IMG/VR virus record: IMGVR_UViG_3300042691_029887
Location: 10,845-74,844 of that record
Reading direction: 5' to 3' (one strand)
DNA length: 64,000 nucleotides
DNA from: a virus
Lineage: Duplodnaviria; Heunggongvirae; Uroviricota; Caudoviricetes
How positions within the stretch are numbered: position 1 is the first letter of the stretch; each line of letters opens with the position of its first letter. The position numbers and the translations under genes were made by a program. Below, piece after piece: positions 1 through 64,000 of the stretch. The notes beneath the pieces are model-generated. The model made no database searches. It worked only from the letters and a program-made list of their open reading frames with translations, and was not told the origin of the DNA.

Positions 1-144
1 AATTGATCTCTTGTTACTGGTGCAAAGTCTACATATTCTAAAACATAGGCCATGCCTGAACAACCAGTGGTCTTAACACCTATTCGTATGCCTAAACCCT
101 TGCCCCTACGTTCTAAATTTTGTTTGATTTTAGATGCTGCAATT

Positions 145-534
145 TCAGTTAACAAGATCATGCTTTTCTTTATAATCTTTTATGGCCGCTTGAATCGCGT
201 CTTCAGCAAGAATTGAGCAATGTATTTTAACTGGGGGGAGTGCAAGCTCTGTGGCGATCTCAGAATTCTTAATAGATCCTGCTTCTGCCAACGTCTTACC
301 TTTGAGCCACTCCGTAACGAGTGATGAACTTGCGATTGCTGATCCACATCCGTAAGTTTTGAATTTCGCATCTTCAATGATTCCTTCATCGTTTACCTTT
401 ATTTGTAATTTCATTACATCACCACAGGCAGGTGCTCCTACCATACCAGTACCAATGTTAGCATCATTTTTGTCAAAGCTACCAACGTTGCGAGGGTTCT
501 CGTAGTGATCTATAACTTTGTCGCTGTACGCCAT
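145..534 (-). CDS. iscU: Fe-S cluster assembly scaffold protein IscU/NifU-like
   Basis: 129 aa; conserved IscU Cys motifs [24 protein letters not shown] and LPPVK. Confidence 0.92.
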
Positions 535-547
535 ATCTTATTCCTAA

Positions 548-877
548 TTAAACTGAAAAACTGCTACCACATCCGCAGGTAGTCTGAGCGTTTGGATTCT
601 TAATTGTAAAACTATTACCAGTCAAATCCTCAGTGTAATTGATCTCTGCGCCGATTAGATACTGATAACTCATAGAATCTACTAATATTTTAACACCAGA
701 TTTTTCTATCACAAAATCGTCCTCATTTTGTTCTTCATCAAAAGTAAATCCGTATTGAAATCCTGAGCATCCGCCACCTTGGACAAATGTTCTTAATTTT
801 AAATTAGGATTATTTTCTTCTGCTAACAAATCGGCAATTTTTGTCACTGCTGATTCTGTAACTATAATTGACTCCAT
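548..877 (-). CDS. iscA: IscA/HesB/ErpA-family Fe-S cluster insertion (A-type carrier) protein
   Basis: 109 aa; family-typical C-terminal CGCGSSF motif; immediately upstream of iscU. Confidence 0.85.
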
Positions 878-878
878 A

Positions 879-1436
879 TCAAGTTCCTAATCTAATGTTA
901 ACAACGTCCCAGTCTATGATACGCCATATATTTGCAAGATATTTGGCTTTATCTTGCTGGTAATCTAATGCCCAGGCATGTTCCCAAGCATCTATTAATA
1001 GTGCGATTTTCATATTCTTTTTGTATTCGTGATTATGTATAGTGTGTAGTTTTCCAGAGGTATCCATATAAATCCAATTAGACCCTTGTGCTACCATAAA
1101 TTCTTTTTCAAAAGCATCTTTAAACTTTTCAAAACTACCATATACTTCATCTATTGTTGTCTTAGAAGTGCCATTTGGTTTGTTTGCTGCTCTGGCAGGG
1201 GCCAGATTGCCAAAAAACAAATTATGTAAAATAGCGCCGCCGTAGTTAAAGTCAGCATCACCTTCTCCTTTGTTGTAACGTTCGTAGTATTTGGCTGCTA
1301 ATCCATCGTAATGATATTTTATAGTAGCCTCACTCATAACAGGATCAAGCTCATTTTTGCTGTATTTGAGCCTGTTCTGATTAATTTCTCTAATGTCCGA
1401 AGACTCTTTTAAACTTTTAATAAATCTCATATTCAT
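879..1436 (-). CDS. Fe/Mn superoxide dismutase
   Basis: 185 aa; N-terminal HHDKHH-like region ([11 protein letters not shown]...) and C-terminal DAWEHAW..Y metal-ligand motif. Confidence 0.88.
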
Positions 1437-1444
1437 AATGCTAT

Positions 1445-2449
1445 TTATTTTAATTTTTTTAAGTATTCTGCTAAATTAATCATATCGTCTTTGGTATTAT
1501 TATGATCCCATTTCACTTTAATCACTCCTTTAGTAGAGTACTGGAGTATGTATTCATCAATATCAAAAAACCCGAATTCTACATCAAAATCTTTTAAAAA
1601 ATCATAGTTCTTATCTAAATCCATATTATCAGTGTAAAAACTTATGATTCCGGCTTTATAATATTCTGGACATAAAATCTTAATGTGATCACAGTCCTGT
1701 AGTTCGCCTAGGAGAGTAGCACTTAATAGTAGATATTTTGTTTTAAGATCATCAACTCCTTGATCCAAAATATCAGTTAAACTTTCTATGACAAATGTTA
1801 AAAAATTAGAATTTATTTTTTCTAACTCTAATCTATTTGGTAACATAAGACTTTTGGTGCTTTTAGTAAAAATGGGGTTTAATTTTTCTAACTTTTTGTA
1901 ATCCCCGTATAAAAATCCTAATCCCTCGCCAACACCGATATTCTCAGAATCAAAGAACAAGAAATCTGTGGATTGATCTTGTACGTTTATAGGTTCACTG
2001 ACTATACTATCGTTACAGTTTAATACAGTAATACCTTCATATTTTTTAACTAAAGAAAATAGTTCTTTTATTGGTTGAAGGATGCCTGTAATTTCATTTA
2101 CATGCGATATGAAAAATAAAATTCTACCTTCAGAATTTTCTAAAAGTTCTTCTAAATGAGCTAAATCCAATGTCCCATTTTTGATGACATTAACACGTTC
2201 TAACGAGCAGTTACTTTTATTTTGTAAGTGTTGCAGTGCAGAAGTATATTTTGGTAATTCATTTTCAGGAAATAGTATAAGGTCTCTAGGCCTCCAAACT
2301 ATGCCCTGCGTAATAATATTGATCGAATGAATTGAATCTGCTGTAAAGATTATTTCATTTGATTTTCGTGCATTGATCAGTTGTTTGATTTTGTTTCTTA
2401 CAGTTTCTTTTAATTCTGAATTAACTGTTGAAAAATTCTTTGACTTCAT
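1445..2449 (-). CDS. aminotransferase class V / cysteine desulfurase (SufS/IscS)-like protein, probably degenerate (PLP lysine replaced)
   Basis: 334 aa; colinear with SufS/IscS fold (IIFTADS...; VNEITG...; GITVLNCNDSIV) but the SGHK PLP-Lys motif reads DSEN. Confidence 0.5.
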   Translation of the reverse strand: MKSKNFSTVNSELKETVRNKIKQLINARKSNEIIFTADSIHSINIITQGIVWRPRDLILFPENELPKYTSALQHLQNKSNCSLERVNVIKNGTLDLAHLEELLENSEGRILFFISHVNEITGILQPIKELFSLVKKYEGITVLNCNDSIVSEPINVQDQSTDFLFFDSENIGVGEGLGFLYGDYKKLEKLNPIFTKSTKSLMLPNRLELEKINSNFLTFVIESLTDILDQGVDDLKTKYLLLSATLLGELQDCDHIKILCPEYYKAGIISFYTDNMDLDKNYDFLKDFDVEFGFFDIDEYILQYSTKGVIKVKWDHNNTKDDMINLAEYLKKLK

Positions 2450-3245
2450 CTTTTAGATCTTCAAATTCAATTAAATTTAAAATTAAACCTCGATGTGATT
2501 CTAATAATATTTCTTTGGCTCTTTGAACTTCAATTCCTCTGGTTCTCAAGTACCACAATTGTTCCTCGTCAAATTCCCCAATACTACAACTATGATTAGC
2601 TTCTACTTTACCGCAGTCGATAGCTAACTGTGGTATACTAAATGCCTGTCCACTTTCGTCAGTAATAATACTTGCATTATTAATTTGTGTATAACTGTTT
2701 ATCATATCTTCTACGATTCTTACATGCCCTTGAAATACAGTTCTGCTCTCTTTTCCTGAAACGCAATTTACTATTTGATTGGTTTCGACATTAGGGCCTT
2801 CATGATGAATTTTTGATATAATTTCGCTACTACCACCTTCTGTATTTTCTGCGATTCCAAATATACTGATAGAACTATTTTCGCCAGCTGAACATTCAAA
2901 AATGTGTTTATTTAATTTTCCGTTTTTGATAAAAACGCCAATATTTAAATTTGAATCAGGTTGTGCTTCGATATGATACAAAAAAACTTGCTGGGTAGTT
3001 GAATCACCTTCACACAAAATAAACAAATTTAAGTTGCTAGATTCTTTACCTATAATCTGTAAATGTTTACATAATAGATCGGATTCAGTAGGATTTAATC
3101 TTAAAACAACACTGTCGTCTGTTCCTTCTTTTATCATTAAACAGTTAGCATCAATTACCTTAAACTGTTTTCCAAAATAATGATTAGGACTATAAGTCCA
3201 ATCCGGATCTCTTTCGTCAACTTTTAAAAAACTTTCAATAGCCAT
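2421..3245 (-). CDS. SufB/SufD-family Fe-S cluster assembly protein
   Basis: 274 aa; C-terminal GEFDEEQLWYLRTRGIEVQRAKEIL matches the conserved SufB/D motif (GqlDeEaLFYLrSRGi..eeA). Confidence 0.72.
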   Translation of the reverse strand: MAIESFLKVDERDPDWTYSPNHYFGKQFKVIDANCLMIKEGTDDSVVLRLNPTESDLLCKHLQIIGKESSNLNLFILCEGDSTTQQVFLYHIEAQPDSNLNIGVFIKNGKLNKHIFECSAGENSSISIFGIAENTEGGSSEIISKIHHEGPNVETNQIVNCVSGKESRTVFQGHVRIVEDMINSYTQINNASIITDESGQAFSIPQLAIDCGKVEANHSCSIGEFDEEQLWYLRTRGIEVQRAKEILLESHRGLILNLIEFEDLKDEVKEFFNS

Positions 3246-3948
3246 TAGTTCTTATCCTTTTAAGAATTTTTTTGTCACCTGTCTTAACTATTTTTCCATT
3301 AGACATTAAATGAACTTTAGTTGGCGATAGTGAATCTAGTATTTTTGTACTACTAGTGAATATTAGAACAATTTTATCATTGTTTTTTAGAAAATTTTGT
3401 ATTTCGTTAGATATAAATTTTACAGTATCCTCGTCAACACCATCTTCTAAATCGTCTATCAAAATTAATTCAGGATTAGAACTAATCATTTGAGCGATTT
3501 CATTTTTCTTTCTTTCAGAAGGAGTACTTCCTAAATTAAAATCTTTATCTTTCCATTCAGAACCTAACTCAAACTGTTTGATCAAATTTTTATAACTTTG
3601 TAAAATATCAGTTTTGCTCTTTGAATTTCTTTTTGTTTTTGACATTTCAACAATTAATGAAGAATTTGAAATCCCCAAAATATCAGGTGGATTTTGAAAA
3701 GAAAGAAAAATTCCTAAATTGTTTCTTTCTTCAGAATTTAGGTTAAAAATATTTTTTCTTTTAAAAGTGATTTTACCAGAATCAGCTCTATATCTAGGAT
3801 GCCCTGCAATAATATTACCTAGGGTACTTTTCCCACATCTTTTAGGCCCAATGATAGCATGGATTTCTCCGGGCGTTGCTTCTAAGTTAATATTTTCTAA
3901 TATTAAGATTCCATTTGAAGAGACGCTTACATTTTCTATTTTTAGCAT
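3235..3948 (-). CDS. sufC: SufC-like ABC ATPase of the Fe-S cluster assembly system
   Basis: 237 aa; Walker A GPKRCGKST, ABC signature, Walker B LILIDDLEDGVD; gene order sufC-sufD-sufS-like. Confidence 0.82.
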   Translation of the reverse strand: MLKIENVSVSSNGILILENINLEATPGEIHAIIGPKRCGKSTLGNIIAGHPRYRADSGKITFKRKNIFNLNSEERNNLGIFLSFQNPPDILGISNSSLIVEMSKTKRNSKSKTDILQSYKNLIKQFELGSEWKDKDFNLGSTPSERKKNEIAQMISSNPELILIDDLEDGVDEDTVKFISNEIQNFLKNNDKIVLIFTSSTKILDSLSPTKVHLMSNGKIVKTGDKKILKRIRTNGY

Positions 3949-4106
3949 TTGACTATTTTACCTTAATTATTATTTTTATAGTCTGTGTGTACACACTATT
4001 GTACGTTGTTTAACGGGTTAAGTCAATCTCCTTTTTTTGATACTTTCAAAATTTATTTATCGCTCTTAAACAAGGCATAATTAATAGACAAGGAGGTTAC
4101 GTAACC

Positions 4107-4463
4107 ATGGAAATTATTATTGCATTAATCGTAGTTGTTGTTTTTGGAGCTATGTTCTACTTCAATAGATCTAGTAATAGTCTAGACGTCAATTCTGACG
4201 GAAAAGTAGATTTAGCTGATGCCAAGACCGCTCTAGTAAACACTGTTTCTGGAGTCAAAAAAGCAGCTGATGCTGACGGTGACGGGAAAGTCACAGTTAA
4301 GGACGCTAAAGCAGCCGCTAAAAAGGTGAAGGAATCAGCAGCCAAAACCGTAGCAAAAGCAAAAACAAAAGTAGCTACCAAAACTGCTGCCAAAGCAAAA
4401 CCAAAAACTGCTAAAGTAGCAACAGCAAAACCCAAGACTACCAGAAAAAAGAAGGAAGTCTAA
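4107..4463 (+). CDS. small membrane-anchored protein with two dockerin/EF-hand-like DxDxDGKV motifs and a histone-H1-like Lys/Ala-rich tail
   Basis: 118 aa; strong RBS AGGAGG 8 nt upstream; N-terminal TM helix; motifs DVNSDGKVDLAD and DADGDGKVTVKD; KA-rich C-terminus; followed by a hairpin terminator. Confidence 0.7.
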   Translation: MEIIIALIVVVVFGAMFYFNRSSNSLDVNSDGKVDLADAKTALVNTVSGVKKAADADGDGKVTVKDAKAAAKKVKESAAKTVAKAKTKVATKTAAKAKPKTAKVATAKPKTTRKKKEV

Positions 4464-4469
4464 TAAAAA

Positions 4470-4496
4470 CGAAAAGGGCGTAAGCCCTTTTTGTTT
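4470..4496. terminator. bidirectional intrinsic terminator hairpin (AAGGGC-GTAA-GCCCTT flanked by A/T runs)
   Basis: perfect 6-bp GC-rich stem with GNRA loop, T-run downstream on the plus strand and A-run upstream, lying between convergent genes. Confidence 0.7.
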
Positions 4497-4499
4497 GAG

Positions 4500-4691
4500 T
4501 TAATTTTCTAGTAGTTTTTTAGATTTTGTGATTTCGTCCAAAGTCTTTAATTTTTTCTTTTTTAAATAGTTTACTAGTGCATCATCTTTGTATCTAGAGT
4601 GATCTTCTTGAATTTGCTTATCTAAGTCATCATGTAATTTCTGTAAGTAAGCTATTCGATTGTTTATCTTTACTGAGGTTAGATTTTTCAT
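4500..4691 (-). CDS. hypothetical protein (start uncertain)
   Basis: ORF directly after the terminator; Lys-rich; 5' end overlaps the uvdE-like gene. Confidence 0.3.
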   Translation of the reverse strand: MKNLTSVKINNRIAYLQKLHDDLDKQIQEDHSRYKDDALVNYLKKKKLKTLDEITKSKKLLEN

Positions 4692-5712
4692 TTGATACTC
4701 CTGTAAAATATTTGTGTAATTCAAATGATGCAAGATTTTTGGCTTTACTTTCACACATGACGTCTGCCCATTGCCAGTGTGTAGCTGCCCAACTATTTAC
4801 TGCATCATTCCAATAGAAGTTAGAATGTGCTCGTAATTTTGCTTTCTTATGTCCTGATTCTAGGAGGGCCTGAAGAGCGGGACGGGTGTGTCCGGGATGT
4901 TCTCCAAGTAAATTTTCCCTAGAAACAGAGTAGTGTATGACAGGACGCACACCGCGCCAACTATCAATAATCCTTTTAATACGGTCGTCATTTTCTTCAA
5001 TATATTCTCCTGTGTGTATCCAATGATGGTGTATGTCTAGCACCAAAGCGAGATCGTTTGCCAATTCGAGGCTGGCGTCGATTCCCCAACTGATTTCGTC
5101 GTTTTCGATAGTAATACAGTTTCTCGCTTCTGGTGAGAGACGCCTAAGTGCGGCTTTGATACCGGCTGGACCGGCTCTACCCGCGATGTGGACATTGATT
5201 TTAAAGTCCTGGAACGATGTGCCATAGCCCATCCATCTAACCATATCTGCATGATATTCAAACTCCTCTATACTACGCTGAACAATATCAGCATTGTCAC
5301 TTGCCAACACAGTGAATTGACCAGGATGAAAACTAAGCCGAACGTTACGGGCTCTAGCAATATCTCCCACTTCTCTAAAATGTTTGCTGGCATAATCCTG
5401 TACATCAGCTTGACGCCAAAACCAGCACCAATCGCGCTGAGTATACACAGGAAGAAGGTCACTGCTAAGACGTACCATACGTAGCTCATTATCTAAATTA
5501 CCTACTCTTTCTACTAATAGTCTAGTTGATTCAATGTTTTGTTTTACCAATGACCAAAGTTTTTCAACGGCAACGTCTTTACTTTGTCTATTTAACCAAG
5601 ATACTGTAGTAGCACCGGTATTGTATTTTTTACAGTCATCTTTGGGGCTGATTCCATCTACTTGATCAGGGCGATCAATCCATTTACAGGCGAAACCGAT
5701 ACGTTTAGTCAT
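4630..5712 (-). CDS. uvdE: UV damage endonuclease (UvdE family, TIM-barrel)
   Basis: Start chosen at MTKRIGFAC; UvdE-like motifs RIGFAC, ENDEISWG, LDIHHHW, HSNFYWNDA. Confidence 0.68.
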   Translation of the reverse strand: MTKRIGFACKWIDRPDQVDGISPKDDCKKYNTGATTVSWLNRQSKDVAVEKLWSLVKQNIESTRLLVERVGNLDNELRMVRLSSDLLPVYTQRDWCWFWRQADVQDYASKHFREVGDIARARNVRLSFHPGQFTVLASDNADIVQRSIEEFEYHADMVRWMGYGTSFQDFKINVHIAGRAGPAGIKAALRRLSPEARNCITIENDEISWGIDASLELANDLALVLDIHHHWIHTGEYIEENDDRIKRIIDSWRGVRPVIHYSVSRENLLGEHPGHTRPALQALLESGHKKAKLRAHSNFYWNDAVNSWAATHWQWADVMCESKAKNLASFELHKYFTGVSNEKSNLSKDKQSNSLLTEIT

Positions 5713-5965
5713 GATGAATAATAAGAAAGGACATAAAGCTATTATAGCAGTATGCCCTTTGTTTGTCAAGGATAAATCTACCAATGTCTAATTACATTAG
5801 CGATGATAAAAAAGCAAGTTATGATGTGTATTATTACCCAAAATGTTTTGAAAAATAATGCTATCCTTGCTTCTCTAACCGTTAAAATGGGAATATCTGG
5901 ACGATCATCGTCAGTTTTTCCCATTAAGTGCCCAGTTGCCCGAGCCCAGATTTTTTCAAAACTGT

Positions 5966-6481
5966 TCATCCTTCGTATGTAGCTGAGTTAGCACCGTGTT
6001 CAAATACTTCAACTGATTTAACTCTTACTGTTGGATTAATTGGATAGCGCATTGTGCCTGATGCTAATAGTTCAGCCATTTTGTCAAAACACATTTTAGC
6101 AAACATTTCGCAACCTACACCATCTACTACTCGCAAATCACAAATCGCACCACGTTCGTGTGGAACATTGCTGTCTGGATTTGCAGAACCCATGTTAACT
6201 GTTGATGCAAGGTGTTTAAAAACATCTAGCATTGGATCGTCTTTGGCAACAACCAGTGTATGATCAAACATGTGATCGGCCCATGCTTTGAATTCTTTAA
6301 GACCGCCAAAGTCCATACACCAGTTTTTGTCATCTAGTGTGTCACATTCAAATACAAGTTTGATACCAATCGAGTATCCGTGCAGTGTTGAGCAATGACT
6401 GTGTGTTGCTCTCCACTGTCTAAAACAGCATGACAGCCCTCTGTCGTTACCGTAAGTTTTTGTTGAATAAAATTTTGCCAT
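5966..6481 (-). CDS. 6-pyruvoyl-tetrahydropterin synthase / QueD-family protein
   Basis: 171 aa; CxxxHG(Y) zinc-site-like motif CSTLHGY plus downstream E/D/H residues typical of the PTPS fold. Confidence 0.5.
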   Translation of the reverse strand: MAKFYSTKTYGNDRGLSCCFRQWRATHSHCSTLHGYSIGIKLVFECDTLDDKNWCMDFGGLKEFKAWADHMFDHTLVVAKDDPMLDVFKHLASTVNMGSANPDSNVPHERGAICDLRVVDGVGCEMFAKMCFDKMAELLASGTMRYPINPTVRVKSVEVFEHGANSATYEG

Positions 6482-6582
6482 TGTTATCTCCTCAAAGTTA
6501 GCAATGGCATGCAGAATATTTAAAGAGGGATGAATGCCTAAAGTCCTCTGTGTGTACTATTTTACATGAAATATTTATTATG

Positions 6583-6897
6583 TCAATCTTTTTTGGAAAT
6601 TTTCTTTATATCCATTTTGACATGAGATATTTCTTCTGACATCTGTTTGAGCATGGTGTAAAATTCTTTATGACTGATCAGTAGTGATTGGAATATTTTC
6701 AAAGTCCAAAGCCACCATATCAAGCAAGTAATGACGAATAAAAACCAACCAATTATCATTACTGTCATTGTTTGATTTAAAATAAAATGGAATGCGATAA
6801 AGATTACTAAAAAGAAAGCAGGGGTGATAATGCCGTAAAATTTCCATGCTGATGCCTGTGCGCCTAATTGTTCGAATTTTTCTAAAATTTTTTTCAT
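6583..6897 (-). CDS. hypothetical membrane protein
   Basis: 104 aa, three predicted TM helices. Confidence 0.45.
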   Translation of the reverse strand: MKKILEKFEQLGAQASAWKFYGIITPAFFLVIFIAFHFILNQTMTVMIIGWFLFVITCLIWWLWTLKIFQSLLISHKEFYTMLKQMSEEISHVKMDIKKISKKD

Positions 6898-6900
6898 GAT

Positions 6901-7980
6901 TTATTCCTGTATTATGCCAAATTGTAGCCATTTGCCGGGAGACCCTGAAACAACACAGACCCACCCAATCGGCGAATTTGTCTGTGGATTTTCGTTCCAA
7001 ACTATGTCTCCTCTTTTATAGTTACCTTTATTTGGAGGAGAATTATCTACCATGAAAAGTTTTCCAGAAATTTTTATACTGCCTCGTATGTCTAAATCAA
7101 CTTCGGGATTTTTAACATTAATACCTACTTTCCCCCATACTCTTGTGGTGACGTCTTCTTTATATTCATTGCCAATAGTTAATACTCCTTTTGGCTCTAA
7201 AGTGATCAATGTAAGATCACCGACGGTTAAATCAAATGGTCTGTTATTAAAAGTTCCTATTCGAGCCCTACCATTATCTACATCAATATTCATGATAACA
7301 TCTTGTTCGATGTCACTGATAGTAATGGTACCTACTGGTTGTTCGGTATTGATAGCTATTCTTTGTTGATCAGAACTGAATCGCACAAATTCAGATAAGT
7401 TCACATCTCCAGTTACATTTAAACTGTGTAATGTGCCAACTTCTCTTAGGCTACTTTTTCTTATTGTAGATCCTAATGTATTTTTGTTTAGTACATCTAC
7501 ACCATCTATTTTGTAAGATTTTTCTGGCGGCAAATCAAAATTTTCTGTAGAAAAGAATCTATCTGGATTATTTTTAAAAACAAATAGTTTGGTATAGTCT
7601 CTACCCTTCCAAATCAATCCACTGCCGTTGGGATTAACAGAAACATCTATAGGCTGAAATTCCAGATACATTTTATCATATGTTCTATCTGAAACCAATT
7701 CTGTGACTTTTAATTTTTCTATTCTTAATTCACCAGTAACGTGAAGATTGCCTAGTAATTGTACATCACCGTCAATTCTTTTAGTTTCGATTATATCTAC
7801 TTCTATTTTATTGTCTTTAATAACTAAAGAAGTTTTAGTAGATTGATCAGATATTCCTGTACTGGAAAAGGAAGAGACGCAACCTCCGGAAATTAAATCT
7901 CCGGAGATTTCGCCATTATTGATGTTTAATTGATTAAACTTTATATTTTTTAATAATTCACTACTGTTAAATGCTGGCAT
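6901..7980 (-). CDS. hypothetical protein (beta-rich, possibly structural)
   Basis: 359 aa ORF, ATGA-coupled to clpP; no recognisable motif. Confidence 0.5.
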
Positions 7981-8566
7981 TTGGTCGTTTATCTACTATA
8001 TGATCCACTAGTCCGTAATCTAAGGACTCTTGTGCATTCATATACTTATCACGCTCCATATCCAAGCTCAGTTGATCAAAAGTTTTTTCTTTGCTGTTGT
8101 GTTTAACATAAATTCCTGTCAGCTCTTTTTTGATCTTTAGTATTTCTTCAACTTGAATCTGCATGTCTGTAGCCTGCCCTCGGGCACCACCACTAGGTTG
8201 ATGTATCATGTGTCGAGCATTAGGCAACATATATCGTTTTCCTGGAGTGCCTGATTGTGCTAACAAACTGCCCATACTACAGGCCTGTCCCATGACATAT
8301 GTACAGACATCAGGTTTAATGAATTGCATGGTATCATAGATACTCATACCTGCAGTAACTACTCCGCCAGGACTATTGATATACATGTGTATATCACCTT
8401 CCCCTTCACTTTCTAAGAACAGTAATTGCGCTACAATTAAATTAGCCATGTAATCTTCAACTTGTCCATTTAAAAAGATTACACGATCTTTCAATAGACG
8501 ACTATAGATATCATAGGAACGCTCACCTTGACTACTTTTTTCTACTACGATTGGTACTAAACTCAT
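7967..8566 (-). CDS. clpP: ATP-dependent Clp protease proteolytic subunit ClpP
   Basis: 199 aa; ClpP motifs INSPGG, catalytic Ser in GQACSMGS, His in MIHQP. Confidence 0.93.
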
Positions 8567-8853
8567 TGATTTTCTCCTAAAATTTTGACAAGATTACGTT
8601 TTTCTTCTTGATATTTGTTCCAAGAACGTTTGATTCCAGAATAGATAAGCAAATAACCTATCCAATAAAATACTATTAGGCATGCCAAGAAGAGTCTACT
8701 AATAGCTTCTATAGTTGTGCCTTTGTCTGCGCTAAAAAACATTGATGTAAAGAAGCAGGTAAAAATCCATCCCCATTGCCAACTATCCCAAGATTTCACA
8801 TCAGCAACAATTTTACGCCAACACCATTTAAGAAAATATATTTTTTCACTCAT
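8563..8853 (-). CDS. hypothetical membrane protein
   Basis: 96 aa, TM helices, overlaps clpP by 4 nt. Confidence 0.45.
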
Positions 8854-9296
8854 TGATACTTGTCATCCAAATCTACGTTAGATAATCCGGCCACTAATTG
8901 AAAGTTTTCCCATGCTTTTTGAGCGGCAGGATTGGTTTCTAATTCACTGCTAGGCAACACAGTCTCTAACCAAATTTCTGATCGACGAACAGGATAAGCT
9001 CCAAACTGTCTAGGTTGATGTAGCTTACCACTTTCCCAAAGTTCAATGCTTACTTTTCGATACTTTTCTTCATCTTCATCAGAAGTTCCATACCATTCTG
9101 GGTTACTTCCACCAAACATACCTCGAACTGGGTCGCTGTTTGAACCTCCACAATAACCAACCCAAATACCTTGCCATTGCTTATCATCACGTGGATCAAA
9201 ATCTGTACGAGCAATGATTATCAGTATGTCGTCGATCTCTACTTTGCCTTCGATAATATCTCGAATACATCTACTATAGCTAAGTCCAATTTTCAT
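8850..9296 (-). CDS. hypothetical protein
   Basis: 148 aa ORF in an operon with 4-nt overlaps. Confidence 0.45.
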   Translation of the reverse strand: MKIGLSYSRCIRDIIEGKVEIDDILIIIARTDFDPRDDKQWQGIWVGYCGGSNSDPVRGMFGGSNPEWYGTSDEDEEKYRKVSIELWESGKLHQPRQFGAYPVRRSEIWLETVLPSSELETNPAAQKAWENFQLVAGLSNVDLDDKYQ

Positions 9297-9563
9297 TTAT
9301 TTTCCTTCTTTAGGTATATTGATATCAGCTTTGTACTGACTTTCAATACTGTTTTTTACTTCTGGGCTAGGATATTTGATATTACTTTCTACAGTAAGTC
9401 CAAATGCTTGTCGAATATTTTTACGATCTGCTTGACTGCCGCATATTTGAGCACATTCTTCTGCTACCAGAGCAACTACAAACTCAATTCGATGTTGGCA
9501 TTCTTCAGTGATATACTTGTGTGTTCCAGAATCTTCTATTAGTTTTTTAAGTCTACTATTCAT
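9297..9563 (-). CDS. hypothetical protein
   Basis: 88 aa. Confidence 0.4.
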   Translation of the reverse strand: MNSRLKKLIEDSGTHKYITEECQHRIEFVVALVAEECAQICGSQADRKNIRQAFGLTVESNIKYPSPEVKNSIESQYKADINIPKEGK

Positions 9564-9780
9564 ATTCTACCTTTAGTATTCTCTATTTGAGTAGTAACAC
9601 AAGTTCCTTCCATCTCCCTAATTTCACCTTTACCAGCTTTCTTTACTAATTGTATCATATGTTGTTTTTGTTTTTCTAATGAAATTCTGCATTTAGTTTC
9701 GGAGGTATAATGTATATCAGGCGACATAAATTCACAATTAGCGTTAATACAAATCCATAATACAGGAATAAAAATTTCAA

Positions 9781-10014
9781 TCATTCTTTAACTCCGAAAT
9801 GTCTTTTGATTGCAGAACTACATTCTCTAGCAAACATAGCAGTAGGAGCCTCATCGTGTAGAAATCTTCCACCTTCTACAACTCCTACACATTCTTTCAC
9901 AATCAACTCAACGAACTTTTCCATAGTGCGTTCCCATTTAGTTCTATCTAGGCCGAGACCATAAATCTCAAGTCCAGACTCTTTTTCAAATTGTCGAATT
10001 TTTTCGTTCATCAT
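9781..10014 (-). CDS. small protein, MNERI...FGVEE paralog family member 1
   Basis: 77 aa; N-terminal MMNEKIRQFE, central ELIVKEC, C-terminal HFGVKE. Confidence 0.55.
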   Translation of the reverse strand: MMNEKIRQFEKESGLEIYGLGLDRTKWERTMEKFVELIVKECVGVVEGGRFLHDEAPTAMFARECSSAIKRHFGVKE

Positions 10015-10248
10015 AATGCCTATTATCGTAGAATATAAAATCCAAATTGTAACTTAAAAGTTCTATATCAAAATTGAATCCTGCATGGTCTTGTTTGAAT
10101 CCTGTGATACCAAAAGAACCACCAATAATTGCATTGGTGCGATACAACCCAATCTCAATTGTTTTATTCTTAGACACTGGAAAAACCCAGTCTTTAAGCA
10201 TCCTATGTAATTGCTGGAAAGGATTGCGAATAGCAAAGCCAATATAAA

Positions 10249-10431
10249 TCATTCTTCAACTCCGAAATCTTTTTTAAGTATGTTCCACACATTCCATTTG
10301 TCATGATGAATATAAGCACCTGCTACCATCAGCATATTATGTGCGTGGTCAATGTCATGAGGCATTACTACCTTTCGACCTTCATATAGGTCTTGCAGTT
10401 TTGCTTCGAGTTCTTGAATTCGTTCGTTCAT
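10249..10431 (-). CDS. small protein, MNERI...FGVEE family member 2
   Basis: 60 aa; MNERIQELEAKL...FGVEE. Confidence 0.5.
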   Translation of the reverse strand: MNERIQELEAKLQDLYEGRKVVMPHDIDHAHNMLMVAGAYIHHDKWNVWNILKKDFGVEE

Positions 10432-10850
10432 AGTGCAACTTCTTCTCGAGCGTGAGCATCGCAGGCAGTGTAGATCCAGCTACGACCTCTCCTGGTACCA
10501 GGAGCACCGCATTCTTCACAAGTGACAGCACTCATTGATTCAGCCATACGTATCATACCATCGATTCGATCATCACCGCCGTTGGTGTAAAATCTCAGTG
10601 TGCCAAACTTTTCTTTGATCTGCACAGCCACAACCTGTGAACAGCCTTCGCCTCGTCCATACTTTTCTTTCTGTTCCTGCGCCCAATCTATATGATGTTG
10701 TATGTTGGCACAGAGTTGGTTGATAATATTATACCAACCATCCCCGCACTCAAAGCCCCAACACATTAACGTTTCTTTTGGATCACCGTGACGATTAACA
10801 AAAATCTTGGGATAACGTTGGCACAACAGGTCGTCTAGTTCTGGTTTCAT
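10428..10850 (-). CDS. hypothetical Cys-rich protein
   Basis: 140 aa; CWGFECGDGW and CEECGAPG Cys motifs, possibly metal-binding. Confidence 0.5.
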   Translation of the reverse strand: MKPELDDLLCQRYPKIFVNRHGDPKETLMCWGFECGDGWYNIINQLCANIQHHIDWAQEQKEKYGRGEGCSQVVAVQIKEKFGTLRFYTNGGDDRIDGMIRMAESMSAVTCEECGAPGTRRGRSWIYTACDAHAREEVAL

Positions 10851-11050
10851 TCCTCAACTCCAAAATTGTCTTTAATCTTATCGATACAATCATCAGCACC
10901 TGCAAGGTCAACTTCATCACAAAGTCGGATACATTCTTTAACAATCAACTCGGCGAACTTTTCTGGGTCAAACCCTATCAACTTCATTGCGGCTTTGTTA
11001 ATTTCATCGTAGCCAGCGACTTTGGCTAGGGTCTTAATTCGTTCGTTCAT
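10847..11050 (-). CDS. small protein, MNERI...FGVEE family member 3
   Basis: 67 aa; MNERIKTLAK..FAELIVKEC..NFGVEE. Confidence 0.55.
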   Translation of the reverse strand: MNERIKTLAKVAGYDEINKAAMKLIGFDPEKFAELIVKECIRLCDEVDLAGADDCIDKIKDNFGVEE

Positions 11051-11304
11051 TCTTCAACTCCGAAATGTTCTTTCATACGCTGATTAATAGTGTGAGCAGT
11101 ATGCACTGGTTCTATCGCATAGTTATTCATCTTGCCAACCCAAGTAGAACACGCCATACATTCCCTAACAATCAACTCGGCGAACTTTGTATCATATGAT
11201 GCTGAATACACTTTCAATGCTTGTTCTTTGTCTGTGATTTTAATCATAGCATCAAGAGCATACTTTTTAGCCTGTTCAGCAAGTTCTCGAATTCGTTGGT
11301 TCAT
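11047..11304 (-). CDS. small protein, MNERI...FGVEE family member 4
   Basis: Start placed at MNQRIRELAEQ (ATGA overlap with the upstream gene); FAELIVREC...HFGVEE. Confidence 0.5.
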   Translation of the reverse strand: MNQRIRELAEQAKKYALDAMIKITDKEQALKVYSASYDTKFAELIVRECMACSTWVGKMNNYAIEPVHTAHTINQRMKEHFGVEE

Positions 11305-11507
11305 ACTGGATAATCCATCCCAAAGTGTATATCCTGTAGGCACTTGGCCGCATCGTCGTAGCCATTGCTACGCAAGGTCCGTATGCAGTCCTGGATGATT
11401 AGTGTGTTGAACTTCTGTGTATCAAAATGTAGATGCCCGTCAATCAGTGCTCCGTCAATATAGTGACTCCAGCATTGTTTTTCAAGCTCTTTAATTCGTT
11501 CGTTCAT
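11301..11507 (-). CDS. small protein, MNERI family member 5 (divergent C-terminus)
   Basis: 68 aa; MNERIKELEKQ N-terminus. Confidence 0.45.
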   Translation of the reverse strand: MNERIKELEKQCWSHYIDGALIDGHLHFDTQKFNTLIIQDCIRTLRSNGYDDAAKCLQDIHFGMDYPV

Positions 11508-11959
11508 ACAATCTTACCCAATCCTAACCAAATCAATTGATCCAATTCTACTTGATAATCCTTGCCTAGTCTACGTTTCTCATAGAGAGACATTAGAATG
11601 TCTTTACCATCGCCATAGTCGGTGGTGCCAGCGCCACGGCTTTCCAATTCTTCAATTAGATCGTCTGTGTCGAAGTCGCTGAGATCAACATCAACTTCGA
11701 ATTCTTTGTAAACTGTCTTATACATTTTCTTCCTTTCCTTTTAAAAGGAACCTATGCAAGTCCTCTATTCGTTCTTGGAAAACATCCGGGGCACTTTCTG
11801 AGGCACGATTCATATCCCAATCGCTTGGGTAATGCCGCAACATATTTCGAGCAGTCTCTCTAATGAGCTTAGGTACTCTGGGAGTATGTTGAGGATTGCA
11901 TAAATCTAATAAAAATCTGCGAGTTTGTACTACAGCACGATATCTTTCATCTGGTAATG

Positions 11960-13180
11960 TCATTTATAAACTTTCAAAATTACAACATCTTCATTGAAGC
12001 GACCATTGAGTTTGATTTCTGTAGTCTTTACTTCTTTCTCAAACCAAGTTTGACTACGCTTTTGTGTATTCATATCTTTGAACGCTTTCAGTTGTTCTGC
12101 AGGCTTACGCAAAGTCTTTTGTACACTCTTGTCAGTGAAATTAGTAACAGTAGTACCTTTGACTCCAAACCCTTCGCTGTTCAGTGCAATATACTGTCCA
12201 AACTTACGAGTTTTAGTGTTGTATACATACATAGCCTGAGCACCAATGATCTGTGCAGGTGGCACTGACACAATACCAAGACTGTCATCTGTTTTACAGA
12301 ACTTCAATCGCTTGATCAAATCTTCTGCAGGCTTGACTTTTTTAGCACGTGGCTTTTTATTGAGTTTAGCTTCAGCACCAATCTGCTCACAAGCATCCAT
12401 AATAGCTTGATAAAACTCCATCAGCTTTCGAATATTCTTACGAGCCACATGACTGTAGGCTTCTCGGAGTTGATCATCCGCTTCACCACTGGCAAGCTCC
12501 GTGAGTTCATTTTGACCAAACGTATAAAATCCTTTGATCATTCGAGCATGTGCAGGTTTCACACCTTTACCACGCAACAGACTAGCAACTTTGAACGCTT
12601 TGGGGTCAAAGCCTTCAGGGTCAGTAATCCAAGTGTCAATAGCAACATCTAGTTCTTCTGTCATGTTGCCTGCGGCTTCACGTAGACGATCTTGTATGCT
12701 GGGAACATATACTTCAACTTTAACTTTTTGTTTTTCAGCTTCTACAAGCTCTTCGTCAATATCAAGACCGCCTTCTTCGATAGCCTTTTGAATAGCATTG
12801 CGCAACCACTCTGCACTGTTACGACCTTCGTTAAAATCTTTACGAACCTCAGGCATACCACGAAGCAAACATGCGGCGAGACCGCCCATAGTACTATTAC
12901 AACGATGGTCTTTGGTTTTCTTAAAAGATTTGATAACATCTTTATCGTAACCAACTTTGCCCATCCAATCAATTACTTTGGGCTTGAGATCCTTACTGCT
13001 GAATTCTAAACGATAGAATTCCATAGCACGACGCCAATGTATGTTAAACTCGTCACTGGTCATTTTATCACAGTCATCCCAACGTGGGCTGTTATCACGC
13101 TTGGAACTTGCGCGATGTTCTGCTACCATAGATTTAGTAACACGGGTTTTCTTAACAGTTTTAGTGGCGGTACGTGCCAT
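11960..13180 (-). CDS. hypothetical protein
   Basis: 406 aa, basic N-terminus; no motif recognised. Confidence 0.5.
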   Translation of the reverse strand: MARTATKTVKKTRVTKSMVAEHRASSKRDNSPRWDDCDKMTSDEFNIHWRRAMEFYRLEFSSKDLKPKVIDWMGKVGYDKDVIKSFKKTKDHRCNSTMGGLAACLLRGMPEVRKDFNEGRNSAEWLRNAIQKAIEEGGLDIDEELVEAEKQKVKVEVYVPSIQDRLREAAGNMTEELDVAIDTWITDPEGFDPKAFKVASLLRGKGVKPAHARMIKGFYTFGQNELTELASGEADDQLREAYSHVARKNIRKLMEFYQAIMDACEQIGAEAKLNKKPRAKKVKPAEDLIKRLKFCKTDDSLGIVSVPPAQIIGAQAMYVYNTKTRKFGQYIALNSEGFGVKGTTVTNFTDKSVQKTLRKPAEQLKAFKDMNTQKRSQTWFEKEVKTTEIKLNGRFNEDVVILKVYK

Positions 13181-13256
13181 TTCAAGCTCCTTTGTTTAAC
13201 AGTATGTATATATTATAAAGCCAGAATGGTAGAAAGTCAACCATTGATTTTACCGA

Positions 13257-13820
13257 TTATTCAAATTTAACCCAATCTCCGTCAGGGGAGATGCCCCACC
13301 CAAGACTCTGAAGATCTATACGAATTTCTTCAGTAATACATCCTTCTGGAACGTAGCCAGTTTTGGTTTGCCATTCTTGGAAAGTCTCTTCATCTTTATT
13401 CCATCCACCCGCAAGCCCGCCCATACCGCTACAATACCAATCAATGTAGTCACCTTTTTCCAGCATATCTGCTACAATTCCTCCGGCATACCTCCAACTG
13501 ACTCCCCACTCTTCTTCCTTTAAAATAGGAATAACTTCTAATTTTATGAATCCATTATTACACATGGCTGCATATAAATTTTGAGCATACGAATCTCTTG
13601 ATCGAACTTTTTCTAAAATCCAGTCAGTAGTCAATAGATCATATTCCATATTGTTAACACGACTTTGGGGATCGTTAAACTTATTATTATGTTCTTCTAA
13701 AACTTGTTCAAACCAATCAAGATAATTTTCGTTGACGGGTTCTCCCTTTTCTTCCTGTCGTTTAACATATCCCTCTTTTTGGAAGGTATGACGTTCTGGG
13801 CTTTTTGATACTTTAGTCAT
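13257..13820 (-). CDS. hypothetical protein
   Basis: 187 aa. Confidence 0.45.
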   Translation of the reverse strand: MTKVSKSPERHTFQKEGYVKRQEEKGEPVNENYLDWFEQVLEEHNNKFNDPQSRVNNMEYDLLTTDWILEKVRSRDSYAQNLYAAMCNNGFIKLEVIPILKEEEWGVSWRYAGGIVADMLEKGDYIDWYCSGMGGLAGGWNKDEETFQEWQTKTGYVPEGCITEEIRIDLQSLGWGISPDGDWVKFE

Positions 13821-14722
13821 TGGTCAGGGTTTACAGCGAGGCCACGCCATTCTTTAATTTTTAATTCTTCAGTTTCGGGAACATCATCATGCCAGTTACC
13901 GATCCATCGAGATCCAGTCCACTTAGCTTGATGTGTATAACTACTCTTTCCAGGAGTTTTAATTTCGTAAAGTCCTTCTTTCGCTGGTTTAATTTTTTTA
14001 GAGAACCAAGGAGTCATCTCATACTCGATACTGTCCATGTCTTTGTACATTTCCCATTTGCTGTCTTTTTGTGATCCAGCAATATAGAAACCAAAGTCTG
14101 AACTCTTACCGTTGGTACCACCACCGTTGTTATCAACATCCTCACCGTCGTATGTGACTGCATTTACAATTTCGTTACCGTCAATCTCGTCGTAATTGAG
14201 ACATAACTTAGAAGGATCAAAAGGTTGCTTCAATTCAATTTCGCCTTCGAAGAAGGTTCCCTTTTCATTGCTAACACCGATGAACACTACTGTACCTGGT
14301 GGTTGTGAATTAATCCAAACTTCATCACCACCTTGCCATTCGGGACTATCATCACTATAACCGTCAATGTCCTCTAGACTGCGTTCATATATGGTATTTC
14401 CGTTCTCGTCACATATTTGTAGTGTTCCAGCGTTACGGTCAACACCGCTCGCATGTCCCATATTATCACACTCGTACCAACTGCCAGGAGGAAATGGCCA
14501 CATATTTTCAGGAATATTATTTTGCTCTGCGTAGTCAGTATCCCAAGCAAAATCACTTACACTGAGCCTTCTATGTTTAAAATAATCATAAATTTCTCGA
14601 GTAACTGTTCCCATAACATATTCACCACCATAACCCCACATTTGTAAAGAATATGTGCAGGGAGTAAATTTTAAAATGTCAATTAGTTCTTGTTTTTCTT
14701 TATTAGTAGCCATTATACACAA
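13817..14722 (-). CDS. hypothetical protein
   Basis: 301 aa, 4-nt overlap with the downstream gene. Confidence 0.45.
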   Translation of the reverse strand: MCIMATNKEKQELIDILKFTPCTYSLQMWGYGGEYVMGTVTREIYDYFKHRRLSVSDFAWDTDYAEQNNIPENMWPFPPGSWYECDNMGHASGVDRNAGTLQICDENGNTIYERSLEDIDGYSDDSPEWQGGDEVWINSQPPGTVVFIGVSNEKGTFFEGEIELKQPFDPSKLCLNYDEIDGNEIVNAVTYDGEDVDNNGGGTNGKSSDFGFYIAGSQKDSKWEMYKDMDSIEYEMTPWFSKKIKPAKEGLYEIKTPGKSSYTHQAKWTGSRWIGNWHDDVPETEELKIKEWRGLAVNPDQ

Positions 14723-15102
14723 TCTCCTTCTTGAGCTGCCTTAATTGTTTGAGATCTTTCTTTGGAAGTTTGTTTTTGTTTTCGAAATTGTTCAACATCC
14801 TTGATAGCATTTTTTAAAGTTTCAGAATAATTATATGCGGTCTGTTGATTCATTGTCAACACAGTTTGATGTTCAAGATAACCTTTAGTTAACAAAGTCC
14901 AAATCTGTTTGAAGCGATTTGTAGACCACCAAGGTGATTTTACAGTAGCATATATGGTTACATTGACCCCAATGTCTTCGGCTTCCACCCAAAGATCGTG
15001 AACGTGATCATCGGCGCCGCAGTCGCATACCACATGATACATTTTGGTATCACCCCAATCATTCTTTTTAAGAATACCCTCTGCAGGTGTTTGGTTCTTC
15101 AA
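14713..15102 (-). CDS. hypothetical protein
   Basis: 129 aa. Confidence 0.4.
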   Translation of the reverse strand: MKNQTPAEGILKKNDWGDTKMYHVVCDCGADDHVHDLWVEAEDIGVNVTIYATVKSPWWSTNRFKQIWTLLTKGYLEHQTVLTMNQQTAYNYSETLKNAIKDVEQFRKQKQTSKERSQTIKAAQEGDCV

Positions 15103-15506
15103 TGGAAAACTCCTTGCTCTGGAAGTAATTTTTTAACATCATTTCTCATATTACTGATGCTGTCAATCATTTTATTGTATTCATTATCGTCCAACACTGT
15201 TCGATATATACTTAAAGATTGTGCTAATATAACAGCAGCCAACTCTAAAGGTTCATATTCTATTAATTTTTTTGAATGAAATACCCAATAGTCTTGATAG
15301 AGGCTGTCTAAATGGTCTTGCCCTTCGTTCTTTATTGTCATTATTTTTCCTTTTTTATTCGATATTTGAATTCTCTTCGAAGCCACCATTTAAATTTATT
15401 GAAATATTCTTTTTCAGTATATTTAGGTTCTCTAAGGTCAACATGCTCAAAACAGTTTTCTATCCATAGATTGTGTACCCAATTTCTAAATAAAGAATTT
15501 TTCATA

Positions 15507-16331
15507 TCATGTCCAAAGACTTTCACGAATTTTGATAAGACGAATCATCATTTCCTCATCTTCTTTGTTATATGCCGCTTCAATTTCATTGCTCTTATCC
15601 AAAGCAGTTCTGCACATTTCAGCTTCTTCCGGTGTTTTATCTTCCATGTCTAACAGATGATAACCTTTTTGTCTACGCATGTCGCAATATGCGCTCCAGC
15701 CACTAGCATCATGCGGGTCCGGACGTTTTGGATATACTTCCTTCCACCAAGTATAAAGCTCGATAATTTCTTTAGCAGCCTTGGCTTGATAAGTTGGTTC
15801 AGCTTCGTGCTTTTTATCATCGTCTAGGAATTCTTCGTTAGTTAGTGTTGCCGCCCAGCGTAGATATTCTAAGCCAGCTTCTGGGCAACGCCATGTACGC
15901 CAGCGCAACCAGCCCTTACGATACCAAGGTACATTGAACTTGGTCTTTGCTTCGTCGCTCCATATACAGTGATGCCAAGCCTGTTCTATCTCAATAAAAT
16001 CCACAAGCTCATTGAAAAGACAAGGTAAAAAACGATTGCCAACATCACACCAATTACCAGGTTGTATGTCTCGAGGATGGGCTGTAAGAGCATGGCTACG
16101 ACTAACCCAGCGGTTATTAATATAATAGCGAACATCATTAATCCTTTCAGGTATCCAACACCATACAGTTTGAATTTTATCCAAACCTTCTTCAGCTACC
16201 CACCAACGGATAGGGTATTTGGCTTTAGCAGCCTTTTCCCATTCTGCCCATTCTTTTCCAGTACCACATTTTAATTTAGTAGTACCTCGAATCCAATCAG
16301 CGAAGGGAGAACAAGTCCAGTAATTACGCAT
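15507..16331 (-). CDS. hypothetical Trp-rich protein
   Basis: 274 aa. Confidence 0.45.
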   Translation of the reverse strand: MRNYWTCSPFADWIRGTTKLKCGTGKEWAEWEKAAKAKYPIRWWVAEEGLDKIQTVWCWIPERINDVRYYINNRWVSRSHALTAHPRDIQPGNWCDVGNRFLPCLFNELVDFIEIEQAWHHCIWSDEAKTKFNVPWYRKGWLRWRTWRCPEAGLEYLRWAATLTNEEFLDDDKKHEAEPTYQAKAAKEIIELYTWWKEVYPKRPDPHDASGWSAYCDMRRQKGYHLLDMEDKTPEEAEMCRTALDKSNEIEAAYNKEDEEMMIRLIKIRESLWT

Positions 16332-16589
16332 TTTATCTTCCTACTTTTATGTTTATAATTTTTGGTCCAGGAGTTTTGAATTCTAGTCCAGCACTCCTTC
16401 CAATGTATTCTTCACTCCATTCATCAAAATGCATGGTAAGTTTAATTGCTTTATTAATGCTTACCTGACAGATATCCCCTTCTTTAAAATCTAGAACATC
16501 TGCAGTCATTTTTCTGCCATTATCTATACAAGTAACTTCACAAACATCATCAATACGTTGATTCATTTTAACTCCTGTGTTAAAGCAGT

Positions 16590-16676
16590 TGGTGCCCGGA
16601 GCCGGAATCGAACCGGCACGCCCTTTCGAGCGAGAGATTTTAAGTCTCTTGTGTCTACCTATTTCACCATCCGGGC
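16590..16676 (-). tRNA. tRNA-Leu(TAA), type II with long variable arm, CCA encoded
   Basis: Acceptor GCCCGGA/TCCGGGC; anticodon arm AGAGA-CTTAAAA-TCTCT; T-arm CCGGTTCGATTCCGG; 3' ACCA. Confidence 0.85.
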
Positions 16677-16730
16677 AGTAAGTTACATTAAATTATAGTG
16701 TCAATGTTTTTGTTAGTCAAGAATTATTTT

Positions 16731-16822
16731 TGGTACCTCGGGCGGGAGTCGAACCCACATTGGCCAATTATCTGTTGCACACGGGATATAAATCCGCTGT
16801 TTTACCGTTAAACTACCGAGGT
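16731..16822 (-). tRNA. tRNA-like gene, ~92 nt, long variable region, anticodon uncertain (loop TTTATAT, possibly Ile-UAU type); unusual A1-U72 start
   Basis: Perfect 7-bp acceptor ACCTCGG/CCGAGGT + ACCA; D-arm GTTT-AACGGTA-AAAC; T-arm GTGGG-TTCGACT-CCCGC; the anticodon stem has a mismatch and there is a 22-nt variable segment. Confidence 0.55.
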
Positions 16823-16934
16823 GCAAATTTAAATTAGCGTATTCGTATTCGAGGTGATAATCGTGAAGAAACGACCTGCGACTGTGCAGTCTGGAAATTA
16901 TCTAATTTGATAACGGTCGTTTTCATAAATTTAT

Positions 16935-17558
16935 TTATCTTTCTTTTTCTACTTCAGGTAGAACTTTAATGATCTTCTTCAACAATCTTTTTATGGTAGG
17001 GTTATTTGTCCCACCAAATAAATTCATATAAGCCCAAAGATTTACGCTCTGTTCAATAGTTATTTTACTAGCATCAGCTAATAATGTCAATACATTTTGA
17101 GCATCTGTGTAATCCAAAAGTTCATTAGCAATATTGTAACTATAGGCATCAATTTCATCTTTATTACTTAGATATGAAATTGGGTCATCTACGTTTACAT
17201 TATATGTATCTTCCCAAAATCTACTTCTATATTGTCTTTGATGTATCTGTTCATGACTTATTGTATCACATAGTCTTTTGATTACATTACTGAACAGTTC
17301 ATCGTCAAAAATAAGAGTCTTATCTAATGGGTTGAAGACAAAATAAACCTGAATACAAGGTCTATTCATGCTATCTAATTCATAGTCATAATATGCTGAG
17401 AAATTAAGATCTCCGATATCAACTTCATTAGCATCGCATGTAAGTATATCTGCTCGAAACGTTTCAGATATTGGTTTTCCGATTATTTCTGCTATTTCAT
17501 TTTTAGTTCTAGGTACCCCAATTAAATCTTTTTTTAGATTTAACATTAGGTCATGCAT
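16935..17558 (-). CDS. hypothetical protein with HExxH motif (possible zinc metallopeptidase-like)
   Basis: Start chosen at MHDLMLNL giving ATG/TGA coupling with the upstream ORF; motif TISHEQIHQRQ. Confidence 0.4.
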   Translation of the reverse strand: MHDLMLNLKKDLIGVPRTKNEIAEIIGKPISETFRADILTCDANEVDIGDLNFSAYYDYELDSMNRPCIQVYFVFNPLDKTLIFDDELFSNVIKRLCDTISHEQIHQRQYRSRFWEDTYNVNVDDPISYLSNKDEIDAYSYNIANELLDYTDAQNVLTLLADASKITIEQSVNLWAYMNLFGGTNNPTIKRLLKKIIKVLPEVEKER

Positions 17559-17757
17559 CTGTTTCCGAGTTACCGGCTTCGTCGACCACTTTTTTTTCGA
17601 GCGTGAACGTGCCATTTTTGTTATCCTTCCAAAGGATTGTGTCCCCAATTTTCCAGCCAATTTCTTCAAGCATCTCATCTGTAAATTGGATGTAGTAATC
17701 ATCCGTTTCTTCTTCGTATTTAACTTCCAGACTATAACTCTTATTCATGAATGACAT
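17551..17757 (-). CDS. small acidic hypothetical protein
   Basis: 68 aa. Confidence 0.4.
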   Translation of the reverse strand: MSFMNKSYSLEVKYEEETDDYYIQFTDEMLEEIGWKIGDTILWKDNKNGTFTLEKKVVDEAGNSETDA

Positions 17758-17993
17758 CTACTTTTTGAACATTAGCAACTCTAAACGAACGCCATTGTTT
17801 TTTGTCCATGCACCAAACACTGATGACATCTTGATTAACAGGTTTATCGTCTTTGGCATCTTTTTCAACCAATACAGGAAGTTCTGATTCCAATAAAGTG
17901 CAAGGCATTACTCTAACTTCACCATTGACTTTAGTAAATGTTACCTCACAAATATTGTTTTTGAGCAAAGAACTCAATTGATTATAATCTAGT

Positions 17994-18404
17994 TTATCCA
18001 TCAACATTTTCCTTATGTAAATTAAACCAAGAAAGAACTTCCCATCCGTCGTATTCTTTCATAGAAATCAAATGCTGTGAAAGAAGTCTTGACAGCATAC
18101 TATAATGTCCACTGGCGGTGGAAACACTTTCTAAAATTTCATCCCAATTTCGATGACCAAATGCTCCGGAATGATATGCTATACTAAATTCCTTCCAAGC
18201 ACGATCTTTCATAGTAGGTGTGGCCCAAATTCCCAGATACTTTTCACAAGCAATCATCATTGCTTGATTTCTAGTCATGTAGATACCATTCCAAACTGCG
18301 AGATTACAGTCACTTGCTTTGTCAAAAAAGCATATAGGTCTAGGGTCTAGTAAACTCCAACTATGATACTTAGAAAGCAACGTCGTAGTCTGATTCTGTT
18401 CCAT
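17994..18404 (-). CDS. hypothetical protein
   Basis: 136 aa. Confidence 0.4.
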   Translation of the reverse strand: MEQNQTTTLLSKYHSWSLLDPRPICFFDKASDCNLAVWNGIYMTRNQAMMIACEKYLGIWATPTMKDRAWKEFSIAYHSGAFGHRNWDEILESVSTASGHYSMLSRLLSQHLISMKEYDGWEVLSWFNLHKENVDG

Positions 18405-19017
18405 TGAATTTCCAATTAAAGTTATGATGATTTTCGATAATGTTTTTCACCGTTTCACTTTTAGGTACATATCCATAAGTAACATATTTTATAAGTCGTT
18501 TTACAATATCTGAATGAGGATGTTCTTTGGTGAATTCTAAAACATGATCTTTGATATGTTGAGCAGTTTTCTCTCCTAATTCTAAGGAATGACCATCAGT
18601 GACTAACTGACATACTGTGATATCAAACTTATCAATGATTTCCTTAGCAGTTGAGAACCATTCTTTTCTAATTAATTGAACTCTCTTCAATGCACCGTTG
18701 TCAGAATGTACATGTAAGGTAATAGCATTGTCAGAGTTATAAACCATATTGGCTTTACCTTTTGACATCAATTCACCAAAACAAACATCGAATTGCTTTT
18801 GATCTTTAAAAAATACATCAATATCACTATCTTCGATAGACTGATTCTTATACCAATTTAGAACAGCACCACCGGCAATCCAAGGTCCTGTTTTCATGTT
18901 TGGGGATATAAATGTGACTACCGGTCTATCTAACTCATGTACAGTTTTAAGTTTATTAGTTGATTGCCCCCAATCCCCATTAAAATTAAAACCAGGAAGT
19001 CTGTTGGTCCAAGACAT
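18370..19017 (-). CDS. putative nucleotidyltransferase (pol-beta superfamily-like GG...DxD motif)
   Basis: Start placed at MSWTNRL; motif IAGGAVLNW-x9-DSDIDVFF resembles the hG[GS]...DhD NTase signature. Confidence 0.35.
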   Translation of the reverse strand: MSWTNRLPGFNFNGDWGQSTNKLKTVHELDRPVVTFISPNMKTGPWIAGGAVLNWYKNQSIEDSDIDVFFKDQKQFDVCFGELMSKGKANMVYNSDNAITLHVHSDNGALKRVQLIRKEWFSTAKEIIDKFDITVCQLVTDGHSLELGEKTAQHIKDHVLEFTKEHPHSDIVKRLIKYVTYGYVPKSETVKNIIENHHNFNWKFNGTESDYDVAF

Positions 19018-19018
19018 A

Positions 19019-19849
19019 TTACACCTCAAAACTAAAATTAGGATCGAAATTGTTTGCTTGCGTTTCGTAACCCATATACCCACGCGGGTTAGTAACAACT
19101 CGTGTGTCACCTATCATGTAATCGCAGGGATCATGCATGTGGCCATGACACCATACTTTGATCTGTGGATGATCTAAAATAAAATTTTCTAGATTACTAC
19201 GATAACCACCATTCATATAATAGTCTTTTTTGTAGCATTCATTGACGCTGAGTTCGCTTGGAGCGTGGTGAGTTATCACAACACACTTGTCATCCTTGTG
19301 ATTTTTTAACCACGCTGACATTATCGAAATTGTTTCGTGAAAAATACCTTTAGCATATTCTGGATTAAATTTGCTAGTATAATATCCATCATATTGGTTA
19401 CCGACTTTTACGCCATGCCCCATTTTAATCGAACCAGCAAAGTCACTCATAGCTTGTTTAAGATGATGCATACTGATAGGATCACCTTTGTTCATGTCAG
19501 TCCACATTGTAGCACCAAAAAAATGTACGTCGTCAATCTGAATTTCGTCATTCTCAAGCAGATGTACGTTGTCTGGCATTTCACGAAGCAAACGAGCGTG
19601 TGTGTCATGATAGGCATTCCTATAGTGTTCGTGGTTGCCTTTAACATACAGCACTTTTTGATATTTGATTAATTCTTCATTTATAAAACGTCGATACCTA
19701 TCAGCAATATCAGTGTTATGTTGAGCGTTATCTGCTTGGCGTAGATGACCTGCTTCCATTATATCACCTGCCATAATTAGAATATCCCCGCCAGGCATTT
19801 TTATGTCTGCGAAGTTTAGGTGCATGTCACTTACAAGATTTATTTTCAT
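19019..19849 (-). CDS. calcineurin-like metallophosphoesterase
   Basis: 276 aa; motifs VSDMH, MAGDI, VKGNHEH, CHGHMH characteristic of MPP superfamily phosphoesterases. Confidence 0.75.
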   Translation of the reverse strand: MKINLVSDMHLNFADIKMPGGDILIMAGDIMEAGHLRQADNAQHNTDIADRYRRFINEELIKYQKVLYVKGNHEHYRNAYHDTHARLLREMPDNVHLLENDEIQIDDVHFFGATMWTDMNKGDPISMHHLKQAMSDFAGSIKMGHGVKVGNQYDGYYTSKFNPEYAKGIFHETISIMSAWLKNHKDDKCVVITHHAPSELSVNECYKKDYYMNGGYRSNLENFILDHPQIKVWCHGHMHDPCDYMIGDTRVVTNPRGYMGYETQANNFDPNFSFEV

Positions 19850-19863
19850 ATTACTTCCAAATT

Positions 19864-19940
19864 TGGCCTGACCGGAGGGGCTCGAACCCCCGACCCACAG
19901 CTTAGAAGGCTGTTGCTCTATCCAACTGAGCTACGGTCAG
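19864..19940 (-). tRNA. tRNA-Arg(TCT), CCA encoded
   Basis: D-arm GCTC-AGTTGGATA-GAGC; anticodon arm ACAGC-CTTCTAA-GCTGT; T-arm GGGGG-TTCGAGC-CCCTC; acceptor CTGACCG/CGGTCAG. Confidence 0.88.
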
Positions 19941-20327
19941 AAAAATCAGTGCAGATTCGAAATGTTTCTTCGTAACGAAGATTTCGTAGCTTCGATATTT
20001 AACAGAGCTTTTCCAGTTAAAGAAATAGTATCTTTAGGATCGAGCCCAGTTAAATTATTAGATTCGGTCATTCCCAAATCTTCAAGTAGTTCTAAAACAG
20101 GGACTTCTTCTTTACCTTCCAATTTCTTTTGGTAAAGAATGTCCAAAATTAAACATTTAAGTTCAATAAGTGCGTTATCTATTGTGTCCATGCTATTATT
20201 ATAGCACCACGTTTTATTTAGAGCAAGTGGTAGTTTTTCCAATATACTCAAAAGGCAAATAATAGACGTGCAAAAAGTACTTGACAGATAAATCAAACCA
20301 AAAAAATGGATTCATAATTTTTTAAAC

Positions 20328-20354
20328 CACAAAAAAAGGGCACTTAAAGTGCCC
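20328..20354 (-). terminator. intrinsic terminator (GGGCAC-TTAAA-GTGCCC followed by TTTTTTT on the minus strand)
   Basis: GC-rich hairpin plus a 7-U tract immediately downstream of the minus-strand gene ending at 20364. Confidence 0.75.
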
Positions 20355-20363
20355 TTTGTAGTA

Positions 20364-20882
20364 TTACAGTTCCTCGTCGGGTGGTTGAATTGGCATAGGT
20401 TTGCCAGTTGAACTCATTGTTGGCGAGCTAGGTGCTGCGAAACTTGAAGCTGCAGGCATCGAACTTGCCATTGGTGCTGACATACTAGGAGCAGTAGGAC
20501 TCTTATAACTCATATTGACTCCGCCAATACTAGCACTTGCACTGAAGCCGCCGCCTGATGGTGAACTGGGGGCTGGGGGTGGGGCTGATTTAGAAGCATT
20601 GTCTAATGCTTTAGCACGGAGATCTTTGTCATCACCAGCTAACATAATACCAGACAGTGTACCAGTTAAGAATGTGGCAATGGGAATAATAAGTTCGAAG
20701 AATTTATTGTCTACTGGACTCATCCCATTCATTGGCTGTGTTACAAATATAAGACTGTATAACACAACAAATACAATACCAAATAATGTTAGGCCTAATA
20801 TTAGACCAATAAAAAATTTCAATCTAGCATTTAGCTCTTCGGTGGTATATTTCTCACCTCTAAACAAACTATCTAGCATCAC
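20364..20882 (-). CDS. membrane protein with Ser/Pro/Ala-rich C-terminal tail
   Basis: 172 aa; two TM helices; low-complexity PPAPSSPSGGG...MSAPMASSMPAASS tail. Confidence 0.5.
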   Translation of the reverse strand: MMLDSLFRGEKYTTEELNARLKFFIGLILGLTLFGIVFVVLYSLIFVTQPMNGMSPVDNKFFELIIPIATFLTGTLSGIMLAGDDKDLRAKALDNASKSAPPPAPSSPSGGGFSASASIGGVNMSYKSPTAPSMSAPMASSMPAASSFAAPSSPTMSSTGKPMPIQPPDEEL

Positions 20883-21120
20883 AACCTCCTTTATTCGTGA
20901 TCTGCGGGCTTACTACTTGCTTAGTACTAGTCCCGGCAGTTTTATCTTTCTCATAATGTGTTAAATCCTCTGGGCAAGTGCCGTTAGCACTACAGTAAGG
21001 TTTTTGACATATTTTTTGTCCCCAATTTTCAGGGTCTTGGCAGGGATAGCGATAATTTTCATCACACCCTGTTAATAATAGTATAGCTGGCGCTAACCAT
21101 AGAAACCATTTTTTACTCAT
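20869..21120 (-). CDS. small Cys-rich lipoprotein
   Basis: 83 aa; lipobox LLTGC after a signal peptide; 8 Cys. Confidence 0.5.
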   Translation of the reverse strand: MSKKWFLWLAPAILLLTGCDENYRYPCQDPENWGQKICQKPYCSANGTCPEDLTHYEKDKTAGTSTKQVVSPQITNKGGCDAR

Positions 21121-21151
21121 CGCCGCTCCTTCTTCTATGTAAACGTATTTA

Positions 21152-21177
21152 ACAAAAAAGCCCAGAAAAACTGGGCT
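21152..21177 (-). terminator. intrinsic terminator (AGCCCAG-AAAAA-CTGGGCT + U-tract on the minus strand)
   Basis: 7-bp stem and TTTTTTG after the minus-strand gene ending at 21205. Confidence 0.7.
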
Positions 21178-21204
21178 TAGGTAAAACCTTATTAAATGCT
21201 ACTA

Positions 21205-21684
21205 TTACTTGGTTGCTAACGGATTATCTAATGCTTTTTGGATCTTGGTATCGATCTCTTTGCGCAACTGACGTATGTCCTGCTCAACTTCTCTAGACAT
21301 CTGCTTGTTACCACGCTCTACATCTTCGACTACCTTTTCTAATCTACGCAGATCAGTCTTGATATCGTTTTTAATATCTCTAGTATAATCATTAGTTTTG
21401 GCTGCAGATTCTTCTACTACTGTTAACCGCTTATCAAATTCAGATAGATCTGGCGCCACATATGTGGCTATTTTCTGCTTCATATCTTGATAACCTTTAT
21501 ATACTTCAAAAGCACCGTACAGCCCACCTAGTACTGATGAAATAATACCCCCAGCAATCATAAGTTTAGCAGGAGTGAAACTGTATCCTCCTATACTAAT
21601 TACTGTGTTGGCGCTAAGATATTTTTCTTTAGCTGCTTCTAACTCGTCAATCTGTTTGTTTACGTCTTTAATTTCTTCTCCCAT
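21205..21684 (-). CDS. membrane-anchored coiled-coil protein (tandem paralog A)
   Basis: 159 aa; shares EAAKEKYLSANTVISIGGYSFTPAKLMIAGGIISSVLGGLYGAFEVYK block with the neighbouring gene. Confidence 0.55.
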   Translation of the reverse strand: MGEEIKDVNKQIDELEAAKEKYLSANTVISIGGYSFTPAKLMIAGGIISSVLGGLYGAFEVYKGYQDMKQKIATYVAPDLSEFDKRLTVVEESAAKTNDYTRDIKNDIKTDLRRLEKVVEDVERGNKQMSREVEQDIRQLRKEIDTKIQKALDNPLATK

Positions 21685-21694
21685 TTTCCCCTCC

Positions 21695-22303
21695 TTAGTT
21701 AGACAATGGGTTGTCTAACGCTTTTTTAATTTTATCATCTACTTCTTTTCTCATGGCACGTATTTCAGCCTGAGTTTCTTTCTGATTTCTAGCCATCTCT
21801 TGATTGCTTCTGGCTATTTCTTGATTGATCTCTTTAACAGTTTGATCACTATATCTTCTAACTTCTTTAAGAGTACCGTCAACATCTCGTTTGATCTCCT
21901 TAACTGTTTGCTCAGTATCTCTTGCTGTCTGCTTGGAACTGCGCTCAGTATTTTCAACTACGTTTTCTAATCTGCGTACATCGTTCTTTAGATCGATTTT
22001 GATGTTGTCTGTATATTCTACCATCTTACTTGTATTGGCATCTAATACTTCCATCTTTTTATAGATCTCAGTTAAGTCAGGTGTAACATAATTTGCGATC
22101 TTGTCTTTCATATCCATGTAATCTTTATAGACTTCAAAAGCACCATATAAGCCACCTAATACTGTACTGACTATAGTGGCAGCGATCATTAACTTAGCCG
22201 GGGTAAAGGCATATCCACCAATACTGATCACAGTATTTTCGCTTAGATATTTTTCTTTAGCTACTTCTAATTCGTCTACTTTCTCGTCAATATTTTTTGA
22301 CAT
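21695..22303 (-). CDS. membrane-anchored coiled-coil protein (tandem paralog B)
   Basis: 202 aa; ~70% identical N-terminal half to 21205..21684, extended charged coiled-coil C-terminus. Confidence 0.55.
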   Translation of the reverse strand: MSKNIDEKVDELEVAKEKYLSENTVISIGGYAFTPAKLMIAATIVSTVLGGLYGAFEVYKDYMDMKDKIANYVTPDLTEIYKKMEVLDANTSKMVEYTDNIKIDLKNDVRRLENVVENTERSSKQTARDTEQTVKEIKRDVDGTLKEVRRYSDQTVKEINQEIARSNQEMARNQKETQAEIRAMRKEVDDKIKKALDNPLSN

Positions 22304-22527
22304 TTTAAAACTCCTAATTATTTTAGACCTTGTTCACGTCTAAGTTTTTCTGCCATTTTATGCATGGCTAATGCTTGAGCCGCCGTTGGCCCGTTATTAA
22401 CTGGTTGTTCTACTGTTCTAATCTCTTGCTTTGGCTCTTTATAATACCAAACTGCTACTGCTATTAAACACAGAACTTCTAACAAATAAAATACCATAAA
22501 AGATTCAAATAGTAATGTTGTTTCCAT

Positions 22528-25056
22528 TTATTTTTCCATTTTATATTGTTGATCTATCATCTCAGAGTGTAGTCTATCTGACCCTGTCATCAATCTTCTA
22601 CCAGAAGGTGTGTCAATATTTCTTTGACCTGGATATATTTCGAAAGGTCTATAACCTTGTGTATCTGGAAGCATCACTCTGCCATACGAATCAAAACCAG
22701 GCGTAAATCCCATAGCTTGTATGACCACATTTTGTACTGCTATTTGCGCTTCCATTGTGGCAGCTTCTCCCATTTTATTTGCTAATTGTTTGCCTTGTTC
22801 CACTGCCTTCTCTTTGGCAGCGGCTTCACGTTTTTCTTGTATCTCTTGTCGAGCAGTTTTAGGTTTATCTTTATCACCAGCATCAGATGATCCCGCTGAT
22901 CTAGTTGCTGGACCTTGACCCGAAGGCGCTACTTCAGTTTTAGCACCTTCCTTTTTCTTATCTTCTTTAGAAGACGCTGCCGCCATAGGCATTGCTGGCC
23001 CAGCAGTTGAACTTGGCGATTGTGAATTAGAATTAGATGGTGTTAGTTTTACGGTTGCTGTAGTGTCACTAGGAGATGCTGATGTTGCCTGTCTATCAAC
23101 TACACTATCTACACTGCTGTCACCAGTCTTAGAAATATTAGTTTCTACTTTACCTGAAGAACTAACAGCCACAGTTGGTTCTGATACTGACACTTTTGAA
23201 GATCCGCCAATTGATGCAGATTTGGTTGTGCTGTAACCTGGACACATAGTATTACTTTGAGGGTTCGATCCACAAGACGAGAGAGTTGTTGTATAACTTG
23301 GGCAGTATGTATACGTTAAAGAATTAGCTGTACAAGCATTATTAGCCGCAGTATATCCAGAACATAATGTATTACTCATTGGATTGGTAGAACAAGTATT
23401 CAATGCTGATTGATATCCAGGACAATAACTTTGACTCAGTGCATTAGCACTACAGGAAGCAGTAGCAGTTTGATATGTTGGACAAAGATTATTGAATAAT
23501 GGATCTGTAGAGCAATAGTTTAATTCTGTCTGATACGTTGGACAATAATTATATAAAAGTCCATTTGTTGCACATTGATTTACAGCAGTAGTGTAACCCG
23601 GGCAATATGCTGCATACAAAGGATTTGCATTACATTGAGTTGTCGCTGTCTGGTAGTTGGAACATTTAGAATCATATAATGGGTTGATAGAGCACTGTTG
23701 ATTAAGGTATGCTTGAGCATACCCAGGACAGCTAGGTGAATATAAAGGATTAGCATTACATTGTTGAGTCAAATAAGCAGCGGCATATCCAGGACATGAA
23801 GTATCGTAAAGAGCATTAGCTGTACATTGTTGTGTGAAAAATGCTTGGGCATATCCAGGACATGAAGTATCGTAAAGAGCATTAGCTGTACATTGTTGTG
23901 TGAAAAATGCTTGGGCATATCCAGGACATTGAGAGCTGGTTAAAGGATTTGTGTTACATATATCTGGAGTAAAATTGAAGCCCATATAAGGAGTTACGGC
24001 TGCTATACCACCTGTATACGTACTAATGCTGGCTGCACCTAGTGTAGAAATATCTCTGCTGGTACTACCTAATAATATTTCTCTTCGAAAACTTCCACTG
24101 ATATTTTGCCCAGAAGTATGATTACTGTCGGTCAATATAGTATTAGCATTGTTGTCTGTAATAGCTAAAGCACCGCCCACATAACTGTCAGACCAAGCAA
24201 AGCATATACCGATCAGACTGAATCCAGAACAGTAGTTACCACCTATATTATAGTCATATCCCCAATTCACACTGTGTACACGCACACCTGTATTACCAAA
24301 TCCTAGAGCTTGATTTATAGCGAACGTAGAACCGTAAACAGATGTTAAGTCTCCACTATACCACATGTCTGAATTACTATAACCAGCACAACTAGGACTG
24401 TATCTAGGATTTCCCGCACAAGGATCTACTGTATATTGCAAACCTATAGTTGGATTTCTAACTTGTGGTCCATAGTAGCCTGCCCAAAATCTTGCGTCCT
24501 TGCCAGTGAAAGAAAGTTCCAAGGTGGATAGATTCGCCAATGTATAATCTTGTGGAAACCACTGTGTGCCAGAGAAGTTTATAAACCCTCCGCTTTGTTG
24601 TGGATAGTTGTAGTTGTAGGTCTGGAGAGCATTTCCTACAGCATCTTTTAATACAACTTGACCTGTTAATGTTCCATATTGACCAGATGCTGGATCATTA
24701 TTGACACTCCAAGAATAATTATAACCACCAACTTGTATTCCAGTTCCTGATAATGCTTGATTAATAGCCATTGTTTGTGCAGTCGTAGCTGTTGTGTAAC
24801 CAAATATAATCGTATTTGTTGTCGGATTAAATGCAGGAGTATTTCCTCCAGAAAACCCACCATTTTGTCCTTGGACTGTCCCAGTCCAAGAATTTACTGT
24901 TGGATTTAATAAATTTGGTGTTGTTATATACGTTGAATTAGGAGATGGTTGTGTCCCTACTACTTGGGCATTAGAGTAAGAGAATGAGCAGAAGAATAGC
25001 ACTACCACTAATGCCCCAAAATGTTTTGCTATTCTTTTCATTGTTCTGCTCATCAA
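22528..25056 (-). CDS. large secreted Cys-repeat protein (~12 tandem CPGY-x-C-x-N-x-LY repeats; Lys/Glu-rich C-terminal region)
   Basis: 842 aa; signal peptide; repeats CPGYAQAFFTQQCTANALYDTS (x2 identical), CPGYAAAYLTQQCNANPLYSPS, etc.; Ser/Thr-rich linker; KE-rich segment. Confidence 0.7.
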   Translation of the reverse strand: MMSRTMKRIAKHFGALVVVLFFCSFSYSNAQVVGTQPSPNSTYITTPNLLNPTVNSWTGTVQGQNGGFSGGNTPAFNPTTNTIIFGYTTATTAQTMAINQALSGTGIQVGGYNYSWSVNNDPASGQYGTLTGQVVLKDAVGNALQTYNYNYPQQSGGFINFSGTQWFPQDYTLANLSTLELSFTGKDARFWAGYYGPQVRNPTIGLQYTVDPCAGNPRYSPSCAGYSNSDMWYSGDLTSVYGSTFAINQALGFGNTGVRVHSVNWGYDYNIGGNYCSGFSLIGICFAWSDSYVGGALAITDNNANTILTDSNHTSGQNISGSFRREILLGSTSRDISTLGAASISTYTGGIAAVTPYMGFNFTPDICNTNPLTSSQCPGYAQAFFTQQCTANALYDTSCPGYAQAFFTQQCTANALYDTSCPGYAAAYLTQQCNANPLYSPSCPGYAQAYLNQQCSINPLYDSKCSNYQTATTQCNANPLYAAYCPGYTTAVNQCATNGLLYNYCPTYQTELNYCSTDPLFNNLCPTYQTATASCSANALSQSYCPGYQSALNTCSTNPMSNTLCSGYTAANNACTANSLTYTYCPSYTTTLSSCGSNPQSNTMCPGYSTTKSASIGGSSKVSVSEPTVAVSSSGKVETNISKTGDSSVDSVVDRQATSASPSDTTATVKLTPSNSNSQSPSSTAGPAMPMAAASSKEDKKKEGAKTEVAPSGQGPATRSAGSSDAGDKDKPKTARQEIQEKREAAAKEKAVEQGKQLANKMGEAATMEAQIAVQNVVIQAMGFTPGFDSYGRVMLPDTQGYRPFEIYPGQRNIDTPSGRRLMTGSDRLHSEMIDQQYKMEK
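23785..23942. repeat. perfect 66-bp tandem duplication inside the Cys-repeat gene (plus older degenerate copies upstream to ~23200)
   Basis: catatccaggacatgaagtatcgtaaagagcattagctgtacattgttgtgtgaaaaatgcttggg occurs twice in tandem; encodes the identical CPGYAQAFFTQQCTANALYDTS units. Confidence 0.85.
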
Positions 25057-25614
25057 TTACTTTGGGTCTGAAGACTCTTTTCTTTCTTCAGACTTAGATG
25101 CTTCTTTTAAATCTACTGTTGGAGGTCTTACAGCATAATATCCAACATTGTCTTTCTTTTGATTGCTAACCACACCTCTTTTTTCCCATTCTTGTTTAGC
25201 TTGTTCACCAATCTTACCGTCAATTGGACAAGGCGTTCCAGCAGCCAACATGGCAGCGAACACTCGCTCATCCTGACATAGAGTAGCAACAGCCGCTACT
25301 TTCATGCCCATGTCAAATAAATTTTTACTAAGTTTGATTCTTTCGCAATTCATATCCCTCATGGTTCCGCCCATGCTGATACCAAGAATCTGCGTTTGCA
25401 CAGCACCTGATGCTGCCACAGCACAAACATCATTGTTTATGGTAGTAACTGCAGGTGCTACGGCTGTAGGTGGTGGAGATTTAACAGTAGTGGTACTGTT
25501 ATTTTCAGTGATGCTTCTAGATGTACTATCTGTTCTTATTGTGTTGTCTGTTGTTTGTGCAAGCACAGACAACGAGCTCGCTGCAAGAATCGCAGACACT
25601 ATAATTTTTTTCAT
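25057..25614 (-). CDS. secreted hypothetical protein
   Basis: 185 aa; signal peptide MKKIIVSAILAASSLSVLA; Thr-rich linker; ATG abuts the stop of the Cys-repeat gene. Confidence 0.5.
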   Translation of the reverse strand: MKKIIVSAILAASSLSVLAQTTDNTIRTDSTSRSITENNSTTTVKSPPPTAVAPAVTTINNDVCAVAASGAVQTQILGISMGGTMRDMNCERIKLSKNLFDMGMKVAAVATLCQDERVFAAMLAAGTPCPIDGKIGEQAKQEWEKRGVVSNQKKDNVGYYAVRPPTVDLKEASKSEERKESSDPK

Positions 25615-25729
25615 ATTTTTCGCTCCTTGGGTGACCCAAAATTATTTACCCAAGGAGGACTGATGAATTATGTGTATAGTGAATTATTATAAAAATTAAC
25701 TTCTTAATAGTAATAGTTAATTTTGAATG

Positions 25730-27151
25730 TTACGGTTTAACAACTTTACGTCTAGTTCTAGTTTCTTTACCGTAAGTAATTTTTGGAGCTTGTCCAGTTG
25801 GATTGGTCCAATTGAATAGATCACTACCTAATTCGTAATTGTCCCAATTAGCAGAAATTTGTTTGCTGTCAGTTACTAATTGATAAGAATTATCACCTTG
25901 ATTTATAAACAATATCCCATGCATTTTGGCGCCAGTCTTTTTATCAGCAGTCGTTAATACATAATAATCATAGCTGAATAAAAACCAATTTTTTCTAAAT
26001 GTTTCTACATCAAATCCGTTATCATCAAAAGAATTTAAAATTTTCTTTCTCATGGAAACGGTGCTCATAGGATATAAAACTTGTAATACGCCGTCAAACG
26101 CTTCTACTAATAGATCTTTTTTCTTTGGATTTTTACTAACTCTTAAAGCATCACTTAGAGCCTTTAAACTTTTCTTACCAAAATGGAAATATTTCTTTAG
26201 ACTATAACCACTTTCTTCCAGATACATCATACCTTCTTTACCAAGTGCTTCGAAGACTTTAGTAGCCCATGGAGTATACATCACGGCTGCATTACCGTAA
26301 ACCTCACCTCCGCCAAATCCTTTTAATCTAGCACCAATAGCTTTAACTTCTATTTCTAATCCGTTGATGTTTAAATCTCCAGGACTGAGTTTTTGTACAG
26401 GATTACCAAGAATAGTGATTAAATCTTCACCTGCTCCTTTGTTAGCAGAGCTTACTTGTGTGGGGAAATCTTTTCTATTTCTTAGTTTTAAGAATAGATT
26501 GATTACTGCTTTATTAGCTTTGTATTTTGGCAATATCAAATCTAATAACGATCCTTGGCCTGGTGAATCAAATTTAGTTAGATCTAATACACCGCCTTTT
26601 AAAAGTATATTTGATAAGTCGTTTCTTTGATGGAATGTTGCAGGTAATTCATAAAATAAACTTGCCAGTAAATCGGCGCCTTCTGCTTTATACATTTTCA
26701 TTGACATCAATTCTTTACAGTTTCTTACAATATTTTCTCTGTAAGCAAAAGTAATGATATCCATAACTTCTTGAGAATTTGCACCCTGTTGCATCAAAAC
26801 TTTTTTCAATTGATCAGCGTTTGTTTTAGAATATGTTAATGCTTCTAAGGTAGCAGTTTCAGGAGGCTGCTGTACAGGTGTCTGTGATTTTCCTGGTATT
26901 TTAGGTTCTACAGACTGTGGTTGATCTACTGATTTTTGATTATTTGGAGCAACCTTTGTAGTAGGCTCAGCATTCGTAGTCTGTTTTGAAGAAGACATTA
27001 TTTGCTGTAGTTGCGCCATAGCCTTTTTAGCAATGTCTGGATCTATTTCACCAGTCTGTATATCCTTTAAGAACTGAGCAGGGCTATCGTTTGACACTTC
27101 GGCAAACTCACGAAGTATTTGTTTAGCAGGTTTAAATTCATTAAATCTCAT
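25730..27151 (-). CDS. hypothetical protein
   Basis: 473 aa; Gln/Pro-rich linker; no recognisable motif. Confidence 0.5.
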   Translation of the reverse strand: MRFNEFKPAKQILREFAEVSNDSPAQFLKDIQTGEIDPDIAKKAMAQLQQIMSSSKQTTNAEPTTKVAPNNQKSVDQPQSVEPKIPGKSQTPVQQPPETATLEALTYSKTNADQLKKVLMQQGANSQEVMDIITFAYRENIVRNCKELMSMKMYKAEGADLLASLFYELPATFHQRNDLSNILLKGGVLDLTKFDSPGQGSLLDLILPKYKANKAVINLFLKLRNRKDFPTQVSSANKGAGEDLITILGNPVQKLSPGDLNINGLEIEVKAIGARLKGFGGGEVYGNAAVMYTPWATKVFEALGKEGMMYLEESGYSLKKYFHFGKKSLKALSDALRVSKNPKKKDLLVEAFDGVLQVLYPMSTVSMRKKILNSFDDNGFDVETFRKNWFLFSYDYYVLTTADKKTGAKMHGILFINQGDNSYQLVTDSKQISANWDNYELGSDLFNWTNPTGQAPKITYGKETRTRRKVVKP

Positions 27152-27157
27152 AATAAA

Positions 27158-27841
27158 CTATTTACCAATTTCAGGGAACAGACAATCTTGTATGAATACA
27201 CGTACATCTTCCTCATTTAGCCCTAAACTAGCCATTACACGCGGTGTATGGGGGTTTTGCTTTTGATTGTATGCGTAGTAGTTTTGTTCTTCTTTAGTAT
27301 TGTTAGCAGTATTGTTAGTTTCGCCTACAGTTTCTAAATAGTGATTAATACTGTCTTTAGCAAACTGTACAATCTGATCTAGTTCTTCCTGCTTTTGCAC
27401 GTTACCTGCGGCTATCATACTTCCGCTAAAAATACGCTCTGCCCAATCAGGAAGTTTGCGTACTTTATTCCATTCTAGTTTCTGTGCTTCGTCCGCAAAG
27501 TAGTCTAGCATTGGATGTTCTTTATCGCCGCCTGGACTGTAGTCTATGAAACAGCCAGTAATTTTATTCTTGCCTGCGATAACATCGAACCCAAATATCG
27601 GTGCCGGATTATGTGTATGAGGGAAGACACAACAGTGCATCATCCACAAGCCTTTAGTCTCTCTAGCATCTACTACATCTATATGTGCTCTGCGATAATT
27701 ATCAGAAGTCCATACACGATTGACCCAACCAGGCTGATTGAATCTATCCATTCCTGGTTCTTGTGTTTCTACACCTGTGTTATTGAAACTCTCTTCCAGT
27801 AGTGTCTGTATTTGAATCAATGTATTCCAGACTTGGCTCAT
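27158..27841 (-). CDS. ferredoxin-dependent bilin reductase (PebA/PebS/PcyA family)
   Basis: 227 aa; FDBR signature LWMMHCCVFPHTHNPAPIFGFDVIAG...CFIDYSP (HxxxFP...PIFGxDxV...DxSP) and N-terminal W..RRAHIDVVDA block. Confidence 0.72.
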   Translation of the reverse strand: MSQVWNTLIQIQTLLEESFNNTGVETQEPGMDRFNQPGWVNRVWTSDNYRRAHIDVVDARETKGLWMMHCCVFPHTHNPAPIFGFDVIAGKNKITGCFIDYSPGGDKEHPMLDYFADEAQKLEWNKVRKLPDWAERIFSGSMIAAGNVQKQEELDQIVQFAKDSINHYLETVGETNNTANNTKEEQNYYAYNQKQNPHTPRVMASLGLNEEDVRVFIQDCLFPEIGK

Positions 27842-28379
27842 TATAAAGTTCCTTCATCATTTTAATTGCCCACTCAAAAGCCACACGAGCTTCGTCGCCA
27901 AGATCATCAGTTAGTTCAGATCTTATAGAAACTTTGAGTTCTTCTGGATTTTTAAAATCATAGAAGCGACCTTTTGAAATATGAGCTACTTGTTTCTTGA
28001 TTATCTGACCTCCGTATAAATCACCCATGTGTCTACAATACAAGTGTGCTTTTATTTTTGGTCTCTGTTGTGGATCACGTACTAGATCTAATAGATAATT
28101 GTAATACTCTAATGTTCCAGGCAACCATTTGTATTTGTGATCAACACCTGCGATTTCAATAAAATCTTGATAGATTTCATGAGTGCGTTCTAATCCTGGA
28201 AGTTTAGTAAAATTTCCTTCTACACGATTACCGAGTTCTATGATGTTGTAAATTAATACCATTTGATAAAGATAATTTGCATAATCTTCTTTATCTATTT
28301 TGCCACTTAATAAAAGTTTAGCAAACTTTGTAGTTTCTGCGTCATGATGAAGATCTTTTGTGATTTCTTTTAAGCTCAT
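27780..28379 (-). CDS. heme oxygenase
   Basis: 199 aa; HO N-terminal helix with proximal His (LKEITKDLHHDAETTKFAK), YxxxxxxY and GDLYGGQ-like motif (MGDLYGGQII). Confidence 0.75.
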   Translation of the reverse strand: MSLKEITKDLHHDAETTKFAKLLLSGKIDKEDYANYLYQMVLIYNIIELGNRVEGNFTKLPGLERTHEIYQDFIEIAGVDHKYKWLPGTLEYYNYLLDLVRDPQQRPKIKAHLYCRHMGDLYGGQIIKKQVAHISKGRFYDFKNPEELKVSIRSELTDDLGDEARVAFEWAIKMMKELYNEPSLEYIDSNTDTTGREFQ

Positions 28380-28382
28380 AAA

Positions 28383-28685
28383 TCATTCCGATTCAATTTT
28401 GACAGTTAATGGATGACCAGCGGCTCTTGCGATAGCAGTAGTTTCTATTCCTTTCTGCTCGGCGATTTCAAAAGGATAAACACCCACAACAGCAAACCCG
28501 TCGTTGTGAATTTTTAATGTTAAATTTTGACTGACTTCTTCATTGTGATGAAATATATTCACCAGAACTTCTATGACAAAATCCATAGGAGTTTTATCAT
28601 CATTTACAAAAATAACTTTAAACTTTCTTGGTTCTATGATATTAGTAGTAACGAGATTTTTTTGTTCAGTTGCTGTATCAGCCAT
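28383..28685 (-). CDS. clpS: ATP-dependent Clp protease adaptor ClpS
   Basis: 100 aa; NDDKTPMDFVIEVL...LKIHNDGFAVVGVY...AGHPL collinear with ClpS. Confidence 0.85.
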   Translation of the reverse strand: MADTATEQKNLVTTNIIEPRKFKVIFVNDDKTPMDFVIEVLVNIFHHNEEVSQNLTLKIHNDGFAVVGVYPFEIAEQKGIETTAIARAAGHPLTVKIESE

Positions 28686-28765
28686 TGCGTATCCTGTAAG
28701 TTGTTTGTTTTTATATTATACTAATATTGGGGGAAAGTTGCAAGAACACTCTCCCCCAATAATAT

Positions 28766-29209
28766 TTACTCAGAGTATTTGACGTCTATTCTTCTAGGCT
28801 TCAAAGATTCTGGAACGATCTTTTCTAGCCTAATAGTCAATACACCATTTTTCTGCTCAGCATCAACAACTTCAATATGATCGGCAAGTGGAAAATGACG
28901 CTTGAAATTACGCTGTGCAAGCCCACGATGGATAAAATTCTTTTCATCGCTATCGTCATTTCTTTCAGCTGTAATGATCAAGATATTTTGGTCAATCTCT
29001 ACACTGACTTCTTCTTTATTGAATCCAGTGACTGCTACTTGGATTTCGTACTTGTTTTCTTCCACTTTTACAACATTATGTGGAGGATAGTTGTTACTTA
29101 ATTGATTAGCAAAACGTCTTTCAAAATTATTAAAAACGTCGTCAAAACCAATAAGTGCTCTGTTTAGAGCGTTAAGTGCATTTGTATCAAATCTTACTAA
29201 TTGTGTCAT
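28766..29209 (-). CDS. small heat-shock protein Hsp20/IbpA family
   Basis: 147 aa; alpha-crystallin domain YEIQVAVTGFNKEEVSVEI...GVLTIRL; strong RBS AAAGGAGA. Confidence 0.85.
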   Translation of the reverse strand: MTQLVRFDTNALNALNRALIGFDDVFNNFERRFANQLSNNYPPHNVVKVEENKYEIQVAVTGFNKEEVSVEIDQNILIITAERNDDSDEKNFIHRGLAQRNFKRHFPLADHIEVVDAEQKNGVLTIRLEKIVPESLKPRRIDVKYSE

Positions 29210-29261
29210 TTTTTATCTCCTTTTAAAGTAAGAAAAAATTGAGCCCTATGACGGTGCTCGC

Positions 29262-31148
29262 TTATTCAGGCTTAGTTGCATCCTTAAATTCAGCCTCTAC
29301 AACATCACTCTGTTCTTTAGACTGATTTGTTTCAGAATTCATCTTGGCCTGTATCAAAGCTGAACTTGATTCTAAAAGTTCAGTCAGTGATTTGTTGATG
29401 GTTTCAACATCATCAAGTTTGACTTTTTCTTCTAAGTCTTTGATAGCATCTTCGATCTTAGTTTTTTCATCTACTGTGATCTTGTCACCATGTTCAGAAA
29501 GTTCTTTTTTAACAGTATGTAATTGACCTTCTGCGTTATTTCTAATATCAATAAGTTCTCGCTGTTTCTTATCTGATTCAGCATTTTCTTCTGCTTCACG
29601 AATCATATTTTGAATTTCAGCATCACTTAATCCACTATTTGCTTTAATAGTAATTTTATTTTCCTTGTTAGTCTTTTTATCTTTAGCACTAACACTTAAA
29701 ATACCGTTGGCATCAATGTCAAACGTAACCTCAATTTGAGGCATGCCACGTGGTGCTGGATCAATACCTTCTAGATTAAATTCACCTAGTATTTTGTTGT
29801 ATCGGAATAGTTCTCTTTCACCTTGACCAACTTTGATAGTAACAGCAGGTTGATTGTCGTCAGCGGTTGAAAACACCTGACTTGCTTTAGTTGGTATAGT
29901 TGTGTTTTTCTGAATCAACTTTGTAAAAACACCACCCATTGTTTCAATGCCCAAGCTCAATGGAGTAACATCCAATAATAGAACATCTTTACGATCACCG
30001 CCTAGAACAGCTCCTTGAACTGCTGCGCCAGCTGCCACTGCTTCATCCGGATTAACATCTTTACGTGGAGCCTTACCAAACAGTTTTTCAACTGCTTCTT
30101 GTACTTTAGGCATACGAGTTTGACCACCAACCAAGATAACTTCATCAATGTCATTAGCACTCACACCAGCATCTTTCATTGCGATCTTACAAGGTTCAAT
30201 AGAACGCTGGATAAGATCATCAACTAATGATTCTAGTTTTGATCTAGTTATTTTAATATTTAGATGTTTTGGTCCACTGGCATCTGCTGTGATGTATGGT
30301 AGATTAACTTCTGTTTGATTACTATTTGATAATTCAATTTTTGCTTTTTCAGCAGAATCTTTTAGCCTTTGTAGAGCTAATTGATCATTTTTTAGATCGA
30401 CTCCGTTTTCTTTCTTAAATTCATCAACCAAGTAATCCATAATACGTTGGTCAAAGTCTTCACCACCTAGGAATGTATCACCATTAGTGCTTAGAACTTC
30501 AATTTGTTTATCGCCATCTACATTAGCGATTTCAATAATACTTACATCAAATGTACCACCACCAAGGTCGTAAACAGCCACTTTGCGATCAGCTTTATCA
30601 TTTTTATCAACACCATAAGCAAGAGCTGCCGCAGTAGGCTCGTTAATAATACGGAGTACTTCTAGTCCTGCAATCTTACCTGCATCCTTAGTTGCTTGGC
30701 GCTGGCTGTCATTAAAGTACGCAGGAACAGTAATAACTGCTTGAGTAACTGTTGTCCCAAGATAGTCTTCGGCAGTTTTCTTCATCTTGCGAAGAACTTC
30801 TGCACTAATCTGAGGTGGGGCTAAATCTTTGTCATTAGCCTTAATCCAAGCATCACCATTAGATGCTTCCATAATTTGATATGGCATTAGATTAATGTCT
30901 TTTTGTACAGCATCTTCTTTGAACTTTCGTCCAATCAAACGCTTGGATGCATAAATCGTATTTTTAGGGTTAGTAACTGCTTGACGCTTTGCTGAGGCTC
31001 CAACTAGGACTTCGTCATTAGCGTAGGCAACAATACTGGGAGTAGTCCTAGCACCCTCGCTGTTTTCAATAATTTTAGGAATTCCGTTTTCGACGATAGC
31101 CACGCATGAATTGGTGGTGCCGAGGTCAATACCGATGATCTTTGACAT
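29262..31148 (-). CDS. dnaK: molecular chaperone DnaK (Hsp70)
   Basis: Start at [14 protein letters not shown]; Hsp70 signatures [27 protein letters not shown]; 628 aa. Confidence 0.97.
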
Positions 31149-31178
31149 ACATATCTCCTTATAAAGTAAGATCAATTT

Positions 31179-31195
31179 TGACTAATTTTTAGTCA
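31179..31195. promoter_or_regulatory. inverted repeat TGACTA-N5-TAGTCA in the dnaK upstream region (candidate operator)
   Basis: 6-bp perfect arms, 30-45 nt upstream of the dnaK start codon on the coding strand. Confidence 0.3.
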
Positions 31196-31236
31196 TTGCT
31201 GAATCCCATGATGGTAATCCAGCGAAATTTATTTAT

Positions 31237-31264
31237 ATCTAAAAGTGGGGAGTATCCTCCCCAC
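31237..31264 (-). terminator. intrinsic terminator (GTGGGGAG-TATC-CTCCCCAC + TTTT on the minus strand)
   Basis: 8-bp GC-rich stem downstream of the minus-strand ORF ending at 31346, upstream of the dnaK promoter region. Confidence 0.7.
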
Positions 31265-31345
31265 TGCTTCAATTAAATGTATAATGAGCTATGCTCGTAA
31301 TATATAATATAATACAATATTTATTACAAGAAAAAAATTCACTCT

Positions 31346-31582
31346 TTAAAATTGTAATTCACCCGTTTCGATGATTTTACGCTCACGATAATGGACATTA
31401 ATAAACTTTTTAGCGGAATCGATAGTACTAAATTTTCTTATGACATTGAGACTATGATCTTCTGGATGAGTATGTTTCACAGGCTCCCAAAAAGTCCACC
31501 ATAAGAATTTACGTTCTATCCAAATTTCGTAATGAACATCACCATTACCGTCTTTTTCTTCTACAATTTTATACTGAGTCAT
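31346..31582 (-). CDS. hypothetical protein
   Basis: 78 aa. Confidence 0.4.
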   Translation of the reverse strand: MTQYKIVEEKDGNGDVHYEIWIERKFLWWTFWEPVKHTHPEDHSLNVIRKFSTIDSAKKFINVHYRERKIIETGELQF

Positions 31583-31591
31583 CCCCCACCT

Positions 31592-32398
31592 TTATTTTGC
31601 AATATTGATCAATGGTGATGAATTGATTGGAACTATCATCAATGATCCTTTCTTAGCTGCCTCTAACATAGCTTCTGCTTTCTTTTCTTCAATTTGCAAA
31701 CGTTTAAATTCTAATGACTGCGAGGTATTCCCTGAAGCCAATGCTTGCATTCTTCGACTTTCAGCTTCGGCAGTCTTTACTTCTACTTCTTTTTGTTTAA
31801 GTTCGTTCTTAGAACGTACAAGATCATTGGCACTGGCTACAACTGAATCTGCTGGTACAACATTACGAATCAGCACTTGACTAATAGTAATGCTACCGTC
31901 CAGTTTTTCTTCAGACAAATTGCGAACGATCTCATCACGAATGATCTGTTCCATTGCTTCACGGTTGTCTGCCATGTCCAATGCTTCATACTTACGTGCG
32001 GCTTTGTAAATAGCATTACGAGCATTTTGAACAATGTAGTTGTACATCACGTATGTATCACCCCGTTGTTCAGCATGAAAACTTTTATTCTTAGTAGAAT
32101 AAAGTTCAGCCACTTGTTGAGAATTGATGTTATAAACAACTACAGCATCAAAGTCTTTCATAGTTGAGTTGTCTTTAGCTACCGGAGTCATATTTTCAAG
32201 TACCACATTAACGTCTTTGACCGGAAAGGTTAATACATCACCAATGATGACTTGATTAAACGAACCAGGTAGTAGTTCACCTGGTACTACTTGCTTGTCA
32301 AAACCAATTCTTACGCCAACTTCACCAGTTTCAATACGGGTGCAGCCTGTAGCAAGAACAGCGGCGGCGAGAATAGAGAGAGTAAAAATACGTTTCAT
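31592..32398 (-). CDS. SPFH/band-7 (HflC/prohibitin-like) lipoprotein
   Basis: 268 aa; lipobox LATGC; SPFH-domain core followed by a long coiled coil. Confidence 0.6.
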   Translation of the reverse strand: MKRIFTLSILAAAVLATGCTRIETGEVGVRIGFDKQVVPGELLPGSFNQVIIGDVLTFPVKDVNVVLENMTPVAKDNSTMKDFDAVVVYNINSQQVAELYSTKNKSFHAEQRGDTYVMYNYIVQNARNAIYKAARKYEALDMADNREAMEQIIRDEIVRNLSEEKLDGSITISQVLIRNVVPADSVVASANDLVRSKNELKQKEVEVKTAEAESRRMQALASGNTSQSLEFKRLQIEEKKAEAMLEAAKKGSLMIVPINSSPLINIAK

Positions 32399-32413
32399 GT
32401 GTTTCCTTTAAAT

Positions 32414-32590
32414 TTAAAAAATTAAAACAATGGCGATCATTGTTGCCAAAGTTATTATACTTAGAAAAAAACTATAAGTCAATGACTTGATTAGATTTAA
32501 TTGATCCCATTCAGCCATATTTCTTACAGTCTTTATACCAAAGAAGAACACACTGAAAATAATTATAAAACATAAGACGATTTTAAACAT
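32414..32590 (-). CDS. small membrane protein (58 aa; below the ORF-track cutoff)
   Basis: MFKIVLCFIIIFSVFFFGIK...; two TM helices; lies between guaC and the SPFH gene in the same orientation. Confidence 0.35.
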   Translation of the reverse strand: MFKIVLCFIIIFSVFFFGIKTVRNMAEWDQLNLIKSLTYSFFLSIITLATMIAIVLIF

Positions 32591-32598
32591 TTAGAACC

Positions 32599-33678
32599 TT
32601 ATTTGATAAAGACATCATTTATCTGTCTACTAACTTTTACGAATGTTGTACATTTTGATAACTGTTTCAATGAAGGAGCACCAACATATGTACATGAACT
32701 CCTAAGACCACCTAGTAAGTCTAATATTGTTTCCTTAACAGAACCACGATAAGGTACACGTACAGTTCTTCCTTCACTACTACGATAATCAGCAACACCA
32801 CCGTGATGCTTATTCATTGCTGTGTCAGAACTCATACCATAAAATTCTACAAACTTGCGTACTTCATAATCGTTAGATAACATTCCTGATTGTAGTTTTG
32901 CAAGTTCATACATTTCTTCAATAATTGTTCCACCACCTTCATCATGCCCGGCTAGCATGCCTCCCAGCATCACAAAGTCCGCACCAGCCCCGAAAGCCTT
33001 AGCAACATCGCCAGGACATACACATCCGCCATCAGCAATAATATGACCACCAATACCGTGAGCGGCATCGGCACACTCAATAATAGCACTAAGTTGAGGG
33101 TACCCAACACCAGTTTGTATACGAGTAGTGCAAACGCTACCAGGACCAATCCCCACTTTAATAATGTCAGCGCCACGTAAAATTAACTCCTGTGTCATGT
33201 CTGCGGTAACCACGTTACCAGCAATAATTGTTTTATTTGGAAATACTGAACGCACTTTAGCTACAAAGTCTCCAAAATGCTCACTATAACCGTTGGCTAC
33301 GTCAATACACACGAAACTTATTTCTGGATGAGATTGTAGAATAAGTTTTAATCTTTCGAGATCTTTTTCACCAGTTCCTGTGCTGACGGCAAAATAATTA
33401 CCACCAATATCTTGTAGTGTCGTATCAAAGTATTCCGTACTGATATTTTTTACAAGGCAAGTGAACATCTTATGTTTATACAGTGCATGGGCCATCCCTA
33501 ATGTTCCAACGCCATCCATATTACTAGCCATGATAGGAACACCAGACCATTCATGCTGACTGTGTTTGAATTTATATGTTCTTTGTAAGTCTACTTCTTT
33601 ACGACTACTAAGAGTACTGCGTTTTGGTCTAATAAGAACATCCTTAAAATCTAATTTGATTTCATCTTCAATTCTCAT
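32599..33678 (-). CDS. guaC: GMP reductase (IMPDH/GuaC family)
   Basis: 359 aa; near-collinear with E. coli GuaC: [45 protein letters not shown], catalytic Cys loop. Confidence 0.95.
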
Positions 33679-34262
33679 GATTTAATAACGGCTCCCTTGA
33701 CACCCTCACTGAAATCGTATTCTTCTTTTAGATAAAGATCGTCTAATTCTTCACGAAGGTGATGTTCATCAATAGCTGTCTGTAGCACTTGCTCAATTAA
33801 TTGATTAAGTGTAATATCTTTTTCATGTGCGATCTTCATTAATTCAAACAGTTCATCATCAGGAAGTTCTAGAGGAACTTGTACTCGAGTATCATACTCC
33901 TCTCCAGATTTAATAGAGATGCCTTTTTGTATGAAGTCGTCGTCATTGTCTAAGTCAACATAGTTGACATCATCCCAGGCTTCATTTTTGTTGATGTCAC
34001 GACGCTTAGATTCTTTCTTCATTTTTTTGGCAAAATCTTCATTGACCATACGATATGCACGATTGTGAAGATAATCGTGTGCCTGTACTTCGTAGACTGT
34101 TTGATCTTTGGTGTCAAAGATAATGCTGAAACTATAGCCTTTATGGTCACCGTTCCAGGAATCTAATGTATAGGCGTTTGGTCCGTAACATTCCCAGCAA
34201 TAGTCACTACCTTCAGTAATTTTGTAGTTGACTAATTCCATCCATTCTTTCATTGTAATCAT
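33675..34262 (-). CDS. hypothetical acidic protein
   Basis: 195 aa. Confidence 0.45.
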
Positions 34263-34949
34263 TATAATCCTCCAAGTAATGCAATAAGATGATATAATCC
34301 AAGGATTGCAAGAACAATACTCCAGTTTAACGAACTGCTATTCTTTTTATCTTCAATTTTGTCTACCTTATAGGCACACCAATGGAACCCAGATAGAAAG
34401 ATTAAAGCAAAACAAGCTAGTAATTGTATTAGGAGTAACATTTTGATTCCTTAGTATTAATATAATGATTATAGCACAGTCTAATGAACATAGTCAAGAA
34501 AATTACCATCTTAACTCAAAAAGAAGTGCATCTTTTGATTCTCTAAAATAAAATTGATAATTGGATATAAACCATCTATCTCCCGGCGGGCCGAATACAT
34601 CATTGCACCATTTAATCACTGGAGCTACATTCCCTTCTACAGTTATTACATCATAAGTAACTTCGGGTTGAACACAATTTGGAATCATTATGACCATCTC
34701 AAAAGGAAAAAAGTCATCTGTTTTTTATTTTTAAATTGAAAGGTATCAAAGCTAACTCTGCGACCACAATTATGATCTTCACACCATTTTTGTATTGGCT
34801 CCATATCCTTTTCATTCACCCCTACTTCCCAACCACGTGGCAATACTTCTGTTCTTACTGATAAACTTAATCTACGACTGGTACTAATCCATTTTAGTTT
34901 TTTATTAACATCAGACATTTCATCAATCCAAATGTGTCTAAATTCTGAC

Positions 34950-35819
34950 TTATATGTTTCCATTAGGCACTGCCCAATCTAAAAACTTTTTCCACCATGA
35001 TTGCTCTTGATGAATTTTTTCTTGTTCAATATCTTGTTCTATAACAGAAAAATGTTTTTCAATTAATTTTTTTGCTACATCGTATCTATGATTTTTATCG
35101 TTGGCACCCAATACCACTACTACGAATCTTTTTCCATGCTTTTCAATCACCATTCCTACTGACCATCCTGCAGGATTTGTAAACCCTGTTTTGCTGAACT
35201 TTATTTCATCAAATGCTGCCAATAGCATTTTATTAGTATTGTCTAAAATAACTTTATATTTTTTCTTTTTAATTTCTACATGCTTTAAAATACTAGTGTC
35301 TGATAGAATTGGCTGTAATGCTGCCACACGTATCATTATAGCTACTTCTCCCACAGTAGATGTATTACTCGAACTCAAGCCAGATGGGTCTACAAATCTA
35401 GTATTAATCATACCTATTTCTTCAGCCTTTTTGTTCATGGCTTTGATAAATGCCTTCCTGCCACCTGGATAGTCAGCAGCCAAAAATTCTGCGGCCTGAT
35501 TGTCGCTCCTAACTAACATAGCTGTGAAAACTTCACCTCGTAGATTATTACCAGCAGGCAATCTCGAACCACCAGCAATTTTCATTTCTCTGTTCATATT
35601 GCTGTCATATTCTAATGCTACCATTGCCGTCATAACTTTAGTCAAACTGGCTATAGGTCTAGTAACATTTGCTTCACTTGCTGATATCACTACATCACTG
35701 GTCTCATCATAAACAAAGGTGCTGGCAGGTTTTTTAGCGTGTGCGTTGATACTTACTACCAGTAATATAATCGTTGACCAAATCTTCATGGCCAGACCCG
35801 ATGCTTTTCTGCCACCCAC
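34950..35819 (-). CDS. D-alanyl-D-alanine carboxypeptidase (peptidase S11, PBP5/6-like)
   Basis: 289 aa; signal peptide; SxxK (ASLTK), SxN (RSDN) and KTG (KTGFTNPAG) motifs. Confidence 0.7.
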   Translation of the reverse strand: MGGRKASGLAMKIWSTIILLVVSINAHAKKPASTFVYDETSDVVISASEANVTRPIASLTKVMTAMVALEYDSNMNREMKIAGGSRLPAGNNLRGEVFTAMLVRSDNQAAEFLAADYPGGRKAFIKAMNKKAEEIGMINTRFVDPSGLSSSNTSTVGEVAIMIRVAALQPILSDTSILKHVEIKKKKYKVILDNTNKMLLAAFDEIKFSKTGFTNPAGWSVGMVIEKHGKRFVVVVLGANDKNHRYDVAKKLIEKHFSVIEQDIEQEKIHQEQSWWKKFLDWAVPNGNI

Positions 35820-36062
35820 TCAATGCCATCGTAGTCTTCTATTTGCCATTCCACATCATCTGGGACATCCACTATCATTAATTCAGCAAATCTACCATCT
35901 GCTGATTGACCGAATTCTTCTATCAAAGATACTAAAATAGGATCAGATCTATCTAAATTTCCATGCCACCAATCAGGATCATTGATTCCTTTTCTTTCTT
36001 TATAAATCTGTTCAGCTTTATCACTAAGACTAAACCCGCCGTAACAACGATTTATTACTATT

Positions 36063-36593
36063 TTAGTCATTTTGTTTTTCCTTTGATAATTCGGCTACCA
36101 TCAAAAATTGATCGAATGCTTTTTTTACAGCTGGATTCTTCAATAATTCATTTGCTTCTATCATCATTGCTGTGATACCAGCCTCAGCAATATCCCGAGA
36201 AGAATTTATATTTAGGGTGGCCAAATCATCACCAAACTCTTTGGCTAGCTTGCGCCAAGCTCGACGTTGGCCTTCGGTAATAGGAGTTTTTTGAGGACGC
36301 ATCTCACTGGCCTTAGAAATTGCATTACTGATTGCATCTTCAGCAACACGCCCGGCAGCTATCATGGCCGCATAATTTGGATCAATTTTAAATCGTCGAC
36401 TAGAGCCACCAGGATATACAGATACTAAATGATAGCCTTTTGGAAAACTATCTAATAGTTCATTATCGTATTCTGCTACTGGAAAGTATCTGCGCCCTCT
36501 TTTTTCATAGTAAATTTTTTTCATGGTCAACCCAATCGTATGTTTTTTCAAAAATAGCACGATCACAGATATACAATTCTCCGTCAATTCCAC
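36063..36593 (-). CDS. hypothetical protein
   Basis: 176 aa. Confidence 0.4.
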   Translation of the reverse strand: MELTENCISVIVLFLKKHTIGLTMKKIYYEKRGRRYFPVAEYDNELLDSFPKGYHLVSVYPGGSSRRFKIDPNYAAMIAAGRVAEDAISNAISKASEMRPQKTPITEGQRRAWRKLAKEFGDDLATLNINSSRDIAEAGITAMMIEANELLKNPAVKKAFDQFLMVAELSKEKQND

Positions 36594-36909
36594 GCATTAG
36601 ATAATCACCAGATTTTCCTTGCTTGTAATTTCCTTCTAATGTGTTTACACGAAATTCACTGTCAATCTGTAGTGCTTGAACTACAATAGGTCGCTTCATA
36701 CAATTTTTCATACCTATCACATCTTCATAAGTATCAAAAGTTTTCATTTGGGTTCACCACTTTCAAAAAGTTTAATTAGATCTTTGGTTAATCTAATTTC
36801 TCTAAGTATTGCCTCTTTAGCTTCATTTAACTCTATCAGTTTACAATGCAACCGATCTAATTCAGATGAGTCTCGCTTTGTTGGGAACTGATAGATTTCG
36901 GCCATGATA

Positions 36910-37083
36910 TTATTTAAAATACTTTGTATCAAAAATAATAACTAATCCTACAATTATCCAAAATACAGCGGCTACCATATTTCCATAACTGGCGCCTAAT
37001 ATTCCATTTAAAATATTAAGACCGCCAATAGTATATCCAATCGACGTGCGATTTGTTTGAAACCATTCTAAAAATTTATTCAT
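36910..37083 (-). CDS. small membrane protein (57 aa; below the ORF-track cutoff)
   Basis: MNKFLEWFQTNRTSIGYTIGGLNILNGILG...; ATGA-coupled to the exonuclease stop codon. Confidence 0.35.
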   Translation of the reverse strand: MNKFLEWFQTNRTSIGYTIGGLNILNGILGASYGNMVAAVFWIIVGLVIIFDTKYFK

Positions 37084-37616
37084 TTTCTTGCCACCTTTCT
37101 GAACATGTTTTGTACTCCCACTGCCTGCCTGTAAGCATCTTCTAATGCGTTATGCTTGGCATGTTTTGGCATTTCAGGATCATACCCTAAGTCAAATATT
37201 GTCCTAGTATCCCTGATCTGCCAAAAGTTCCAAGGAAAAGCCTTGCCTAGTTTTCTGTAATACGTTTCTAGAATCATGATATCAAAAACACTACCATGAC
37301 TCCAAAATGCATCACACCCCCAAGCAAATTTATGGAACTCATCTATGACTTGATTGATTGGAAATCTGTTTTCTGGATTAAAGGCTTCGTCAATAATTTC
37401 AGGGGATTGTTTCCCCCACCACTCCAGTGTACCTGGATCTATGATCATTCCTAAAGTTTCACAACTTTCTGTTTCAATTCGACGATAAAGGATGTTATGT
37501 TCACTTCTATCAACATTAGGTCCCCAAGGATCGAATTTGACTGCGCCCAATGTAAGTATCACAGAATTTGGAGTGGTCGCTAAAGTCTCCAAATCAACCA
37601 TAAGATGTTTTGCCAT
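37080..37616 (-). CDS. DEDDh-family 3'-5' exonuclease (DnaQ-like)
   Basis: 178 aa; Exo I VDLETL, Exo II HGSVFDIMIL, Exo III HNALEDAYRQA. Confidence 0.65.
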   Translation of the reverse strand: MAKHLMVDLETLATTPNSVILTLGAVKFDPWGPNVDRSEHNILYRRIETESCETLGMIIDPGTLEWWGKQSPEIIDEAFNPENRFPINQVIDEFHKFAWGCDAFWSHGSVFDIMILETYYRKLGKAFPWNFWQIRDTRTIFDLGYDPEMPKHAKHNALEDAYRQAVGVQNMFRKVARK

Positions 37617-37647
37617 ACTGTTATTATAGTACAGCTAGACTAAAAAG

Positions 37648-37884
37648 TCAATAATTTTTTGGGGGTAATTTGTTCTTTTCGAGCTTTTTAAGCCAACGTG
37701 CCCTTGCGGCACCAGCAGCTCTTTTGCGTCTTTCGCTGGGCTTTACATAGAACTGCTTTTCCATCAAATCTTGTAAAGTACCGTTCTCTTCGACTTTCTT
37801 TTTGAATTTTCGTAATGCTTTATTAAAATCTCCATCAACGTAAACAGTTGATCCTTGCAATTTATTCTCTTTAAATTTTGCCAT
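37648..37884 (-). CDS. rpsU: 30S ribosomal protein S21 (bS21) homolog
   Basis: Basic ~78 aa; [22 protein letters not shown]...[19 protein letters not shown] collinear with bS21; start may alternatively be 37911. Confidence 0.72.
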
Positions 37885-39091
37885 ATTCTTTCTTTTTATT
37901 GTCAAAGACAAATATTGGTAATCCTTGTTTGTTAACTGATTCTTTATTTACCAAAATCTTCTTTAAACCCTTTTTGGATAAATCCTGTGCTTCAAATTGA
38001 TAAGGTATTAATAGTTTTTCTATGGTAGTTCTCAAACCTCGAGCATTTGTTTTTGATACTATGCTAGATTCTACTATCTCTATCAACGCATCATCTTCAA
38101 ATTCTAGTTCGATACCATCTAATTCAAATAAAAATTTATATTGTGATATCAAGTTGTTTCTAGGCTCTATTAGTATTCTTACTAGGTCTTCTTTTTTAAG
38201 TTCTTCTACTGACGTTAGTATATTAAATCTGCCTACAAATTCCGGAATAAGTCCAAATTTAATTAAATCTTTTTGAGTTACTTTAGAGTAAATTTCATCG
38301 GAAGATGACAGCCCTCCTAAGTCACTATTAAATCCTATTGACGTAGGATTCAATCTCTGCCTAATAATGTTTTCTATTCCTATAAAACTACCACCAACAA
38401 TGAACAATATATTTTTGGTATCTACTTCGACTTCTTCTTTCTTCTTACCAAAAATCAAATTAACTATGGTTCCTTCGATCATCTTTAATAAAGACTGCTG
38501 TACACCTTCTCCACCAACATCTTTAACATTTGTATTGATATCACCTTTTTTACTAATCTTGTCTATTTCATCTATATAAATGATTCCGCGACTAGTAGCT
38601 TCAATGTCACCTTCAGCTCTTATCAAAAGTTGTTGGATAATATTTTCTACATCATCACCTACGTAACCTGCCTCAGTCAATGCTGTAGCATCGCAGTGTG
38701 CAAAAGGCACATCAATATATTCTGCAATTTTTTTGATCATTAATGTTTTCCCACATCCAGTAGGACCAATAATCATTACATTACTTTTATCTAAATCAAC
38801 ATAACTGGTTAAAGAAGTAATGCGTTTATAGTGTTGACTTACTCCAACTGACAATGCTATTTTTGCCTCATCTTGACCTATAACAAACTCATCAAGATAT
38901 TCTTTTATTTTAACAGGATTGAATTTTGATATGTCCTGCTCTTTAATTTTTCCGTTTTGCTCTTTTAAAATTTTATCACAGAGCTCCACACATTCATTAC
39001 AAATGGCGCCATTTTGTCCTACGACCATTTTTTCGACATCTTCTTTGCTCTTTCCGCAGAAATCACAGTTTTTAGTTTTCATCGTGCTCAA
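37871..39091 (-). CDS. clpX: ATP-dependent Clp protease ATP-binding subunit ClpX
   Basis: 406 aa; N-terminal C4 zinc finger CDFCGK...CNEC; Walker A GPTGCGKT; LIDEIDK; sensor/arginine-finger region. Confidence 0.93.
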
Positions 39092-39476
39092 TTGGTACCA
39101 CCCTGTCTAAAAATTCTTCGATGCTGTCAACTTTTGATGTATTTACTAATTTAAATATTTCAAACATGTTATCGTCTTTTAAAGAATAATAACAATTTTC
39201 ATAACTAAGAATAAAACTAGATAAAAATTGAGCATTATCTCTAGTATTTGATAGATTGATATATTTGCATTTTGCTATGGCATTTGCAGCCACTAACCAC
39301 TGTAAATTATTTTCGTTATTATAAAAATAAATTGTTATTTCTTTTTTTAGAGATTTTGAAGATAGCCAATGTGAAATTATATCTTGCTCTTCTTCAGTGG
39401 TATTAATTAATATGATACTATAGTTATTGTTCACATGTACATCGGGTGGGCTTACTAAAGTTATCTTACCGCTCAT
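39072..39476 (-). CDS. hypothetical protein
   Basis: 134 aa. Confidence 0.4.
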
Positions 39477-39692
39477 CTTTATCCTTTAAATATTTTTCAA
39501 TTTCAAAAAGTTCTTGTGATGACAATGACGCGACATCTATCTTTCCAGATTCGATATCCATAACAGTCTGTCTCATTTTAGCGTCGTAGACTTTCTTTTG
39601 ATAGTCCTCTTGACTCAATGATCTAATAGATTCTTGCCAAAGATTACTTTCCTGCTGTTCTTCATTTTGAACATAGACACTGATTTCTTCAG

Positions 39693-40985
39693 TCAGTTCT
39701 TTTTTTTTGGATCTTCCTCGTCCACACTATCCCAAGGCAATGATTTGATTTCACCCGAATCATACGCTCTTTGAATTTCATAGAGGTCAGCGTCCGGATT
39801 TGAATCTCTCCACTTTTGTAAAGAATCAGTCCAAACAACATTGGCTAAAACTTTTTCACGTTCGGCAGCTTTTTCCGCCTCGGCGATCATTTTATTCCAT
39901 GTATCTACTCCAGTTGGCAATTCATCTTCTAAAATTGTATCGTCAGATGATTTGTTATCATTGCCGTTTTCGACTAATATTAATTTGATATTGTTATCTT
40001 TAAATACCGAGTCAGCTAATTTTAAATCTAAAGGCAATGCATCAACATTAAAGTTCTGATAACTTACTTCTGATTTGTTTTGGGATTCGGTCGACTGTTC
40101 TTTTTGATCTTGTCCATCGCCTTCTCGGTCGCCGGGCTCAGCCGATGTGGCGTCCTCTGGCTCTGAGGTTCTTTGGGGTGTTTCTGGGGTTTGTGATTGA
40201 ACCAACTCATCTTTTCGCTCTCCCTTTTCTTGTCTAGACCATTGAAAACTCATTTGGCTAGCCAACAGCAAAAGTACTGCCAGTGGATCAAAGACGAAAA
40301 CGATAGTTATAATTACCCATGTGACTGCTTTTTCTAAAATGTTAGCGTCAGGGTTGTCACCGTAGATAAGTTTAGCGATGTACTTAATAGGTCCTACTTC
40401 TGCTTCTACTTTTCTAACCTCAGTAGCAATAGGTGCTCTTTCTTCGTTAAGTACAGAGATTCGTTTTTGACTTTGTTCAATGTCTGATAGTAAGCGATTT
40501 CTTTCTTTTTGCTGTGATCGGCGAATTTGTACAGCACGTTCTGCTCCTTTTTCATCCGATGAACGGCCCATAACTTGATCAACTGCTTCATCAAGTTGTT
40601 TTAAGGCTTTTCGATTAGCTTCAATGTTGTCTTTTTCGGTCTTAATTTTTTCGTCGTAGATAGCTACCTTAGCCACTACGTCACCTGAAATCAAGTTTTG
40701 ATCTGTGTGTGCTTTTGATAGGAATCCAAAGATACCCATGCTAGTAATAACCATTAAAACAAAAACAGCTACCAGCATGTAGGATTTTAAAAGGACAGGA
40801 GCCCTTTCCCAATTAGATTTTAGCCACCAAGCAGTAACTAATTTAGATAGTTCTAATATAGTTCCCATAACAATAATGGGAATAACTGCCGCAGAAAATA
40901 TGGCGGCGAGGCCAATAACTGAATAGTAAATGGCCACCGCAGAGATGGCCAATCCTGTTAATAATGTCAAATAAGCTAATGCCAT
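39693..40985 (-). CDS. polytopic membrane protein with long coiled-coil and acidic C-terminal region
   Basis: 430 aa; 4-5 TM helices, central coiled coil, D/E-rich tail. Confidence 0.5.
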   Translation of the reverse strand: MALAYLTLLTGLAISAVAIYYSVIGLAAIFSAAVIPIIVMGTILELSKLVTAWWLKSNWERAPVLLKSYMLVAVFVLMVITSMGIFGFLSKAHTDQNLISGDVVAKVAIYDEKIKTEKDNIEANRKALKQLDEAVDQVMGRSSDEKGAERAVQIRRSQQKERNRLLSDIEQSQKRISVLNEERAPIATEVRKVEAEVGPIKYIAKLIYGDNPDANILEKAVTWVIITIVFVFDPLAVLLLLASQMSFQWSRQEKGERKDELVQSQTPETPQRTSEPEDATSAEPGDREGDGQDQKEQSTESQNKSEVSYQNFNVDALPLDLKLADSVFKDNNIKLILVENGNDNKSSDDTILEDELPTGVDTWNKMIAEAEKAAEREKVLANVVWTDSLQKWRDSNPDADLYEIQRAYDSGEIKSLPWDSVDEEDPKKKN

Positions 40986-41003
40986 AGTAAAGTATTTATG
41001 GTG

Positions 41004-41474
41004 TTAATAACCTTTATAAACTTGCCATTTTTCGTCTTGACCATAACACATAATGTAGTTTGATCTATCTATGCTGGAAGATCGATACTTTGCTACAACA
41101 ATATCTCTGCACCATCCTGCGTTCGAAAGAGGTCTTGACCAAGAAACAACAGCAAATCCTTTAGTGTTGTTTTTAATGTCGTACCACTCTACTTTAAACC
41201 CGTCTGGAGCATAAGTCAATGCCGTGTCAATGGCTTGTCTTTCATTCCAATTACAGCTCACGGAAGTTCCAGCACCCCAACGATGTTTCCATTGGTAAAG
41301 TTCACAATCATCAAAAACTGTTCTGGAAGCATCCTTACAGTAAGTTTTCGATTCCTTGATTATTTTTTCGGTGCCATCAGCTTCAAGTATCCTGGTAGTA
41401 AAACTATCATTGTTACAATTCGCTAATGCTTGCACAGGCAAAAGTAAAATAACAGCCAATAGAAAAGTTTTCAT
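41004..41474 (-). CDS. secreted hypothetical protein
   Basis: 156 aa; signal peptide; 6 Cys. Confidence 0.45.
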   Translation of the reverse strand: MKTFLLAVILLLPVQALANCNNDSFTTRILEADGTEKIIKESKTYCKDASRTVFDDCELYQWKHRWGAGTSVSCNWNERQAIDTALTYAPDGFKVEWYDIKNNTKGFAVVSWSRPLSNAGWCRDIVVAKYRSSSIDRSNYIMCYGQDEKWQVYKGY

Positions 41475-41637
41475 TTAAATAGACGGTGATTTGTTTTCCA
41501 GATATTCTTTGACAAATTTAATTGCTTTCCCTGCAGTTGTAAAGACGAAGTCCTTATCTTCATCTTCCATCTTCAAAGTAACAATTACTCCATTTTCAAC
41601 TTTCCGAATTTCGATTGATTCAAACATGCAGTTCTCC

Positions 41638-42225
41638 TTATTGCACTCGTGGTCGAGAAATTTGTTGATCTAGTTCTTTGAACGCATCTCGACTGCGCTC
41701 AACAGAACCTCGTTGTAAATCTTCGTTTAATTTATTTTTTCGAAGAGTATTTGCCTCGCCCATGGGCAGAGACATCAAAACATACGTGCGATATCGACCG
41801 CCTTCTTCTACACGTTTGATATCAAAAACTTCTGCACCTGTTACATCAACTCGGCGGCAGAGGCTTCGAATAGCCAGTTCTGAATTTTCTACTCCTGAAG
41901 TAGTAGTATCTGCTTGATACACTTTAGAAGATTTGTCAATTTCTCCGCCTGCACTCATACACAGATTTCCCAAGGCAATTGTTTTTGCCTTTTCATCTGC
42001 CATATTGAAAGAAATGCTTACGGCTGTGCCGTTGGCGTAAACTGCATTGGTAGATTTTGGAAGTTCAGTCATCCATTTAGGAGCCTTATCCAAAGAGCGT
42101 TCAACAAGTTTAGAACGTTGTTCTTGCTCTTTTTCTGAACGTTGGTCGTATATATCTTTCGATCCAAACGTACCGCAGGCACTGAGACTGACTACCAAAG
42201 GTAGAACTACTAGGGTCTTTTTCAT
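41638..42225 (-). CDS. lipoprotein, hypothetical
   Basis: 195 aa; lipobox SLSACG. Confidence 0.5.
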   Translation of the reverse strand: MKKTLVVLPLVVSLSACGTFGSKDIYDQRSEKEQEQRSKLVERSLDKAPKWMTELPKSTNAVYANGTAVSISFNMADEKAKTIALGNLCMSAGGEIDKSSKVYQADTTTSGVENSELAIRSLCRRVDVTGAEVFDIKRVEEGGRYRTYVLMSLPMGEANTLRKNKLNEDLQRGSVERSRDAFKELDQQISRPRVQ

Positions 42226-42242
42226 TTTAAACCTTTCTTTGC

Positions 42243-42365
42243 TTAACGAGTTTTAATCCAATCACCGGCTTTCTGAAGATCAGTGCCAGCACCTGAAACT
42301 GCACCTCCCAAAGTACCGCAGGCACTAAGGGAAAGTGCAACTAATACAACAAAAACTTGCTTCAT
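42243..42365 (-). CDS. entericidin (EcnA/EcnB)-like small lipoprotein (40 aa; below the ORF-track cutoff)
   Basis: MKQVFVVLVALSLSACGTLGGAVSGAGTDLQKAGDWIKTR; lipobox + Gly/Ala-rich amphipathic segment as in entericidins; RBS AAGGA. Confidence 0.5.
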   Translation of the reverse strand: MKQVFVVLVALSLSACGTLGGAVSGAGTDLQKAGDWIKTR

Positions 42366-42450
42366 AATAATTCCTTATGTGAATGTGTGTGTAAGTATAA
42401 TAGCAAAGAGTTTAGGTTTTGTCAATGGTTAAGAGCCTATTTTGGTAAAA

Positions 42451-42795
42451 TTACTTGAAAAATACTAGCATCATCAAAACAGCTTGGAAAATAAAACCAA
42501 TTCCAATTGTGAAAATATTGAGCATATCTTTCAAAATGGCAGCTCTAATAAACAGCAATGTAAGTCCTGTCCAAATTAATAGTACCAAATCCACTGGTGG
42601 TGGAGTATCTGTAAGTCCAGTCATCATAGCTAGAAGACTAGGAATGGTAGCGCCGTGTAAACACAATATTGCTACCCAGCCTATAGTTTCTGATGAAAAT
42701 TTTGAAATATGAGTTCCGAAAAATCTTCTCACATTATCTGTCATAGTGTAAAAAGAAAATTTATTGTATTCCGGCAAGTTTTGCATGATCTCCAC
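42451..42795 (-). CDS. hypothetical membrane protein
   Basis: 114 aa, three TM helices (holin-like size and position next to the hydrolase; speculative). Confidence 0.4.
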   Translation of the reverse strand: MEIMQNLPEYNKFSFYTMTDNVRRFFGTHISKFSSETIGWVAILCLHGATIPSLLAMMTGLTDTPPPVDLVLLIWTGLTLLFIRAAILKDMLNIFTIGIGFIFQAVLMMLVFFK

Positions 42796-43339
42796 CTTTC
42801 TGTTTATAAAAAATATGATTTCCTATCTGTGTGATTTTTTCCAATTTCCATCGGGGTTGCACATAGTTTGCATGATAGTACAGTGCATCTTTTAAACTGT
42901 CAAGTCTAAATTTTTCTAAGTAGACTTTTTTGGCTACTTCATACGATTCTTGATATACCACGGGATTAATTGGTCGATTCATGTGGACTGAATCACAGTA
43001 CCAGCTGAATTGGCACACCACTCTCTGCATCACCACTGATTTTTGATAAACTACTCCACAGATAGTATTTGGGAAATCTGGGTGAGAAGCTCTATTCATC
43101 GTCACTTGTGCTACAGCTATTCTACCTTCCAGAGGCTCATAACCTGCTTCGCGATAGATATTAATGGCCATACAATCAAGTTCTTTCTTCATTGTGGTTA
43201 CGCTGACGGTGTTTTTATTCATCATCAACGATGCCATTTGTAAATGTTCGAATTTATAAATTGTGACTACTTTTAACAGTAGTGCTACACAAAAGAATCC
43301 GAGTAGGTAGTACAACACTCTTCGGTTAGAAAACTCCAT
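42761..43339 (-). CDS. cell-wall hydrolase, SleB family (Hydrolase_2 domain)
   Basis: 192 aa; N-terminal signal-anchor; AINIYREAGYE...AVAQVTMNR...FPNTICGVVYQ...CQFSW...ALYYHANYVQPRW matches SleB-domain conserved blocks. Confidence 0.65.
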   Translation of the reverse strand: MEFSNRRVLYYLLGFFCVALLLKVVTIYKFEHLQMASLMMNKNTVSVTTMKKELDCMAINIYREAGYEPLEGRIAVAQVTMNRASHPDFPNTICGVVYQKSVVMQRVVCQFSWYCDSVHMNRPINPVVYQESYEVAKKVYLEKFRLDSLKDALYYHANYVQPRWKLEKITQIGNHIFYKQKGGDHAKLAGIQ

Positions 43340-43374
43340 GTTTTTCTCCTTTTTAAGTTTTTAGATTACCGCTG

Positions 43375-44301
43375 TCATTTTTTATACACGGATATTACGG
43401 TATGACCGTGTGGTTTAAAAGCGTCCGGAAGAGTTCTTCCAAAGACCTTAGATAAAGCATTGGCAATAAAATGTGGGATCCAATGCCGTTTGCGTTTAAG
43501 CAAACTGTGTTTAATTTTTAGTAAACTATTTAACTGAAAAACAAATAGACTATTAAAATACCACGAAATATGGAAGAAATCGAGCGGTTCGTGGTGAATA
43601 TCTACGTGTTTAACTCCAAATAGCTTAGAAATGTTTATTAAACATTTGTCAGTCCATTTAGTAACATGATGCGGAGGCATATTAAGACAAAAGTCTTGTT
43701 TATACTGTATCCAACTATCTTCGGACGGAGTAGTAATTATCAGTGTACCGCCTGGCTTTAAAACTTTTATACAACTTTCAATAAAGCTCTTTGGATCACT
43801 AGTGTGTTCCAAAACTTGGAAACTGCATACTACATCATATTGATTTTCATTTTCTTTGGCATGATCTTCGATACTTTGTTGTTTAATATTCCTGCCGTAC
43901 CATCGACCTAACCGAACAGCATTTTCACTAAATTCCAGACCAACATAATTAGAAGATCTTATTCGGTTAGAAAATGTTCCAGTACCACAACCAATTTCTA
44001 AAACACTGTCATTAGTTTTGATTAACTTACTGCTAACATACTCATACTCATACTTGTCCGATTTATAATACCATTCAAACTTTTGTAAACTCGTATAAAA
44101 AGATTGTCCACCTGTTTGGCATGGGTCGAAAAATTTTATATCGCAGACATGACAATGTATAAGATGCATGTCTTCTTTGATATCATCTAAAACATCAATA
44201 CCGTATTCTTTTACATATGCCTTATTCAAAAGATTTTTTGGTATATGATCGATTTTAGAAATATGTTGACTACCGCATAAAATGCATGAATTTTTATTCA
44301 A
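43375..44301 (-). CDS. class I SAM-dependent methyltransferase with N-terminal zinc-ribbon
   Basis: 308 aa; motif I VLEIGCGTGTFS; post-I acidic residue; CxxC...CxxC N-terminus. Confidence 0.62.
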   Translation of the reverse strand: MNKNSCILCGSQHISKIDHIPKNLLNKAYVKEYGIDVLDDIKEDMHLIHCHVCDIKFFDPCQTGGQSFYTSLQKFEWYYKSDKYEYEYVSSKLIKTNDSVLEIGCGTGTFSNRIRSSNYVGLEFSENAVRLGRWYGRNIKQQSIEDHAKENENQYDVVCSFQVLEHTSDPKSFIESCIKVLKPGGTLIITTPSEDSWIQYKQDFCLNMPPHHVTKWTDKCLINISKLFGVKHVDIHHEPLDFFHISWYFNSLFVFQLNSLLKIKHSLLKRKRHWIPHFIANALSKVFGRTLPDAFKPHGHTVISVYKK

Positions 44302-44302
44302 A

Positions 44303-44695
44303 TTAACCTCGTCTCATTCTACTAATTTCAATTGCTTCATCATCACTAAACACTGGAACTGCATTACTTTTATGCATGGTAGCAATTCCTTTGACTTTAG
44401 TTCCTGTATAAACTTTGGCAGGAGCCAAAGTAGCGTTGCCTAAACCACTGTCCAAACTTTTAATGTGGGCAGTAGTGTTACGGCCTTCTGGTATCCTTAG
44501 ATTATACTTAGTAGATACCAATGTGTCAAGTTTAGTTTTTTTAGTAGATTTTGGAACTTCATATTTTTTGAGCAAGTCTTGCCAACTTTCCTGTAACTCA
44601 CGAGACTTGCGAGCTTGTTCTGCGTTACGAAATTTGCGTTTAGTTTTTTGTTTGCCTGTAGTGCTAAGCCACGGGCCTTCCAAATGCATACTCAT
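44303..44695 (-). CDS. hypothetical basic protein
   Basis: 130 aa. Confidence 0.4.
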   Translation of the reverse strand: MSMHLEGPWLSTTGKQKTKRKFRNAEQARKSRELQESWQDLLKKYEVPKSTKKTKLDTLVSTKYNLRIPEGRNTTAHIKSLDSGLGNATLAPAKVYTGTKVKGIATMHKSNAVPVFSDDEAIEISRMRRG

Positions 44696-44823
44696 ATTAG
44701 TCCTCAGTCAAAATATCTCTAAGATGGCACGTAGTACAAGGGCCGACCCATCTTGAAGCATAAATGATAGGTCGCCCTGCCGTATGGTTTTCACACGGCT
44801 CTTGTGTACGCTGTAAGTCACTG

Positions 44824-45168
44824 TTAAACAGTAACAGCAGTCTTAGCAGTAGTGACTTTCTTTTCTTGCTCGTACAAGAATTCAGCTTGAGAAGTAATGT
44901 CTTTCATCAAACTACGTGGGATGCCTGTACCACGGTGGAATTCACCGTTAATGTCTACTTTGATAGAACCAGCAACTGCCCAAATTTGACGGCCGCTGAC
45001 ATCCGTGCCTGCCAATTTACGAATGACCCCATTAATTGTGCCGTTAGCTGTAGGACGACCAATTTCAAATTGATAAGTGTTAGACTTACCAATCCAAGTG
45101 TTAGTTGTACCAGTGCTCTTTACACAGTGTTCTTTAAAAAGTTCGATAGCGTGTTCTGCCTTATTCAT
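44824..45168 (-). CDS. hypothetical protein
   Basis: Start placed at MNKAEH with RBS AAGGAGAA; 114 aa. Confidence 0.45.
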   Translation of the reverse strand: MNKAEHAIELFKEHCVKSTGTTNTWIGKSNTYQFEIGRPTANGTINGVIRKLAGTDVSGRQIWAVAGSIKVDINGEFHRGTGIPRSLMKDITSQAEFLYEQEKKVTTAKTAVTV

Positions 45169-45272
45169 GCCTATTCTCCTTAGTTTGTTTGAGTTGGAAA
45201 TTACCAACATGTTCAAAGTTTATGGTATTATCATGATAAAGTCAACCTTTTTGGTAAAATCAATATTTCAAG

Positions 45273-45301
45273 TTGACAAAAGGCAATTGCCTAAGTATAA
45301 T
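45273..45301 (+). promoter_or_regulatory. consensus sigma70-type promoter TTGACA-N17-TATAAT driving the plus-strand radical-SAM operon
   Basis: TTGACA at 45273-45278, 17-nt spacer, TATAAT at 45296-45301; lies in the divergent intergenic region. Confidence 0.75.
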
Positions 45302-45326
45302 AACTATTATTTTACTAGGAGACATC

Positions 45327-45641
45327 GTGTCCGAATTTTTGGAAGGAATAATTTTTGGAATTTTCTTTTGGATAGTTGGAGTTAATTTACTTAGGTATTG
45401 GATTCTATCTAAGATAGAAAATGATCCAGAAATTCAAAAAATGGTAAATCAAAAAATTAAAGAACTTGAATTAGTGGAACTTGTTGTAGAGAAACATCAA
45501 GATACATTATACTGTTATAAAAAAGAAAATGATGAGTTTGTTGCTCAAGGCAAAACCTTAGAAGACATTTTGGAAATCTGCAGGAAAAAATTTCCAAAAG
45601 ATTCTTTTAGAATTATCAAAGAAGAAAAAATTGAAACTTGA
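45327..45641 (+). CDS. small membrane protein (first gene of the operon; GTG start)
   Basis: RBS AGGAG 5 nt before GTG at 45327; the ORF-track start at 45273 coincides with the -35 box and is therefore too early. Confidence 0.5.
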   Translation: MSEFLEGIIFGIFFWIVGVNLLRYWILSKIENDPEIQKMVNQKIKELELVELVVEKHQDTLYCYKKENDEFVAQGKTLEDILEICRKKFPKDSFRIIKEEKIET

Positions 45642-45653
45642 TAAAGGGAGATT

Positions 45654-46541
45654 ATGAGAAGTTTAGTTATTGGTATGGGTATAGGACAATTATACAAATC
45701 TGTACTTGAGGGCATGGGGCATGAAGTTTTGACTTTAGATACTGATCCAACAAAGTCTACAGACTTTAAGGATATTAGAGATGCCAGTCTTCGTTTAAAT
45801 CATTTTAATACCGTACATATATGTACTCCGAATTTCACACATAAAGAGATCGCAGAAGCTATAGCTCCTTCATCAAATATAATTTTTGTTGAAAAGCCTG
45901 GTTTTAGAAACAGCATCGAATGGCAAGATTTTGTAAAATACAGACCATTAACTCATATAATGATGGTAAAAAATAATCAGTGGAGATCTAATATCTCTGA
46001 TATGATAAGACTAAAAGAGCAAGCCTTGGTCATAGAAATACGCTGGCACAATAAAGACCGTGTTCCTAATCCTGGAACTTGGTTTACTACCAAGGAGTTA
46101 GCTTTTGGCGGTGTTAGTAGAGACCTTATGCCACATCTTTTGAGCTTGTTTATGGTCATGGAGCCAAACTATCAACAGGCTGTAAAAATGAGATATTTTT
46201 CCGAACAAAACTGGATATTAGATGATGTAAAAAATACTGATTATGGCATAGTTAATCCCAACGGCACGTATGATGTTGATGATCATTGTAGAATAGAGTA
46301 TGCTATAGATGATAAGATTTGGATACTGGATGCTAATTGGCGAACTCTAAAAGAAGATGATAGGGCTATCATTTTTACTATGAAAGATGGAACTACCAAA
46401 AGAATTGAATTAGGCCTGTGCCCAGAGGAAGCATATAAAAATATGATTAACGATACATTGTTAAGTATGCGAGAAAATATTTTTTGGAAAAAACAACACA
46501 CACAAGATTTGTGGATACATGAGACTATCGAAAAACTATGA
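45654..46541 (+). CDS. NAD(P)-binding oxidoreductase (Gfo/Idh/MocA-like)
   Basis: 295 aa; N-terminal Rossmann G-x-G-x-x-G (VIGMGIGQ) and EKP motif (FVEKPG). Confidence 0.55.
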   Translation: MRSLVIGMGIGQLYKSVLEGMGHEVLTLDTDPTKSTDFKDIRDASLRLNHFNTVHICTPNFTHKEIAEAIAPSSNIIFVEKPGFRNSIEWQDFVKYRPLTHIMMVKNNQWRSNISDMIRLKEQALVIEIRWHNKDRVPNPGTWFTTKELAFGGVSRDLMPHLLSLFMVMEPNYQQAVKMRYFSEQNWILDDVKNTDYGIVNPNGTYDVDDHCRIEYAIDDKIWILDANWRTLKEDDRAIIFTMKDGTTKRIELGLCPEEAYKNMINDTLLSMRENIFWKKQHTQDLWIHETIEKL

Positions 46542-47443
46542 AAGTTAAACTACTTAGAACTTACGGCAATGGTAAATTTGTAGAAGAAGATTGGGTTAAA
46601 CCAGAGCCTAGTGATAACGAAATTGAAGTCAAAGCTCTGATGACTGGTATATGTCGCAGTGACATAGATATGATGACCGGTAAATTTCCTACTTTGCCAG
46701 CACATATGAATGGTCACGAAGGATTAGGAATGGTAACCAAAGTAGGAAAGAATGTTTTAAATACTTGCTTTGGTGATATTGTGGCCACAAGAGGCGAGCC
46801 TGCTTATGCTGATTATTACAATGTTCGAGATAAAGAATTTGTAGTAGTTCCTACAATTGATCCTAAATACATTCTAGAGCCTGTGGCTTGCGGTGTAAAT
46901 CTTGTTAAACAGAATATTGATTTAATTAAGAGCAAAAGTCACGGTCGCTGCCTAATTATTGGCAGCGGGTTTCTGGCCTGGGTAGCTTACCATACTATTA
47001 AATTAGAATATATTAAATTCGAAACATTAGAAGTATGGGGTAATAGTAATAAAGAACTTTGGAATAAAGAAGGTGTATTAGTCAGTGAACCTACTCATGA
47101 TCAATATGATGTGATTATTGACATACGTGAACACGACTTAGTTCTGAAAAGAAATTTACTAGCACCTCTAGGACTTTGGGTCATTGCTGCCGAAAAAGAA
47201 CCAGTAGTAACTACATTTGGTCAACTACTTTGGAATGCTAATACTATTGTTATGCCTAGTCCAAGACACCCAAAATTTTATGATTCCATGTGTGATGCAA
47301 AGATATGGGTGTCAACAGGAAGTTTAAAAGTTGATAACTTTTGGACTAAATCATATGATAGGAATACTGAATGGGAAAAGGCTTTTGAAGATGGATTGAA
47401 TAGGCCTGATGGTTATAGTCGAGGATTTATTGTTTGGAAATGA
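46538..47443 (+). CDS. zinc-type medium-chain alcohol/threonine dehydrogenase family protein
   Basis: 301 aa; catalytic Zn motif GICRSD...H-E-G-x-G, Rossmann IIGSGFLA. Confidence 0.6.
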   Translation: MKVKLLRTYGNGKFVEEDWVKPEPSDNEIEVKALMTGICRSDIDMMTGKFPTLPAHMNGHEGLGMVTKVGKNVLNTCFGDIVATRGEPAYADYYNVRDKEFVVVPTIDPKYILEPVACGVNLVKQNIDLIKSKSHGRCLIIGSGFLAWVAYHTIKLEYIKFETLEVWGNSNKELWNKEGVLVSEPTHDQYDVIIDIREHDLVLKRNLLAPLGLWVIAAEKEPVVTTFGQLLWNANTIVMPSPRHPKFYDSMCDAKIWVSTGSLKVDNFWTKSYDRNTEWEKAFEDGLNRPDGYSRGFIVWK

Positions 47444-47901
47444 ATCGAATACTTTATAAAATAGTCAAAGATGAAATTGTTTCTTTCGACAGATATATCT
47501 CAGGGCAATTACTAGCTCTGGATAGAAGTGTCCTATCTGGCTTTATATCTTGGAACGCTAAAGAGAAATTTTCCTACACAGACTGGGTACAAAAAATAAA
47601 TTCTTTTACTGTAGTAAAAGTAGAAGGATTGGAAGATAATAAAAACATTTGTAAATATTTTAGAAAATTTAAAATCAAAGATATACATTTGTTTAATAGC
47701 ATCAAAACTGACTATAGTTTTGGATGGCATCACGATACTGTAAACGTTTACTTGTATGTCCTAAAAGGAAAGAAACGTGTTAGTATAAAAAATAAAACAG
47801 TTGTGTTAAATGCCGGACAAGGAATCCTTATTCCAAAAGGGAATAAACATCGTGTGTTTAACTACAAAAATACATGGGCTTTGAGTATTGGGTTAAAATG
47901 A
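47434..47901 (+). CDS. cupin / JmjC-like Fe(II) oxygenase-fold protein
   Basis: 155 aa; HxD...H arrangement (GWHHDTVNVYLYVLKG ... NKHRV). Confidence 0.45.
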   Translation: MEMNRILYKIVKDEIVSFDRYISGQLLALDRSVLSGFISWNAKEKFSYTDWVQKINSFTVVKVEGLEDNKNICKYFRKFKIKDIHLFNSIKTDYSFGWHHDTVNVYLYVLKGKKRVSIKNKTVVLNAGQGILIPKGNKHRVFNYKNTWALSIGLK

Positions 47902-48950
47902 AAGAATTAATGATTTATCTCAAAACTACAGAAACTTGTAATTTGAACTGCAAGCATTGTTTTACCAATGGAACCAATGGAGCAAAGATATATTGGGATC
48001 ACATTAAAGTAACAAAATGGTTACAGGAATTTAGCAAAATCACTAATAATTCATCACATGTACATTTAGAATTTCATGGCGGTGAACCCTTCCTAGCAGA
48101 TATAAAATCTTTGCAATATGTATATGATAATTGTTTTGATCTTTGGGCAAGTCAGAGCTGGGGGATCACTACAAATTTAGTTTTCAAACTAGATCAAGAA
48201 AAAATAGATTTTATACAAGGGCCTTTAGGAAATAGAATTGGCACTAGTTGGGATCCTGATATTAGATTTTCTAATCCAAAGCAGTATGATCTTTGGAGGA
48301 AAAATATTGATACATTAATTTCTTTAGGGGTTGATATCAAATTGTTTATTAGTGTTACCAAAGGCACAGTTAACATGGAACCTATCGACTTACTAGAATG
48401 GGTCAGAGATTTAGGAATTAAAGAGTTAGCTCTGGAAAGACTTACTATGAATGGCTCTGCTCTAGAGAATCTAGATATCTTTCCGACTAATTTAGAACAA
48501 GATCAGTGGTTCTTAAAAATGCATCATCAAATTTTAGAAAATGATGCAAGAGATTGGTTTTCTAATGAATTTATGGAGACAATTTATTCCAAGTTTGAGC
48601 AAGGAATAACTTCAGAAGGCACGTTCTGTAGAGATTGCGAAGAAAAATTATTCACTATCAATGCGGATGGATCTATTGCTGGTTGTCCTAATAGTGCTCC
48701 TGAGGATAAGTACGCACATATTGATGACAATATTCAAGATATTTTTATCAATGAAAAGCGACTTCACATTATGGCCTGTGAAAAATCAAGGGATCCCAGG
48801 TGCTACGAATGTCCAGTTTTTGAATACTGTGGTGGAGATTGTCACCAACTAGAATGGCAAGATAATATCTGTGGAGCCCCCAAAAGTCTAATGACATTGC
48901 TCAGCGGAAAAAATAAATATATCAAAGTGATTAATTTAAAGGAAATTTAA
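47898..48950 (+). CDS. radical SAM enzyme with C-terminal SPASM/twitch-like Cys cluster (rSAM-1)
   Basis: CNLNCKHC (Cx3Cx2C) near the N-terminus; C-terminal CRDCEEK...CPNS...CEKSRDPRCYECPVFEYCGGDC. Confidence 0.75.
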   Translation: MKELMIYLKTTETCNLNCKHCFTNGTNGAKIYWDHIKVTKWLQEFSKITNNSSHVHLEFHGGEPFLADIKSLQYVYDNCFDLWASQSWGITTNLVFKLDQEKIDFIQGPLGNRIGTSWDPDIRFSNPKQYDLWRKNIDTLISLGVDIKLFISVTKGTVNMEPIDLLEWVRDLGIKELALERLTMNGSALENLDIFPTNLEQDQWFLKMHHQILENDARDWFSNEFMETIYSKFEQGITSEGTFCRDCEEKLFTINADGSIAGCPNSAPEDKYAHIDDNIQDIFINEKRLHIMACEKSRDPRCYECPVFEYCGGDCHQLEWQDNICGAPKSLMTLLSGKNKYIKVINLKEI

Positions 48951-48951
48951 T

Positions 48952-49551
48952 ATGGTAAGAGCAACTAGCTTAACGGATCCGATTAGTGGGTCAAATATAA
49001 CCTACAGATTCAACTCAATCGTCATTAGTTCAGTAAACGCTGGTATTACCTTTGGTACTAACAATAAACCATTCAGCGAAGCTCCTAACAGTTTTTTTGG
49101 CGGGACTACGTCAGGGTACAATGATTTGACATCAGTACTCCCAGTAGGCAATGAAATAAATGCCACAGAGCTGATAGATACTATGGTAATACTGACGCAA
49201 GCATTTACCAATGTTAGAAATGCACAGTTTAAATTGAATCTCACTTCCAGCGGTTCCGCTCCTTATAATGTATCCCAAGGACCTAGAACTGGAAGTCCAG
49301 GGATCATTGAAAATGTCACTGGTAAATCTATTTTAAGTGGCGGTTATATACAAAGTGGAGTTATTTCTATTGACTCTGGCGGCGTTTCTGAAGGGCTACT
49401 AATAACAAAAACATCTATTAACAGTGATTTGTTAGCAGCTTGTAAAGACGAGTATATTTCTGCTGCCGGGAACACGGCTATAATGCCTACAGTGAATGTC
49501 TGCCATGCCAGCTGTCATAGTAGTTGTCATAATTCAAGAAGTAGACGATGA
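48952..49551 (+). CDS. Gly/Ser/Thr/Asn-rich protein with C-terminal Cys/His repeat CHASCHSSCHNSRSRR (candidate modification substrate)
   Basis: 199 aa; starts 2 nt after the rSAM-1 stop; low-complexity beta-rich body; tail VNVCHASCHSSCHNSRSRR. Confidence 0.6.
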   Translation: MVRATSLTDPISGSNITYRFNSIVISSVNAGITFGTNNKPFSEAPNSFFGGTTSGYNDLTSVLPVGNEINATELIDTMVILTQAFTNVRNAQFKLNLTSSGSAPYNVSQGPRTGSPGIIENVTGKSILSGGYIQSGVISIDSGGVSEGLLITKTSINSDLLAACKDEYISAAGNTAIMPTVNVCHASCHSSCHNSRSRR

Positions 49552-50237
49552 TAAAGAAATTATTGAACACAGAAAAAATAATTAGTGAAACAATAGAAAA
49601 TACTCCTTGGCAATACAAAATAATCGATAATATCTTAGAAGAAAGTTTCTTCTTAAAATTAAAGAATTCAGTAGAAAAATTATCTCAAATTCAAAAAGAT
49701 GAAGATTTTTATTCTGATGGAATATGGCCCAATGAGTTTGAATCTTTCAATATTAATAAAGAACTATATGATTCAGTAGTACAATGTCAAAGTGAATTTT
49801 TATCTATCAAAAATGAGTTGTTCTCACAATTTGATTTCTATTTGCGATCAGAATTAGGATATTTTGGGATACCTAAAATTAATTATTCTATGAACAATTT
49901 AGATAGTGCTATCCATGACGAGGGTAAGACAAAATCTCTGGCATTGATCATTTATCTAAGTCCAGAAAAAACATTGGGAACAAGATTGTATGAACAGCAA
50001 TCTTCCGATTCATTAATAAAAGAAGTTGACTGGAAACCTAATAGAGGATTCCTAATGTGTAGTCAACCAGGAGTAACCTGGCATAGTTATAAAAACAATG
50101 GGTCTCCTAGATATACTCTTAATTTATACTGCGAAAAAATGGAAGGTTTAGAAAGTGTACGATCCAATTCTACTGTAGACAGATATGCTTGGTTCTTAAA
50201 TAACATGAACGATTTATCACTAGTCACATACGGTTAA
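49548..50237 (+). CDS. 2OG-Fe(II) oxygenase-like protein, paralog 1 of 3
   Basis: 229 aa; IHDEGKTKSLALIIYLSPEKTLGTRLY...WKPNRGFLMCSQPGVTWHSY shared with 53525..54217 and 54204..54965. Confidence 0.45.
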   Translation: MIKKLLNTEKIISETIENTPWQYKIIDNILEESFFLKLKNSVEKLSQIQKDEDFYSDGIWPNEFESFNINKELYDSVVQCQSEFLSIKNELFSQFDFYLRSELGYFGIPKINYSMNNLDSAIHDEGKTKSLALIIYLSPEKTLGTRLYEQQSSDSLIKEVDWKPNRGFLMCSQPGVTWHSYKNNGSPRYTLNLYCEKMEGLESVRSNSTVDRYAWFLNNMNDLSLVTYG

Positions 50238-50241
50238 AATT

Positions 50242-50943
50242 ATGAAAATTATAAAAACTATTGCACCCATCCCTATCGATGAATTAAAACAATTTTTCGT
50301 AGACAAAGATATAAAATTTGTAATTGATTATAAAAATAGTAAATTACAAGGAAGCAAACTTCTTATATATCTAAGTAATTTAGACATTCCCTGTGATATC
50401 GACATTGACGATGATCAAAATGCTGCATTTGAATTGTTAACTGAATATCTAAACAGTCACTTTTTAGTAAGCATTGAGCTCTTAGAAAAACTTGCTTTAG
50501 AAGCAGTATTATGTTACAAAAAGATATTAGTGAATCCTAATTTTGATAAATTTGTTGAAGATAATTTAGAAATTTTAGAAAGATGGTCTGATATTTTAAA
50601 CAGTTTAGCTCTTTATAATATCTCTACAGTATCAATACCTGAACTGAAAAAACAACTTAATCAATTTGAAGTAAACAATGATGATTCATCTAAAGGAATA
50701 AATTTTGTGAATCTTCTGAAACATGAAGTTTTTTATAATTTCTTTTCTTCTTTTGATAAGAGTAAATTAAAATATTATTCCAACTTCTTTGAAAACTCTG
50801 TTTTCAAAGGAAAAAATCTCTATCATTATTGGGCTAATGAAAACAACACTATGTTTATTTTAACATGGTCTATAGCAAATCCTAACATAGATCTGGATAA
50901 GTTTGATTCAATTTTTGAAACCATTCGTCAGAAAACTCAGTAG
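50242..50943 (+). CDS. hypothetical protein
   Basis: 233 aa. Confidence 0.45.
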   Translation: MKIIKTIAPIPIDELKQFFVDKDIKFVIDYKNSKLQGSKLLIYLSNLDIPCDIDIDDDQNAAFELLTEYLNSHFLVSIELLEKLALEAVLCYKKILVNPNFDKFVEDNLEILERWSDILNSLALYNISTVSIPELKKQLNQFEVNNDDSSKGINFVNLLKHEVFYNFFSSFDKSKLKYYSNFFENSVFKGKNLYHYWANENNTMFILTWSIANPNIDLDKFDSIFETIRQKTQ

Positions 50944-51547
50944 TTTTGTAATCACTAAACCAAGGACCTCCTAAGGTCCAATGAACTATTTTAGCATTTT
51001 TATTTGGACTATTAATTCCTACTAAATGATTCCACTCTGGTGGAATTTCTCCGATATCGCTATCATTTAACCATTTAAATTGATGTAGTTCTAAACCACT
51101 AGCGGTATTAATATAATCTAGAGTAAGGTTTCTACATTTATTATTGTTGAAGAGAATTAAACTACTCCAATTTTTTCTATCATAATAAGTCTGATAGTTG
51201 CCATTAAACTTTACATTATCTTTATATTGACATTTGTGTTTTACTACCATAGCAGAATACTGATCGTCATTTAAAGAAAATAATTCAAATATATCTGCTC
51301 TACACAACATATCAGAATCCATATATAAACTCCAACCTGAATAATCTGATAGATAAGGAACTAGCCACCTAGTAAATGCAGAATCAGTTGTTTGCAGTTT
51401 ATCTCTTTTTCTATATAATATATCATTGAGATCAGTTAGATTTAATAATGATATCTGTAAGTCTTTGGACGAGTTATTAATTATAGAATCAATCTGTATT
51501 CTAATATTTTTTTCGAATTGTTTATCATATCCTATAAAAATTTTCAT
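50882..51547 (-). CDS. GT-A fold glycosyltransferase (GT8-like, DxD motif)
   Basis: 221 aa; FTRWLVPYL...GWSLYMDSDML resembles the GT8 RL.IP.LL...YLDADII block. Confidence 0.5.
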   Translation of the reverse strand: MKIFIGYDKQFEKNIRIQIDSIINNSSKDLQISLLNLTDLNDILYRKRDKLQTTDSAFTRWLVPYLSDYSGWSLYMDSDMLCRADIFELFSLNDDQYSAMVVKHKCQYKDNVKFNGNYQTYYDRKNWSSLILFNNNKCRNLTLDYINTASGLELHQFKWLNDSDIGEIPPEWNHLVGINSPNKNAKIVHWTLGGPWFSDYKTTEFSDEWFQKLNQTYPDLC

Positions 51548-52359
51548 ATCTTAATCCATATATCATTTATCTTTTTAAATTTTATCCCTTTTATCTCACA
51601 TTCTTGGTTATTAAATTTTATACATTCACTTGGTAATAATTTTTTATTAATTTTCTTCCAATGCATTGAGTCATGAAAAGTTAAAAATGGTATTTCAAAT
51701 TTATCTAATATAGTTAAAAATTTTTCTTGTGCGAACAAAAATGGTCTATTCGTTGGAGAATTGGAGGATACTATATCACCGCAGTCTGTTTTATCTGTTA
51801 AATTTAAATACATGAATCTTGGTAATTTAGTTATTTTAAATAATGACAATAGTTCAATTACGCCATTTATTTCTTTGCATTTATAATCTAAAATAAACGG
51901 ATTAGCATCGATTCTTTTATCCCATACATATAGACCTTTTAATTCTTTCTGTGGAACCAAGTATGTTGAAACTAAAAATCTTGTTGTACCTGGATGAAAA
52001 GAATAAGAATTGTTAGTTTGTAATAATTGAAATAAAGATGTTAACCCATTATTTCTAATATCTTCTATTAACCAAGACAATTTAAGAAAAAGTTTGAGAT
52101 CCTGTAAATCATCATTCCATTGATCAATGTCAGTATCTAATACAAATTTATCAAGCTCAATTAAATCTTTATTTTCTAAATTTGATATTAAGATACTTAC
52201 AGACTTGATAACGTCAAAATCGATATAAGAAAAGGCAATTTCATTTGGTATTTCAAAATATATAAGTTTTGATTTGCCTTTATTTTTAAAAAATTTTCTT
52301 ATACTAATTATGTTTTTATAAAATACATTGATTTTTAATATTAATAAATCAATATTCAT
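51544..52359 (-). CDS. hypothetical protein
   Basis: 271 aa. Confidence 0.4.
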   Translation of the reverse strand: MNIDLLILKINVFYKNIISIRKFFKNKGKSKLIYFEIPNEIAFSYIDFDVIKSVSILISNLENKDLIELDKFVLDTDIDQWNDDLQDLKLFLKLSWLIEDIRNNGLTSLFQLLQTNNSYSFHPGTTRFLVSTYLVPQKELKGLYVWDKRIDANPFILDYKCKEINGVIELLSLFKITKLPRFMYLNLTDKTDCGDIVSSNSPTNRPFLFAQEKFLTILDKFEIPFLTFHDSMHWKKINKKLLPSECIKFNNQECEIKGIKFKKINDIWIKI

Positions 52360-52365
52360 GCAATT

Positions 52366-53478
52366 TTATTCTAATTCAAAAGGAGCTAATGAAATTAAAT
52401 GTCGATTATATTTTTTCTCTATCATAAAATATTCAACTAAAAACCCTCTAATATTTTCTTTATCTCTGGCACTCCAAAATTTATTGCCTTCTAATAAAGG
52501 ATATTTGTCCCTGCTAAGAAAACTATTCATTTCGGAATCTGATAAAACTCCTCTATGGCAGATATCTATTACTTCTTCAAATCGGGCACCAATATTTTCT
52601 ACGTAAGCGTCAATGAAATTGACTTGATCTTTTAACTGTTGAACCTGAGATGCGGTTAAAGATGTTATGTCCATAGGAGTATGAATTTCACCAACGCCTC
52701 CTAAAGATCTCCAAGCATTAGTTGATTTTAATGTATGCAATTGTGGATCATCAATCATCTCAAGCATATTTTCTAAGTTATATGATCTTAGATTCATTTG
52801 CTGTTGTGCCGGTTCGTAGAGTATTGATTCTTGGACCTGTCTCCATAATTCTTTTAATCTTTCCTCGGTGTATCGATTTATCATTAAATACATCAAAGAA
52901 CGAAGTTCTTCTTTATGTGATCCATTATAAAGATAAGACCCTATTAGATATTCAATACTTCTAAATCCAGAAACTGTGGATAGCATATCTGTTTTTTCTT
53001 GTTGCGTTACAGATATACTATCAAATACAGCTTGGAATTCTGCCTTACTAAACAGGAACTCTCTATACTGATCTTGAAGACCTTTTTCTGCCCGACCACC
53101 AATCAAAATTAGTTGATTAAAATATGCTAAGATTATTTTATAAGCAGCATCAGCACTGATATTAACAAAGATAGTCTTAAACCATTTAGAAGTTATATAC
53201 ATGAATGCTTCTTGATCACAGTAAATTACTATTTTAGAATCAGTGGAGTTGTTGTAATCAAAACAAAATTGCATCATATCTGTAAATGTTGGATAAACTC
53301 CATCAGATTTTATGATGTCATCAACGTTTTCCCCATAAGCAAACAGTCTACCAGAAAAAATATGAACAGCATTGTTGAGTATCTGAAATCCGTGATCCTT
53401 AGATATCACGATTCTGTCTAGATTTTTGTTGATAAATGAATCTATGCTTAGATAAGTCTTTTTAAATAAATGAAACAT
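52366..53478 (-). CDS. hypothetical protein
   Basis: 370 aa. Confidence 0.45.
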   Translation of the reverse strand: MFHLFKKTYLSIDSFINKNLDRIVISKDHGFQILNNAVHIFSGRLFAYGENVDDIIKSDGVYPTFTDMMQFCFDYNNSTDSKIVIYCDQEAFMYITSKWFKTIFVNISADAAYKIILAYFNQLILIGGRAEKGLQDQYREFLFSKAEFQAVFDSISVTQQEKTDMLSTVSGFRSIEYLIGSYLYNGSHKEELRSLMYLMINRYTEERLKELWRQVQESILYEPAQQQMNLRSYNLENMLEMIDDPQLHTLKSTNAWRSLGGVGEIHTPMDITSLTASQVQQLKDQVNFIDAYVENIGARFEEVIDICHRGVLSDSEMNSFLSRDKYPLLEGNKFWSARDKENIRGFLVEYFMIEKKYNRHLISLAPFELE

Positions 53479-53524
53479 TGGGGTCTCCGTATCCTATTGT
53501 AGTGTATTTATTACTTGAGATTCG

Positions 53525-54217
53525 TCAGTATTTGTTTGTAGTTAAGTGGTTTTTTCCGATTTGGTCCAGTAACCATAACATGCTCTCAAAATTATCGTTT
53601 TCTGCTGACTTTGTCATGGATTTCTCCATACATTCGATTTTTTCGCAGAAAATGTTCAAAGTTACTCTGGGTTCCCCATTAGTATTTTTCCATGTGTGCC
53701 ACGTTTCGTCATTGTTCCCATTTGGGCAAATTATTAAAGCTCTGTTTGGTTTCCATTCTATTTCTTTATGAAAATCAGATTCTTGTTGCCCTGTATATAA
53801 TCTAGTTCCTCGCTCAATTTCGGGTTCCAAATATATTACAATCAGCAAAACTTTATGACTGCTTTCTGAATGTATAGGATACATAAAATTTTTACCGCTT
53901 ACACCAAATTTTGGTAAAGAATAATAGCCGTGTAAAGATTTATTAGTAGTCGAGAATCCTGCTAGTATATCATCAATATTGTCTAAAATTTGATCTGTAA
54001 AATTGATTATACTGTCGACACAGTCCTGCTTTACCCCTAAAGTTAATGCTTCATTAATCCAGATGGGATTAGTTTTGCCATCGATGGTATATTTGGTCAG
54101 AAACTTCGCTGCTTCCTGAACTTTTTTAAAAACTTGGTCAGGCAATATATCGTCTACTACTTTATGTTCCCAAGGGTCGAGCAATATCGGTGAATTTATA
54201 ATTTTATCTATCGTCAT
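53525..54217 (-). CDS. 2OG-Fe(II) oxygenase-like protein, paralog 2 of 3
   Basis: 230 aa; IHSESSHKVLLIVIYLEPEIERGTRLY...WKPNRALIICP...TWHTW. Confidence 0.45.
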   Translation of the reverse strand: MTIDKIINSPILLDPWEHKVVDDILPDQVFKKVQEAAKFLTKYTIDGKTNPIWINEALTLGVKQDCVDSIINFTDQILDNIDDILAGFSTTNKSLHGYYSLPKFGVSGKNFMYPIHSESSHKVLLIVIYLEPEIERGTRLYTGQQESDFHKEIEWKPNRALIICPNGNNDETWHTWKNTNGEPRVTLNIFCEKIECMEKSMTKSAENDNFESMLWLLDQIGKNHLTTNKY

Positions 54218-54965
54218 AAATTGATAGAACCTTTCCCTCTAAAAATTGATTGTAAAACCAATTGATTTTTTCTATTCCTAAATTATTAATGTATTGCATA
54301 TTTTCCATTTTTTCATAATAAAAATTTAATGTTAGTCTAGATTGATGATCAGAATGAAAACTGTGCCAAGTTATACCTGGCTGACTGCACATTATAAATG
54401 CTCTATTAGGCTTCCATTCGACTTCTTTTACGAACGAATTATAATTTTCTTCAGTATAAAGCCTAGTTCCAATAGTTTTTTCAGGAGAAAGATACATAAC
54501 CATGGCTATGGTTTTGTTATTGCCTTCATCATGTATTGTCCCATCAACATTTGGACCAATGAAATTATATCTAGGAATACTAAAATATCCTATTTTACTA
54601 TTCATGGCATTTTGATATCTAGCCAAAACTTTGTTATGATTTTGTAAAAATTGTAAATTCAAATCCATAATTAAATTTATAGTGTCATTAGGAACACCAT
54701 ATTTGGCAGCATCGTGCATCCATATACCATTGGGATCACGTGGCTCTTGAGCGGCTGCTTCTGCTAAAATTTTTCCTCCTTCTAATATTTTATCATAAGA
54801 TTCTTTGGTTAAAATATTATCAACTAACTGATATTGCCAGGGGTTAGTAATGATAGGGGATTCTAATATGTTTTCTATATTAAGCATTGAATTTTTTTTT
54901 GGGCTTAGAAAATTATTTATGATAAATTTTAAGATAAATATGCTGTTAATGGATATTATATACAA
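54204..54965 (-). CDS. 2OG-Fe(II) oxygenase-like protein, paralog 3 of 3
   Basis: 253 aa; IHDEGNNKTIAMVMYLSPEKTIGTRLY...WKPNRAFIMCSQPGITWHSF. Confidence 0.45.
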   Translation of the reverse strand: MYIISINSIFILKFIINNFLSPKKNSMLNIENILESPIITNPWQYQLVDNILTKESYDKILEGGKILAEAAAQEPRDPNGIWMHDAAKYGVPNDTINLIMDLNLQFLQNHNKVLARYQNAMNSKIGYFSIPRYNFIGPNVDGTIHDEGNNKTIAMVMYLSPEKTIGTRLYTEENYNSFVKEVEWKPNRAFIMCSQPGITWHSFHSDHQSRLTLNFYYEKMENMQYINNLGIEKINWFYNQFLEGKVLSIYDDR

Positions 54966-56029
54966 TGAAAGATGAAGAGTTATACAATGTATTGATAGGC
55001 AATCAAAAACAAAATGAACAAGGTGAACTCATTGTAATTCTTTTTGAATTTTGTAATTTATCTTGTCAAGCCTGTTATCAAGACCACAGTAGTATGGCAG
55101 GGGTTGATAGCGTCCAAGAAAAATTTGATATTATTGCTCACGCATTAGATGTATTAAAAGGTAGGGGAAAAACTTCTGTAGCAGTAAACATTATGGGCGG
55201 CGAGCTCTTTGCGGACGAACTACCTGATACTATTTTCGATGATTATACTATCTTAGTGAATAGATTACGTGATTATAGTGAAAAAATAAATCTTCCTTCA
55301 AAATTTTCAGTTCCATCTAATATGATATGGACTAAAAAAGATAGAGTTAAAAAATTCTTGAATGATGCAATGGTAAGGTTAAACGCCAGTTATGATCCAG
55401 CTGGACGTTTTAATCCTAAAACTTTATCTATGTTTATCGATAATGTTAAAGAATTTAAACCTTACATCAATCAAATCGGTATAGTAATGACGAGGCCGAG
55501 TATTAAAAAGTTCATGAATTATTCTGCTAATCATTTTGATTTTTTATACGAAAATTTTGAAATAAATTTTGATCATTATACGCACAGTCAAAGAGCTAGT
55601 GTTGACCCAGAATTATTAATGCCTAAAGATACAGAACTTAGAGATTTTTACAAATTTATGATTGACCATTATCCTAATTGTTATCCATTTTGTGAAACAA
55701 TGGACAGCGGATCTCAACCAATGTTCTGTATGAGAACAATGTATGTCTTTCCTGACTCTACTTTTGGTTCGTGTGGAAGTGTTGAAAAATTAATTAATCC
55801 TTTATCAAAAATAGAAGATAAAAAAGTCATTCGTATAATCAATACCACTGACAGTCCCTTAGAAAAAACTATCGAAGCAAAATGGTATAAAGAATATGAT
55901 TGTTTAAATTGTGATCATCTTCAAAGATGCTCTATGAGTTGTTTTTTAAATAATCATTTTTATAATACTAGAACACAGGAAGAATGTTGGCTCAAAGAAG
56001 TTTATCAATATGTTGACAGTAAAAAATGA
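54965..56029 (+). CDS. radical SAM enzyme (rSAM-2)
   Basis: 354 aa; CNLSCQAC Cx3Cx2C motif; additional C-terminal Cys (CLNCDHLQRCSMSC). Confidence 0.7.
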   Translation: MKDEELYNVLIGNQKQNEQGELIVILFEFCNLSCQACYQDHSSMAGVDSVQEKFDIIAHALDVLKGRGKTSVAVNIMGGELFADELPDTIFDDYTILVNRLRDYSEKINLPSKFSVPSNMIWTKKDRVKKFLNDAMVRLNASYDPAGRFNPKTLSMFIDNVKEFKPYINQIGIVMTRPSIKKFMNYSANHFDFLYENFEINFDHYTHSQRASVDPELLMPKDTELRDFYKFMIDHYPNCYPFCETMDSGSQPMFCMRTMYVFPDSTFGSCGSVEKLINPLSKIEDKKVIRIINTTDSPLEKTIEAKWYKEYDCLNCDHLQRCSMSCFLNNHFYNTRTQEECWLKEVYQYVDSKK

Positions 56030-57645
56030 TAAAAATAGCGTTTATAAATCCGCCTCACGCTGATTGGATAACACCAAATTTAGCCACTTGGTTTTATATG
56101 AAGAGTCATTACGATAGAGTTGGCAAATATAAAAATCAAGTTCAATGGTTAACTCCTCCTTATCGATATAATCAGTATCAGAGTACTGAAGAAATATATG
56201 AGGAAATAAAAGAAGCTGATATTATAATTTTTAGTTCTTATTTTTGGAATTACGATATCTGTGATGAGATCGCAGCATTAGTAAAAACTAAAGATAAAGA
56301 TAAAATAAATTTAATAGGCGGACCGCATATTGGAATAATTGATGGATCATTTGATAAAAGAAAACATCTTTATGATTATTATTGTCAGCCAACTAAACCA
56401 GGTGAAGTGTTTATAGAAGATTTTATAAATTTGTTTATAGAATCTAAATCAAAACCAGATCCAGAATTAGTATCCTGGGAAATAAGATGTGTTTCTGGAA
56501 GAAAGCATGATTTTTCAGGCATTGCTATATACGAAGAAAATTTTAATATCCTAAAAGAAATATGTGATTATGCAAATCAATATGATTTAGAAAAATTTTC
56601 AGTAATAGAAACGACAAGAGGATGTCCATATCAGTGTACTTTCTGCGAGTGGGGTGGCGGGATAGGCACGAAGGTAATAAAACAAGAATTAGAAATAGTT
56701 AAACGAGACTTATTGGCTTTAAAAAAAGCAGGATATAAAAATGTTTTTTTAACTGATGCTAACTTTGGAATGTTTGAGGATAGAGATTTAGAAATTTTTA
56801 AATTTGCTTGGGAAAACGATATAAAACTAACTGACCTTAGCACAGTGAAAGTAAAAAATTTAGAAAGAAGAATAAGACTTATTGATGCTTGTTTTGAAAT
56901 CATGGGCAAAAATAAATCAGAATCTGGATACCCTACTCTAAGTATACAGACTTCAAGCGACGAAGCTATAAAGATCGCCAAACGAACCGACTTATCGTTT
57001 GATGATAAAATCAAATTATCAGAGCATATTTTTAAAAGATTTAAAGAAGGATATATTACTACTCCTACATTAGAATTAATTATGGGAATGCCTGGTTCCA
57101 CAATAGATGATTTTTATAAAGAATTTGATATGTTGTATAATTTTCAATCTTGGAATAGTTATAGACATGACTATATGTTTTTGCCTGATGCAGAAATAAG
57201 TCGCCCGGAATATTTAAAAAAGTACGGTATAGAACTTGTAGAAGTTTATAGTGATTTAATAGATGAAGATTCAGTTGATAACTTTAACAGTTTTTATGGT
57301 AAAAGAAAAAGTTATTTTAAAACAATCTCACAATGTTTTTCTTTCACTAATGACGAGATATGTGAGATGTTTTTTATGAATCAAGCAGGAAATTGGATTT
57401 TAAAAGAAGTGTATTATTCAGGTTTTGAAAGTCTATTTTCTCCTTCAGAATTTACAAAAAAAAGTTATCAAATATTAAAAAAGTTAGACGGCTTCTCAGA
57501 AATATACAGCGACATAAAAGAAATTTACAACGTAGATAGTGAACCAAAAAATATTAAAAGAATTTTAAATGGAAAACGAAATGAAGTTATAGTAAATTTT
57601 TTAAAAAATAATAAAATATTTTTAACGAATGAAATGTTTAGATAA
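56026..57645 (+). CDS. B12-binding-domain radical SAM enzyme (class B-like; rSAM-3)
   Basis: 539 aa; N-terminal Rossmann-like cobalamin-binding region; TTRGCPYQCTFCEWG radical-SAM core. Confidence 0.7.
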   Translation: MIKIAFINPPHADWITPNLATWFYMKSHYDRVGKYKNQVQWLTPPYRYNQYQSTEEIYEEIKEADIIIFSSYFWNYDICDEIAALVKTKDKDKINLIGGPHIGIIDGSFDKRKHLYDYYCQPTKPGEVFIEDFINLFIESKSKPDPELVSWEIRCVSGRKHDFSGIAIYEENFNILKEICDYANQYDLEKFSVIETTRGCPYQCTFCEWGGGIGTKVIKQELEIVKRDLLALKKAGYKNVFLTDANFGMFEDRDLEIFKFAWENDIKLTDLSTVKVKNLERRIRLIDACFEIMGKNKSESGYPTLSIQTSSDEAIKIAKRTDLSFDDKIKLSEHIFKRFKEGYITTPTLELIMGMPGSTIDDFYKEFDMLYNFQSWNSYRHDYMFLPDAEISRPEYLKKYGIELVEVYSDLIDEDSVDNFNSFYGKRKSYFKTISQCFSFTNDEICEMFFMNQAGNWILKEVYYSGFESLFSPSEFTKKSYQILKKLDGFSEIYSDIKEIYNVDSEPKNIKRILNGKRNEVIVNFLKNNKIFLTNEMFR

Positions 57646-58715
57646 TGGAACTAATAATTAAGCCTACTGAGCTCTGTAATTTTAAATGTACATTTTGTTC
57701 AAGTACATATATCACTGAGGAAAAATCTAAAACATTAGATTTAGAATATATTTTTAAATTTCTAAAAAGATTTCCTGAAACAAACTCTATTATTGTAAAT
57801 GGCGGTGATCCCTTAATGGTTCCAACAGAATATTATTGGGAAATAATTAAGCACTTAGATGAAAATAATTTACCAGCTAATTTAAGTTTCACTAGCAATC
57901 TTTGGCCGTTCTATAAAAATCCAGATAAATGGACAGAGTTGTTTAATCATCCTAGGATGGGAGTCACTACAAGTTTTCAATACGGTGGCGGAAGATTAAA
58001 AGGTGATCTTACTGAATTTAGTGAAGAAGATTTTTGGGCTGTCAGTAATATGATGTTAGATAAAGTAGGATACCGACCAGACTTTATTGCAGTTATCACG
58101 GAAGAAAATGAACATTTAGCTATCAACAACGTAGAGCTTGCTAAACGTATGGGTGTTGAATGTAAACTCAATTATGCATTTAGTAGCGGTCCGCCTATTA
58201 AATTTAAAAATATTACCATGGGACAGGAAGGGCGTCCATATATGTTGGCCAAGATATACGAAATATATGTTCGTATCTGGGAACTGGGACTTGCTGAATG
58301 GGAATACAACACCAAACAAATGATTGGAAGATTAAAAAATAAAAGTACCACATGTCCGCAAAATAGAAAATGTGACGAAGGAATTAGAACTCTTCAACCC
58401 AGTGGAGATTATTATAGTTGCGGAGCATTTGGAGATGACAGAGTTTATTCTATCAATTTTCAAGAAGAGATGTCAGGTAAAAAAATATTTCCCATTCGAT
58501 ATCAACCAGAGTTACAAAGTTTAAAACAAAGTTGTTATACTTGTCCTATGTTTGAAATTTGCAATGGTTGTCGTAAAACTATTAAGGATCTCAAAGATCA
58601 TAATATGGTAGAAACACATTGTTTTAAAATGAAACAATTAGCTCCTAAAATTATAGAAGCCAATGGACTCAATAAAATATTAACTCCCACTGAGTACGTT
58701 CGAGAATATGCATGA
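57645..58715 (+). CDS. radical SAM enzyme with SPASM-like C-terminal Cys cluster (rSAM-4)
   Basis: 356 aa; CNFKCTFC; C-terminal CPQNRKCDEG...CGAFGDD...CYTCPMFEICNGC. Confidence 0.72.
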   Translation: MELIIKPTELCNFKCTFCSSTYITEEKSKTLDLEYIFKFLKRFPETNSIIVNGGDPLMVPTEYYWEIIKHLDENNLPANLSFTSNLWPFYKNPDKWTELFNHPRMGVTTSFQYGGGRLKGDLTEFSEEDFWAVSNMMLDKVGYRPDFIAVITEENEHLAINNVELAKRMGVECKLNYAFSSGPPIKFKNITMGQEGRPYMLAKIYEIYVRIWELGLAEWEYNTKQMIGRLKNKSTTCPQNRKCDEGIRTLQPSGDYYSCGAFGDDRVYSINFQEEMSGKKIFPIRYQPELQSLKQSCYTCPMFEICNGCRKTIKDLKDHNMVETHCFKMKQLAPKIIEANGLNKILTPTEYVREYA

Positions 58716-59620
58716 TAGTTTCTATTAATCCAACCTACTACTGCAATTTTAGATGTGATTTTTGTTATCTAACAGAACAACAACTAAGTGACCGAACATT
58801 ATTACCGTTAACTGTTTTAGAATCACGAATTAAGGAAATACAAGAAATTGATGAAATACAAATGATAGATTTGTATGGAGGTGAAGTAGGATTACTTCCA
58901 GAAACATATGTCAATGAACTTTGTTCTTTATTAAAGAATAATGGAATAGATGATATTAACATCATAACTAATTTGAGTATGGTAAATCAAGTTATAAGAA
59001 ACCCAGACTTTTATCTTACTGTAAGTTATGACTTTGATTGTAGGGAACAGAGTGAGCGTGTTTGGACTAACATGGCATTGTTAGATAGAGAATTTTCGAT
59101 ATTAATTTTAGCCAGTGATTGTTTGATTAAGAAAGATATTGATTTAATGATTAATCAATTAAATTTGTTAGGAAATCTTCAATCTGTAGAAATAAAACCA
59201 TATAGTACTAATCAAGCTAATTGTCATAATGTAAGTAATCTAGATTTTGAAAATTTTGTTAAAGGCTGGATACAGAGTACTATTAAGAAAAAATTTGAGT
59301 TTGTAAATGAAACCAATATTAATAAAACGTTAAATTATAAAAGAAATGCCTTTAGTAATGACCATGTTTATATAACCCCAAGCGGTGAATTTGCTGTACT
59401 GGAATTTGATCTTAACGACAATGAATATTTTAAATTAGTTAATTCTTATAAAGAATATAAAGACTGGGCAGATAATGAACCGTTAAAAAATGTTAGCAAT
59501 GTCTGCAAGTCTTGTACTTATTATGGTAGATGCTTGACAGAGCATTACAGATATGTTAAAAATTTAGATTACAGTTGTAATGGATTTAAAGGATTGATAG
59601 ATTGGTATGCAACTAGATAA
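58712..59620 (+). CDS. radical SAM enzyme (rSAM-5)
   Basis: 302 aa; CNFRCDFC; C-terminal CKSCTYYGRC. Confidence 0.68.
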   Translation: MIVSINPTYYCNFRCDFCYLTEQQLSDRTLLPLTVLESRIKEIQEIDEIQMIDLYGGEVGLLPETYVNELCSLLKNNGIDDINIITNLSMVNQVIRNPDFYLTVSYDFDCREQSERVWTNMALLDREFSILILASDCLIKKDIDLMINQLNLLGNLQSVEIKPYSTNQANCHNVSNLDFENFVKGWIQSTIKKKFEFVNETNINKTLNYKRNAFSNDHVYITPSGEFAVLEFDLNDNEYFKLVNSYKEYKDWADNEPLKNVSNVCKSCTYYGRCLTEHYRYVKNLDYSCNGFKGLIDWYATR

Positions 59621-60023
59621 CTTTTTCATTGATGGATATGTTTTATTAGAAGAATCAAATCTTCATGAAAAAACAGATATGCTTCAGTATCTTGAAGAAA
59701 AATACCTATCAATATTATTTCCAAAATGGAAATTAATAGGGTGTGAATACTCTGAATCAGTACTACCTGAAGACAGAATTACCTTTTGGCATAACGATTC
59801 TAAATTTGGTATGAATGTAACATTTTTATATTACATTGACGAAATGTCGCCAGAAGTAGGCGGATCAATATCTATTAGAAATGGATTCGATGAAATAAAA
59901 ATATATCCTAAATCTGGAACATTAATTTTGATGAGTCAAAAACCAAATATGCAACACAAGGCAGAATATTGCTCAATTCTTAGAAGAATGTATAATATAG
60001 ATTATTATATAGACGGTTACTAA
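59607..60023 (+). CDS. 2OG-Fe(II) oxygenase / cupin-like protein
   Basis: 138 aa; HxD (WHNDSK) and distal His in a beta-rich core. Confidence 0.4.
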   Translation: MQLDNFFIDGYVLLEESNLHEKTDMLQYLEEKYLSILFPKWKLIGCEYSESVLPEDRITFWHNDSKFGMNVTFLYYIDEMSPEVGGSISIRNGFDEIKIYPKSGTLILMSQKPNMQHKAEYCSILRRMYNIDYYIDGY

Positions 60024-60026
60024 AAT

Positions 60027-60431
60027 ATGAAAGAATATAAGATACGTCAGGAGATATATCATAGATTAAACAAGATCTATGATGATGACTTAAAAAATTT
60101 CCAAATAGAAATAACTGAAGACGTTGTCAAGGATGCTGTTAGGTATTTTACAACTAGAGATATAGGTTGGATTTATCCGGCAAAAAGTTATATGGTAGCA
60201 ATATGTTATGCTAAATGGCTATCTGAAGAATTTGGCGGTAGACCATTAGAATACTTAGATGATCCTGGATTACTCTATCATAACGATGATTACTTTAAAC
60301 ACTATAGCAGCGATCCAAAAACCTATGTAAAAATTTTAGAAAGTATAGGTGGGTGGAATTTTGATGAAAGCATGGGTCTTGTTCCTGATGTTAAAAAATA
60401 TTTTCTACTGGAATTTGGTGTCGAAGAATGA
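60027..60431 (+). CDS. hypothetical protein ending in the FGVEE junction motif
   Basis: 134 aa; C-terminus LEFGVEE* overlapping the next start ATGAAT, the same junction as in the 9.8-11.5 kb small-gene array. Confidence 0.45.
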   Translation: MKEYKIRQEIYHRLNKIYDDDLKNFQIEITEDVVKDAVRYFTTRDIGWIYPAKSYMVAICYAKWLSEEFGGRPLEYLDDPGLLYHNDDYFKHYSSDPKTYVKILESIGGWNFDESMGLVPDVKKYFLLEFGVEE

Positions 60432-61012
60432 ATTATGGATTAAATCATTGTTGGGCCACTGCTGTTAGGCTATCTAAAATAAAGAACACATCACTTTTAG
60501 AAGATCTTACTCAGGAAATATTAACCAGTTCTTACATGAAAAATCCGCCTAGCGATTTCCAAGAATTTGATATTTTAAAAGAAACCAGCAATATTTCTAG
60601 ACAATTTTTAAAAGACGAAGTAACCCTAGCTTTTCAAGAATACTTAAATGAAGTATTGGGAGTTGATTTAAAACAGTATCATGGATATGAATTGAGATCT
60701 TGGTTAGCCGGAACTGGAAATGGATACATGATACCAACACATAATCATAGCGGTGCTTCTCTTAGCGCAGTATTTTACTTACTTACAGATGATACTGGTA
60801 AAGGCGGTGAACTTGAGTTGATTGATCCAAGATCCAATGCTAATCGAGGTTATGACAGAAACTTTAAAAAACTTTTTGAAAAGCAAGTATTGACACCCAA
60901 AACTGGAGATGTTATAGTTTTTCCAAGTTTTGTGTATCACTACACTCTACCCTTTACTGGAAGCATAAGATTAGCAATACCTGTGGATCTGTTGCTTGAA
61001 TGTAAAGATTAG
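60428..61012 (+). CDS. 2OG-Fe(II) oxygenase family protein
   Basis: 194 aa; MIPTHNHSGASLSAVFYL...GGELELIDPR...GDVIVFPSFVYHYTLP typical of the small cyanophage-type 2OG-Fe(II) oxygenases. Confidence 0.55.
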   Translation: MNYGLNHCWATAVRLSKIKNTSLLEDLTQEILTSSYMKNPPSDFQEFDILKETSNISRQFLKDEVTLAFQEYLNEVLGVDLKQYHGYELRSWLAGTGNGYMIPTHNHSGASLSAVFYLLTDDTGKGGELELIDPRSNANRGYDRNFKKLFEKQVLTPKTGDVIVFPSFVYHYTLPFTGSIRLAIPVDLLLECKD

Positions 61013-61126
61013 TGTTGTGAAAATACAACAAAATTTCAGTTGACAGATTGAATATTTGGCTGTAAACTACAGGATAAGTAGTTAGAAATTTAGTTTTTAA
61101 AGATTTGTCAAAAGACAAAAAAGTAC

Positions 61127-61155
61127 TTGACAAAAGACTAAATAAAAATTACAAT
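61127..61155 (+). promoter_or_regulatory. sigma70-type promoter TTGACA-N17-TACAAT with an upstream direct repeat TTGTCAAAAGAC / TTGACAAAAGAC
   Basis: -35 at 61127-61132, -10 at 61150-61155; the repeated 12-mer suggests an operator. Confidence 0.6.
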
Positions 61156-61203
61156 AGCATATGACGCTGTAAAAAGCTCATAAATTTTTAGGAAAAAGAA
61201 ACA

Positions 61204-61356
61204 AATGAACTCAATTTCGTTGCATAGACAATTTAAATGTAAAGGAACAGCCCAAAAGGCAGGCTTTATGCCCACCTATTGGCCAGCCTATACAATTGTT
61301 AGTCTATCTAATGATCGTGAGTCAAGTAGGGGTCCAGTGGAGGACAGTGTAACGTA
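61204..61356 (+). CDS. possible 50-aa small protein inside the promoter-terminator cassette (alternatively an sRNA)
   Basis: ATG at 61204 to TAA; weak RBS; lies between the promoter at 61127 and the terminator at 61378. Confidence 0.25.
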
Positions 61357-61377
61357 AAAACAACGAAACACTACATC

Positions 61378-61412
61378 CAAAGGACCCCAGGACTAAACCC
61401 CCTGGGGTTTTT
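61378..61412 (+). terminator. strong intrinsic terminator (CCCCAGG-ACTAAACCC-CCTGGGG + TTTTTGTTT)
   Basis: 7-bp G/C stem followed by a U-tract. Confidence 0.8.
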
Positions 61413-61429
61413 GTTTGATAAAGGGTTCA

Positions 61430-61597
61430 ATGAAGGAAAAAGATTTATTAAAAATTAAAGATGCTTTTTGGTTTAATGAACATGAATTAAACGATGATCA
61501 ACTTGAACAGTTGATTGAAAATAAGTTTATTCGTGCTCGTGAATACTACGAAGCATTGACAAAAAGAGAAGAAAGAGTTTCAAAAAAACTTGATTAA
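61430..61597 (+). CDS. small acidic hypothetical protein
   Basis: 55 aa from ATG 61430 (RBS AAGGG); the ORF track starts it at TTG 61415. Confidence 0.4.
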   Translation: MKEKDLLKIKDAFWFNEHELNDDQLEQLIENKFIRAREYYEALTKREERVSKKLD

Positions 61598-61833
61598 TCT
61601 CAAAGTGTTATAGGAAACGAGGTCCTGGCTCTGCACTTAAAACATGGAGCGAACGGGCGGCCTACCGGATGGCTTATCCTTGTGTGGATAAAAAAATGGT
61701 AGCGTATTAAAGTGTATTAGCCACAGCCGAGAAACATAGATTTCGGGTTGCGTAGCAATATGTCGCTAGTGTACTTTAATACACACTCTCTGGTCACCCT
61801 TGACACGCATAGCGTGAGAGTGTTACAAATTAT

Positions 61834-61908
61834 TACTCGGTGGTGTTAACGGCAGCATGACGGTCTCCAAAACCGCTGGTGGGGGTTCGAATCCCTCCCG
61901 GGTAGCCA
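61834..61908 (+). tRNA. tRNA-Trp(CCA), CCA encoded
   Basis: Acceptor TACTCGG/CCGGGTA (one G-U); anticodon arm CGGT-CTCCAAA-ACCG; T-arm GGGGG-TTCGAAT-CCCTC; ends GCCA. Confidence 0.75.
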
Positions 61909-61928
61909 AAAATAATGTGTCAAAACTA

Positions 61929-61957
61929 TTGACAACAAAAAAATTTTAGTACATAAT
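61929..61957 (+). promoter_or_regulatory. sigma70-type promoter TTGACA-N17-CATAAT directed into the ORF-free structured region
   Basis: -35 at 61929-61934, 17-nt spacer, -10 at 61952-61957. Confidence 0.55.
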
Positions 61958-62440
61958 AGATGAATAGGGCAGTTTATTGTCCTGCAGGCGGCTTGCCGTT
62001 TGCGAAGAATAACTGTGGTGACACAGCCAAAGCTAGAATGCCTACATACTAGCGCCAGCAATGGTTCACGTAAACAAGCCTGCTCACTGTGGCGACACAG
62101 CGTTCACTGATAAGACCGGTGGATGTAATAGCAAAGCTGATGTATGGGAAAGAACATTGTTCGACGTGCCGCAAGGAACACGGGGCAATGAAAAGTAACA
62201 GGTGGTGCTGACTTCCATGCGAAACCAATCAGTCAGTTAGTATGAGAAAGGGTAGTGTATTGGTTCAAGGGGTCGCACCTAAGAGCTCGTATGCAATGTT
62301 AATGGTAAGTGGGTCCGGTAGAAATACCTGGGTACACATATCGTGAAACATCACTGAGTAGCTCGCGAGGCAAAAGGTATGTGGTGAGTTGTATTCGGCA
62401 GTCCAAAAGATTGTTGAGCAACAGAGGCAGCTCATCGCGG

Positions 62441-62513
62441 TAGGTTGATATAGGCTAATGGTAGGCCAATTCCCTGTTAAGGAATAGACTGTTGGTTCGA
62501 CTCCAACTATCTT
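62441..62513 (+). tRNA. tRNA-Asn(GTT)-like element without encoded CCA and with an imperfect acceptor and D region
   Basis: Perfect anticodon arm ATTCC-CTGTTAA-GGAAT; T-arm GTTGG-TTCGACT-CCAAC; D-loop TAATGGTAG; the acceptor pairs only with mismatches. Confidence 0.4.
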
Positions 62514-63123
62514 ACAAAAATGCAAAGACTGCCTCGGTCATGTGTGAAAAGCATCTAACACTCAAGTCGAAAGATAATTGAGTTTAGTGAAGCTCGCAAG
62601 GCAACACTAATTTGTGGTTGGGGGTTCGTAATTGGTTAGCACCAATGAATAGCTCGCAAGGTTAACGGAATGGATACCACAGAGTAACACATGATGTCAA
62701 GACTACTGCATGTCTTTAAACTGCGATGCTGGCAACAGACTAGGATACAGGTAACTGGTCTTAGTGGATGTCTAGAGAACGTATACTCGCAAGGTGTACG
62801 GTAATGCTAGAGGTGTTGCTGGCTAACGTGTAATCTCAGCGTTAGCACTATTCTAAAACACATTACTAAGAGTCCAGGTTCAGAGCGTGGCATAGTGTGT
62901 TTCAGAATAGAAGACCCTCTGTTACACTTTTCAGGAAGAAAGTGCGCCATTACCAAGCGATAGAAGGTACGGTGCTTTGGATCTACCGCAAGGTTCTCTT
63001 TAGGAACGACTTGAGAAATCACAAAGGCGGGGACGTTTCCCGTCTAGATGGAAAAGAACGTGGACAGAGCAACAGCTCAGTTTAGGGCTAGTGAGGACTA
63101 GTAGCTAGACACTTTATAAAAGC

Positions 63124-63236
63124 TCTTTGAAGTTTAACTACACTGGATAACACTAGTAGGTACTAAGTCGACTAACTACCGAAAGTGCTAGGAAGATACG
63201 GAGTTAAACAGTTTGGTTCGATTCCAACAGAGAGCC
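63124..63236 (+). ncRNA. ~112-nt tRNA-like structure (acceptor GCTCTTT/AGAGAGC plus T-arm TTTGG-TTCGATT-CCAAC) with ~40 extra internal nucleotides; no CCA
   Basis: 7-bp acceptor pairing across 105 nt, canonical T-loop, internal GTAG...CTAC and AGTCGACT palindromes; could be an intron- or insert-bearing tRNA or a tRNA-like RNA. Confidence 0.35.
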
Positions 63237-63251
63237 TCTATAAAGTTTCAT

Positions 63252-63341
63252 GGGCGGGCGGCGAAGATGGTGAGTGTCGCGGCGGACTGTAAATCCGTTA
63301 CTTAGGAACCGTAGGGGGTTCGAATCCCTCCCCTCCCACCA
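63252..63341 (+). tRNA. tRNA-Tyr(GTA), type II, CCA encoded
   Basis: D-arm GCGA...TCGC; anticodon arm GCGGA-CTGTAAA-TCCGT; 15-nt variable arm; T-arm GGGGG-TTCGAAT-CCCTC; 3' CCCTCCC-A-CCA. Confidence 0.8.
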
Positions 63342-63348
63342 AATTTAT

Positions 63349-63423
63349 GCACGGTTCGTCTATCGGTTAGGACACTGCCCTTTCACGGCAGGAAGAGGGG
63401 TTCGATTCCCCTACCGTGTACCA
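63349..63423 (+). tRNA. tRNA-Glu(TTC), CCA encoded
   Basis: Acceptor GCACGGT/ACCGTGT; anticodon arm CTGCC-CTTTCAC-GGCAG; T-arm AGGGG-TTCGATT-CCCCT. Confidence 0.85.
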
Positions 63424-63429
63424 GTTACT

Positions 63430-63504
63430 GGTCTCAAAGTGTTCATGGACGCACATATGCCTGTCACGCATAAAGAAGGGGATCGTTACCCCTTGAGACC
63501 GCCA
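63430..63504 (+). tRNA. tRNA-Asp(GTC), CCA encoded
   Basis: Acceptor GGTCTCA/TGAGACC + G + CCA; anticodon arm TATGC-CTGTCAC-GCATA; atypical T-loop ATCGTTA. Confidence 0.8.
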
Positions 63505-63546
63505 ATATTTTAAATCACAGTTTAAGTACGTGATAAGTAGATTTAC

Positions 63547-63620
63547 GCCCTTTTAGTTTAATGGTAAAACAACGGTTTTGTAATCCGTGGCTGGCAGTTC
63601 GATTCTGTCAAGGGGCACCA
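63547..63620 (+). tRNA. tRNA-Thr(TGT), CCA encoded
   Basis: Acceptor GCCCTTT/AAGGGGC; D-arm GTTT-AATGGTA-AAAC; anticodon loop TTTGTAA; T-arm GGCAG-TTCGATT-CTGTC. Confidence 0.78.
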
Positions 63621-63626
63621 AACATT

Positions 63627-63705
63627 CCGGGTGTAGCTTAGTCTGGCTTAAAGCGCCTGCTTTGGGAGCAGGAGATCGTGAGTTCGAATCCCACTTCCCG
63701 GACCA
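63627..63705 (+). tRNA. tRNA-Pro(TGG), CCA encoded
   Basis: Anticodon arm CCTGC-TTTGGGA-GCAGG (G37); T-arm GTGAG-TTCGAAT-CCCAC; the acceptor has two non-WC pairs. Confidence 0.7.
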
Positions 63706-63712
63706 TTTTTAT

Positions 63713-63789
63713 GCCTCAATAGCTCATTTGGTTAGAGCACCGTCTTGATAAGGCGGGGGTGCCTAGTTCGAATCTAGGTTGAGGCACCA
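63713..63789 (+). tRNA. tRNA-Ile(GAT), CCA encoded
   Basis: Acceptor GCCTCAA/TTGAGGC; D-arm GCTC...GAGC; anticodon arm CCGTC-TTGATAA-GGCGG; T-arm CTAGT-TCGAATC-TAGG. Confidence 0.85.
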
Positions 63790-63816
63790 AGCTATTTCTA
63801 GACTATTAAATACTTT

Positions 63817-64000
63817 TATGAAAGAACTTCTAGAAAAATTGCCACAAATTTTAGGAATGATGCCGCAAATTATATCATTCTTAAAATACATTCCTATTCT
63901 TATGATTTTGGCAGGCATAGTGTTCGGTGCTTACTATTATGCACAAAATCATAAAGATCCGTATATCTGTGTTAACAATCAAGTTTTTGAACAACTGAGA
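63817..64000 (+). CDS. partial ORF (5' end of a membrane protein; continues beyond the window)
   Basis: ATG at 63817, open to the window end; hydrophobic stretch ILMILAGIVFGAYYY. Confidence 0.35.

Follow-up and report, generated by a model that had tools for sequence, protein, structure and literature searches.

Organisation of the region

What do five radical-SAM (rSAM) enzymes and a set of 2OG-type oxygenases act on when they are encoded side by side in a phage? The question is raised by positions 45273-61012 of the 64,000-nt stretch of viral DNA analysed here (the window). Here a jumbo phage carries an enlarged version of a widely distributed cassette, in which four to five rSAM enzymes and several iron oxygenases are grouped around a small protein, and the reading that we favour, at a probability of roughly one half, is that the conserved cassette matures a fibre-associated virion protein. 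The features of the region are collected in Table 1.

Table 1. Features of the rSAM/oxygenase region, in order along the window
Position	Strand	Feature	Evidence
45273..45301	+	Sigma-70 consensus promoter-like site, first plus-strand unit	TTGACA-17-TATAAT, 12/12; consensus match only
45327..45641	+	Small predicted membrane protein, ~104 aa, lineage accessory	AGGAG then GTG; hydrophobic N-terminus
45654..46541	+	Gfo/Idh/MocA-like oxidoreductase (weak), lineage accessory	PF01408 2.1e-4, PF22725 6.6e-4, both below cut-off
46538..47443	+	Zn-dependent alcohol-dehydrogenase-like, lineage accessory	PF08240 ADH_N 1.9e-9, above cut-off; phrog_2640 3.9e-11
47434..47901	+	Cupin, JmjC-like, first conserved-core gene	Cupin_2 1.5e-9, above cut-off; JmjC_2 3e-4, slightly under
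47874..48950	+	rSAM1, full SPASM motif, core	C22x3Cx2C; GSIAGC; CYECPVFEYCGGDC; phrog_1802 3.9e-69
48952..49551	+	Tail protein, 199 aa, proposed substrate	Alignments A1, A2; conserved C-terminal tail CHASCHSSCHNSRSRR encoded at 49501-49548
49548..50237	+	2OG-oxygenase-like paralogue 1, HxE...H...R, lineage accessory	No Pfam match for this copy
50242..50943	+	P233, conserved partner protein, core of ~190-aa architecture	
50882..51547	-	GT8-like glycosyltransferase, accessory	PF01501 2.8e-4, below cut-off; phrog_28018 7e-44; DSD motif
51544..52359	-	271-aa protein, lineage accessory	No family match
52366..53478	-	P370, conserved core member, inverted in window	Alignment A4
53525..54217	-	2OG-oxygenase-like paralogue 2	Paralogue comparison
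54204..54887	-	2OG-oxygenase-like paralogue 3, 227 aa from ATG 54887	PF13640 0.029
54965..56029	+	rSAM2, divergent radical-SAM/SPASM enzyme, core	C30x3Cx2C; CLNCDHLQRCSMSC; phrog_1802 2.8e-30; 70 loci
56026..57645	+	Cobalamin-dependent rSAM methyltransferase-like enzyme, recurrent accessory	PF04055 5.9e-11; 19 loci
57645..58715	+	rSAM4, radical-SAM/SPASM enzyme, core	C11x3Cx2C; GDYYSC; CYTCPMFEICNGC; phrog_1802 4.3e-61
58712..59620	+	rSAM5, partial auxiliary-cluster motif, core	C11x3Cx2C + C265, C268, C274, C289; PF04055 2.6e-8
59607..60023	+	Small 2OG-oxygenase-like protein P138, recurrent accessory	PF13640 7.6e-4, below cut-off; H62-N-D...H117; 28 loci
60027..60431	+	P134, conserved small protein, core in both architectures	phrog_20737 6.7e-51; alignment A5
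60428..61012	+	2OG-Fe(II) oxygenase, Oxy_5 type	PF13759 (2OG-FeII_Oxy_5) 1.9e-13, above cut-off; phrog_81 5.7e-20

The first-pass annotation described a single operon under one promoter. Its ORF coordinates are correct, with overlaps of 1-28 nt inside each block. However, the five genes in 50882-54887 are on the minus strand and the flanking genes on the plus strand, so that there are three transcription units and not one operon. The promoter-like site is indeed a perfect consensus match, but it does not head the whole region, and such sites show no excess over shuffled sequence (100 found, 95 expected). For the first ORF, GTG 45327, behind AGGAG, is a more likely start than TTG 45273, which belongs to the -35 hexamer. 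The genome does have its own Fe-S cluster assembly genes, as had been claimed (NifU, IscA, cysteine desulfurase, SufD and SufC, at 145-3948), and these plausibly supply clusters for the cassette enzymes.

Distribution of the cassette

The gene order cupin, rSAM1, tail protein, P233, P370, rSAM2, rSAM4, rSAM5, P134 is found in dozens of IMG/VR loci to more than 100 viral contigs, as well as in Atu_ph07, RSF1/RSL2 and MAG contigs binned as Bdellovibrionota. The core occurs in at least 119 IMG/VR contigs, in 22 MAG contigs and in the cultured jumbo phages Atu_ph07, Phosso, RSF1, RSL2, FLC4/6/8, SURPRISE13, RsoM3USA and pPa_SNUABM_DT01; the uniqueness implied for this phage module is thus contradicted by the neighbourhood comparison. 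The universal part consists of the tail protein, the cupin, the four SPASM enzymes and P134. Papers on the cultured phages give the genes no more than the labels cupin, radical SAM and 2OG protein (PMC8066314, PMC11898562), and we found no functional study of the cassette in the literature. In RSF1/RSL2, FLC6, SURPRISE13 and Atu_ph07 the orthologues have the same order as here and the tail protein has the same end motif. The lineage of the window differs in that its middle block is inverted, and it adds the B12 enzyme, the three 2OG-like paralogues, the GT8, two dehydrogenases and the membrane protein. Among the smaller core members, P370 is encoded downstream of P233 and in the same orientation in 60 loci, has the conserved N-terminus MxHLFxKxYLxxD and gave no PDB match, while P134 is found in 27 loci, the tandem-126 type included.

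The core enzymes

All five proteins named earlier as radical-SAM enzymes carry CX3CX2C, and the HMM searches agree. PF04055 is passed by the B12-type enzyme (43.3 bits), rSAM4 (36.7) and rSAM5 (34.6); rSAM1 stays under that cut-off (25.5) and yet clears those of Fer4_12 and of the SPASM model TIGR04085 (33.2 bits against 27); rSAM2, which fails PF04055 (13.3), is recognised by phrog_1802 and has a CX2CX5CX3C motif. A full SPASM motif is present in three of the five, among them rSAM1 and rSAM4, for which it had been proposed. The cupin, upstream of rSAM1 in 66 loci, was also correctly named, since it passes the Cupin_2 cut-off.

Orthologues of the four core rSAMs in the bacterial contig L155 are matched at 1e-132 (rSAM4), 6e-98, 4e-87 and 3e-53, whereas inside the window one paralogue can hardly be detected from another; rSAM1, 2, 4 and 5 appear to be old orthogroups that diverged anciently. 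The identity of rSAM1 to the Atu_ph07 and RSF1 proteins is 46-48 %. The best NCBIfam neighbours of the rSAMs are PapB, DynA, anSME, HxsB/C and cyclophane synthases, and the closest solved structure, for rSAM1, is the thioether synthase CteB: by sequence, these enzymes look like peptide or protein maturases. Their scores are far below all the cut-offs of characterised families (63 bits against 340 for rSAM1 and its best match, PapB, 2.6e-17), and homology therefore does not tell which chemistry they perform.

Accessory genes

The membrane-protein gene has a homologue at the matching position in one relative (L153), which also conserves the Gfo/Idh/MocA-like gene, absent from the remaining loci. 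For this oxidoreductase and for the GT8-like protein (also in L143, L147 and L155) the families proposed earlier were matched, but under the Pfam cut-offs; the Zn-ADH passes its cut-off on the N-terminal domain. Among the loci compared, homologues of the 271-aa protein occur only in the same-phage copies L001-L004; L153 has a 228-aa gene at that place. The B12-type rSAM resembles TokK (phmmer 7.4e-22 over residues 55-405) and CysS (6.5e-19), in keeping with its earlier description as B12-binding, although PF02310 does not reach its cut-off and the match to the KedN5 family (3.1e-28) is far below the family cut-off.

The region has six cupin or 2OG-type proteins, with varying support. Paralogues 1 to 3 are 33-39 % identical and share an invariant HxE...H...R (H123, E125, H179, R188), so that their paralogy stands, but Pfam barely recognises them as oxygenases; the start of paralogue 3 was set from the gene calls in L001-L004. 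Two further 2OG-like proteins had been proposed, and the one at 60428-61012 is clear from 2OG-FeII_Oxy_5, while P138 matches weakly. The ORF at 60027-60431 was rejected as an oxygenase, being P134 (phrog_20737).

The tail protein

The product of 48952-49551 ends in VCHASCHSSCHNSRSRR, that is, (C-H-x-x)3-R-x-R-R. The motif CHxxCHxxCHxxRxRR closes 219 of the 234 relatives detected by homology (of 709 representative clusters), and RR is the end of 228 of them. Cys and His are the sole invariant side chains of the repeat, the fourth position being Ser, Asn or Ala. Both Ser and both Arg codon families are used in the 135 distinct DNA versions of the tail, so the constraint is on the amino acids. 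The same tail is found on N-terminal bodies of about 126, 138, 180-200, 257 and 296 aa, those of ~126 aa having no visible resemblance to those of ~190 aa. The gene is always directly behind a SPASM enzyme gene, and it is 1 nt from the rSAM1 gene or overlaps it. Given the near-invariant tail and this position, the earlier suggestion that the protein may be a partner of rSAM1 has become the best-supported reading.

No NCBIfam model matched the tail protein. The AF2 model (pLDDT 85) is a compact alpha/beta domain with a low-confidence tail, and Foldseek matches it to gp170 of Atu_ph07 (E 4.9e-7), which suggests that the two share a fold. The modelled domain is no obvious fibre, and this weighs against a fibre-associated reading. 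It is worth adding that three Cys-His pairs could also form a plain metal site without covalent modification, a point that counts against maturation.

Presence of a homologue in the virion

The Atu_ph07 homologue, gp170, ends in FCHSSCHASCHNSRSRR and has a verified mass of 31.89 kDa. In the virion proteome 8 peptides cover 35 % of its sequence, and the list of virion proteins includes none of the enzymes encoded next to it (PMC6102473 Table S5). Since gp170 belongs to the virus particle, chemical modification of a structural protein is the most likely role of the enzymes. The abundance of gp170 peaks in gel fragment 1 (the top slice), as does that of the 127-kDa gp20, and proteins of 117-137 kDa peak in fragment 2, in a single data set in which many proteins are smeared across slices (PMC6102473). 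In RSF1 the homologue carries no virion annotation.

In 79 loci the cassette is flanked by a fibre-like protein whose ~130-aa C-terminal domain is conserved. Collagen repeats and a weak chaperone match (Peptidase_G2) were seen in one such protein, and a Peptidase_S74 domain in the neighbour of the cassette in a bacterial contig. Although fibre adjacency is usual elsewhere, the cassette of this window does not adjoin a fibre gene.

Proposed function and alternatives

We propose that the cassette carries out a RiPP-like maturation, probably by cross-linking, of a fibre-associated virion protein. The substrate would be the ~190-aa protein of 48952-49551, namely its exposed C-terminal tail (C-H-x-S/N)3-R-x-R-R, with which the enzymes are paired here solely from adjacency and conservation. 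The four SPASM-type enzymes, rSAM1, 2, 4 and 5, would put radical cross-links into the tail, as thioethers from the three Cys, as His-to-C-beta cyclophane links of the triceptide kind, or both, while the JmjC-like cupin and the 2OG oxygenases would hydroxylate side chains. P233, P370 and P134 may be non-virion helper proteins. This lineage would add a cobalamin-dependent C-methylase and three extra 2OG-like paralogues, and its GT8 and two dehydrogenases could make and attach a sugar. The matured protein would then become part of the particle, close to a fibre of the tail or baseplate; presence in the particle is seen for the Atu_ph07 homologue only, which may be there as a high-mass species that resists SDS. 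Multi-step radical and oxidative tailoring of a peptide or protein, as first envisaged, is therefore the best-supported reading, but not in the form of a peptide-type RiPP. The likely substrate is a folded protein that ends in virions, rather than a leader-core peptide from which a product is set free by cleavage, and since the cassette has no protease, this would be RiPP-like chemistry on a structural protein and not a true RiPP.

The Cys-His tail might instead be a metal- or cluster-binding site of an unmodified structural protein. The metal would be bound by its three Cys and its three His, whose number an oligomer might multiply, and the enzymes would act elsewhere, for example on the adjacent fibre protein. 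Metal sites are known in phage tail structures (the His-bound iron of T4 gp37, the [4Fe-4S] of lambda gpL), and the invariance of Cys and His alone, the Fe-S assembly genes and the fibre gene as commonest neighbour of the cassette would all suit such a site. We consider it unlikely nonetheless, because it leaves unexplained why four distinct SPASM enzymes and a cupin accompany the tail gene so strictly in more than 100 genomes, even in scrambled loci; a metal site would rarely require an invariant R-x-R-R terminus and an exact four-residue spacing, and the joining of the tail to differing bodies is more like a transferable substrate module. It is similarly improbable that the cassette is an auxiliary metabolic pathway with the tail protein as an unrelated neighbour, making for instance a small molecule, an altered sugar destined for the virion or the host surface, or modified bases in DNA or tRNA. 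The Gfo/Idh/MocA-, Zn-ADH- and GT8-like genes and the TokK/CysS-like B12 methylase are typical of sugar or natural-product tailoring, and thymidine hypermodification in phages involves radical-SAM enzymes (PMC8989533). Yet the sugar-type genes are accessories, confined to this lineage and a few other loci and outside the universal core, profile searches found no nucleotide-handling genes (kinase, glycosylase, DNA-type transferase) in the cassette, and SPASM enzymes of this type act mostly on peptides or proteins. Nothing points to hypermodification of either nucleic acid or glycan.

A true precursor, whose modified C-terminus is released by cleavage as a peptide-derived product (a toxin, metallophore or cofactor), as with PQQ or mycofactocin, would account for a C-terminal motif adjoining a SPASM enzyme. 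Mycofactocin clusters also have dehydrogenases and a glycosyltransferase, as this region does, and the best NCBIfam match of the Zn-ADH is the mycofactocin-associated TIGR03989, only over the N-terminal 70 residues. However, the dehydrogenases are outside the core, profile searches of the region found neither protease nor exporter in the cassette, the bodies before the tail are folded and conserved, unlike leader peptides, and gp170 is found in virions, all of which makes this a very doubtful account.

Comparison with known systems

The proposed maturation of a virion protein has several partial parallels. In the thioether maturases PapB (ranthipeptide), CteB (a sactipeptide synthase) and QhpD, as in the cassette, an enzyme with a CX3CX2C core and a SPASM auxiliary-cluster motif is encoded next to a substrate with regularly spaced Cys. 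QhpD cross-links the QhpC subunit and shows that a subunit retained in a protein complex can be matured in this way. The cassette differs in having four SPASM paralogues for one 16-residue tail, in a C-H-x-S/N repeat without the Asp/Glu acceptor of the PapB and QhpD substrates, and in a substrate that is a phage virion protein.

Triceptide synthases form a bond between His-C2 and the C-beta of residue +2 in HAA, HNR and HTK motifs (PMC11499958), and the His-x-Ser/Asn/Ala of the cassette repeat fits the aromatic-X-X motif of HaaB, HtkB and YhhB (PMC11499958). FxsB, YhhB, XyeB, AmcB and GrrM are weakly matched by rSAM1, 4 and 5 (E 1e-5 to 1e-6, an order of magnitude below cut-off). Unlike triceptides, the cassette tail has an invariant Cys before each His and no leader peptide. 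The HXS system (HxsA/HxsB/HxsC/HxsD; Haft and Basu), itself uncharacterised (PMC9062424), likewise has a repeated His-Xaa-Ser target and more than one rSAM maturase; rSAM1 matches HxsB at 5e-9 (35 against 370 bits) and rSAM4 matches HxsC at 2e-6 (27 against 268 bits). The cassette departs from it in its four-residue repeat with Cys, its phage and fibre context and a tail protein outside the NCBIfam models.

Membership of the anSME family is ruled out by the scores (40 against 349 bits), there being also no sulfatase and no Pro in the motif. An anSME is nevertheless a SPASM enzyme that modifies Cys or Ser of a full-length folded protein and not of a peptide, as is proposed for the cassette; rSAM1 and rSAM4 match TIGR03942 at about 1e-10, and the last tail repeat, C-H-x-S-R, faintly recalls the anSME motif C-x-P-x-R.

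Conserved Cys-His tail

A tblastn search with rSAM1, a radical-SAM enzyme of the cassette (the window block at about 45273-61012), found 46-48 % identical proteins in the cultured jumbo phages Atu_ph07, Phosso, RSF1, RSL2, FLC4/6/8, SURPRISE13, RsoM3USA and pPa_SNUABM_DT01, in all of which the neighbourhood of rSAM1 is laid out as in the window. The gene after rSAM1 encodes in each case a protein with a differing body and nearly identical last 16 residues. The C-terminus is CHASCHSSCHNSRSRR in the window protein (here called the tail protein), CHSSCHASCHNSRSRR in its Atu_ph07 homologue gp170 and CHSSCHSSCHGSRGRR in RSF1 ORF071.

Relatives of the tail protein form 69 clusters by homology search, and 709 representatives at 50 % identity by profile search. 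Of these relatives, 234 were retrieved purely by homology, and 219 of them have the terminus CHxxCHxxCHxxRxRR; the fourth position of the repeat is Ser in 85-95 % of this unbiased set, and otherwise mostly Asn or Ala. A degenerate DNA pattern, which at the fourth position allowed Ser, Thr, Cys, Trp and Arg and excluded Asn and Ala, located the motif at the end of an ORF in 22 contigs of GTDB genomes and at least 119 of IMG/VR. Every codon that this pattern recovered at the fourth position was a Ser codon; absolute invariance of the serine is nevertheless rejected, since the protein set contains Asn and Ala. The 135 distinct DNA versions draw on all synonymous codon families, which implies that the constraint acts on the peptide. 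The tail is carried by several classes of body, of about 126, 138, 180-200, 257 and 296 aa.

The window tail protein is predicted to form a compact alpha/beta domain (pLDDT 85, pTM 0.80) with a low-confidence tail. The model had no match in the PDB; in BFVD it matched gp170 and other uncharacterised phage proteins. Neither the window protein nor a 126-aa tail protein gave a tblastn match among GenBank phages.

Gene layout and synteny

The first-pass annotation described the cassette as one operon under one promoter. The observation is real except for this: the ORFs are present in the sequence, and a single operon is excluded by the strand layout, which gives three transcription units. Unit 2 is convergent with unit 1, with a 62-nt overlap, and divergent from unit 3, with a 77-bp gap between them. 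The site at 45273-45301 (+) is a perfect sigma-70 consensus (12/12). The TTG start codon of the ORF list is the -35 box of this site, and the first gene more likely starts at GTG 45327, preceded by AGGAG. A second perfect 12/12 consensus lies at 44501-44529 (-), oriented away from the first, both being at the border of a minus-strand block and the cassette; this back-to-back arrangement suggests early or middle promoters for the host RNA polymerase. The G+C content is 0.27-0.31 in 50001-60000, which holds the inverted accessory block and radical-SAM genes, against 0.34-0.40 across most of the window.

Features of the window
Feature	Position	Strand	Remarks
Fe-S assembly block	145-3948	-	NifU/IscU, IscA-type, Fe/Mn superoxide dismutase, class-V aminotransferase (cysteine desulfurase-like), SufD-like, SufC ATPase
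UvdE endonuclease	4630-5784
PTPS/QueD-like protein	5966-6481
ClpP	7967-8566
tRNA genes	16590-19940 and 61834-63789		11 genes in two groups
DnaK	29262-31175		about 70 % identical to proteobacterial DnaK sequences in the phage collection
GMP reductase/IMPDH-family protein	32599-33678
ClpX	37871-39091
Endolysin-like hydrolase
Unit 1	~45327-50943	+	8 genes
Gfo-like	45654-46541		sub-threshold
Zn-ADH	46538-47443		passes via N-terminal domain
Cupin, JmjC-like	47434-47901		passes Pfam
rSAM1	47874-48950
Tail protein	48952-49551		199 aa
2OG-like paralogues	49548-50237, 53525-54217, 54204-54887		33-39 % identical; HxE...H...R invariant; HMM support almost nil
P233	50242-50943
Unit 2	50882-54887	-	5 genes
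GT8	50882-51547	-	sub-threshold, 21.0 vs 24.3 bits
P370	52366-53478	-
Unit 3	54965-61012	+	7 genes
rSAM2	54965-56029
B12 rSAM	56026-57645		539 aa
rSAM4	57645-58715
rSAM5	58712-59620
2OG-like	59607-60023		weak, 20.8 bits (cut-off 27)
P134	60027-60431
2OG oxygenase	60428-61012		passes PF13759, 51 vs 27 bits

When every ORF in 130 loci was labelled by its best window homologue, a canonical order emerged: cupin, rSAM1, tail protein, P233, P370, rSAM2, (B12 rSAM), (small 2OG), rSAM4, (2OG), rSAM5, P134, (2OG), where P233, P370 and P134 are conserved proteins without assigned function. Relative to this order, P370 and four accessories are inverted in the window. In a second architecture there are two tandem proteins of about 126 aa with an identical type of Cys-His tail; at the four such loci with long enough flanks (L054, L069, L112, L128), the cupin, rSAM1, rSAM4, rSAM5, P134 and rSAM2 are close by, and P233 and P370 are absent. 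Taken together, the two architectures define a universal core of tail protein, cupin, four radical-SAM enzymes and P134. The B12 rSAM is a recurrent accessory (19 loci). The membrane protein, Gfo-like gene, Zn-ADH, three 2OG-like paralogues and GT8 are accessories of the window lineage, common to a relative (L153) with 67 % identity in the tail protein. The cassette recurs in identical copies on four metagenome contigs, and megablast of the whole region found no match among GenBank phages.

Tandem pairs were also seen at L012, L023, L028, L136, L141, L151 and about 25 further loci. The pair usually adjoins a fibre-like protein with a conserved C-terminal domain, and at L136, L141 and L151 it comes after a very large one (about 1,700-2,000 aa).

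Radical-SAM enzymes

All five proteins proposed as radical-SAM enzymes contain CX3CX2C. Three pass the PF04055 gathering cut-off of 29.5 bits (43.3, 36.7 and 34.6 bits); rSAM1 falls below it (25.5 bits) and passes Fer4_12, while rSAM2 reaches 13.3 bits and matches phrog_1802 (2.8e-30). Support from Pfam, NCBIfam and PHROG profiles is strong for four of the enzymes and, through phrog_1802, indirect for rSAM2, and the set as a whole is assigned by these profiles to the PF04055 superfamily. The expected SPASM domains were looked for with TIGR04085 (cut-off 27 bits) and the motif CX2CX5CX3C in a seven-Cys C-terminal region. rSAM1 scores 33.2 bits with the full motif, rSAM2 only 17.8 bits yet with the full motif, and rSAM4 26.7 bits with the variant CX2CX5CX2C; the motif of rSAM5 is partial. 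A SPASM region of the auxiliary-cluster type is accordingly predicted in rSAM1, rSAM2 and rSAM4.

The scores for described families are all far below their cut-offs, so that none of these memberships holds. For the PapB family NF047865 (cut-off 340 bits), rSAM1 scores 63.1 and rSAM2 25.9 bits, and PapB substrates have a CX3D/E repeat, whereas the window tail lacks an Asp or Glu acceptor. For the His-Xaa-Ser system, HxsB (TIGR03978) gives 35.4 against 370 bits and HxsC (TIGR03977) 26.8 against 268; that system has HxsA and HxsD partners, whereas the window tail protein matches no NCBIfam family. The triceptide synthase families XyeB, YhhB, FxsB, GrrM and AmcB give 22-27 bits against cut-offs of 310-450. 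The H-x-S/N/A spacing of the tail does fit the triceptide substrate motif, on which His-C2 to C-beta chemistry is known (PMC11499958). A queuosine, PQQ or mycofactocin operon was rejected, as no corresponding family is above its cut-off.

Comparison of the four radical-SAM enzymes with those of a bacterial contig (L155) gives 1e-132 to 3e-53, and the paralogues inside the window barely detect one another; judged by sequence, the four are old orthogroups.

B12 enzyme, oxygenases and other enzymes

A B12-binding radical-SAM enzyme is probable by homology; PF02310 stays below its cut-off (19.3 against 32.1 bits). The protein matches TokK (7.4e-22, over residues 55-405, both domains) and CysS (6.5e-19), and is by these matches a homologue of the cobalamin-dependent methylases. 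At 98 against 700 bits it is not a member of the KedN5 subfamily. An IMG/VR search and tblastn against GenBank phages with this enzyme found no match.

The count of five or more oxygenase/cupin proteins fared unevenly: the cupin and the last 2OG oxygenase pass Pfam, but the other four are weak or almost without HMM support. The three paralogues keep H, E, H and R invariant; a profile search against PDB sequences found nothing credible for them, and the last reaches 15.8 bits against the 2OG cut-off of 27. Likewise, of the proposed glycosyltransferase and two dehydrogenases, Zn-ADH passes but the others stay below cut-off, the GT8-like protein having a DSD (DxD) in 'YMDSDML'. Profiles of P233, P370 and P134 against PDB sequences gave nothing credible. 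PPR matches of P134 were rejected, as no stretch passes.

Virion and fibre links

ESI-MS/MS placed gp170 (31.89 kDa) among the Atu_ph07 virion proteins, with 35 % coverage from 8 unique peptides (PMC6102473); our recomputed mass agrees exactly. On the gel of an SDS-boiled sample, gp170 was spread over fragments 1-9 and peaked in fragment 1, as did the 127-kDa gp20; proteins of 117-137 kDa peak in fragment 2 and those of 30-34 kDa in fragments 7-8 (PMC6102473). The neighbouring enzymes and the P233 homologue are absent from the virion list, and the upstream gp176 and gp177 are present (PMC6102473).

Proteins of 370-1085 aa adjoin the cassette in 79 loci, tandem-126 loci included, and have in common with gp176 a C-terminal domain of about 130 aa (…SANYADLAEKY…GRVPVKV…). 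One has collagen repeats and a weak match to the Peptidase_G2 intramolecular chaperone. Baseplate genes (Phage-Gp8, DUF4815) are immediately upstream in several lineages. The window has no such fibre gene within reach of the cassette. The protein at 6901-7980 (-), set amid metabolic genes, matches tail-fibre and short-tail-fibre PHROGs in its C-terminal 50 or so residues, and is without the domain of the cassette-associated fibre proteins.

Proposed function

The conserved tail, the shared gene order, the enzyme classes and the virion residence of one homologue are observed; from them we infer that the enzymes act on the tail. In the simplest account, the SPASM enzymes and oxygenases would modify the tail, and the result would be a fibre-associated structural protein. 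The tail could acquire Cys thioethers of the kind found in sactipeptides, ranthipeptides and QhpC, or alternatively His-C2 to C-beta cross-links like those of triceptides. We give roughly one chance in three to the joint proposal that jumbo phages, and apparently Bdellovibrionota, devote a set of four radical-SAM/SPASM enzymes and oxygenases to building a covalently cross-linked Cys-His knot into the C-terminal end of a particle protein associated with fibres; that this is the first case of a viral structural protein matured by radical-SAM enzymes; and that it is new chemistry on (C-H-x-S)3-R-x-R-R, possibly giving an SDS-resistant linkage or a metal-binding adsorption tip.

There are three main rivals. 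The Cys-His tail may be a plain metal site. The cassette may be a small-molecule, glycan or nucleic-acid pathway. Finally, the tail protein may give rise to a cleaved, peptide-derived product. The marks of a RiPP system (leader and core, recognition element, proteolytic release) were not found: Pfam, NCBIfam and PHROG searches of the cassette revealed no protease or exporter, no RRE could be recognised (P233 is without a structural match), and the candidate substrate is modelled as a folded protein of about 190 aa, whose homologue remains in the virion. The multi-step tailoring of a peptide or protein suggested in the first-pass annotation is partly supported and can be made more precise. The system is best read as a widespread new form of radical-SAM protein or peptide maturation in an unexpected setting.

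In RSF1-like phages the cassette appears only as cupin, radical-SAM and 2OG genes with no role assigned (PMC8066314, PMC11898562), and marine T4-like genomes have many radical-SAM genes together with Fe-S assembly genes, without explanation (PMC5332604). Our literature search found no functional work on the cassette or description of the tail motif, and only gene lists linking phages to radical-SAM, SPASM, RiPP or tail fibres. If the proposal is true, radical-SAM peptide chemistry, so far a matter of bacteriocins, cofactors and a few enzymes, also serves the building of virus particles; a function is found for at least some 700 clusters of proteins that have in common a motif of 16 hardly varying residues; large phages have a concrete reason for pairing many radical-SAM genes with their own Fe-S cluster assembly machinery; and phages and predatory bacteria have in common a factor, so far unexplored, in the assembly of fibres or the recognition of hosts. 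The cultured carriers of the core cassette (Atu_ph07, RSF1/RSL2, FLC6, SURPRISE13) make the system directly testable.

Bacterial loci

MAGs binned as Bdellovibrionota account for 12 of the 22 genome contigs matching the tail motif. One of these contigs, of 1.29 Mb and from Halobacteriovoraceae, holds the complete cassette beside a protein whose N-terminus is pilin-like and which has a Peptidase_S74 chaperone domain; a serine dehydratase gene flanks the cassette, and there are no capsid genes within 20 kb. The Bdellovibrionota-binned loci may be phages that were binned wrongly, remnants of prophages or true fibre systems of the bacteria.

Genome setting

The gene content of the window is, by homology, that of a large tailed phage; an origin from a giant eukaryotic virus was rejected in view of the Caudoviricetes homologues, PHROG matches, tRNA arrays and endolysin. 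The genes for UvdE, the PTPS/QueD-like protein, ClpP, DnaK, the GMP reductase/IMPDH-family protein and ClpX are housekeeping genes of a host-like kind, here carried by a phage. The genome does carry its own Fe-S assembly genes, as the first-pass annotation stated, in one contiguous block whose plausible role is to supply the phage's many Fe-S enzymes.

Two minus-strand ORFs of 842 aa (22528-25056) and 473 aa (25730-27151) have no Pfam or PHROG match, the former also having no tblastn match in GenBank phages. A small protein at 4107-4463 (+), alone on the plus strand within a minus-strand block, has EF-hand/dockerin-like calcium-binding motifs. Eight of the tRNA genes form an array directly downstream of the cassette, and one of the eleven is tRNA-Ile with the anticodon TAT.

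Follow-up and report, generated by a model that had tools for sequence, protein, structure and literature searches.

The locus described here raises the question of what a phage encodes when the gene directly downstream of a radical SAM (rSAM)/SPASM enzyme specifies a protein with a Cys/His repeat at its C-terminus: the precursor of a secreted peptide, or a part of the virus particle. The window, by which we mean the whole 64,000-nucleotide stretch analyzed (positions 10,845 to 74,844 of IMG/VR virus record IMGVR_UViG_3300042691_029887), comes from an uncultured phage, and the first-pass annotation of it proposed a precursor of the sacti- or ranthipeptide type, with a modified structural protein – perhaps fibre-like – as a fallback. 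To our knowledge, the known targets of radical-SAM/SPASM maturation are secreted peptide products, together with a small number of cofactors and enzyme subunits, and structural proteins of viruses are not among them. Here, we find that the fallback fits best, and put at roughly 60% the probability that the product is a virion protein with a tail modified by a co-inherited rSAM/SPASM set.

The start codon of the open reading frame (ORF; ATG at 48952) lies one base past the TAA (48948..48950) of the gene for a 358-residue enzyme, rSAM1, and an AGGA is located about 11 nt 5′ of it. The placement directly 3′ of a SPASM rSAM gene is thus borne out, by the 1-nt gap and by an rSAM1 score for the SPASM model (33.2 bits) above the cut-off of 27. 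The product ends in ...VNVCHASCHSSCHNSRSRR followed by the stop codon, and the terminal CHASCHSSCHNSRSRR was confirmed as real. The tail had been described as three CH(A/S)S repeats; this holds for the first two (CHAS and CHSS), and the third is CHNS. All three His residues and three of the four Cys residues of the protein lie within the tail, and the motif has a single occurrence in a six-frame translation of the window.

The remainder of the protein had been taken for low-complexity sequence. Ser, Thr, Gly, and Asn do make up 43% of the residues, but the AlphaFold2 model (33-sequence alignment; mean pLDDT 84.4, pTM 0.77) shows a compact alpha/beta domain that includes three long helices, so that the predicted fold is globular and neither low-complexity nor fibre-like; the tail segment is modeled with low confidence (pLDDT 54). 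The body fold has no match in the PDB, the protein matches nothing in Pfam or in NCBIfam (at E <= 0.1 for NCBIfam), and PHROG 35144 matches it in the tail region only. A RiPP precursor is typically an unfolded peptide of fewer than about 100 residues, comprising leader and core; here the protein has 199 residues with a predicted fold, and its family spans 120 to 364 residues. One feature expected of a precursor is present, in that three invariant Cys residues lie within the last 16 residues of a protein encoded beside a SPASM maturase.

The tail is essentially invariant among 192 distinct sequences, with the consensus [VIL]-CH[AST]S-CH[ST][SN]-CH[GST]S-RGRR-stop. Every His is invariant and directly follows an invariant Cys, the residue at His+2 is Ser in 83–94% of the sequences, and conservation extends to the Ser that closes each four-residue repeat and to the terminal RGRR; in the profile of the target's own body type (type 1, profile A1) the C, H, and terminal R/RR columns are all invariant. 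The codons vary synonymously – TGT and TGC, and CAT and CAC, are all common, and Ser is encoded by both AGY and TCN – which shows that it is the peptide and not the DNA that is conserved, and rules out a DNA-level repeat or an RNA element. The motif is not a chance occurrence, and stands in full at the extreme C-terminus of 210 of the 217 proteins in the target family and of 118 of the 120 proteins in a second family with an unrelated body.

The target family itself is unnamed and virus-restricted (717 representatives at 50% identity), and its bodies show only about 35–40% conservation. The tail is present on at least seven unrelated body clusters with lengths of 120 to 364 residues, among them tandem paralogs and a four-repeat variant, and two tail-body types occur within one genome. 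With the tails stripped, the body types do not match each other. When the type-1 profile A1 was compared with the type-2 profile A3 using hhalign, only A1 columns 136–190 (residues 143–199) aligned, with a probability of 98.9, and this module of about 55 residues is a candidate enzyme-recognition element. Isolate homologs of the target were located via the neighbouring rSAM and not via the target query: tblastn searches of isolate phages with the target protein and with P0043 gave no match, which reflects partly divergence and partly masking of the tail by the low-complexity filter, and the RSF1 tblastn alignment ends at residue 170 of 186.

The linkage of the tail to the rSAM genes is obligate. 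Seventy-five of 85 tail ORFs start between −23 and +38 nt from the stop codon of an ORF of at least 250 codons with a CX3CX2C motif. A scan for the tail pattern, independent of the body, identified an rSAM1–4 homolog at 98 of 119 loci; the other 21 are all short-flanked, and the number of tail loci with adequate flank and without rSAM1–4 is zero. Regardless of gene order, tail loci with enough flanking sequence adjoin homologs of the cupin, rSAM1–4, and o134 genes (Table 1). In the type-1 arrangement rSAM1 is directly 5′ of the tail gene, and at some other loci the two genes overlap. In type 2 the tail genes come after giant or collagen-like structural genes, and a block with the order cupin–rSAM1–rSAM3–rSAM4–o134–rSAM2 is located 5–9 kb away; this block was found at 37 of 45 loci, and the remaining eight all have less than 8.6 kb of downstream sequence. 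The minor body types likewise adjoin the rSAM block. Two narrower interpretations were discarded, namely that rSAM1, the cupin, and o233 are tied to type 1 only (longer-flank loci place rSAM1 and the cupin in type 2 too), and that the CX3CX2C proteins encoded directly after type-2 tail genes are rSAM1 homologs (there is no detectable homology, and only marginal activase-like matches, and these proteins are left out of the evidence for linkage).

The same linkage is seen in isolates. Of the 50,697 isolate phage records, 15 match rSAM1, these are also the ones that match rSAM3, and every one of them encodes a tail protein; a search of 185,579 cellular genomes returned one matching contig, from a metagenome-assembled genome (MAG), and it also carries the cassette. 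The functional link between tail protein and radical SAM enzymes that had been proposed from this one locus is thus supported by the adjacency, the scan, and the isolates. Its narrower form, in which the tail is assigned to the adjacent rSAM1, is insecure; the two genes are adjacent in type 1, but rSAM1 is 5–9 kb distant in other types. Literature searches turned up only passing annotations of the kind 'cupin, radical SAM, 2OG oxygenase' in FLC6, SURPRISE13, and RP12/RP31, which leave the tail and the cassette undescribed.

Table 1. Coordinates of the tail gene and of the associated cassette genes in the window.
Feature	Position	Strand	Supporting match or remark
Cupin-domain protein, 155 aa	47434..47901	+	Pfam Cupin_2, 1.5e-9
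rSAM1, radical SAM/SPASM, 358 aa	47874..48950	+	phrog_1802, 3.9e-69
CH-tail protein, 199 aa, predicted globular alpha/beta body with invariant C-terminal tail	48952..49551	+	
Shared C-terminal module, ~55 residues (last helix, beta-strand, tail)	49378..49548	+	hhalign
Tail, C184-H-A-S-C-H-S-S-C-H-N-S-R-S-R-R199	49501..49548	+	followed by stop at 49549..49551
o233, 233 aa, conserved, after type-1 tail gene	50242..50943	+	phrog_20767, 1.8e-55
o370, ~370 aa, conserved cassette protein	52366..53478	-	within locally inverted segment
rSAM2, rSAM/SPASM-type, 354 aa	54965..56029	+	phrog_1802, 2.8e-30
o539, B12-binding rSAM, C-methyltransferase-like	56026..57645	+	Pfam Radical_SAM and B12-binding
rSAM3, rSAM/SPASM-like, 356 aa	57645..58715	+	SPASM-like Cys motifs
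rSAM4, shorter radical SAM, 302 aa	58712..59620	+	Pfam Radical_SAM
o138, 2OG-Fe(II) oxygenase-like, small, variable member	59607..60023	+	Pfam 2OG-FeII_Oxy_3
o134, 134 aa, accompanies rSAM4 and rSAM2 in all body types	60027..60431	+	
o194, 2OG-Fe(II) oxygenase, cassette end	60428..61012	+	Pfam 2OG-FeII_Oxy_5, 1.9e-13

By its motifs – CX3CX2C at residue 22, CX10GX4C, and CX2CX5CX3C – rSAM1 is a genuine radical SAM/SPASM protein, and it has homologs of 42–48% identity in 15 jumbo-phage records. Its top named match is PapB. The SCIFF maturase (32.7 bits vs a cut-off of 425) and the CXXX-repeat maturase (31.6 vs 350) score far below their cut-offs, and its top match among solved structures is CteB (E = 0.0018). 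rSAM2 has CX3CX2C at residue 30 and CX2CX5CX3C at 313, and accompanies every body type (type 1, type 2, and the minor types). rSAM3 is the best conserved protein of the cassette, at 54–78% identity across loci and 59–65% to proteins of Ralstonia, Burkholderia, Agrobacterium, Sinorhizobium, and Pseudomonas jumbo phages; its SPASM score of 26.7 bits is just under the cut-off of 27, it shares the CX2CX5CX2-3C motif with rSAM2, and it scores 43.7 bits to DynA against a cut-off of 450. rSAM4 (CX3CX2C at residue 11) is present with every major body type, and has homologs of 47–73% identity in type-1 and type-2 loci. None of the cassette rSAMs has room for an N-terminal RRE, and in this and in their full SPASM Cys motifs rSAM1–3 resemble enzymes that act on protein substrates.

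The other cassette members vary in their constancy. In most loci, and in every jumbo-phage isolate checked, the cupin gene precedes rSAM1, and 80 of the first 82 loci have an o233 homolog. Homologs of o370, which matches nothing in Pfam or NCBIfam, occur in 65 type-1 loci, mostly on the + strand. o539 is optional, being present in a subset of loci only, and scores 98 bits – under the cut-off of 700 – to the NCBIfam KedN5-family B12 rSAM C-methyltransferase model. The Pfam match of o138 (7.6e-4) is likewise under its cut-off; homologs occur in many loci, and o194 homologs hold the same position in related loci.

Evidence on where the tail protein is found comes from phage Atu_ph07. Its gp170 is a distant structural homolog of the target (18% identity), the two body folds matching with a Foldseek probability of 1.00, and its computed mass equals the 31.89 kDa of the published proteome table exactly. 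In the virion proteome gp170 was detected through 8 peptides (35% coverage). The list has no entry for the rSAMs gp165, gp168, and gp171, for the cupin gp172, or for gp169, which is the homolog of o233 (PMC6102473 Table S5). It is most abundant in gel band 1, the top slice, whereas other proteins of about 30 kDa peak in bands 7–8 (PMC6102473). This high-mass migration could reflect disulfides or an SDS-stable oligomer, disulfides being possible since no reductant is listed for the loading buffer (PMC6102473). The detection in virions is that of the Atu_ph07 homolog, and by analogy we infer that the protein of the window's own uncultured phage is located in the virion too. For the first-pass annotation, homologs that are ordinary virion proteins with no linkage to rSAM genes would have counted against its proposal; the homologs are virion proteins that do have this linkage.

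These observations bear on the proposal of a RiPP precursor, in which the body would be a long leader and the 16-residue tail a core that is cross-linked by a SPASM enzyme, cleaved, and released as a sacti- or ranthipeptide. Long leaders derived from protein domains exist, as in the NHLP and Nif11 leaders, the Cys-rich C-terminus does adjoin a SPASM rSAM, and the match list of rSAM1 is headed by the ranthipeptide maturase PapB and includes the CXXX-repeat and SCIFF maturases. However, the PapB score is 63 bits against a cut-off of 340, the body is predicted to be a well-folded conserved domain, and gp170 itself is in the Atu_ph07 virion. In addition, the rSAMs have no room for an N-terminal RRE, the cassette is without a protease, transporter, or immunity gene (neither a peptidase nor an ABC transporter was found among its proteins using Pfam, NCBIfam, and PHROGs), and the family is confined to lytic-type large phages, where it is located among structural genes. 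A sacti- or ranthipeptide-type precursor is thus unsupported, and is the least probable of the explanations considered here.

The packaging of gp170 without the enzymes similarly argues against an accessory role in rSAM function – as a chaperone acting through the Cys/His tail, as an electron carrier, or in donating or scaffolding Fe-S clusters – which the tight translational coupling with rSAM1 might otherwise suggest, Cys/His-rich termini being found in metallochaperones. The many unrelated bodies, the tandem paralogs, and the presence of two types in one genome are a better fit to multiple substrates sharing a module, and type-2 tail genes follow giant or collagen-like genes at a distance of 5–9 kb from the enzymes. 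We consider an accessory role highly improbable.

An unmodified Cys3His3 metal site (Zn, Fe, Cu, or Fe-S), possibly between subunits, is a third alternative, with the rSAMs acting elsewhere, for example on DNA, on a sugar or small molecule, or on structural proteins other than this one. In T4 gp37, P2 gpV, phi92 gp138, and PAAR proteins, His (and Cys) residues coordinate metal ions at trimer axes; in the tail, three Cys and three His recur at a regular four-residue period, the low pLDDT is expected of a segment ordered only by metal or oligomerization, and gp170 runs as a high-mass species. Such a site leaves unexplained, however, that the tail is never found without the rSAM set in more than 119 viral loci, that the sole cellular-genome match also carries the cassette, and that co-occurrence in isolates is perfect, as well as the conservation of the RGRR end and of the fourth residue, Ser, of the repeats; nor was any other candidate substrate with a conserved motif seen in the cassette. 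An unmodified metal site is therefore unlikely. Metal binding and modification of the tail are not mutually exclusive, and a composition of three Cys and three His would suit a plain metal site as well. Two further roles were rejected: a CX3CH haem-attachment motif, for a cytoplasmic, phage-encoded system that has no haem lyase and with the conserved Ser and RGRR left unexplained, and rSAM-dependent DNA hypermodification, as described for thymidine (PMC8989533), the kinase and transferase partners of which were not found.

We therefore favor a virion-associated structural protein that is modified at its tail, as opposed to the precursor of a secreted peptide. It would consist of an alpha/beta body and a C-terminal module that terminates in (Cys-His-x-Ser)x3-Arg-Gly/Ser-Arg-Arg-COOH, with this tail modified post-translationally in the cytoplasm, during infection, by at least one enzyme of the set. 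The set comprises the SPASM-type rSAM1–3, the shorter rSAM4, and o134, frequently accompanied by 2OG-Fe(II) oxygenases, a cupin, and an rSAM of the B12 type. For some of these four or five rSAMs the target may instead be the body, another protein, or a small molecule. Homology gives no guide to the chemistry, since all named maturase families score far under their cut-offs, but radical-mediated cross-links inside the tail seem most likely. These could be Cys thioether bonds, for which the conserved potential acceptors in the tail are only Ser, His, and Arg, unlike known CX3D/E motifs, or triceptide-type bonds from His-C2 to C-beta on the three H-x-S units. Either would stiffen the tail, otherwise flexible and rich in Cys and His, by locking it covalently, and the resulting structure might bind metal or form cross-links within the virion.

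A more tentative extension, to which we give somewhat less than even odds, is that the four or five rSAMs form a machine that installs a new covalent structure on the (CHxS)3-RGRR tails of several virion proteins. It could take the form of a cage of cross-linked Cys and His residues, of a cofactor or metal site derived from the protein, or of a covalent lock between subunits, and if there is such a machine, the module of about 55 residues would be a portable tag that sends any body to the enzymes. Hundreds of phage genomes from marine and soil sources carry both the tail and the rSAM set, with jumbo phages of Agrobacterium, Sinorhizobium, Ralstonia, Burkholderia, and Pseudomonas as cultured carriers. 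If the tail is modified as proposed, this would be the first radical-SAM 'RiPP-type' chemistry in the construction of a virus particle, and would bring radical chemistry of a new class at the protein level, a new way of assembling or stabilizing virions, and a portable tag for enzyme-directed modification.

Several known systems can be compared with this one. The metal sites at the tips of phage spikes and fibres (the HxH motifs of T4 gp37, the apices of P2 gpV and phi92 gp138, and the Zn site of PAAR proteins) share periodic His, or Cys, residues in a virion protein, which may likewise act at an oligomer axis. Those sites need no dedicated rSAMs and are internal to beta-helical fibres, whereas the motif here is a terminal tail on a predicted globular domain, and never without the rSAM set. 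The anaerobic sulfatase-maturating enzymes (anSME), which convert Cys or Ser to formylglycine, are alike in being rSAM/SPASM proteins of about 360 residues, without an N-terminal RRE, that act on a full-length protein, as would be the case here. The sulfatase motif C-x-(P/A)-x-R has a loose counterpart in the third repeat, C-H-(G/S/N)-S-R, and rSAM1 and the SPASM part of rSAM3 are matched by anSME models at 39–40 bits vs a cut-off of 349. The tail differs in having G/S/T/N and not P/A at position +2, and Cys and not Arg at +4 in repeats 1 and 2, and no sulfatase domain was found in the target using Pfam and NCBIfam. PapB, CteB, and the CXXX-repeat system share the C-terminal Cys residues at a four-residue period beside a SPASM rSAM, but here the substrate would be a folded virion protein of 120–364 residues, with no protease, exporter, or CX3D/E acceptor, and the rSAMs have no room for an N-terminal RRE.

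His-containing repeats are processed in two other systems. Hxs systems have two rSAMs and one His-Xaa-Ser repeat protein (PMC9062424). The target has H-x-S three times but is not HxsA, TIGR03979 being unmatched in the NCBIfam search, and the matches of rSAM1 to HxsB (35.4 bits vs 370) and of rSAM3 to HxsC (26.8 vs 267.9) cover the rSAM core only. In triceptides, rSAM/SPASM synthases link His-C2 to C-beta of the residue at +2 in repeated H-x-x motifs, of which a precursor can hold two or three (PMC11499958). The 3-CyFE families XyeB, GrrM, FxsB, YhhB, and AmcB score 23–27 bits vs cut-offs of 310–450, outside the range of membership, and triceptide motifs are without the invariant Cys that precedes each His here. 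The tail nevertheless has the aromatic-X-X form of triceptide substrates in H-A-S, H-S-S, and H-N-S, at a fixed period and beside SPASM rSAMs, as with HaaB, HtkB, and YhhB.

The remaining system is QhpC/QhpD of quinohemoprotein amine dehydrogenase, in which the rSAM QhpD, encoded alongside its substrate, introduces three Cys-to-Asp/Glu thioethers into the subunit QhpC (PMC7876137). QhpC has a cleaved 28-residue leader, an operon with a protease and an ABC exporter, and Asp/Glu acceptors; compared by description, the phage system has no leader, protease, exporter, or conserved acidic acceptor, and instead has four or five rSAMs and a phage virion. The two would be alike in that an rSAM is encoded with its – here putative – protein substrate, with a cytoplasmic setting, three Cys-centred modifications, and a substrate that is not secreted as an antibiotic but stays functional as a protein (PMC7876137).

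The 199-aa tail protein ends in VNVCHASCHSSCHNSRSRR*, with three repeats (CHAS, CHSS and CHNS) that hold all three of its histidines and three of its four cysteines, and the CH motif occurs only once in a six-frame translation of the 64-kb window. Its ATG lies 1 base past the stop of the gene for rSAM1, a genuine radical SAM/SPASM protein with CX3CX2C at residue 22, CX10GX4C and CX2CX5CX3C, and a score of 33.2 bits against the SPASM model (cut-off 27). The ORF end, these motifs and the SPASM score confirm the first-pass annotation of an ORF with C-terminal CH repeats beside a SPASM radical SAM gene. Its low-complexity, fibre-like body is not borne out: 43% of residues are Ser, Thr, Gly or Asn, yet the AlphaFold2 model (33-sequence alignment) predicts a compact alpha/beta domain (mean pLDDT 84.4, pTM 0.77), with confidence dropping to 54 within the tail.

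No Pfam or NCBIfam model matches the window protein, and the match to PHROG 35144 (unknown function) is confined to its last 20 residues. A word-indexed search returned 69 full-length homologs of 180-220 aa, and a profile search among 1.84 billion cluster representatives returned 717 at E <= 1e-3; this family (type 1) is real, large and unnamed. Family bodies align to the window protein at 32-67% identity, mostly 35-41%, and the same alignment shows no variation in the tail columns for C, H and terminal R/RR. CHxxCHxxCHxx followed by RxRR stands at the extreme C-terminus of 210 of the 217 family proteins fetched. Tail codons vary freely, with TGT/TGC and CAT/CAC both common and Ser encoded by AGY and TCN; this synonymous variation rules out a DNA or RNA element and indicates that selection acts on the peptide. 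The BLAST low-complexity filter hides the Cys/His/Ser tail, tblastn alignments ending 16 residues short of the C-terminus, and tail-only relatives are therefore invisible in the annotated phage collection.

The same tail is carried by a second family (type 2; 142 homologs of 125-140 aa, reached via one divergent locus), and is complete in 118 of the 120 type-2 proteins listed. With tails stripped, no similarity was found between type-1 and type-2 bodies, and profile-profile alignment shows that they have in common only the last ~55 residues – the final helix, strand and tail – at a probability of 98.9, a figure inflated by the invariant tail itself. Type-2 genes usually occur as two tandem paralogs directly 3' of giant (1853- or 2893-aa) or collagen-like structural genes, and both types are encoded on one 151-kb contig. 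A body-independent scan of IMG/VR with a degenerate DNA pattern of the tail plus stop codon found at least 119 stretches, so that prevalence figures are lower bounds, and when all ORFs with the tail were clustered they fell into at least seven body groups of 120-364 aa, one of them with four repeats. The consensus of 192 distinct tails is [VIL]-CH[AST]S-CH[ST][SN]-CH[GST]S-RGRR, in which the search pattern itself dictates C, H and the terminal R-x-R-R; Ser at repeat position 4, left free by the pattern, is present in 83-94%. On comparison of these bodies, the tail is a portable module. The four-repeat form, CHSNCHSNCHSNCHTNRSRR, belongs to a 257-aa protein at L176 (IMGVR_UViG_3300028797_000096, 231.6 kb), whose gene lies amid several weakly related rSAM paralogs (23-33% identical).

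Across 76 IMG/VR loci the near-universal order is cupin - rSAM1 - tail protein - o233 - ... - rSAM2 - (B12-type rSAM o539) - rSAM3 - (rSAM4), and 75 of 85 tail-bearing ORFs begin -23 to +38 nt from the point where a CX3CX2C ORF of 250 aa or more stops, the remainder being contig-end truncations, local insertions or different arrangements. Isolate phages serve as an independent check: among 50,697 records rSAM1 matches 15, and the set matched by rSAM3, with 59-65% identity, is identical. All are jumbo phages, infecting Ralstonia and Burkholderia (the RSF1/RSL2/FLC group), Agrobacterium (Atu_ph07), Sinorhizobium (Phosso) and Pseudomonas (pPa_SNUABM_DT01). The gene 3' of rSAM1 in every isolate lineage terminates in CHxSCHxSCHx(S/A)RxRR*, despite an RSF1 body unrelated by BLAST and Atu_ph07 and Phosso bodies 100 aa longer. 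When 185,579 cellular genomes were scanned by pattern, one relative emerged, on a cassette-carrying MAG contig.

Type-2 loci of 20 kb showed only rSAM3, rSAM4, o134 and rSAM2, so that rSAM1, cupin and o233 initially appeared to be restricted to type 1; for rSAM1 and cupin this was overturned by longer-flank type-2 loci, which carry both. Their layout is cupin-rSAM1-rSAM3-rSAM4-o134-rSAM2, 5-9 kb from the tail genes, with rSAM1 46-53% identical. The block is seen in 37 of 45 type-2 loci, the other eight all having less than 8.6 kb of downstream sequence, and an rSAM1-4 homolog accompanies 98 of the 119 matches listed in the body-independent sample, the other 21 being short-flanked; minor body types likewise adjoin the rSAM set. 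Among the matches listed, no tail locus with adequate flank lacks the set, and the tail therefore co-occurs with the whole set whatever the gene order. The proposed linkage of tail protein and radical SAM genes thus stands (75/85 adjacency, 15/15 isolates), but adjacency does not identify rSAM1 as the tail enzyme: its position in the window is one of several arrangements, and in type 2 the two are 5-9 kb apart. In the marine contigs (Tara and others) L084 (905..20420) and L086 (6834..20387), a 2893-aa protein or two collagen-repeat proteins precede a tandem pair of 125-140-aa tail proteins; next come five divergent CX3CX2C proteins of ~340-390 aa, without a match to any named family, and lastly, on the opposite strand, the shared rSAM3-rSAM4-o134-rSAM2 block.

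SPASM-type Cys motifs are present in rSAM1, rSAM2 and rSAM3, and rSAM4 is shorter; CX3CX2C begins at residues 11-30 in all four, leaving no space for an N-terminal RRE domain. Named maturase families all score far under cut-off (PapB 63 vs 340, DynA about 45 vs 450, anSME 40 vs 349, HxsB 35 vs 370, HxsC 27 vs 268, cyclophane synthases about 25 vs 370-450), and the closest solved structures to rSAM1 are CteB and MoaA (E about 2e-3). The cassette also includes cupin and 2OG-Fe(II) oxygenases, and some of the related cassettes lack the optional o539, while it occurs in duplicate in others, such as locus L136. A minus-strand segment, which also holds a 271-aa protein of unknown function, interrupts the otherwise plus-strand window cassette and has the appearance of a local inversion combined with expansion of paralogs. 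Window GC is 35.5%, its larger ORFs match PHROG families mostly of unknown function, and the last 3 kb of the + strand has no ORF of at least 90 aa.

Coordinates of the cassette and other features in the window
Feature	Position	Strand	Description
11 tRNA genes	61834..63789; 16590..19940	+; -
Eight-tRNA array			Trp, Asn, Tyr, Glu, Asp, Thr, Pro, Ile; directly after rSAM cassette
842-aa ORF	22528..25056	-	Unmatched in PHROG at 1e-5 and by tblastn in 50,697 isolate phage records
Two oxidoreductase-like genes	45654..47443	+	GFO/IDH/MocA type; Zn-alcohol-dehydrogenase N-terminal-domain type; directly upstream of cupin; outside conserved cassette of other loci
rSAM1	47874..48950	+	358 aa
Tail protein	48952..49551	+	199 aa
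Three ~230-250-aa paralogs	49548..50237; 53525..54217; 54204..54965	+; -; -	Shared motifs, e.g. GTRLY...WKPNR...TWHS; no Pfam, NCBIfam or PHROG match; homologs in one other locus only (L020, between rSAM1 and tail gene)
Minus-strand segment	50882..54965	-
GT8-like glycosyltransferase	50882..51547	-	Within minus-strand segment
~370-aa conserved cassette protein	52366..53478	-	+ strand in most other loci
o539	56026..57645	+	539 aa; B12-binding radical SAM, like C-methyltransferases; KedN5 family 98 bits, cut-off 700

Structural gene clusters contain or adjoin the cassette in Atu_ph07, RSF1 and metagenomic contigs. In Atu_ph07 the gene 3' of rSAM1 is FDI40_gp170, whose computed mass (31.89 kDa) agrees with that of gp170 in the virion proteome (8 unique peptides, 35% coverage; PMC6102473 Table S5), as likewise for the neighbours gp176 and gp177, and its predicted structure matches the window-protein model (Foldseek probability 1.00). 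The rSAMs gp165, gp168 and gp171, the cupin gp172 and the o233 homolog gp169 are all absent from the virion list. In that table higher band number means lower mass, and 87-127 kDa proteins peak in band 1; gp170 was found in bands 1-9 and is richest in band 1, unlike other ~30-kDa proteins, which peak in bands 7-8 (PMC6102473 Table S5). After SDS boiling gp170 is therefore mainly a much larger species, and this shift could reflect disulfides via tail Cys (the loading buffer lists no reductant; PMC6102473), a non-reducible cross-link or an SDS-stable oligomer. The virion location comes from this one distant homolog, the window phage being uncultured.

On the best-supported reading this is a virion protein, with its conserved C-terminal module as the putative substrate of the co-inherited rSAM/SPASM set, which would mature it at the protein level. 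That Cys, His and, for the most part, Ser are invariant points to a role for more than one kind of residue in the tail, a pattern that would be in keeping with several enzymes working in succession. The products could be Cys thioethers, or triceptide-type His-C2 to C-beta links on the three H-x-S units, as made by rSAM/SPASM enzymes on HAA, HNR and HTK motifs (PMC11499958); the motif fits both chemistries, and sequence alone cannot choose. The strongest of three rivals is an unmodified Cys3His3 metal site, which could also hold alongside modification. Behind it come a RiPP cleaved from a giant leader, in line with the precursor role first suggested, and an accessory Fe-S or electron-carrier role.

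A literature search gave no account of the tail motif, nor of the cassette as a unit: the FLC6, SURPRISE13 and RP12/RP31 papers mention their cupin, radical SAM and 2OG-oxygenase genes only among accessory ones with no known role, and a broad comparative jumbo-phage study does not mention radical SAM genes. rSAM/SPASM maturation of a ribosomal polypeptide is already known; distinctive here are phage virion proteins as proposed substrates, a new invariant motif and a multi-enzyme set. Nearest in logic, with the tail chemistry here only predicted, is QhpD, an rSAM enzyme that forms three thioethers in QhpC, a subunit that is its single-turnover substrate and is encoded alongside it (PMC7876137), and anSME acting on sulfatases is a comparable case of protein-level rSAM maturation.

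Follow-up and report, generated by a model that had tools for sequence, protein, structure and literature searches.

A GOLLD RNA and two further conserved RNA modules in the tRNA island of a large uncultured phage

Introduction

The tRNA clusters of bacteriophages can harbour stable RNAs other than tRNAs, as has been known since phage T4, whose cluster encodes rnaC and rnaD, two small stable RNAs also designated species 1 and 2. A second RNA to be considered here is GOLLD, which reportedly goes back to Weinberg et al. in 2009. Structures of the env-38 and S. agalactiae GOLLD RNAs have been solved by cryo-EM (PMC12286853, PMC12990946), and in members of the family 10 to 14 copies have been seen to self-assemble, with no need of protein, into a closed cage whose interior the linker faces (PMC12286853). 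In particular, this linker, J13/15, is disordered and inward-facing in the cryo-EM structures (PMC12286853), and tRNAs embedded in J13/15 have been reported (PMC12990946). Symmetric contacts within homo-oligomers are made by the kissing loops GOLLD L21a, OLE L9.3 and HIV-1 DIS.

The locus described here lies in a window of 64,000 nucleotides, that is, the whole stretch of DNA that was analysed, and its features are on the plus strand unless stated otherwise. A tRNA-Trp(CCA) gene (61834-61908) is found just 5′ of a promoter, and an array of six tRNA genes (Tyr-GUA, Glu-UUC, Asp-GUC, Thr-UGU, Pro-UGG and Ile-GAU; 63253-63789) lies downstream, both being recognized by ARAGORN and Rfam, as a first-pass annotation of the sequence had it. 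The annotation had also singled out the interval between promoter and array (61964-63250) as richer in GC than its surroundings, and rightly so: its G+C content is 0.43-0.48, compared with 0.25-0.38 over the 3.5 kb upstream. An Rfam scan of the window with all 4227 families returned GOLLD and tRNA only; as for RNase P, tmRNA, 6S and SRP RNA, for which the annotation had seen no match by eye, the Rfam and ARAGORN scans likewise gave none. GOLLD RNA accounts for about 70% of the region (about 61965-62910), and the remaining 330 nt are revealed by nhmmer and pattern scans as two conserved structured modules, M and T, and not as spacer. From the family assignment, the conserved and covarying structures and the arrangement of the locus, we hold it very probable that the whole represents a non-coding transcription unit of a phage tRNA island, composed of a GOLLD RNA with a tRNA-like insert, modules M and T, and six tRNAs.

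A GOLLD RNA of two domains

Positions 62381-62842 match Rfam family RF02032 (GOLLD) over the complete model (1-416 of 416), scoring 201.4 bits where the gathering threshold is 150, with an E-value of 2.4e-55. This model describes the conserved 3′ domain of GOLLD only; the 5′ domain of the family, of about 400 nt, folds separately and is less conserved. The 5′ domain (61965-62380) was delineated by alignment with 16 homologous loci (alignment A5), and according to nhmmer the window is colinear with these 16 other loci throughout 61965-62910. Relatives were fetched from viral contigs by means of a pattern of the 5′ domain, GCCTACATACTASCRC; this pattern performed far better than a 14-mer from the GOLLD 3′ end, which fetched 120 loci, mostly by chance and with 4 GOLLD RNAs among them.

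Covariation is extensive in both domains. In the RNAalifold predictions on 17 sequences (16 homologues and the window), 77 of the 99 pairs of the 5′ domain and 92 of the 126 pairs of the 3′ domain are compensatory, that is, 169 of 225 overall in counts that take in related sequences, and in the 3′ domain 61 of 2122 cells are non-canonical. Only two predicted pairs cross the domain boundary; this near absence of cross-domain pairing fits the published organization of GOLLD into two separately folded domains (PMC12286853).

The hairpins that had drawn attention to the region are conserved GOLLD helices with GNRA loops. Specifically, the hairpin CTGTGG(T/C)GACACAG does occur twice in the 5′ domain (CTGTGGYGACACAG at 62013 and 62087, with 0 expected; hairpins 62013-62026 and 62087-62100), and its CUGUGG-UGA-CACAG form is replaced by GUGUAGCGAUACAC, GUGAGGUGACUCAC and others in relatives. 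In the same way, the GGTA-GAAA-TACC hairpin is present as GGTAGAAATACC at 62318-62329, within a lineage-variable hairpin with a GAAA loop (62311-62335). An 11-mer had been reported to occur five times; the repeats are real but the count is slightly overstated, as there are two copies of GCTCGCAAGG (62592 and 62652), one of GCTCGCGAGG (62361) and one of ACTCGCAAGG (62785), the hairpins at 62592, 62652 and 62785 being of the GCUCGCAAGG type and belonging to the 3′ domain. Expressed as GCTCGCRAGG, the region holds three exact copies and one with a single mismatch, and the whole window 6 matches against 1.2 expected; looser copies, CCGCAAGG, are found at 62169 and 62986.

Beyond the Rfam model, the RNA extends into a clade-specific 3′-terminal hairpin (CACUAUUCUAAAACACAUU ... 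UAGUGUGUUUCAGAAUAG, 62846-62910). This hairpin is kept in relatives L125, L124, L136, L131 and others (loci are designated by L and a number), and in L124 it carries the compensatory change of CACA/UGUG to CAUA/UAUG. Several relatives have a run of T residues 3′ of the hairpin; there is none in the window.

On every feature that can be tested in the sequence, the identity of 61965-62910 as a GOLLD RNA is established: it has the 3′ domain over the full model, the two domains, a length of about 950 nt, a tRNA in the variable linker, an abundance of GNRA loops and a location in a tRNA island. The suggestion of a large structured non-coding RNA was thus right, given the GOLLD match and the covarying structure. 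Assignment to a known family by Infernal, the outcome that the first-pass annotation had named as counting against its proposal, was largely what was found; since Infernal assigns 62381-62842 to GOLLD and homology widens the assignment to about 61965-62910, the main body of the region is not novel. In other words, this part belongs to a known family and is found where that family usually occurs, among the tRNA genes of a phage tRNA island. It differs from known GOLLD RNAs in three respects, namely a 5′ domain whose lineage was encountered here in viral contigs from metagenomes only, the extra 3′-terminal hairpin of the window's lineage, and an embedded tRNA with a degenerate acceptor stem.

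This embedded element (62445-62515), one of the two tRNA-like elements that the first-pass annotation had noticed, is called by ARAGORN as tRNA-Asn(gtt) and matched by the Rfam tRNA model over positions 4-67 only. It lies in the linker J13/15, where the GOLLD model is unpaired, with the first hairpin on one side and the AAAGCAAAGACUG block on the other. All relatives examined carry a tRNA in this linker, with anticodons GUU, UUU, UCU, UUG and CUA (the last in L031). As the acceptor stem of the window's insert retains only four Watson-Crick pairs and the Rfam match is confined to 4-67, the element may not mature as a normal tRNA, and it may be either decaying or purely structural. By analogy with the members studied by cryo-EM, membership of the family suggests that the window's GOLLD RNA could form cages too, in which case the tRNA-Asn-like insert would sit inside.

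Promoter and predicted precursor

The promoter proposed at 61929-61957 is present on the plus strand. It is of the sigma-70 type, TTGACA-N17-CATAAT, with 11 of 12 consensus positions, and lies about 7 nt 5′ of the conserved GOLLD 5′ end UAGGGCAG, so that transcription is predicted to start at about 61964-61966. Promoter-like sites are no more frequent in the region than in shuffled sequences (6 found, 5.4 expected), and support for this promoter comes from its conserved position in relatives and not from the count of sites: at the same distance before UAGGGCAG, TTGACA-N16-TATAAT is found in L124 and TTGACA-N17-TATAnT in L004 and L031. In some relatives, GOLLD directly follows a tRNA and has no promoter of its own; the promoter is therefore not a fixed part of the family.

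A scan of the plus strand for terminator-like sites gave none between 61957 and 63790. Since nothing of this kind precedes the six tRNA genes, we infer from the sequence a single precursor, running from about 61965 through all six of them, together with its ends, its co-transcription and its processing. The product is thus likely to be one polycistronic non-coding precursor that includes the six tRNAs; the first-pass annotation had listed a polycistronic precursor with unusual tRNAs among its options, and this is the option judged most likely, tRNA-like elements being present. Specifically, RNA synthesis would begin at the promoter, the first 950 nt or so would constitute GOLLD, and transcription would then continue through M and T into the tRNA genes. 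The precursor would be cut by RNase P and by tRNA 3′-end processing enzymes (RNase Z or exonucleases).

Two conserved modules downstream of GOLLD

Module M (62916-63110, about 195 nt with approximate boundaries) is a conserved multi-helix structured RNA, of which nhmmer finds 23 distinct copies in the fetched loci (alignment A4). Its predicted fold has 31 pairs, 16 of them compensatory, in one run and 40 pairs, 24 of them compensatory, in another. M often starts just after the 3′ end of a tRNA. Module T (63122-63238, 117 nt; alignment A6 and covariance model R1) is the second tRNA-like element that had been noticed, with an acceptor stem and a T arm. In Rfam searches at E<=10, the stretch 62900-63260 gives chance matches only (MIR2629, DUF3800-XI, snR69, PVT1 and an IRES, at 6-15 bits), and at the gathering thresholds the matches in four relatives that carry these modules are confined to GOLLD, to tRNAs, of which one is scored as tRNA-Sec, and to a tmRNA at another place in L213. 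A search of the full-text literature found no description of M, of T or of a further element upstream ('up', 61600-61830). M and T are possibly previously undescribed families, unmatched by Rfam 15. M, T and 'up' may be listed, unnamed, among the 8,495 candidate structured RNAs that were catalogued from IMG/VR in 2023 (PMC10690425). The presence of two conserved modules in the last 330 nt had not been foreseen by the first-pass annotation.

The close spacing of the elements raises the possibility of one giant RNA that spans the entire 1.3 kb, in which M and T would be additional 3′ domains of this GOLLD. The gap between the GOLLD terminal hairpin and M is 5 nt and that between M and T 11 nt, and neither contains a terminator; T also comes directly behind GOLLD in L146, with a gap of 16 nt, and in L167, L125 and L172 the two are within 0.3-2.5 kb of each other. 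The distribution of the modules, however, makes this improbable. M and T are also found with no GOLLD nearby, many loci having one or the other but no GOLLD in the DNA examined, and most GOLLD relatives have neither M nor T in the DNA examined. Moreover, M occurs without T in L213, L198, L144 and L227, and T occurs by itself in tRNA slots. L125 has two protein genes between GOLLD and T, and in close GOLLD relatives the 3′ domain is followed at once by a tRNA or a terminator, as in L004, where a classical terminator comes right after the GOLLD 3′ end GUGUAAUCUCAGCG, and in L031, which has a weaker terminator-like hairpin. We therefore treat GOLLD, M and T as separate RNAs sharing a tRNA island, and any functional link among them would be conjectural.

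Structure of module T

The acceptor stem of T comprises 8 bp (63122-29 with 63228-35; GCUCUUUG with CAGAGAGC), on which stacks the 4-bp stem of the T arm (63213-16 with 63224-27), giving the usual 12 bp; the T loop is a canonical UUCGAUU. One long arm replaces the D and anticodon arms. It ends in an apical loop of 13-16 nt, which in the window has 14 nt (63163-63176) and includes the palindrome AGUCGACU at 63166-63173. Many copies terminate in ACC, and that of the window in CUC.

Alignment A6, with 24 distinct sequences and a structure drawn by hand, has 97.2% of its cells paired and 15 of its 31 pairs compensatory; none of 500 shuffles reaches the observed value, and the structure slid along the alignment leaves at most 48% of cells paired. 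The G-U pairs fit the plus strand only. The covariance model R1 recognizes a single copy in the window, at 138 bits, and gives 69 further matches in 67 metagenome loci, with E-values that are rough owing to a shortened calibration. A further alignment, A7, is fitted to the structure of this model.

T is found in two settings. In the first, it is enclosed by a 7-bp leader/trailer helix, formed in the window by CUUUAUA (63112-18) and UAUAAAG (63239-45) and covarying elsewhere to CCAUAUA with UAUAUGG; in the second, it occupies a tRNA slot between two tRNAs, directly after the 3′ end (...CCA) of one and before the next. The presence of the leader/trailer helix in the window and in many relatives argues against a simple tRNA-like maturation of the ends of T there.

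The palindromic loop and a predicted dimer

Among 56 distinct T sequences, the word in the apical loop is AGUCGACU in 40, GUCGAC in 6, UUCUGCAGAA in 3, UUCUAGAA in 2 and ACCGGU in 2, while the other three sequences include two incomplete rows that lack the loop; as the sequences are related, these figures correspond to perhaps four or five independent changes. In random loops of 14 nt, palindromes of 6, 8 and 10 nt turn up in 14%, 2.9% and 0.5% of trials, respectively. Adjacent bases of one loop cannot pair intramolecularly, and the word varies and yet stays palindromic, which points to pairing between two copies of T. The duplexes predicted for such loop-loop contacts range from -8.6 to -14.5 kcal/mol. 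T probably forms a symmetric kissing-loop homodimer, in which two molecules would meet loop to loop; if this is correct, a change of AGUCGACU to AGUCCACU would leave T monomeric. The same argument has been used for intermolecular pairing at OLE L9.3 and GOLLD L21a (PMC12286853), with which T shares a loop word that switches between palindromes. In contrast to OLE, GOLLD and HIV-1 DIS, the evidence for T is of sequence only and concerns a tRNA-like RNA of 117 nt.

A different explanation would place the action of the T-loop palindromes, and perhaps that of further conserved blocks, in DNA, for example as the site of a dimeric DNA-binding protein or of a nuclease. GTCGAC, CTGCAG, TCTAGA and ACCGGT are typical 6-bp palindromic recognition sites of proteins; AGTCGACT occurs in the window once, no more than chance would give. 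A protein site, however, should keep its sequence, whereas here the word changes and what is kept is its self-complementarity, together with a covarying hairpin tip. In addition, the G-U pairs indicate selection on one RNA strand. A role in DNA is consequently quite improbable, and we retain the reading of the palindromes as contacts between RNA molecules.

The resemblance of T to tRNA deserves separate consideration, as T could be a genuine tRNA of aberrant form, the pseudogene of a tRNA or a tmRNA in miniature. The acceptor stem, the canonical T arm and loop, the 3′ ACC of many copies and the tRNA slots of some loci would all be in keeping with this, and acceptor stem, long helix and T arm follow one another as they do in the tRNA-like domain of tmRNA; moreover, in our reading, the loop UAAGUC-GAC-UAA resembles the context of a resume codon. 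ARAGORN, however, run on 61600-63350 in its default, intron, relaxed and tmRNA (-m) modes, does not call T and adds nothing else, and the Rfam models for tRNA (RF00005), tmRNA and YrlA have no match at T at E<=10. T lacks a D arm as well as an anticodon loop of 7 nt, so that a cloverleaf is not found, and position 3-70 is U-A in all copies, not the G3-U70 pair. For a tmRNA, be it T by itself or M and T together, no member of the tmRNA family gave a match. The reading of GAC followed by UAA as a resume codon was dropped, as the alternative loop words preserve the palindrome and not the reading frame. Nor would a pseudogene show what T shows, namely a long arm conserved with compensatory changes over at least 56 distinct sequences. 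Taken together, these observations make it very unlikely that T is a tRNA, a pseudogene or a tmRNA.

Finally, the first-pass annotation had listed a group I or II intron and a riboregulator among its options, neither of which is supported by the scans. That the region encodes small proteins, or that it is such an intron or a known ribozyme or riboswitch of another kind, is scarcely credible, as the longest ORFs inside 61964-63250 reach only 86 aa (minus strand, 62265-62525) and 62 aa (plus strand, 62897-63085), in line with the earlier description of the region as devoid of credible ORFs, indels among the homologues are not multiples of three, paired positions change in a compensatory manner, and the search of all 4227 Rfam families gave only GOLLD and tRNA.

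Comparison with described RNAs and implications

Among described RNAs, rnaC and rnaD of T4 offer the closest analogy for M and T, being stable RNAs of a phage tRNA cluster, and rnaC ends in a hairpin similar to a T arm, as judged from annotation and sequence. They have, however, no similarity to T in sequence or model; considered as possible homologues of T, they were set aside after R1 gave no match on the T4 locus. The tRNA-like domain of tmRNA and YrlA share with T an acceptor stem, a T arm and a long helix that stands where a tRNA has its anticodon and D arms, whereas T is devoid of a coding segment and of pseudoknots and totals 117 nt. YrlA (RF02553) was likewise discarded as an identity for T, the only match (21.7 bits against 69) being at 63650-63768, on ordinary tRNAs.

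With chances that we put at somewhat less than even, T, M and the 'up' element would represent undescribed RNA families of large freshwater phages, residing in tRNA islands along with GOLLD; T would be a dimeric tRNA mimic, perhaps serving as a decoy or adaptor, and the islands would hold a reservoir of self-assembling RNAs. If so, T would keep the acceptor/T-arm end that tRNA-processing enzymes recognize, and its dimer would be rod-shaped, both tips of the rod resembling the end of a tRNA. Such a rod might act as a decoy or an adaptor for the enzymes, or the defence nucleases, that handle tRNA ends. The predicted dimer bears on the role of the non-tRNA stable RNAs of phage tRNA clusters and, more generally, on how common assemblies made only of RNA are in nature.

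As far as GOLLD is concerned, the locus holds no surprise. It adds a well-populated lineage of freshwater phages in which some members have their own promoter and all have a tRNA or tRNA-like insert in the linker, and this lineage is useful for testing the published idea that embedded tRNAs are stored in the cage. The more useful result is that a supposed spacer consists of two conserved structured RNAs for which there is no curated family.

The phage and its relatives

The phage from which the window derives is large, AT-rich and uncultured, and its habitat is probably fresh water. The window encodes Hsp70, ClpX, UvdE, several radical SAM enzymes and 2OG-Fe(II) oxygenases, and several of its proteins match PHROGs families. 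Among GenBank phages (INPHARED), blastn of 61600-63300 gave matches to tRNA-Trp only, and neither megablast of 40000-61500 nor tblastn of an 842-aa ORF gave any match, and no cultured relative emerged. Scans of 185,579 species genomes with exact patterns of T and of the 'up' element gave no match either, and no prophage or host came to light by this route. The relatives come from IMG/VR viral contigs, the longest of 519 kb; all lie in phage tRNA islands, with 6-28 tRNAs in the DNA examined for each locus. JGI sample 3300008110 is the source of both the closest GOLLD relative, on a 214-kb viral contig, and a match to one protein of the window. In addition, L213 carries, away from its M module, a permuted tmRNA of betaproteobacterial type, which provides a weak clue to the host.

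A conserved structured element upstream of tRNA-Trp

Beyond the limits of the region occupied by the large phage RNA GOLLD (RF02032) and modules M and T, a third conserved structured element, here called 'up', was observed at positions 61600-61830 (+) of the window, with tRNA-Trp adjoining it on the 3′ side. Its 5′-most block reads AGUGU...GGAAACGAGGUCC...GCACU, the second, GGGCGGCCUACCGGAUG...AUGGUAGCGUAUUAAAG, is followed by a long covarying hairpin, and the last, ACACACUCU...GAGAGUGU, lies 3′ of this hairpin. Viral contigs contain 50 distinct copies, and compensatory changes are found in 19 of the 25 predicted pairs. No Rfam match was obtained at 'up', either in the window or in four relatives, and its exact pattern was not found in the 185,579 species genomes scanned. 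A TTGACA...TACAAT-like promoter is located within the 3′ end of the element, and the feature that comes next is usually a tRNA, with GOLLD instead in the relative's locus L124.

The long hairpin of 'up' (window 61708-61779) is resembled by L124 4065-4135 (nhmmer E 7e-4; relatives' loci are numbered in their own coordinates). In both L124 and L136 this 'up'-like part constitutes the apex of the GOLLD 3′-terminal hairpin, GCCACAGCC...GCAUAGCA...UGUCG, and this resemblance suggests a hairpin module common to 'up' and the GOLLD 3′ end. In the GOLLD of the window, the 'up'-like apical part is replaced by other sequence.

Module T and the embedded tRNAs of GOLLD loci

Module T, a tRNA-like structured RNA, tends to occur 3′ of GOLLD and on the same strand, an arrangement seen in 5 of the roughly 17 GOLLD loci in this clade, at distances ranging from 16 nt to 2.4 kb (GOLLD/T loci L146 1702-1718, L167 4809-5146 and L125 6161-7415). 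In L125, two protein genes (190 and 224 aa) separate GOLLD from module T, the 224-aa product being membrane-protein-like.

In the tRNA-Asn embedded in the GOLLD linker of the window (62445-62515), acceptor positions 1 and 2 are both U-U mismatches, position 7 is mismatched as U-C, and the discriminator is A. A partial Rfam tRNA match, spanning model positions 4-67, is common to the embedded tRNAs of the window, L004, L121 and L136; in other relatives the acceptor stems are complete. The linker tRNA of L031 (6491-6565) has a CUA anticodon (labelled Pyl by ARAGORN), as does a second tRNA of the same locus (2835-2913), and this may be a sign of amber stop codon decoding by the phage.

Host clue and other genes

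The relative L213, a 356-kb viral contig, encodes a permuted tmRNA of betaproteobacterial type (10754-11172, -; RF01850 126 bits, RF04321 136 bits). It offers a weak clue that Betaproteobacteria could be the hosts of these phages.

In the window, the DNA immediately upstream of the RNA island (54965-61012, +) encodes several radical SAM proteins in succession (354, 539, 356 and 302 aa), after which come small ORFs and a 2OG-Fe(II) oxygenase; a further radical SAM protein (358 aa) is encoded more upstream (47874-48950, +). Together these genes may form a modification or biosynthesis cluster. In addition, this apparent phage DNA carries a gene for a full-length Hsp70/DnaK at 29262-31175 (-), matched at E 2e-260, and another at 37871-39091 (-) for a ClpX-like AAA+ protein that has a zinc finger. 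Finally, a tRNA-Ile(UAU) adjoined by tRNA-Leu(UAA) was called at 16731-16822 (-); its length of 92 nt is unusually great among class I tRNAs, and it may contain an insertion.
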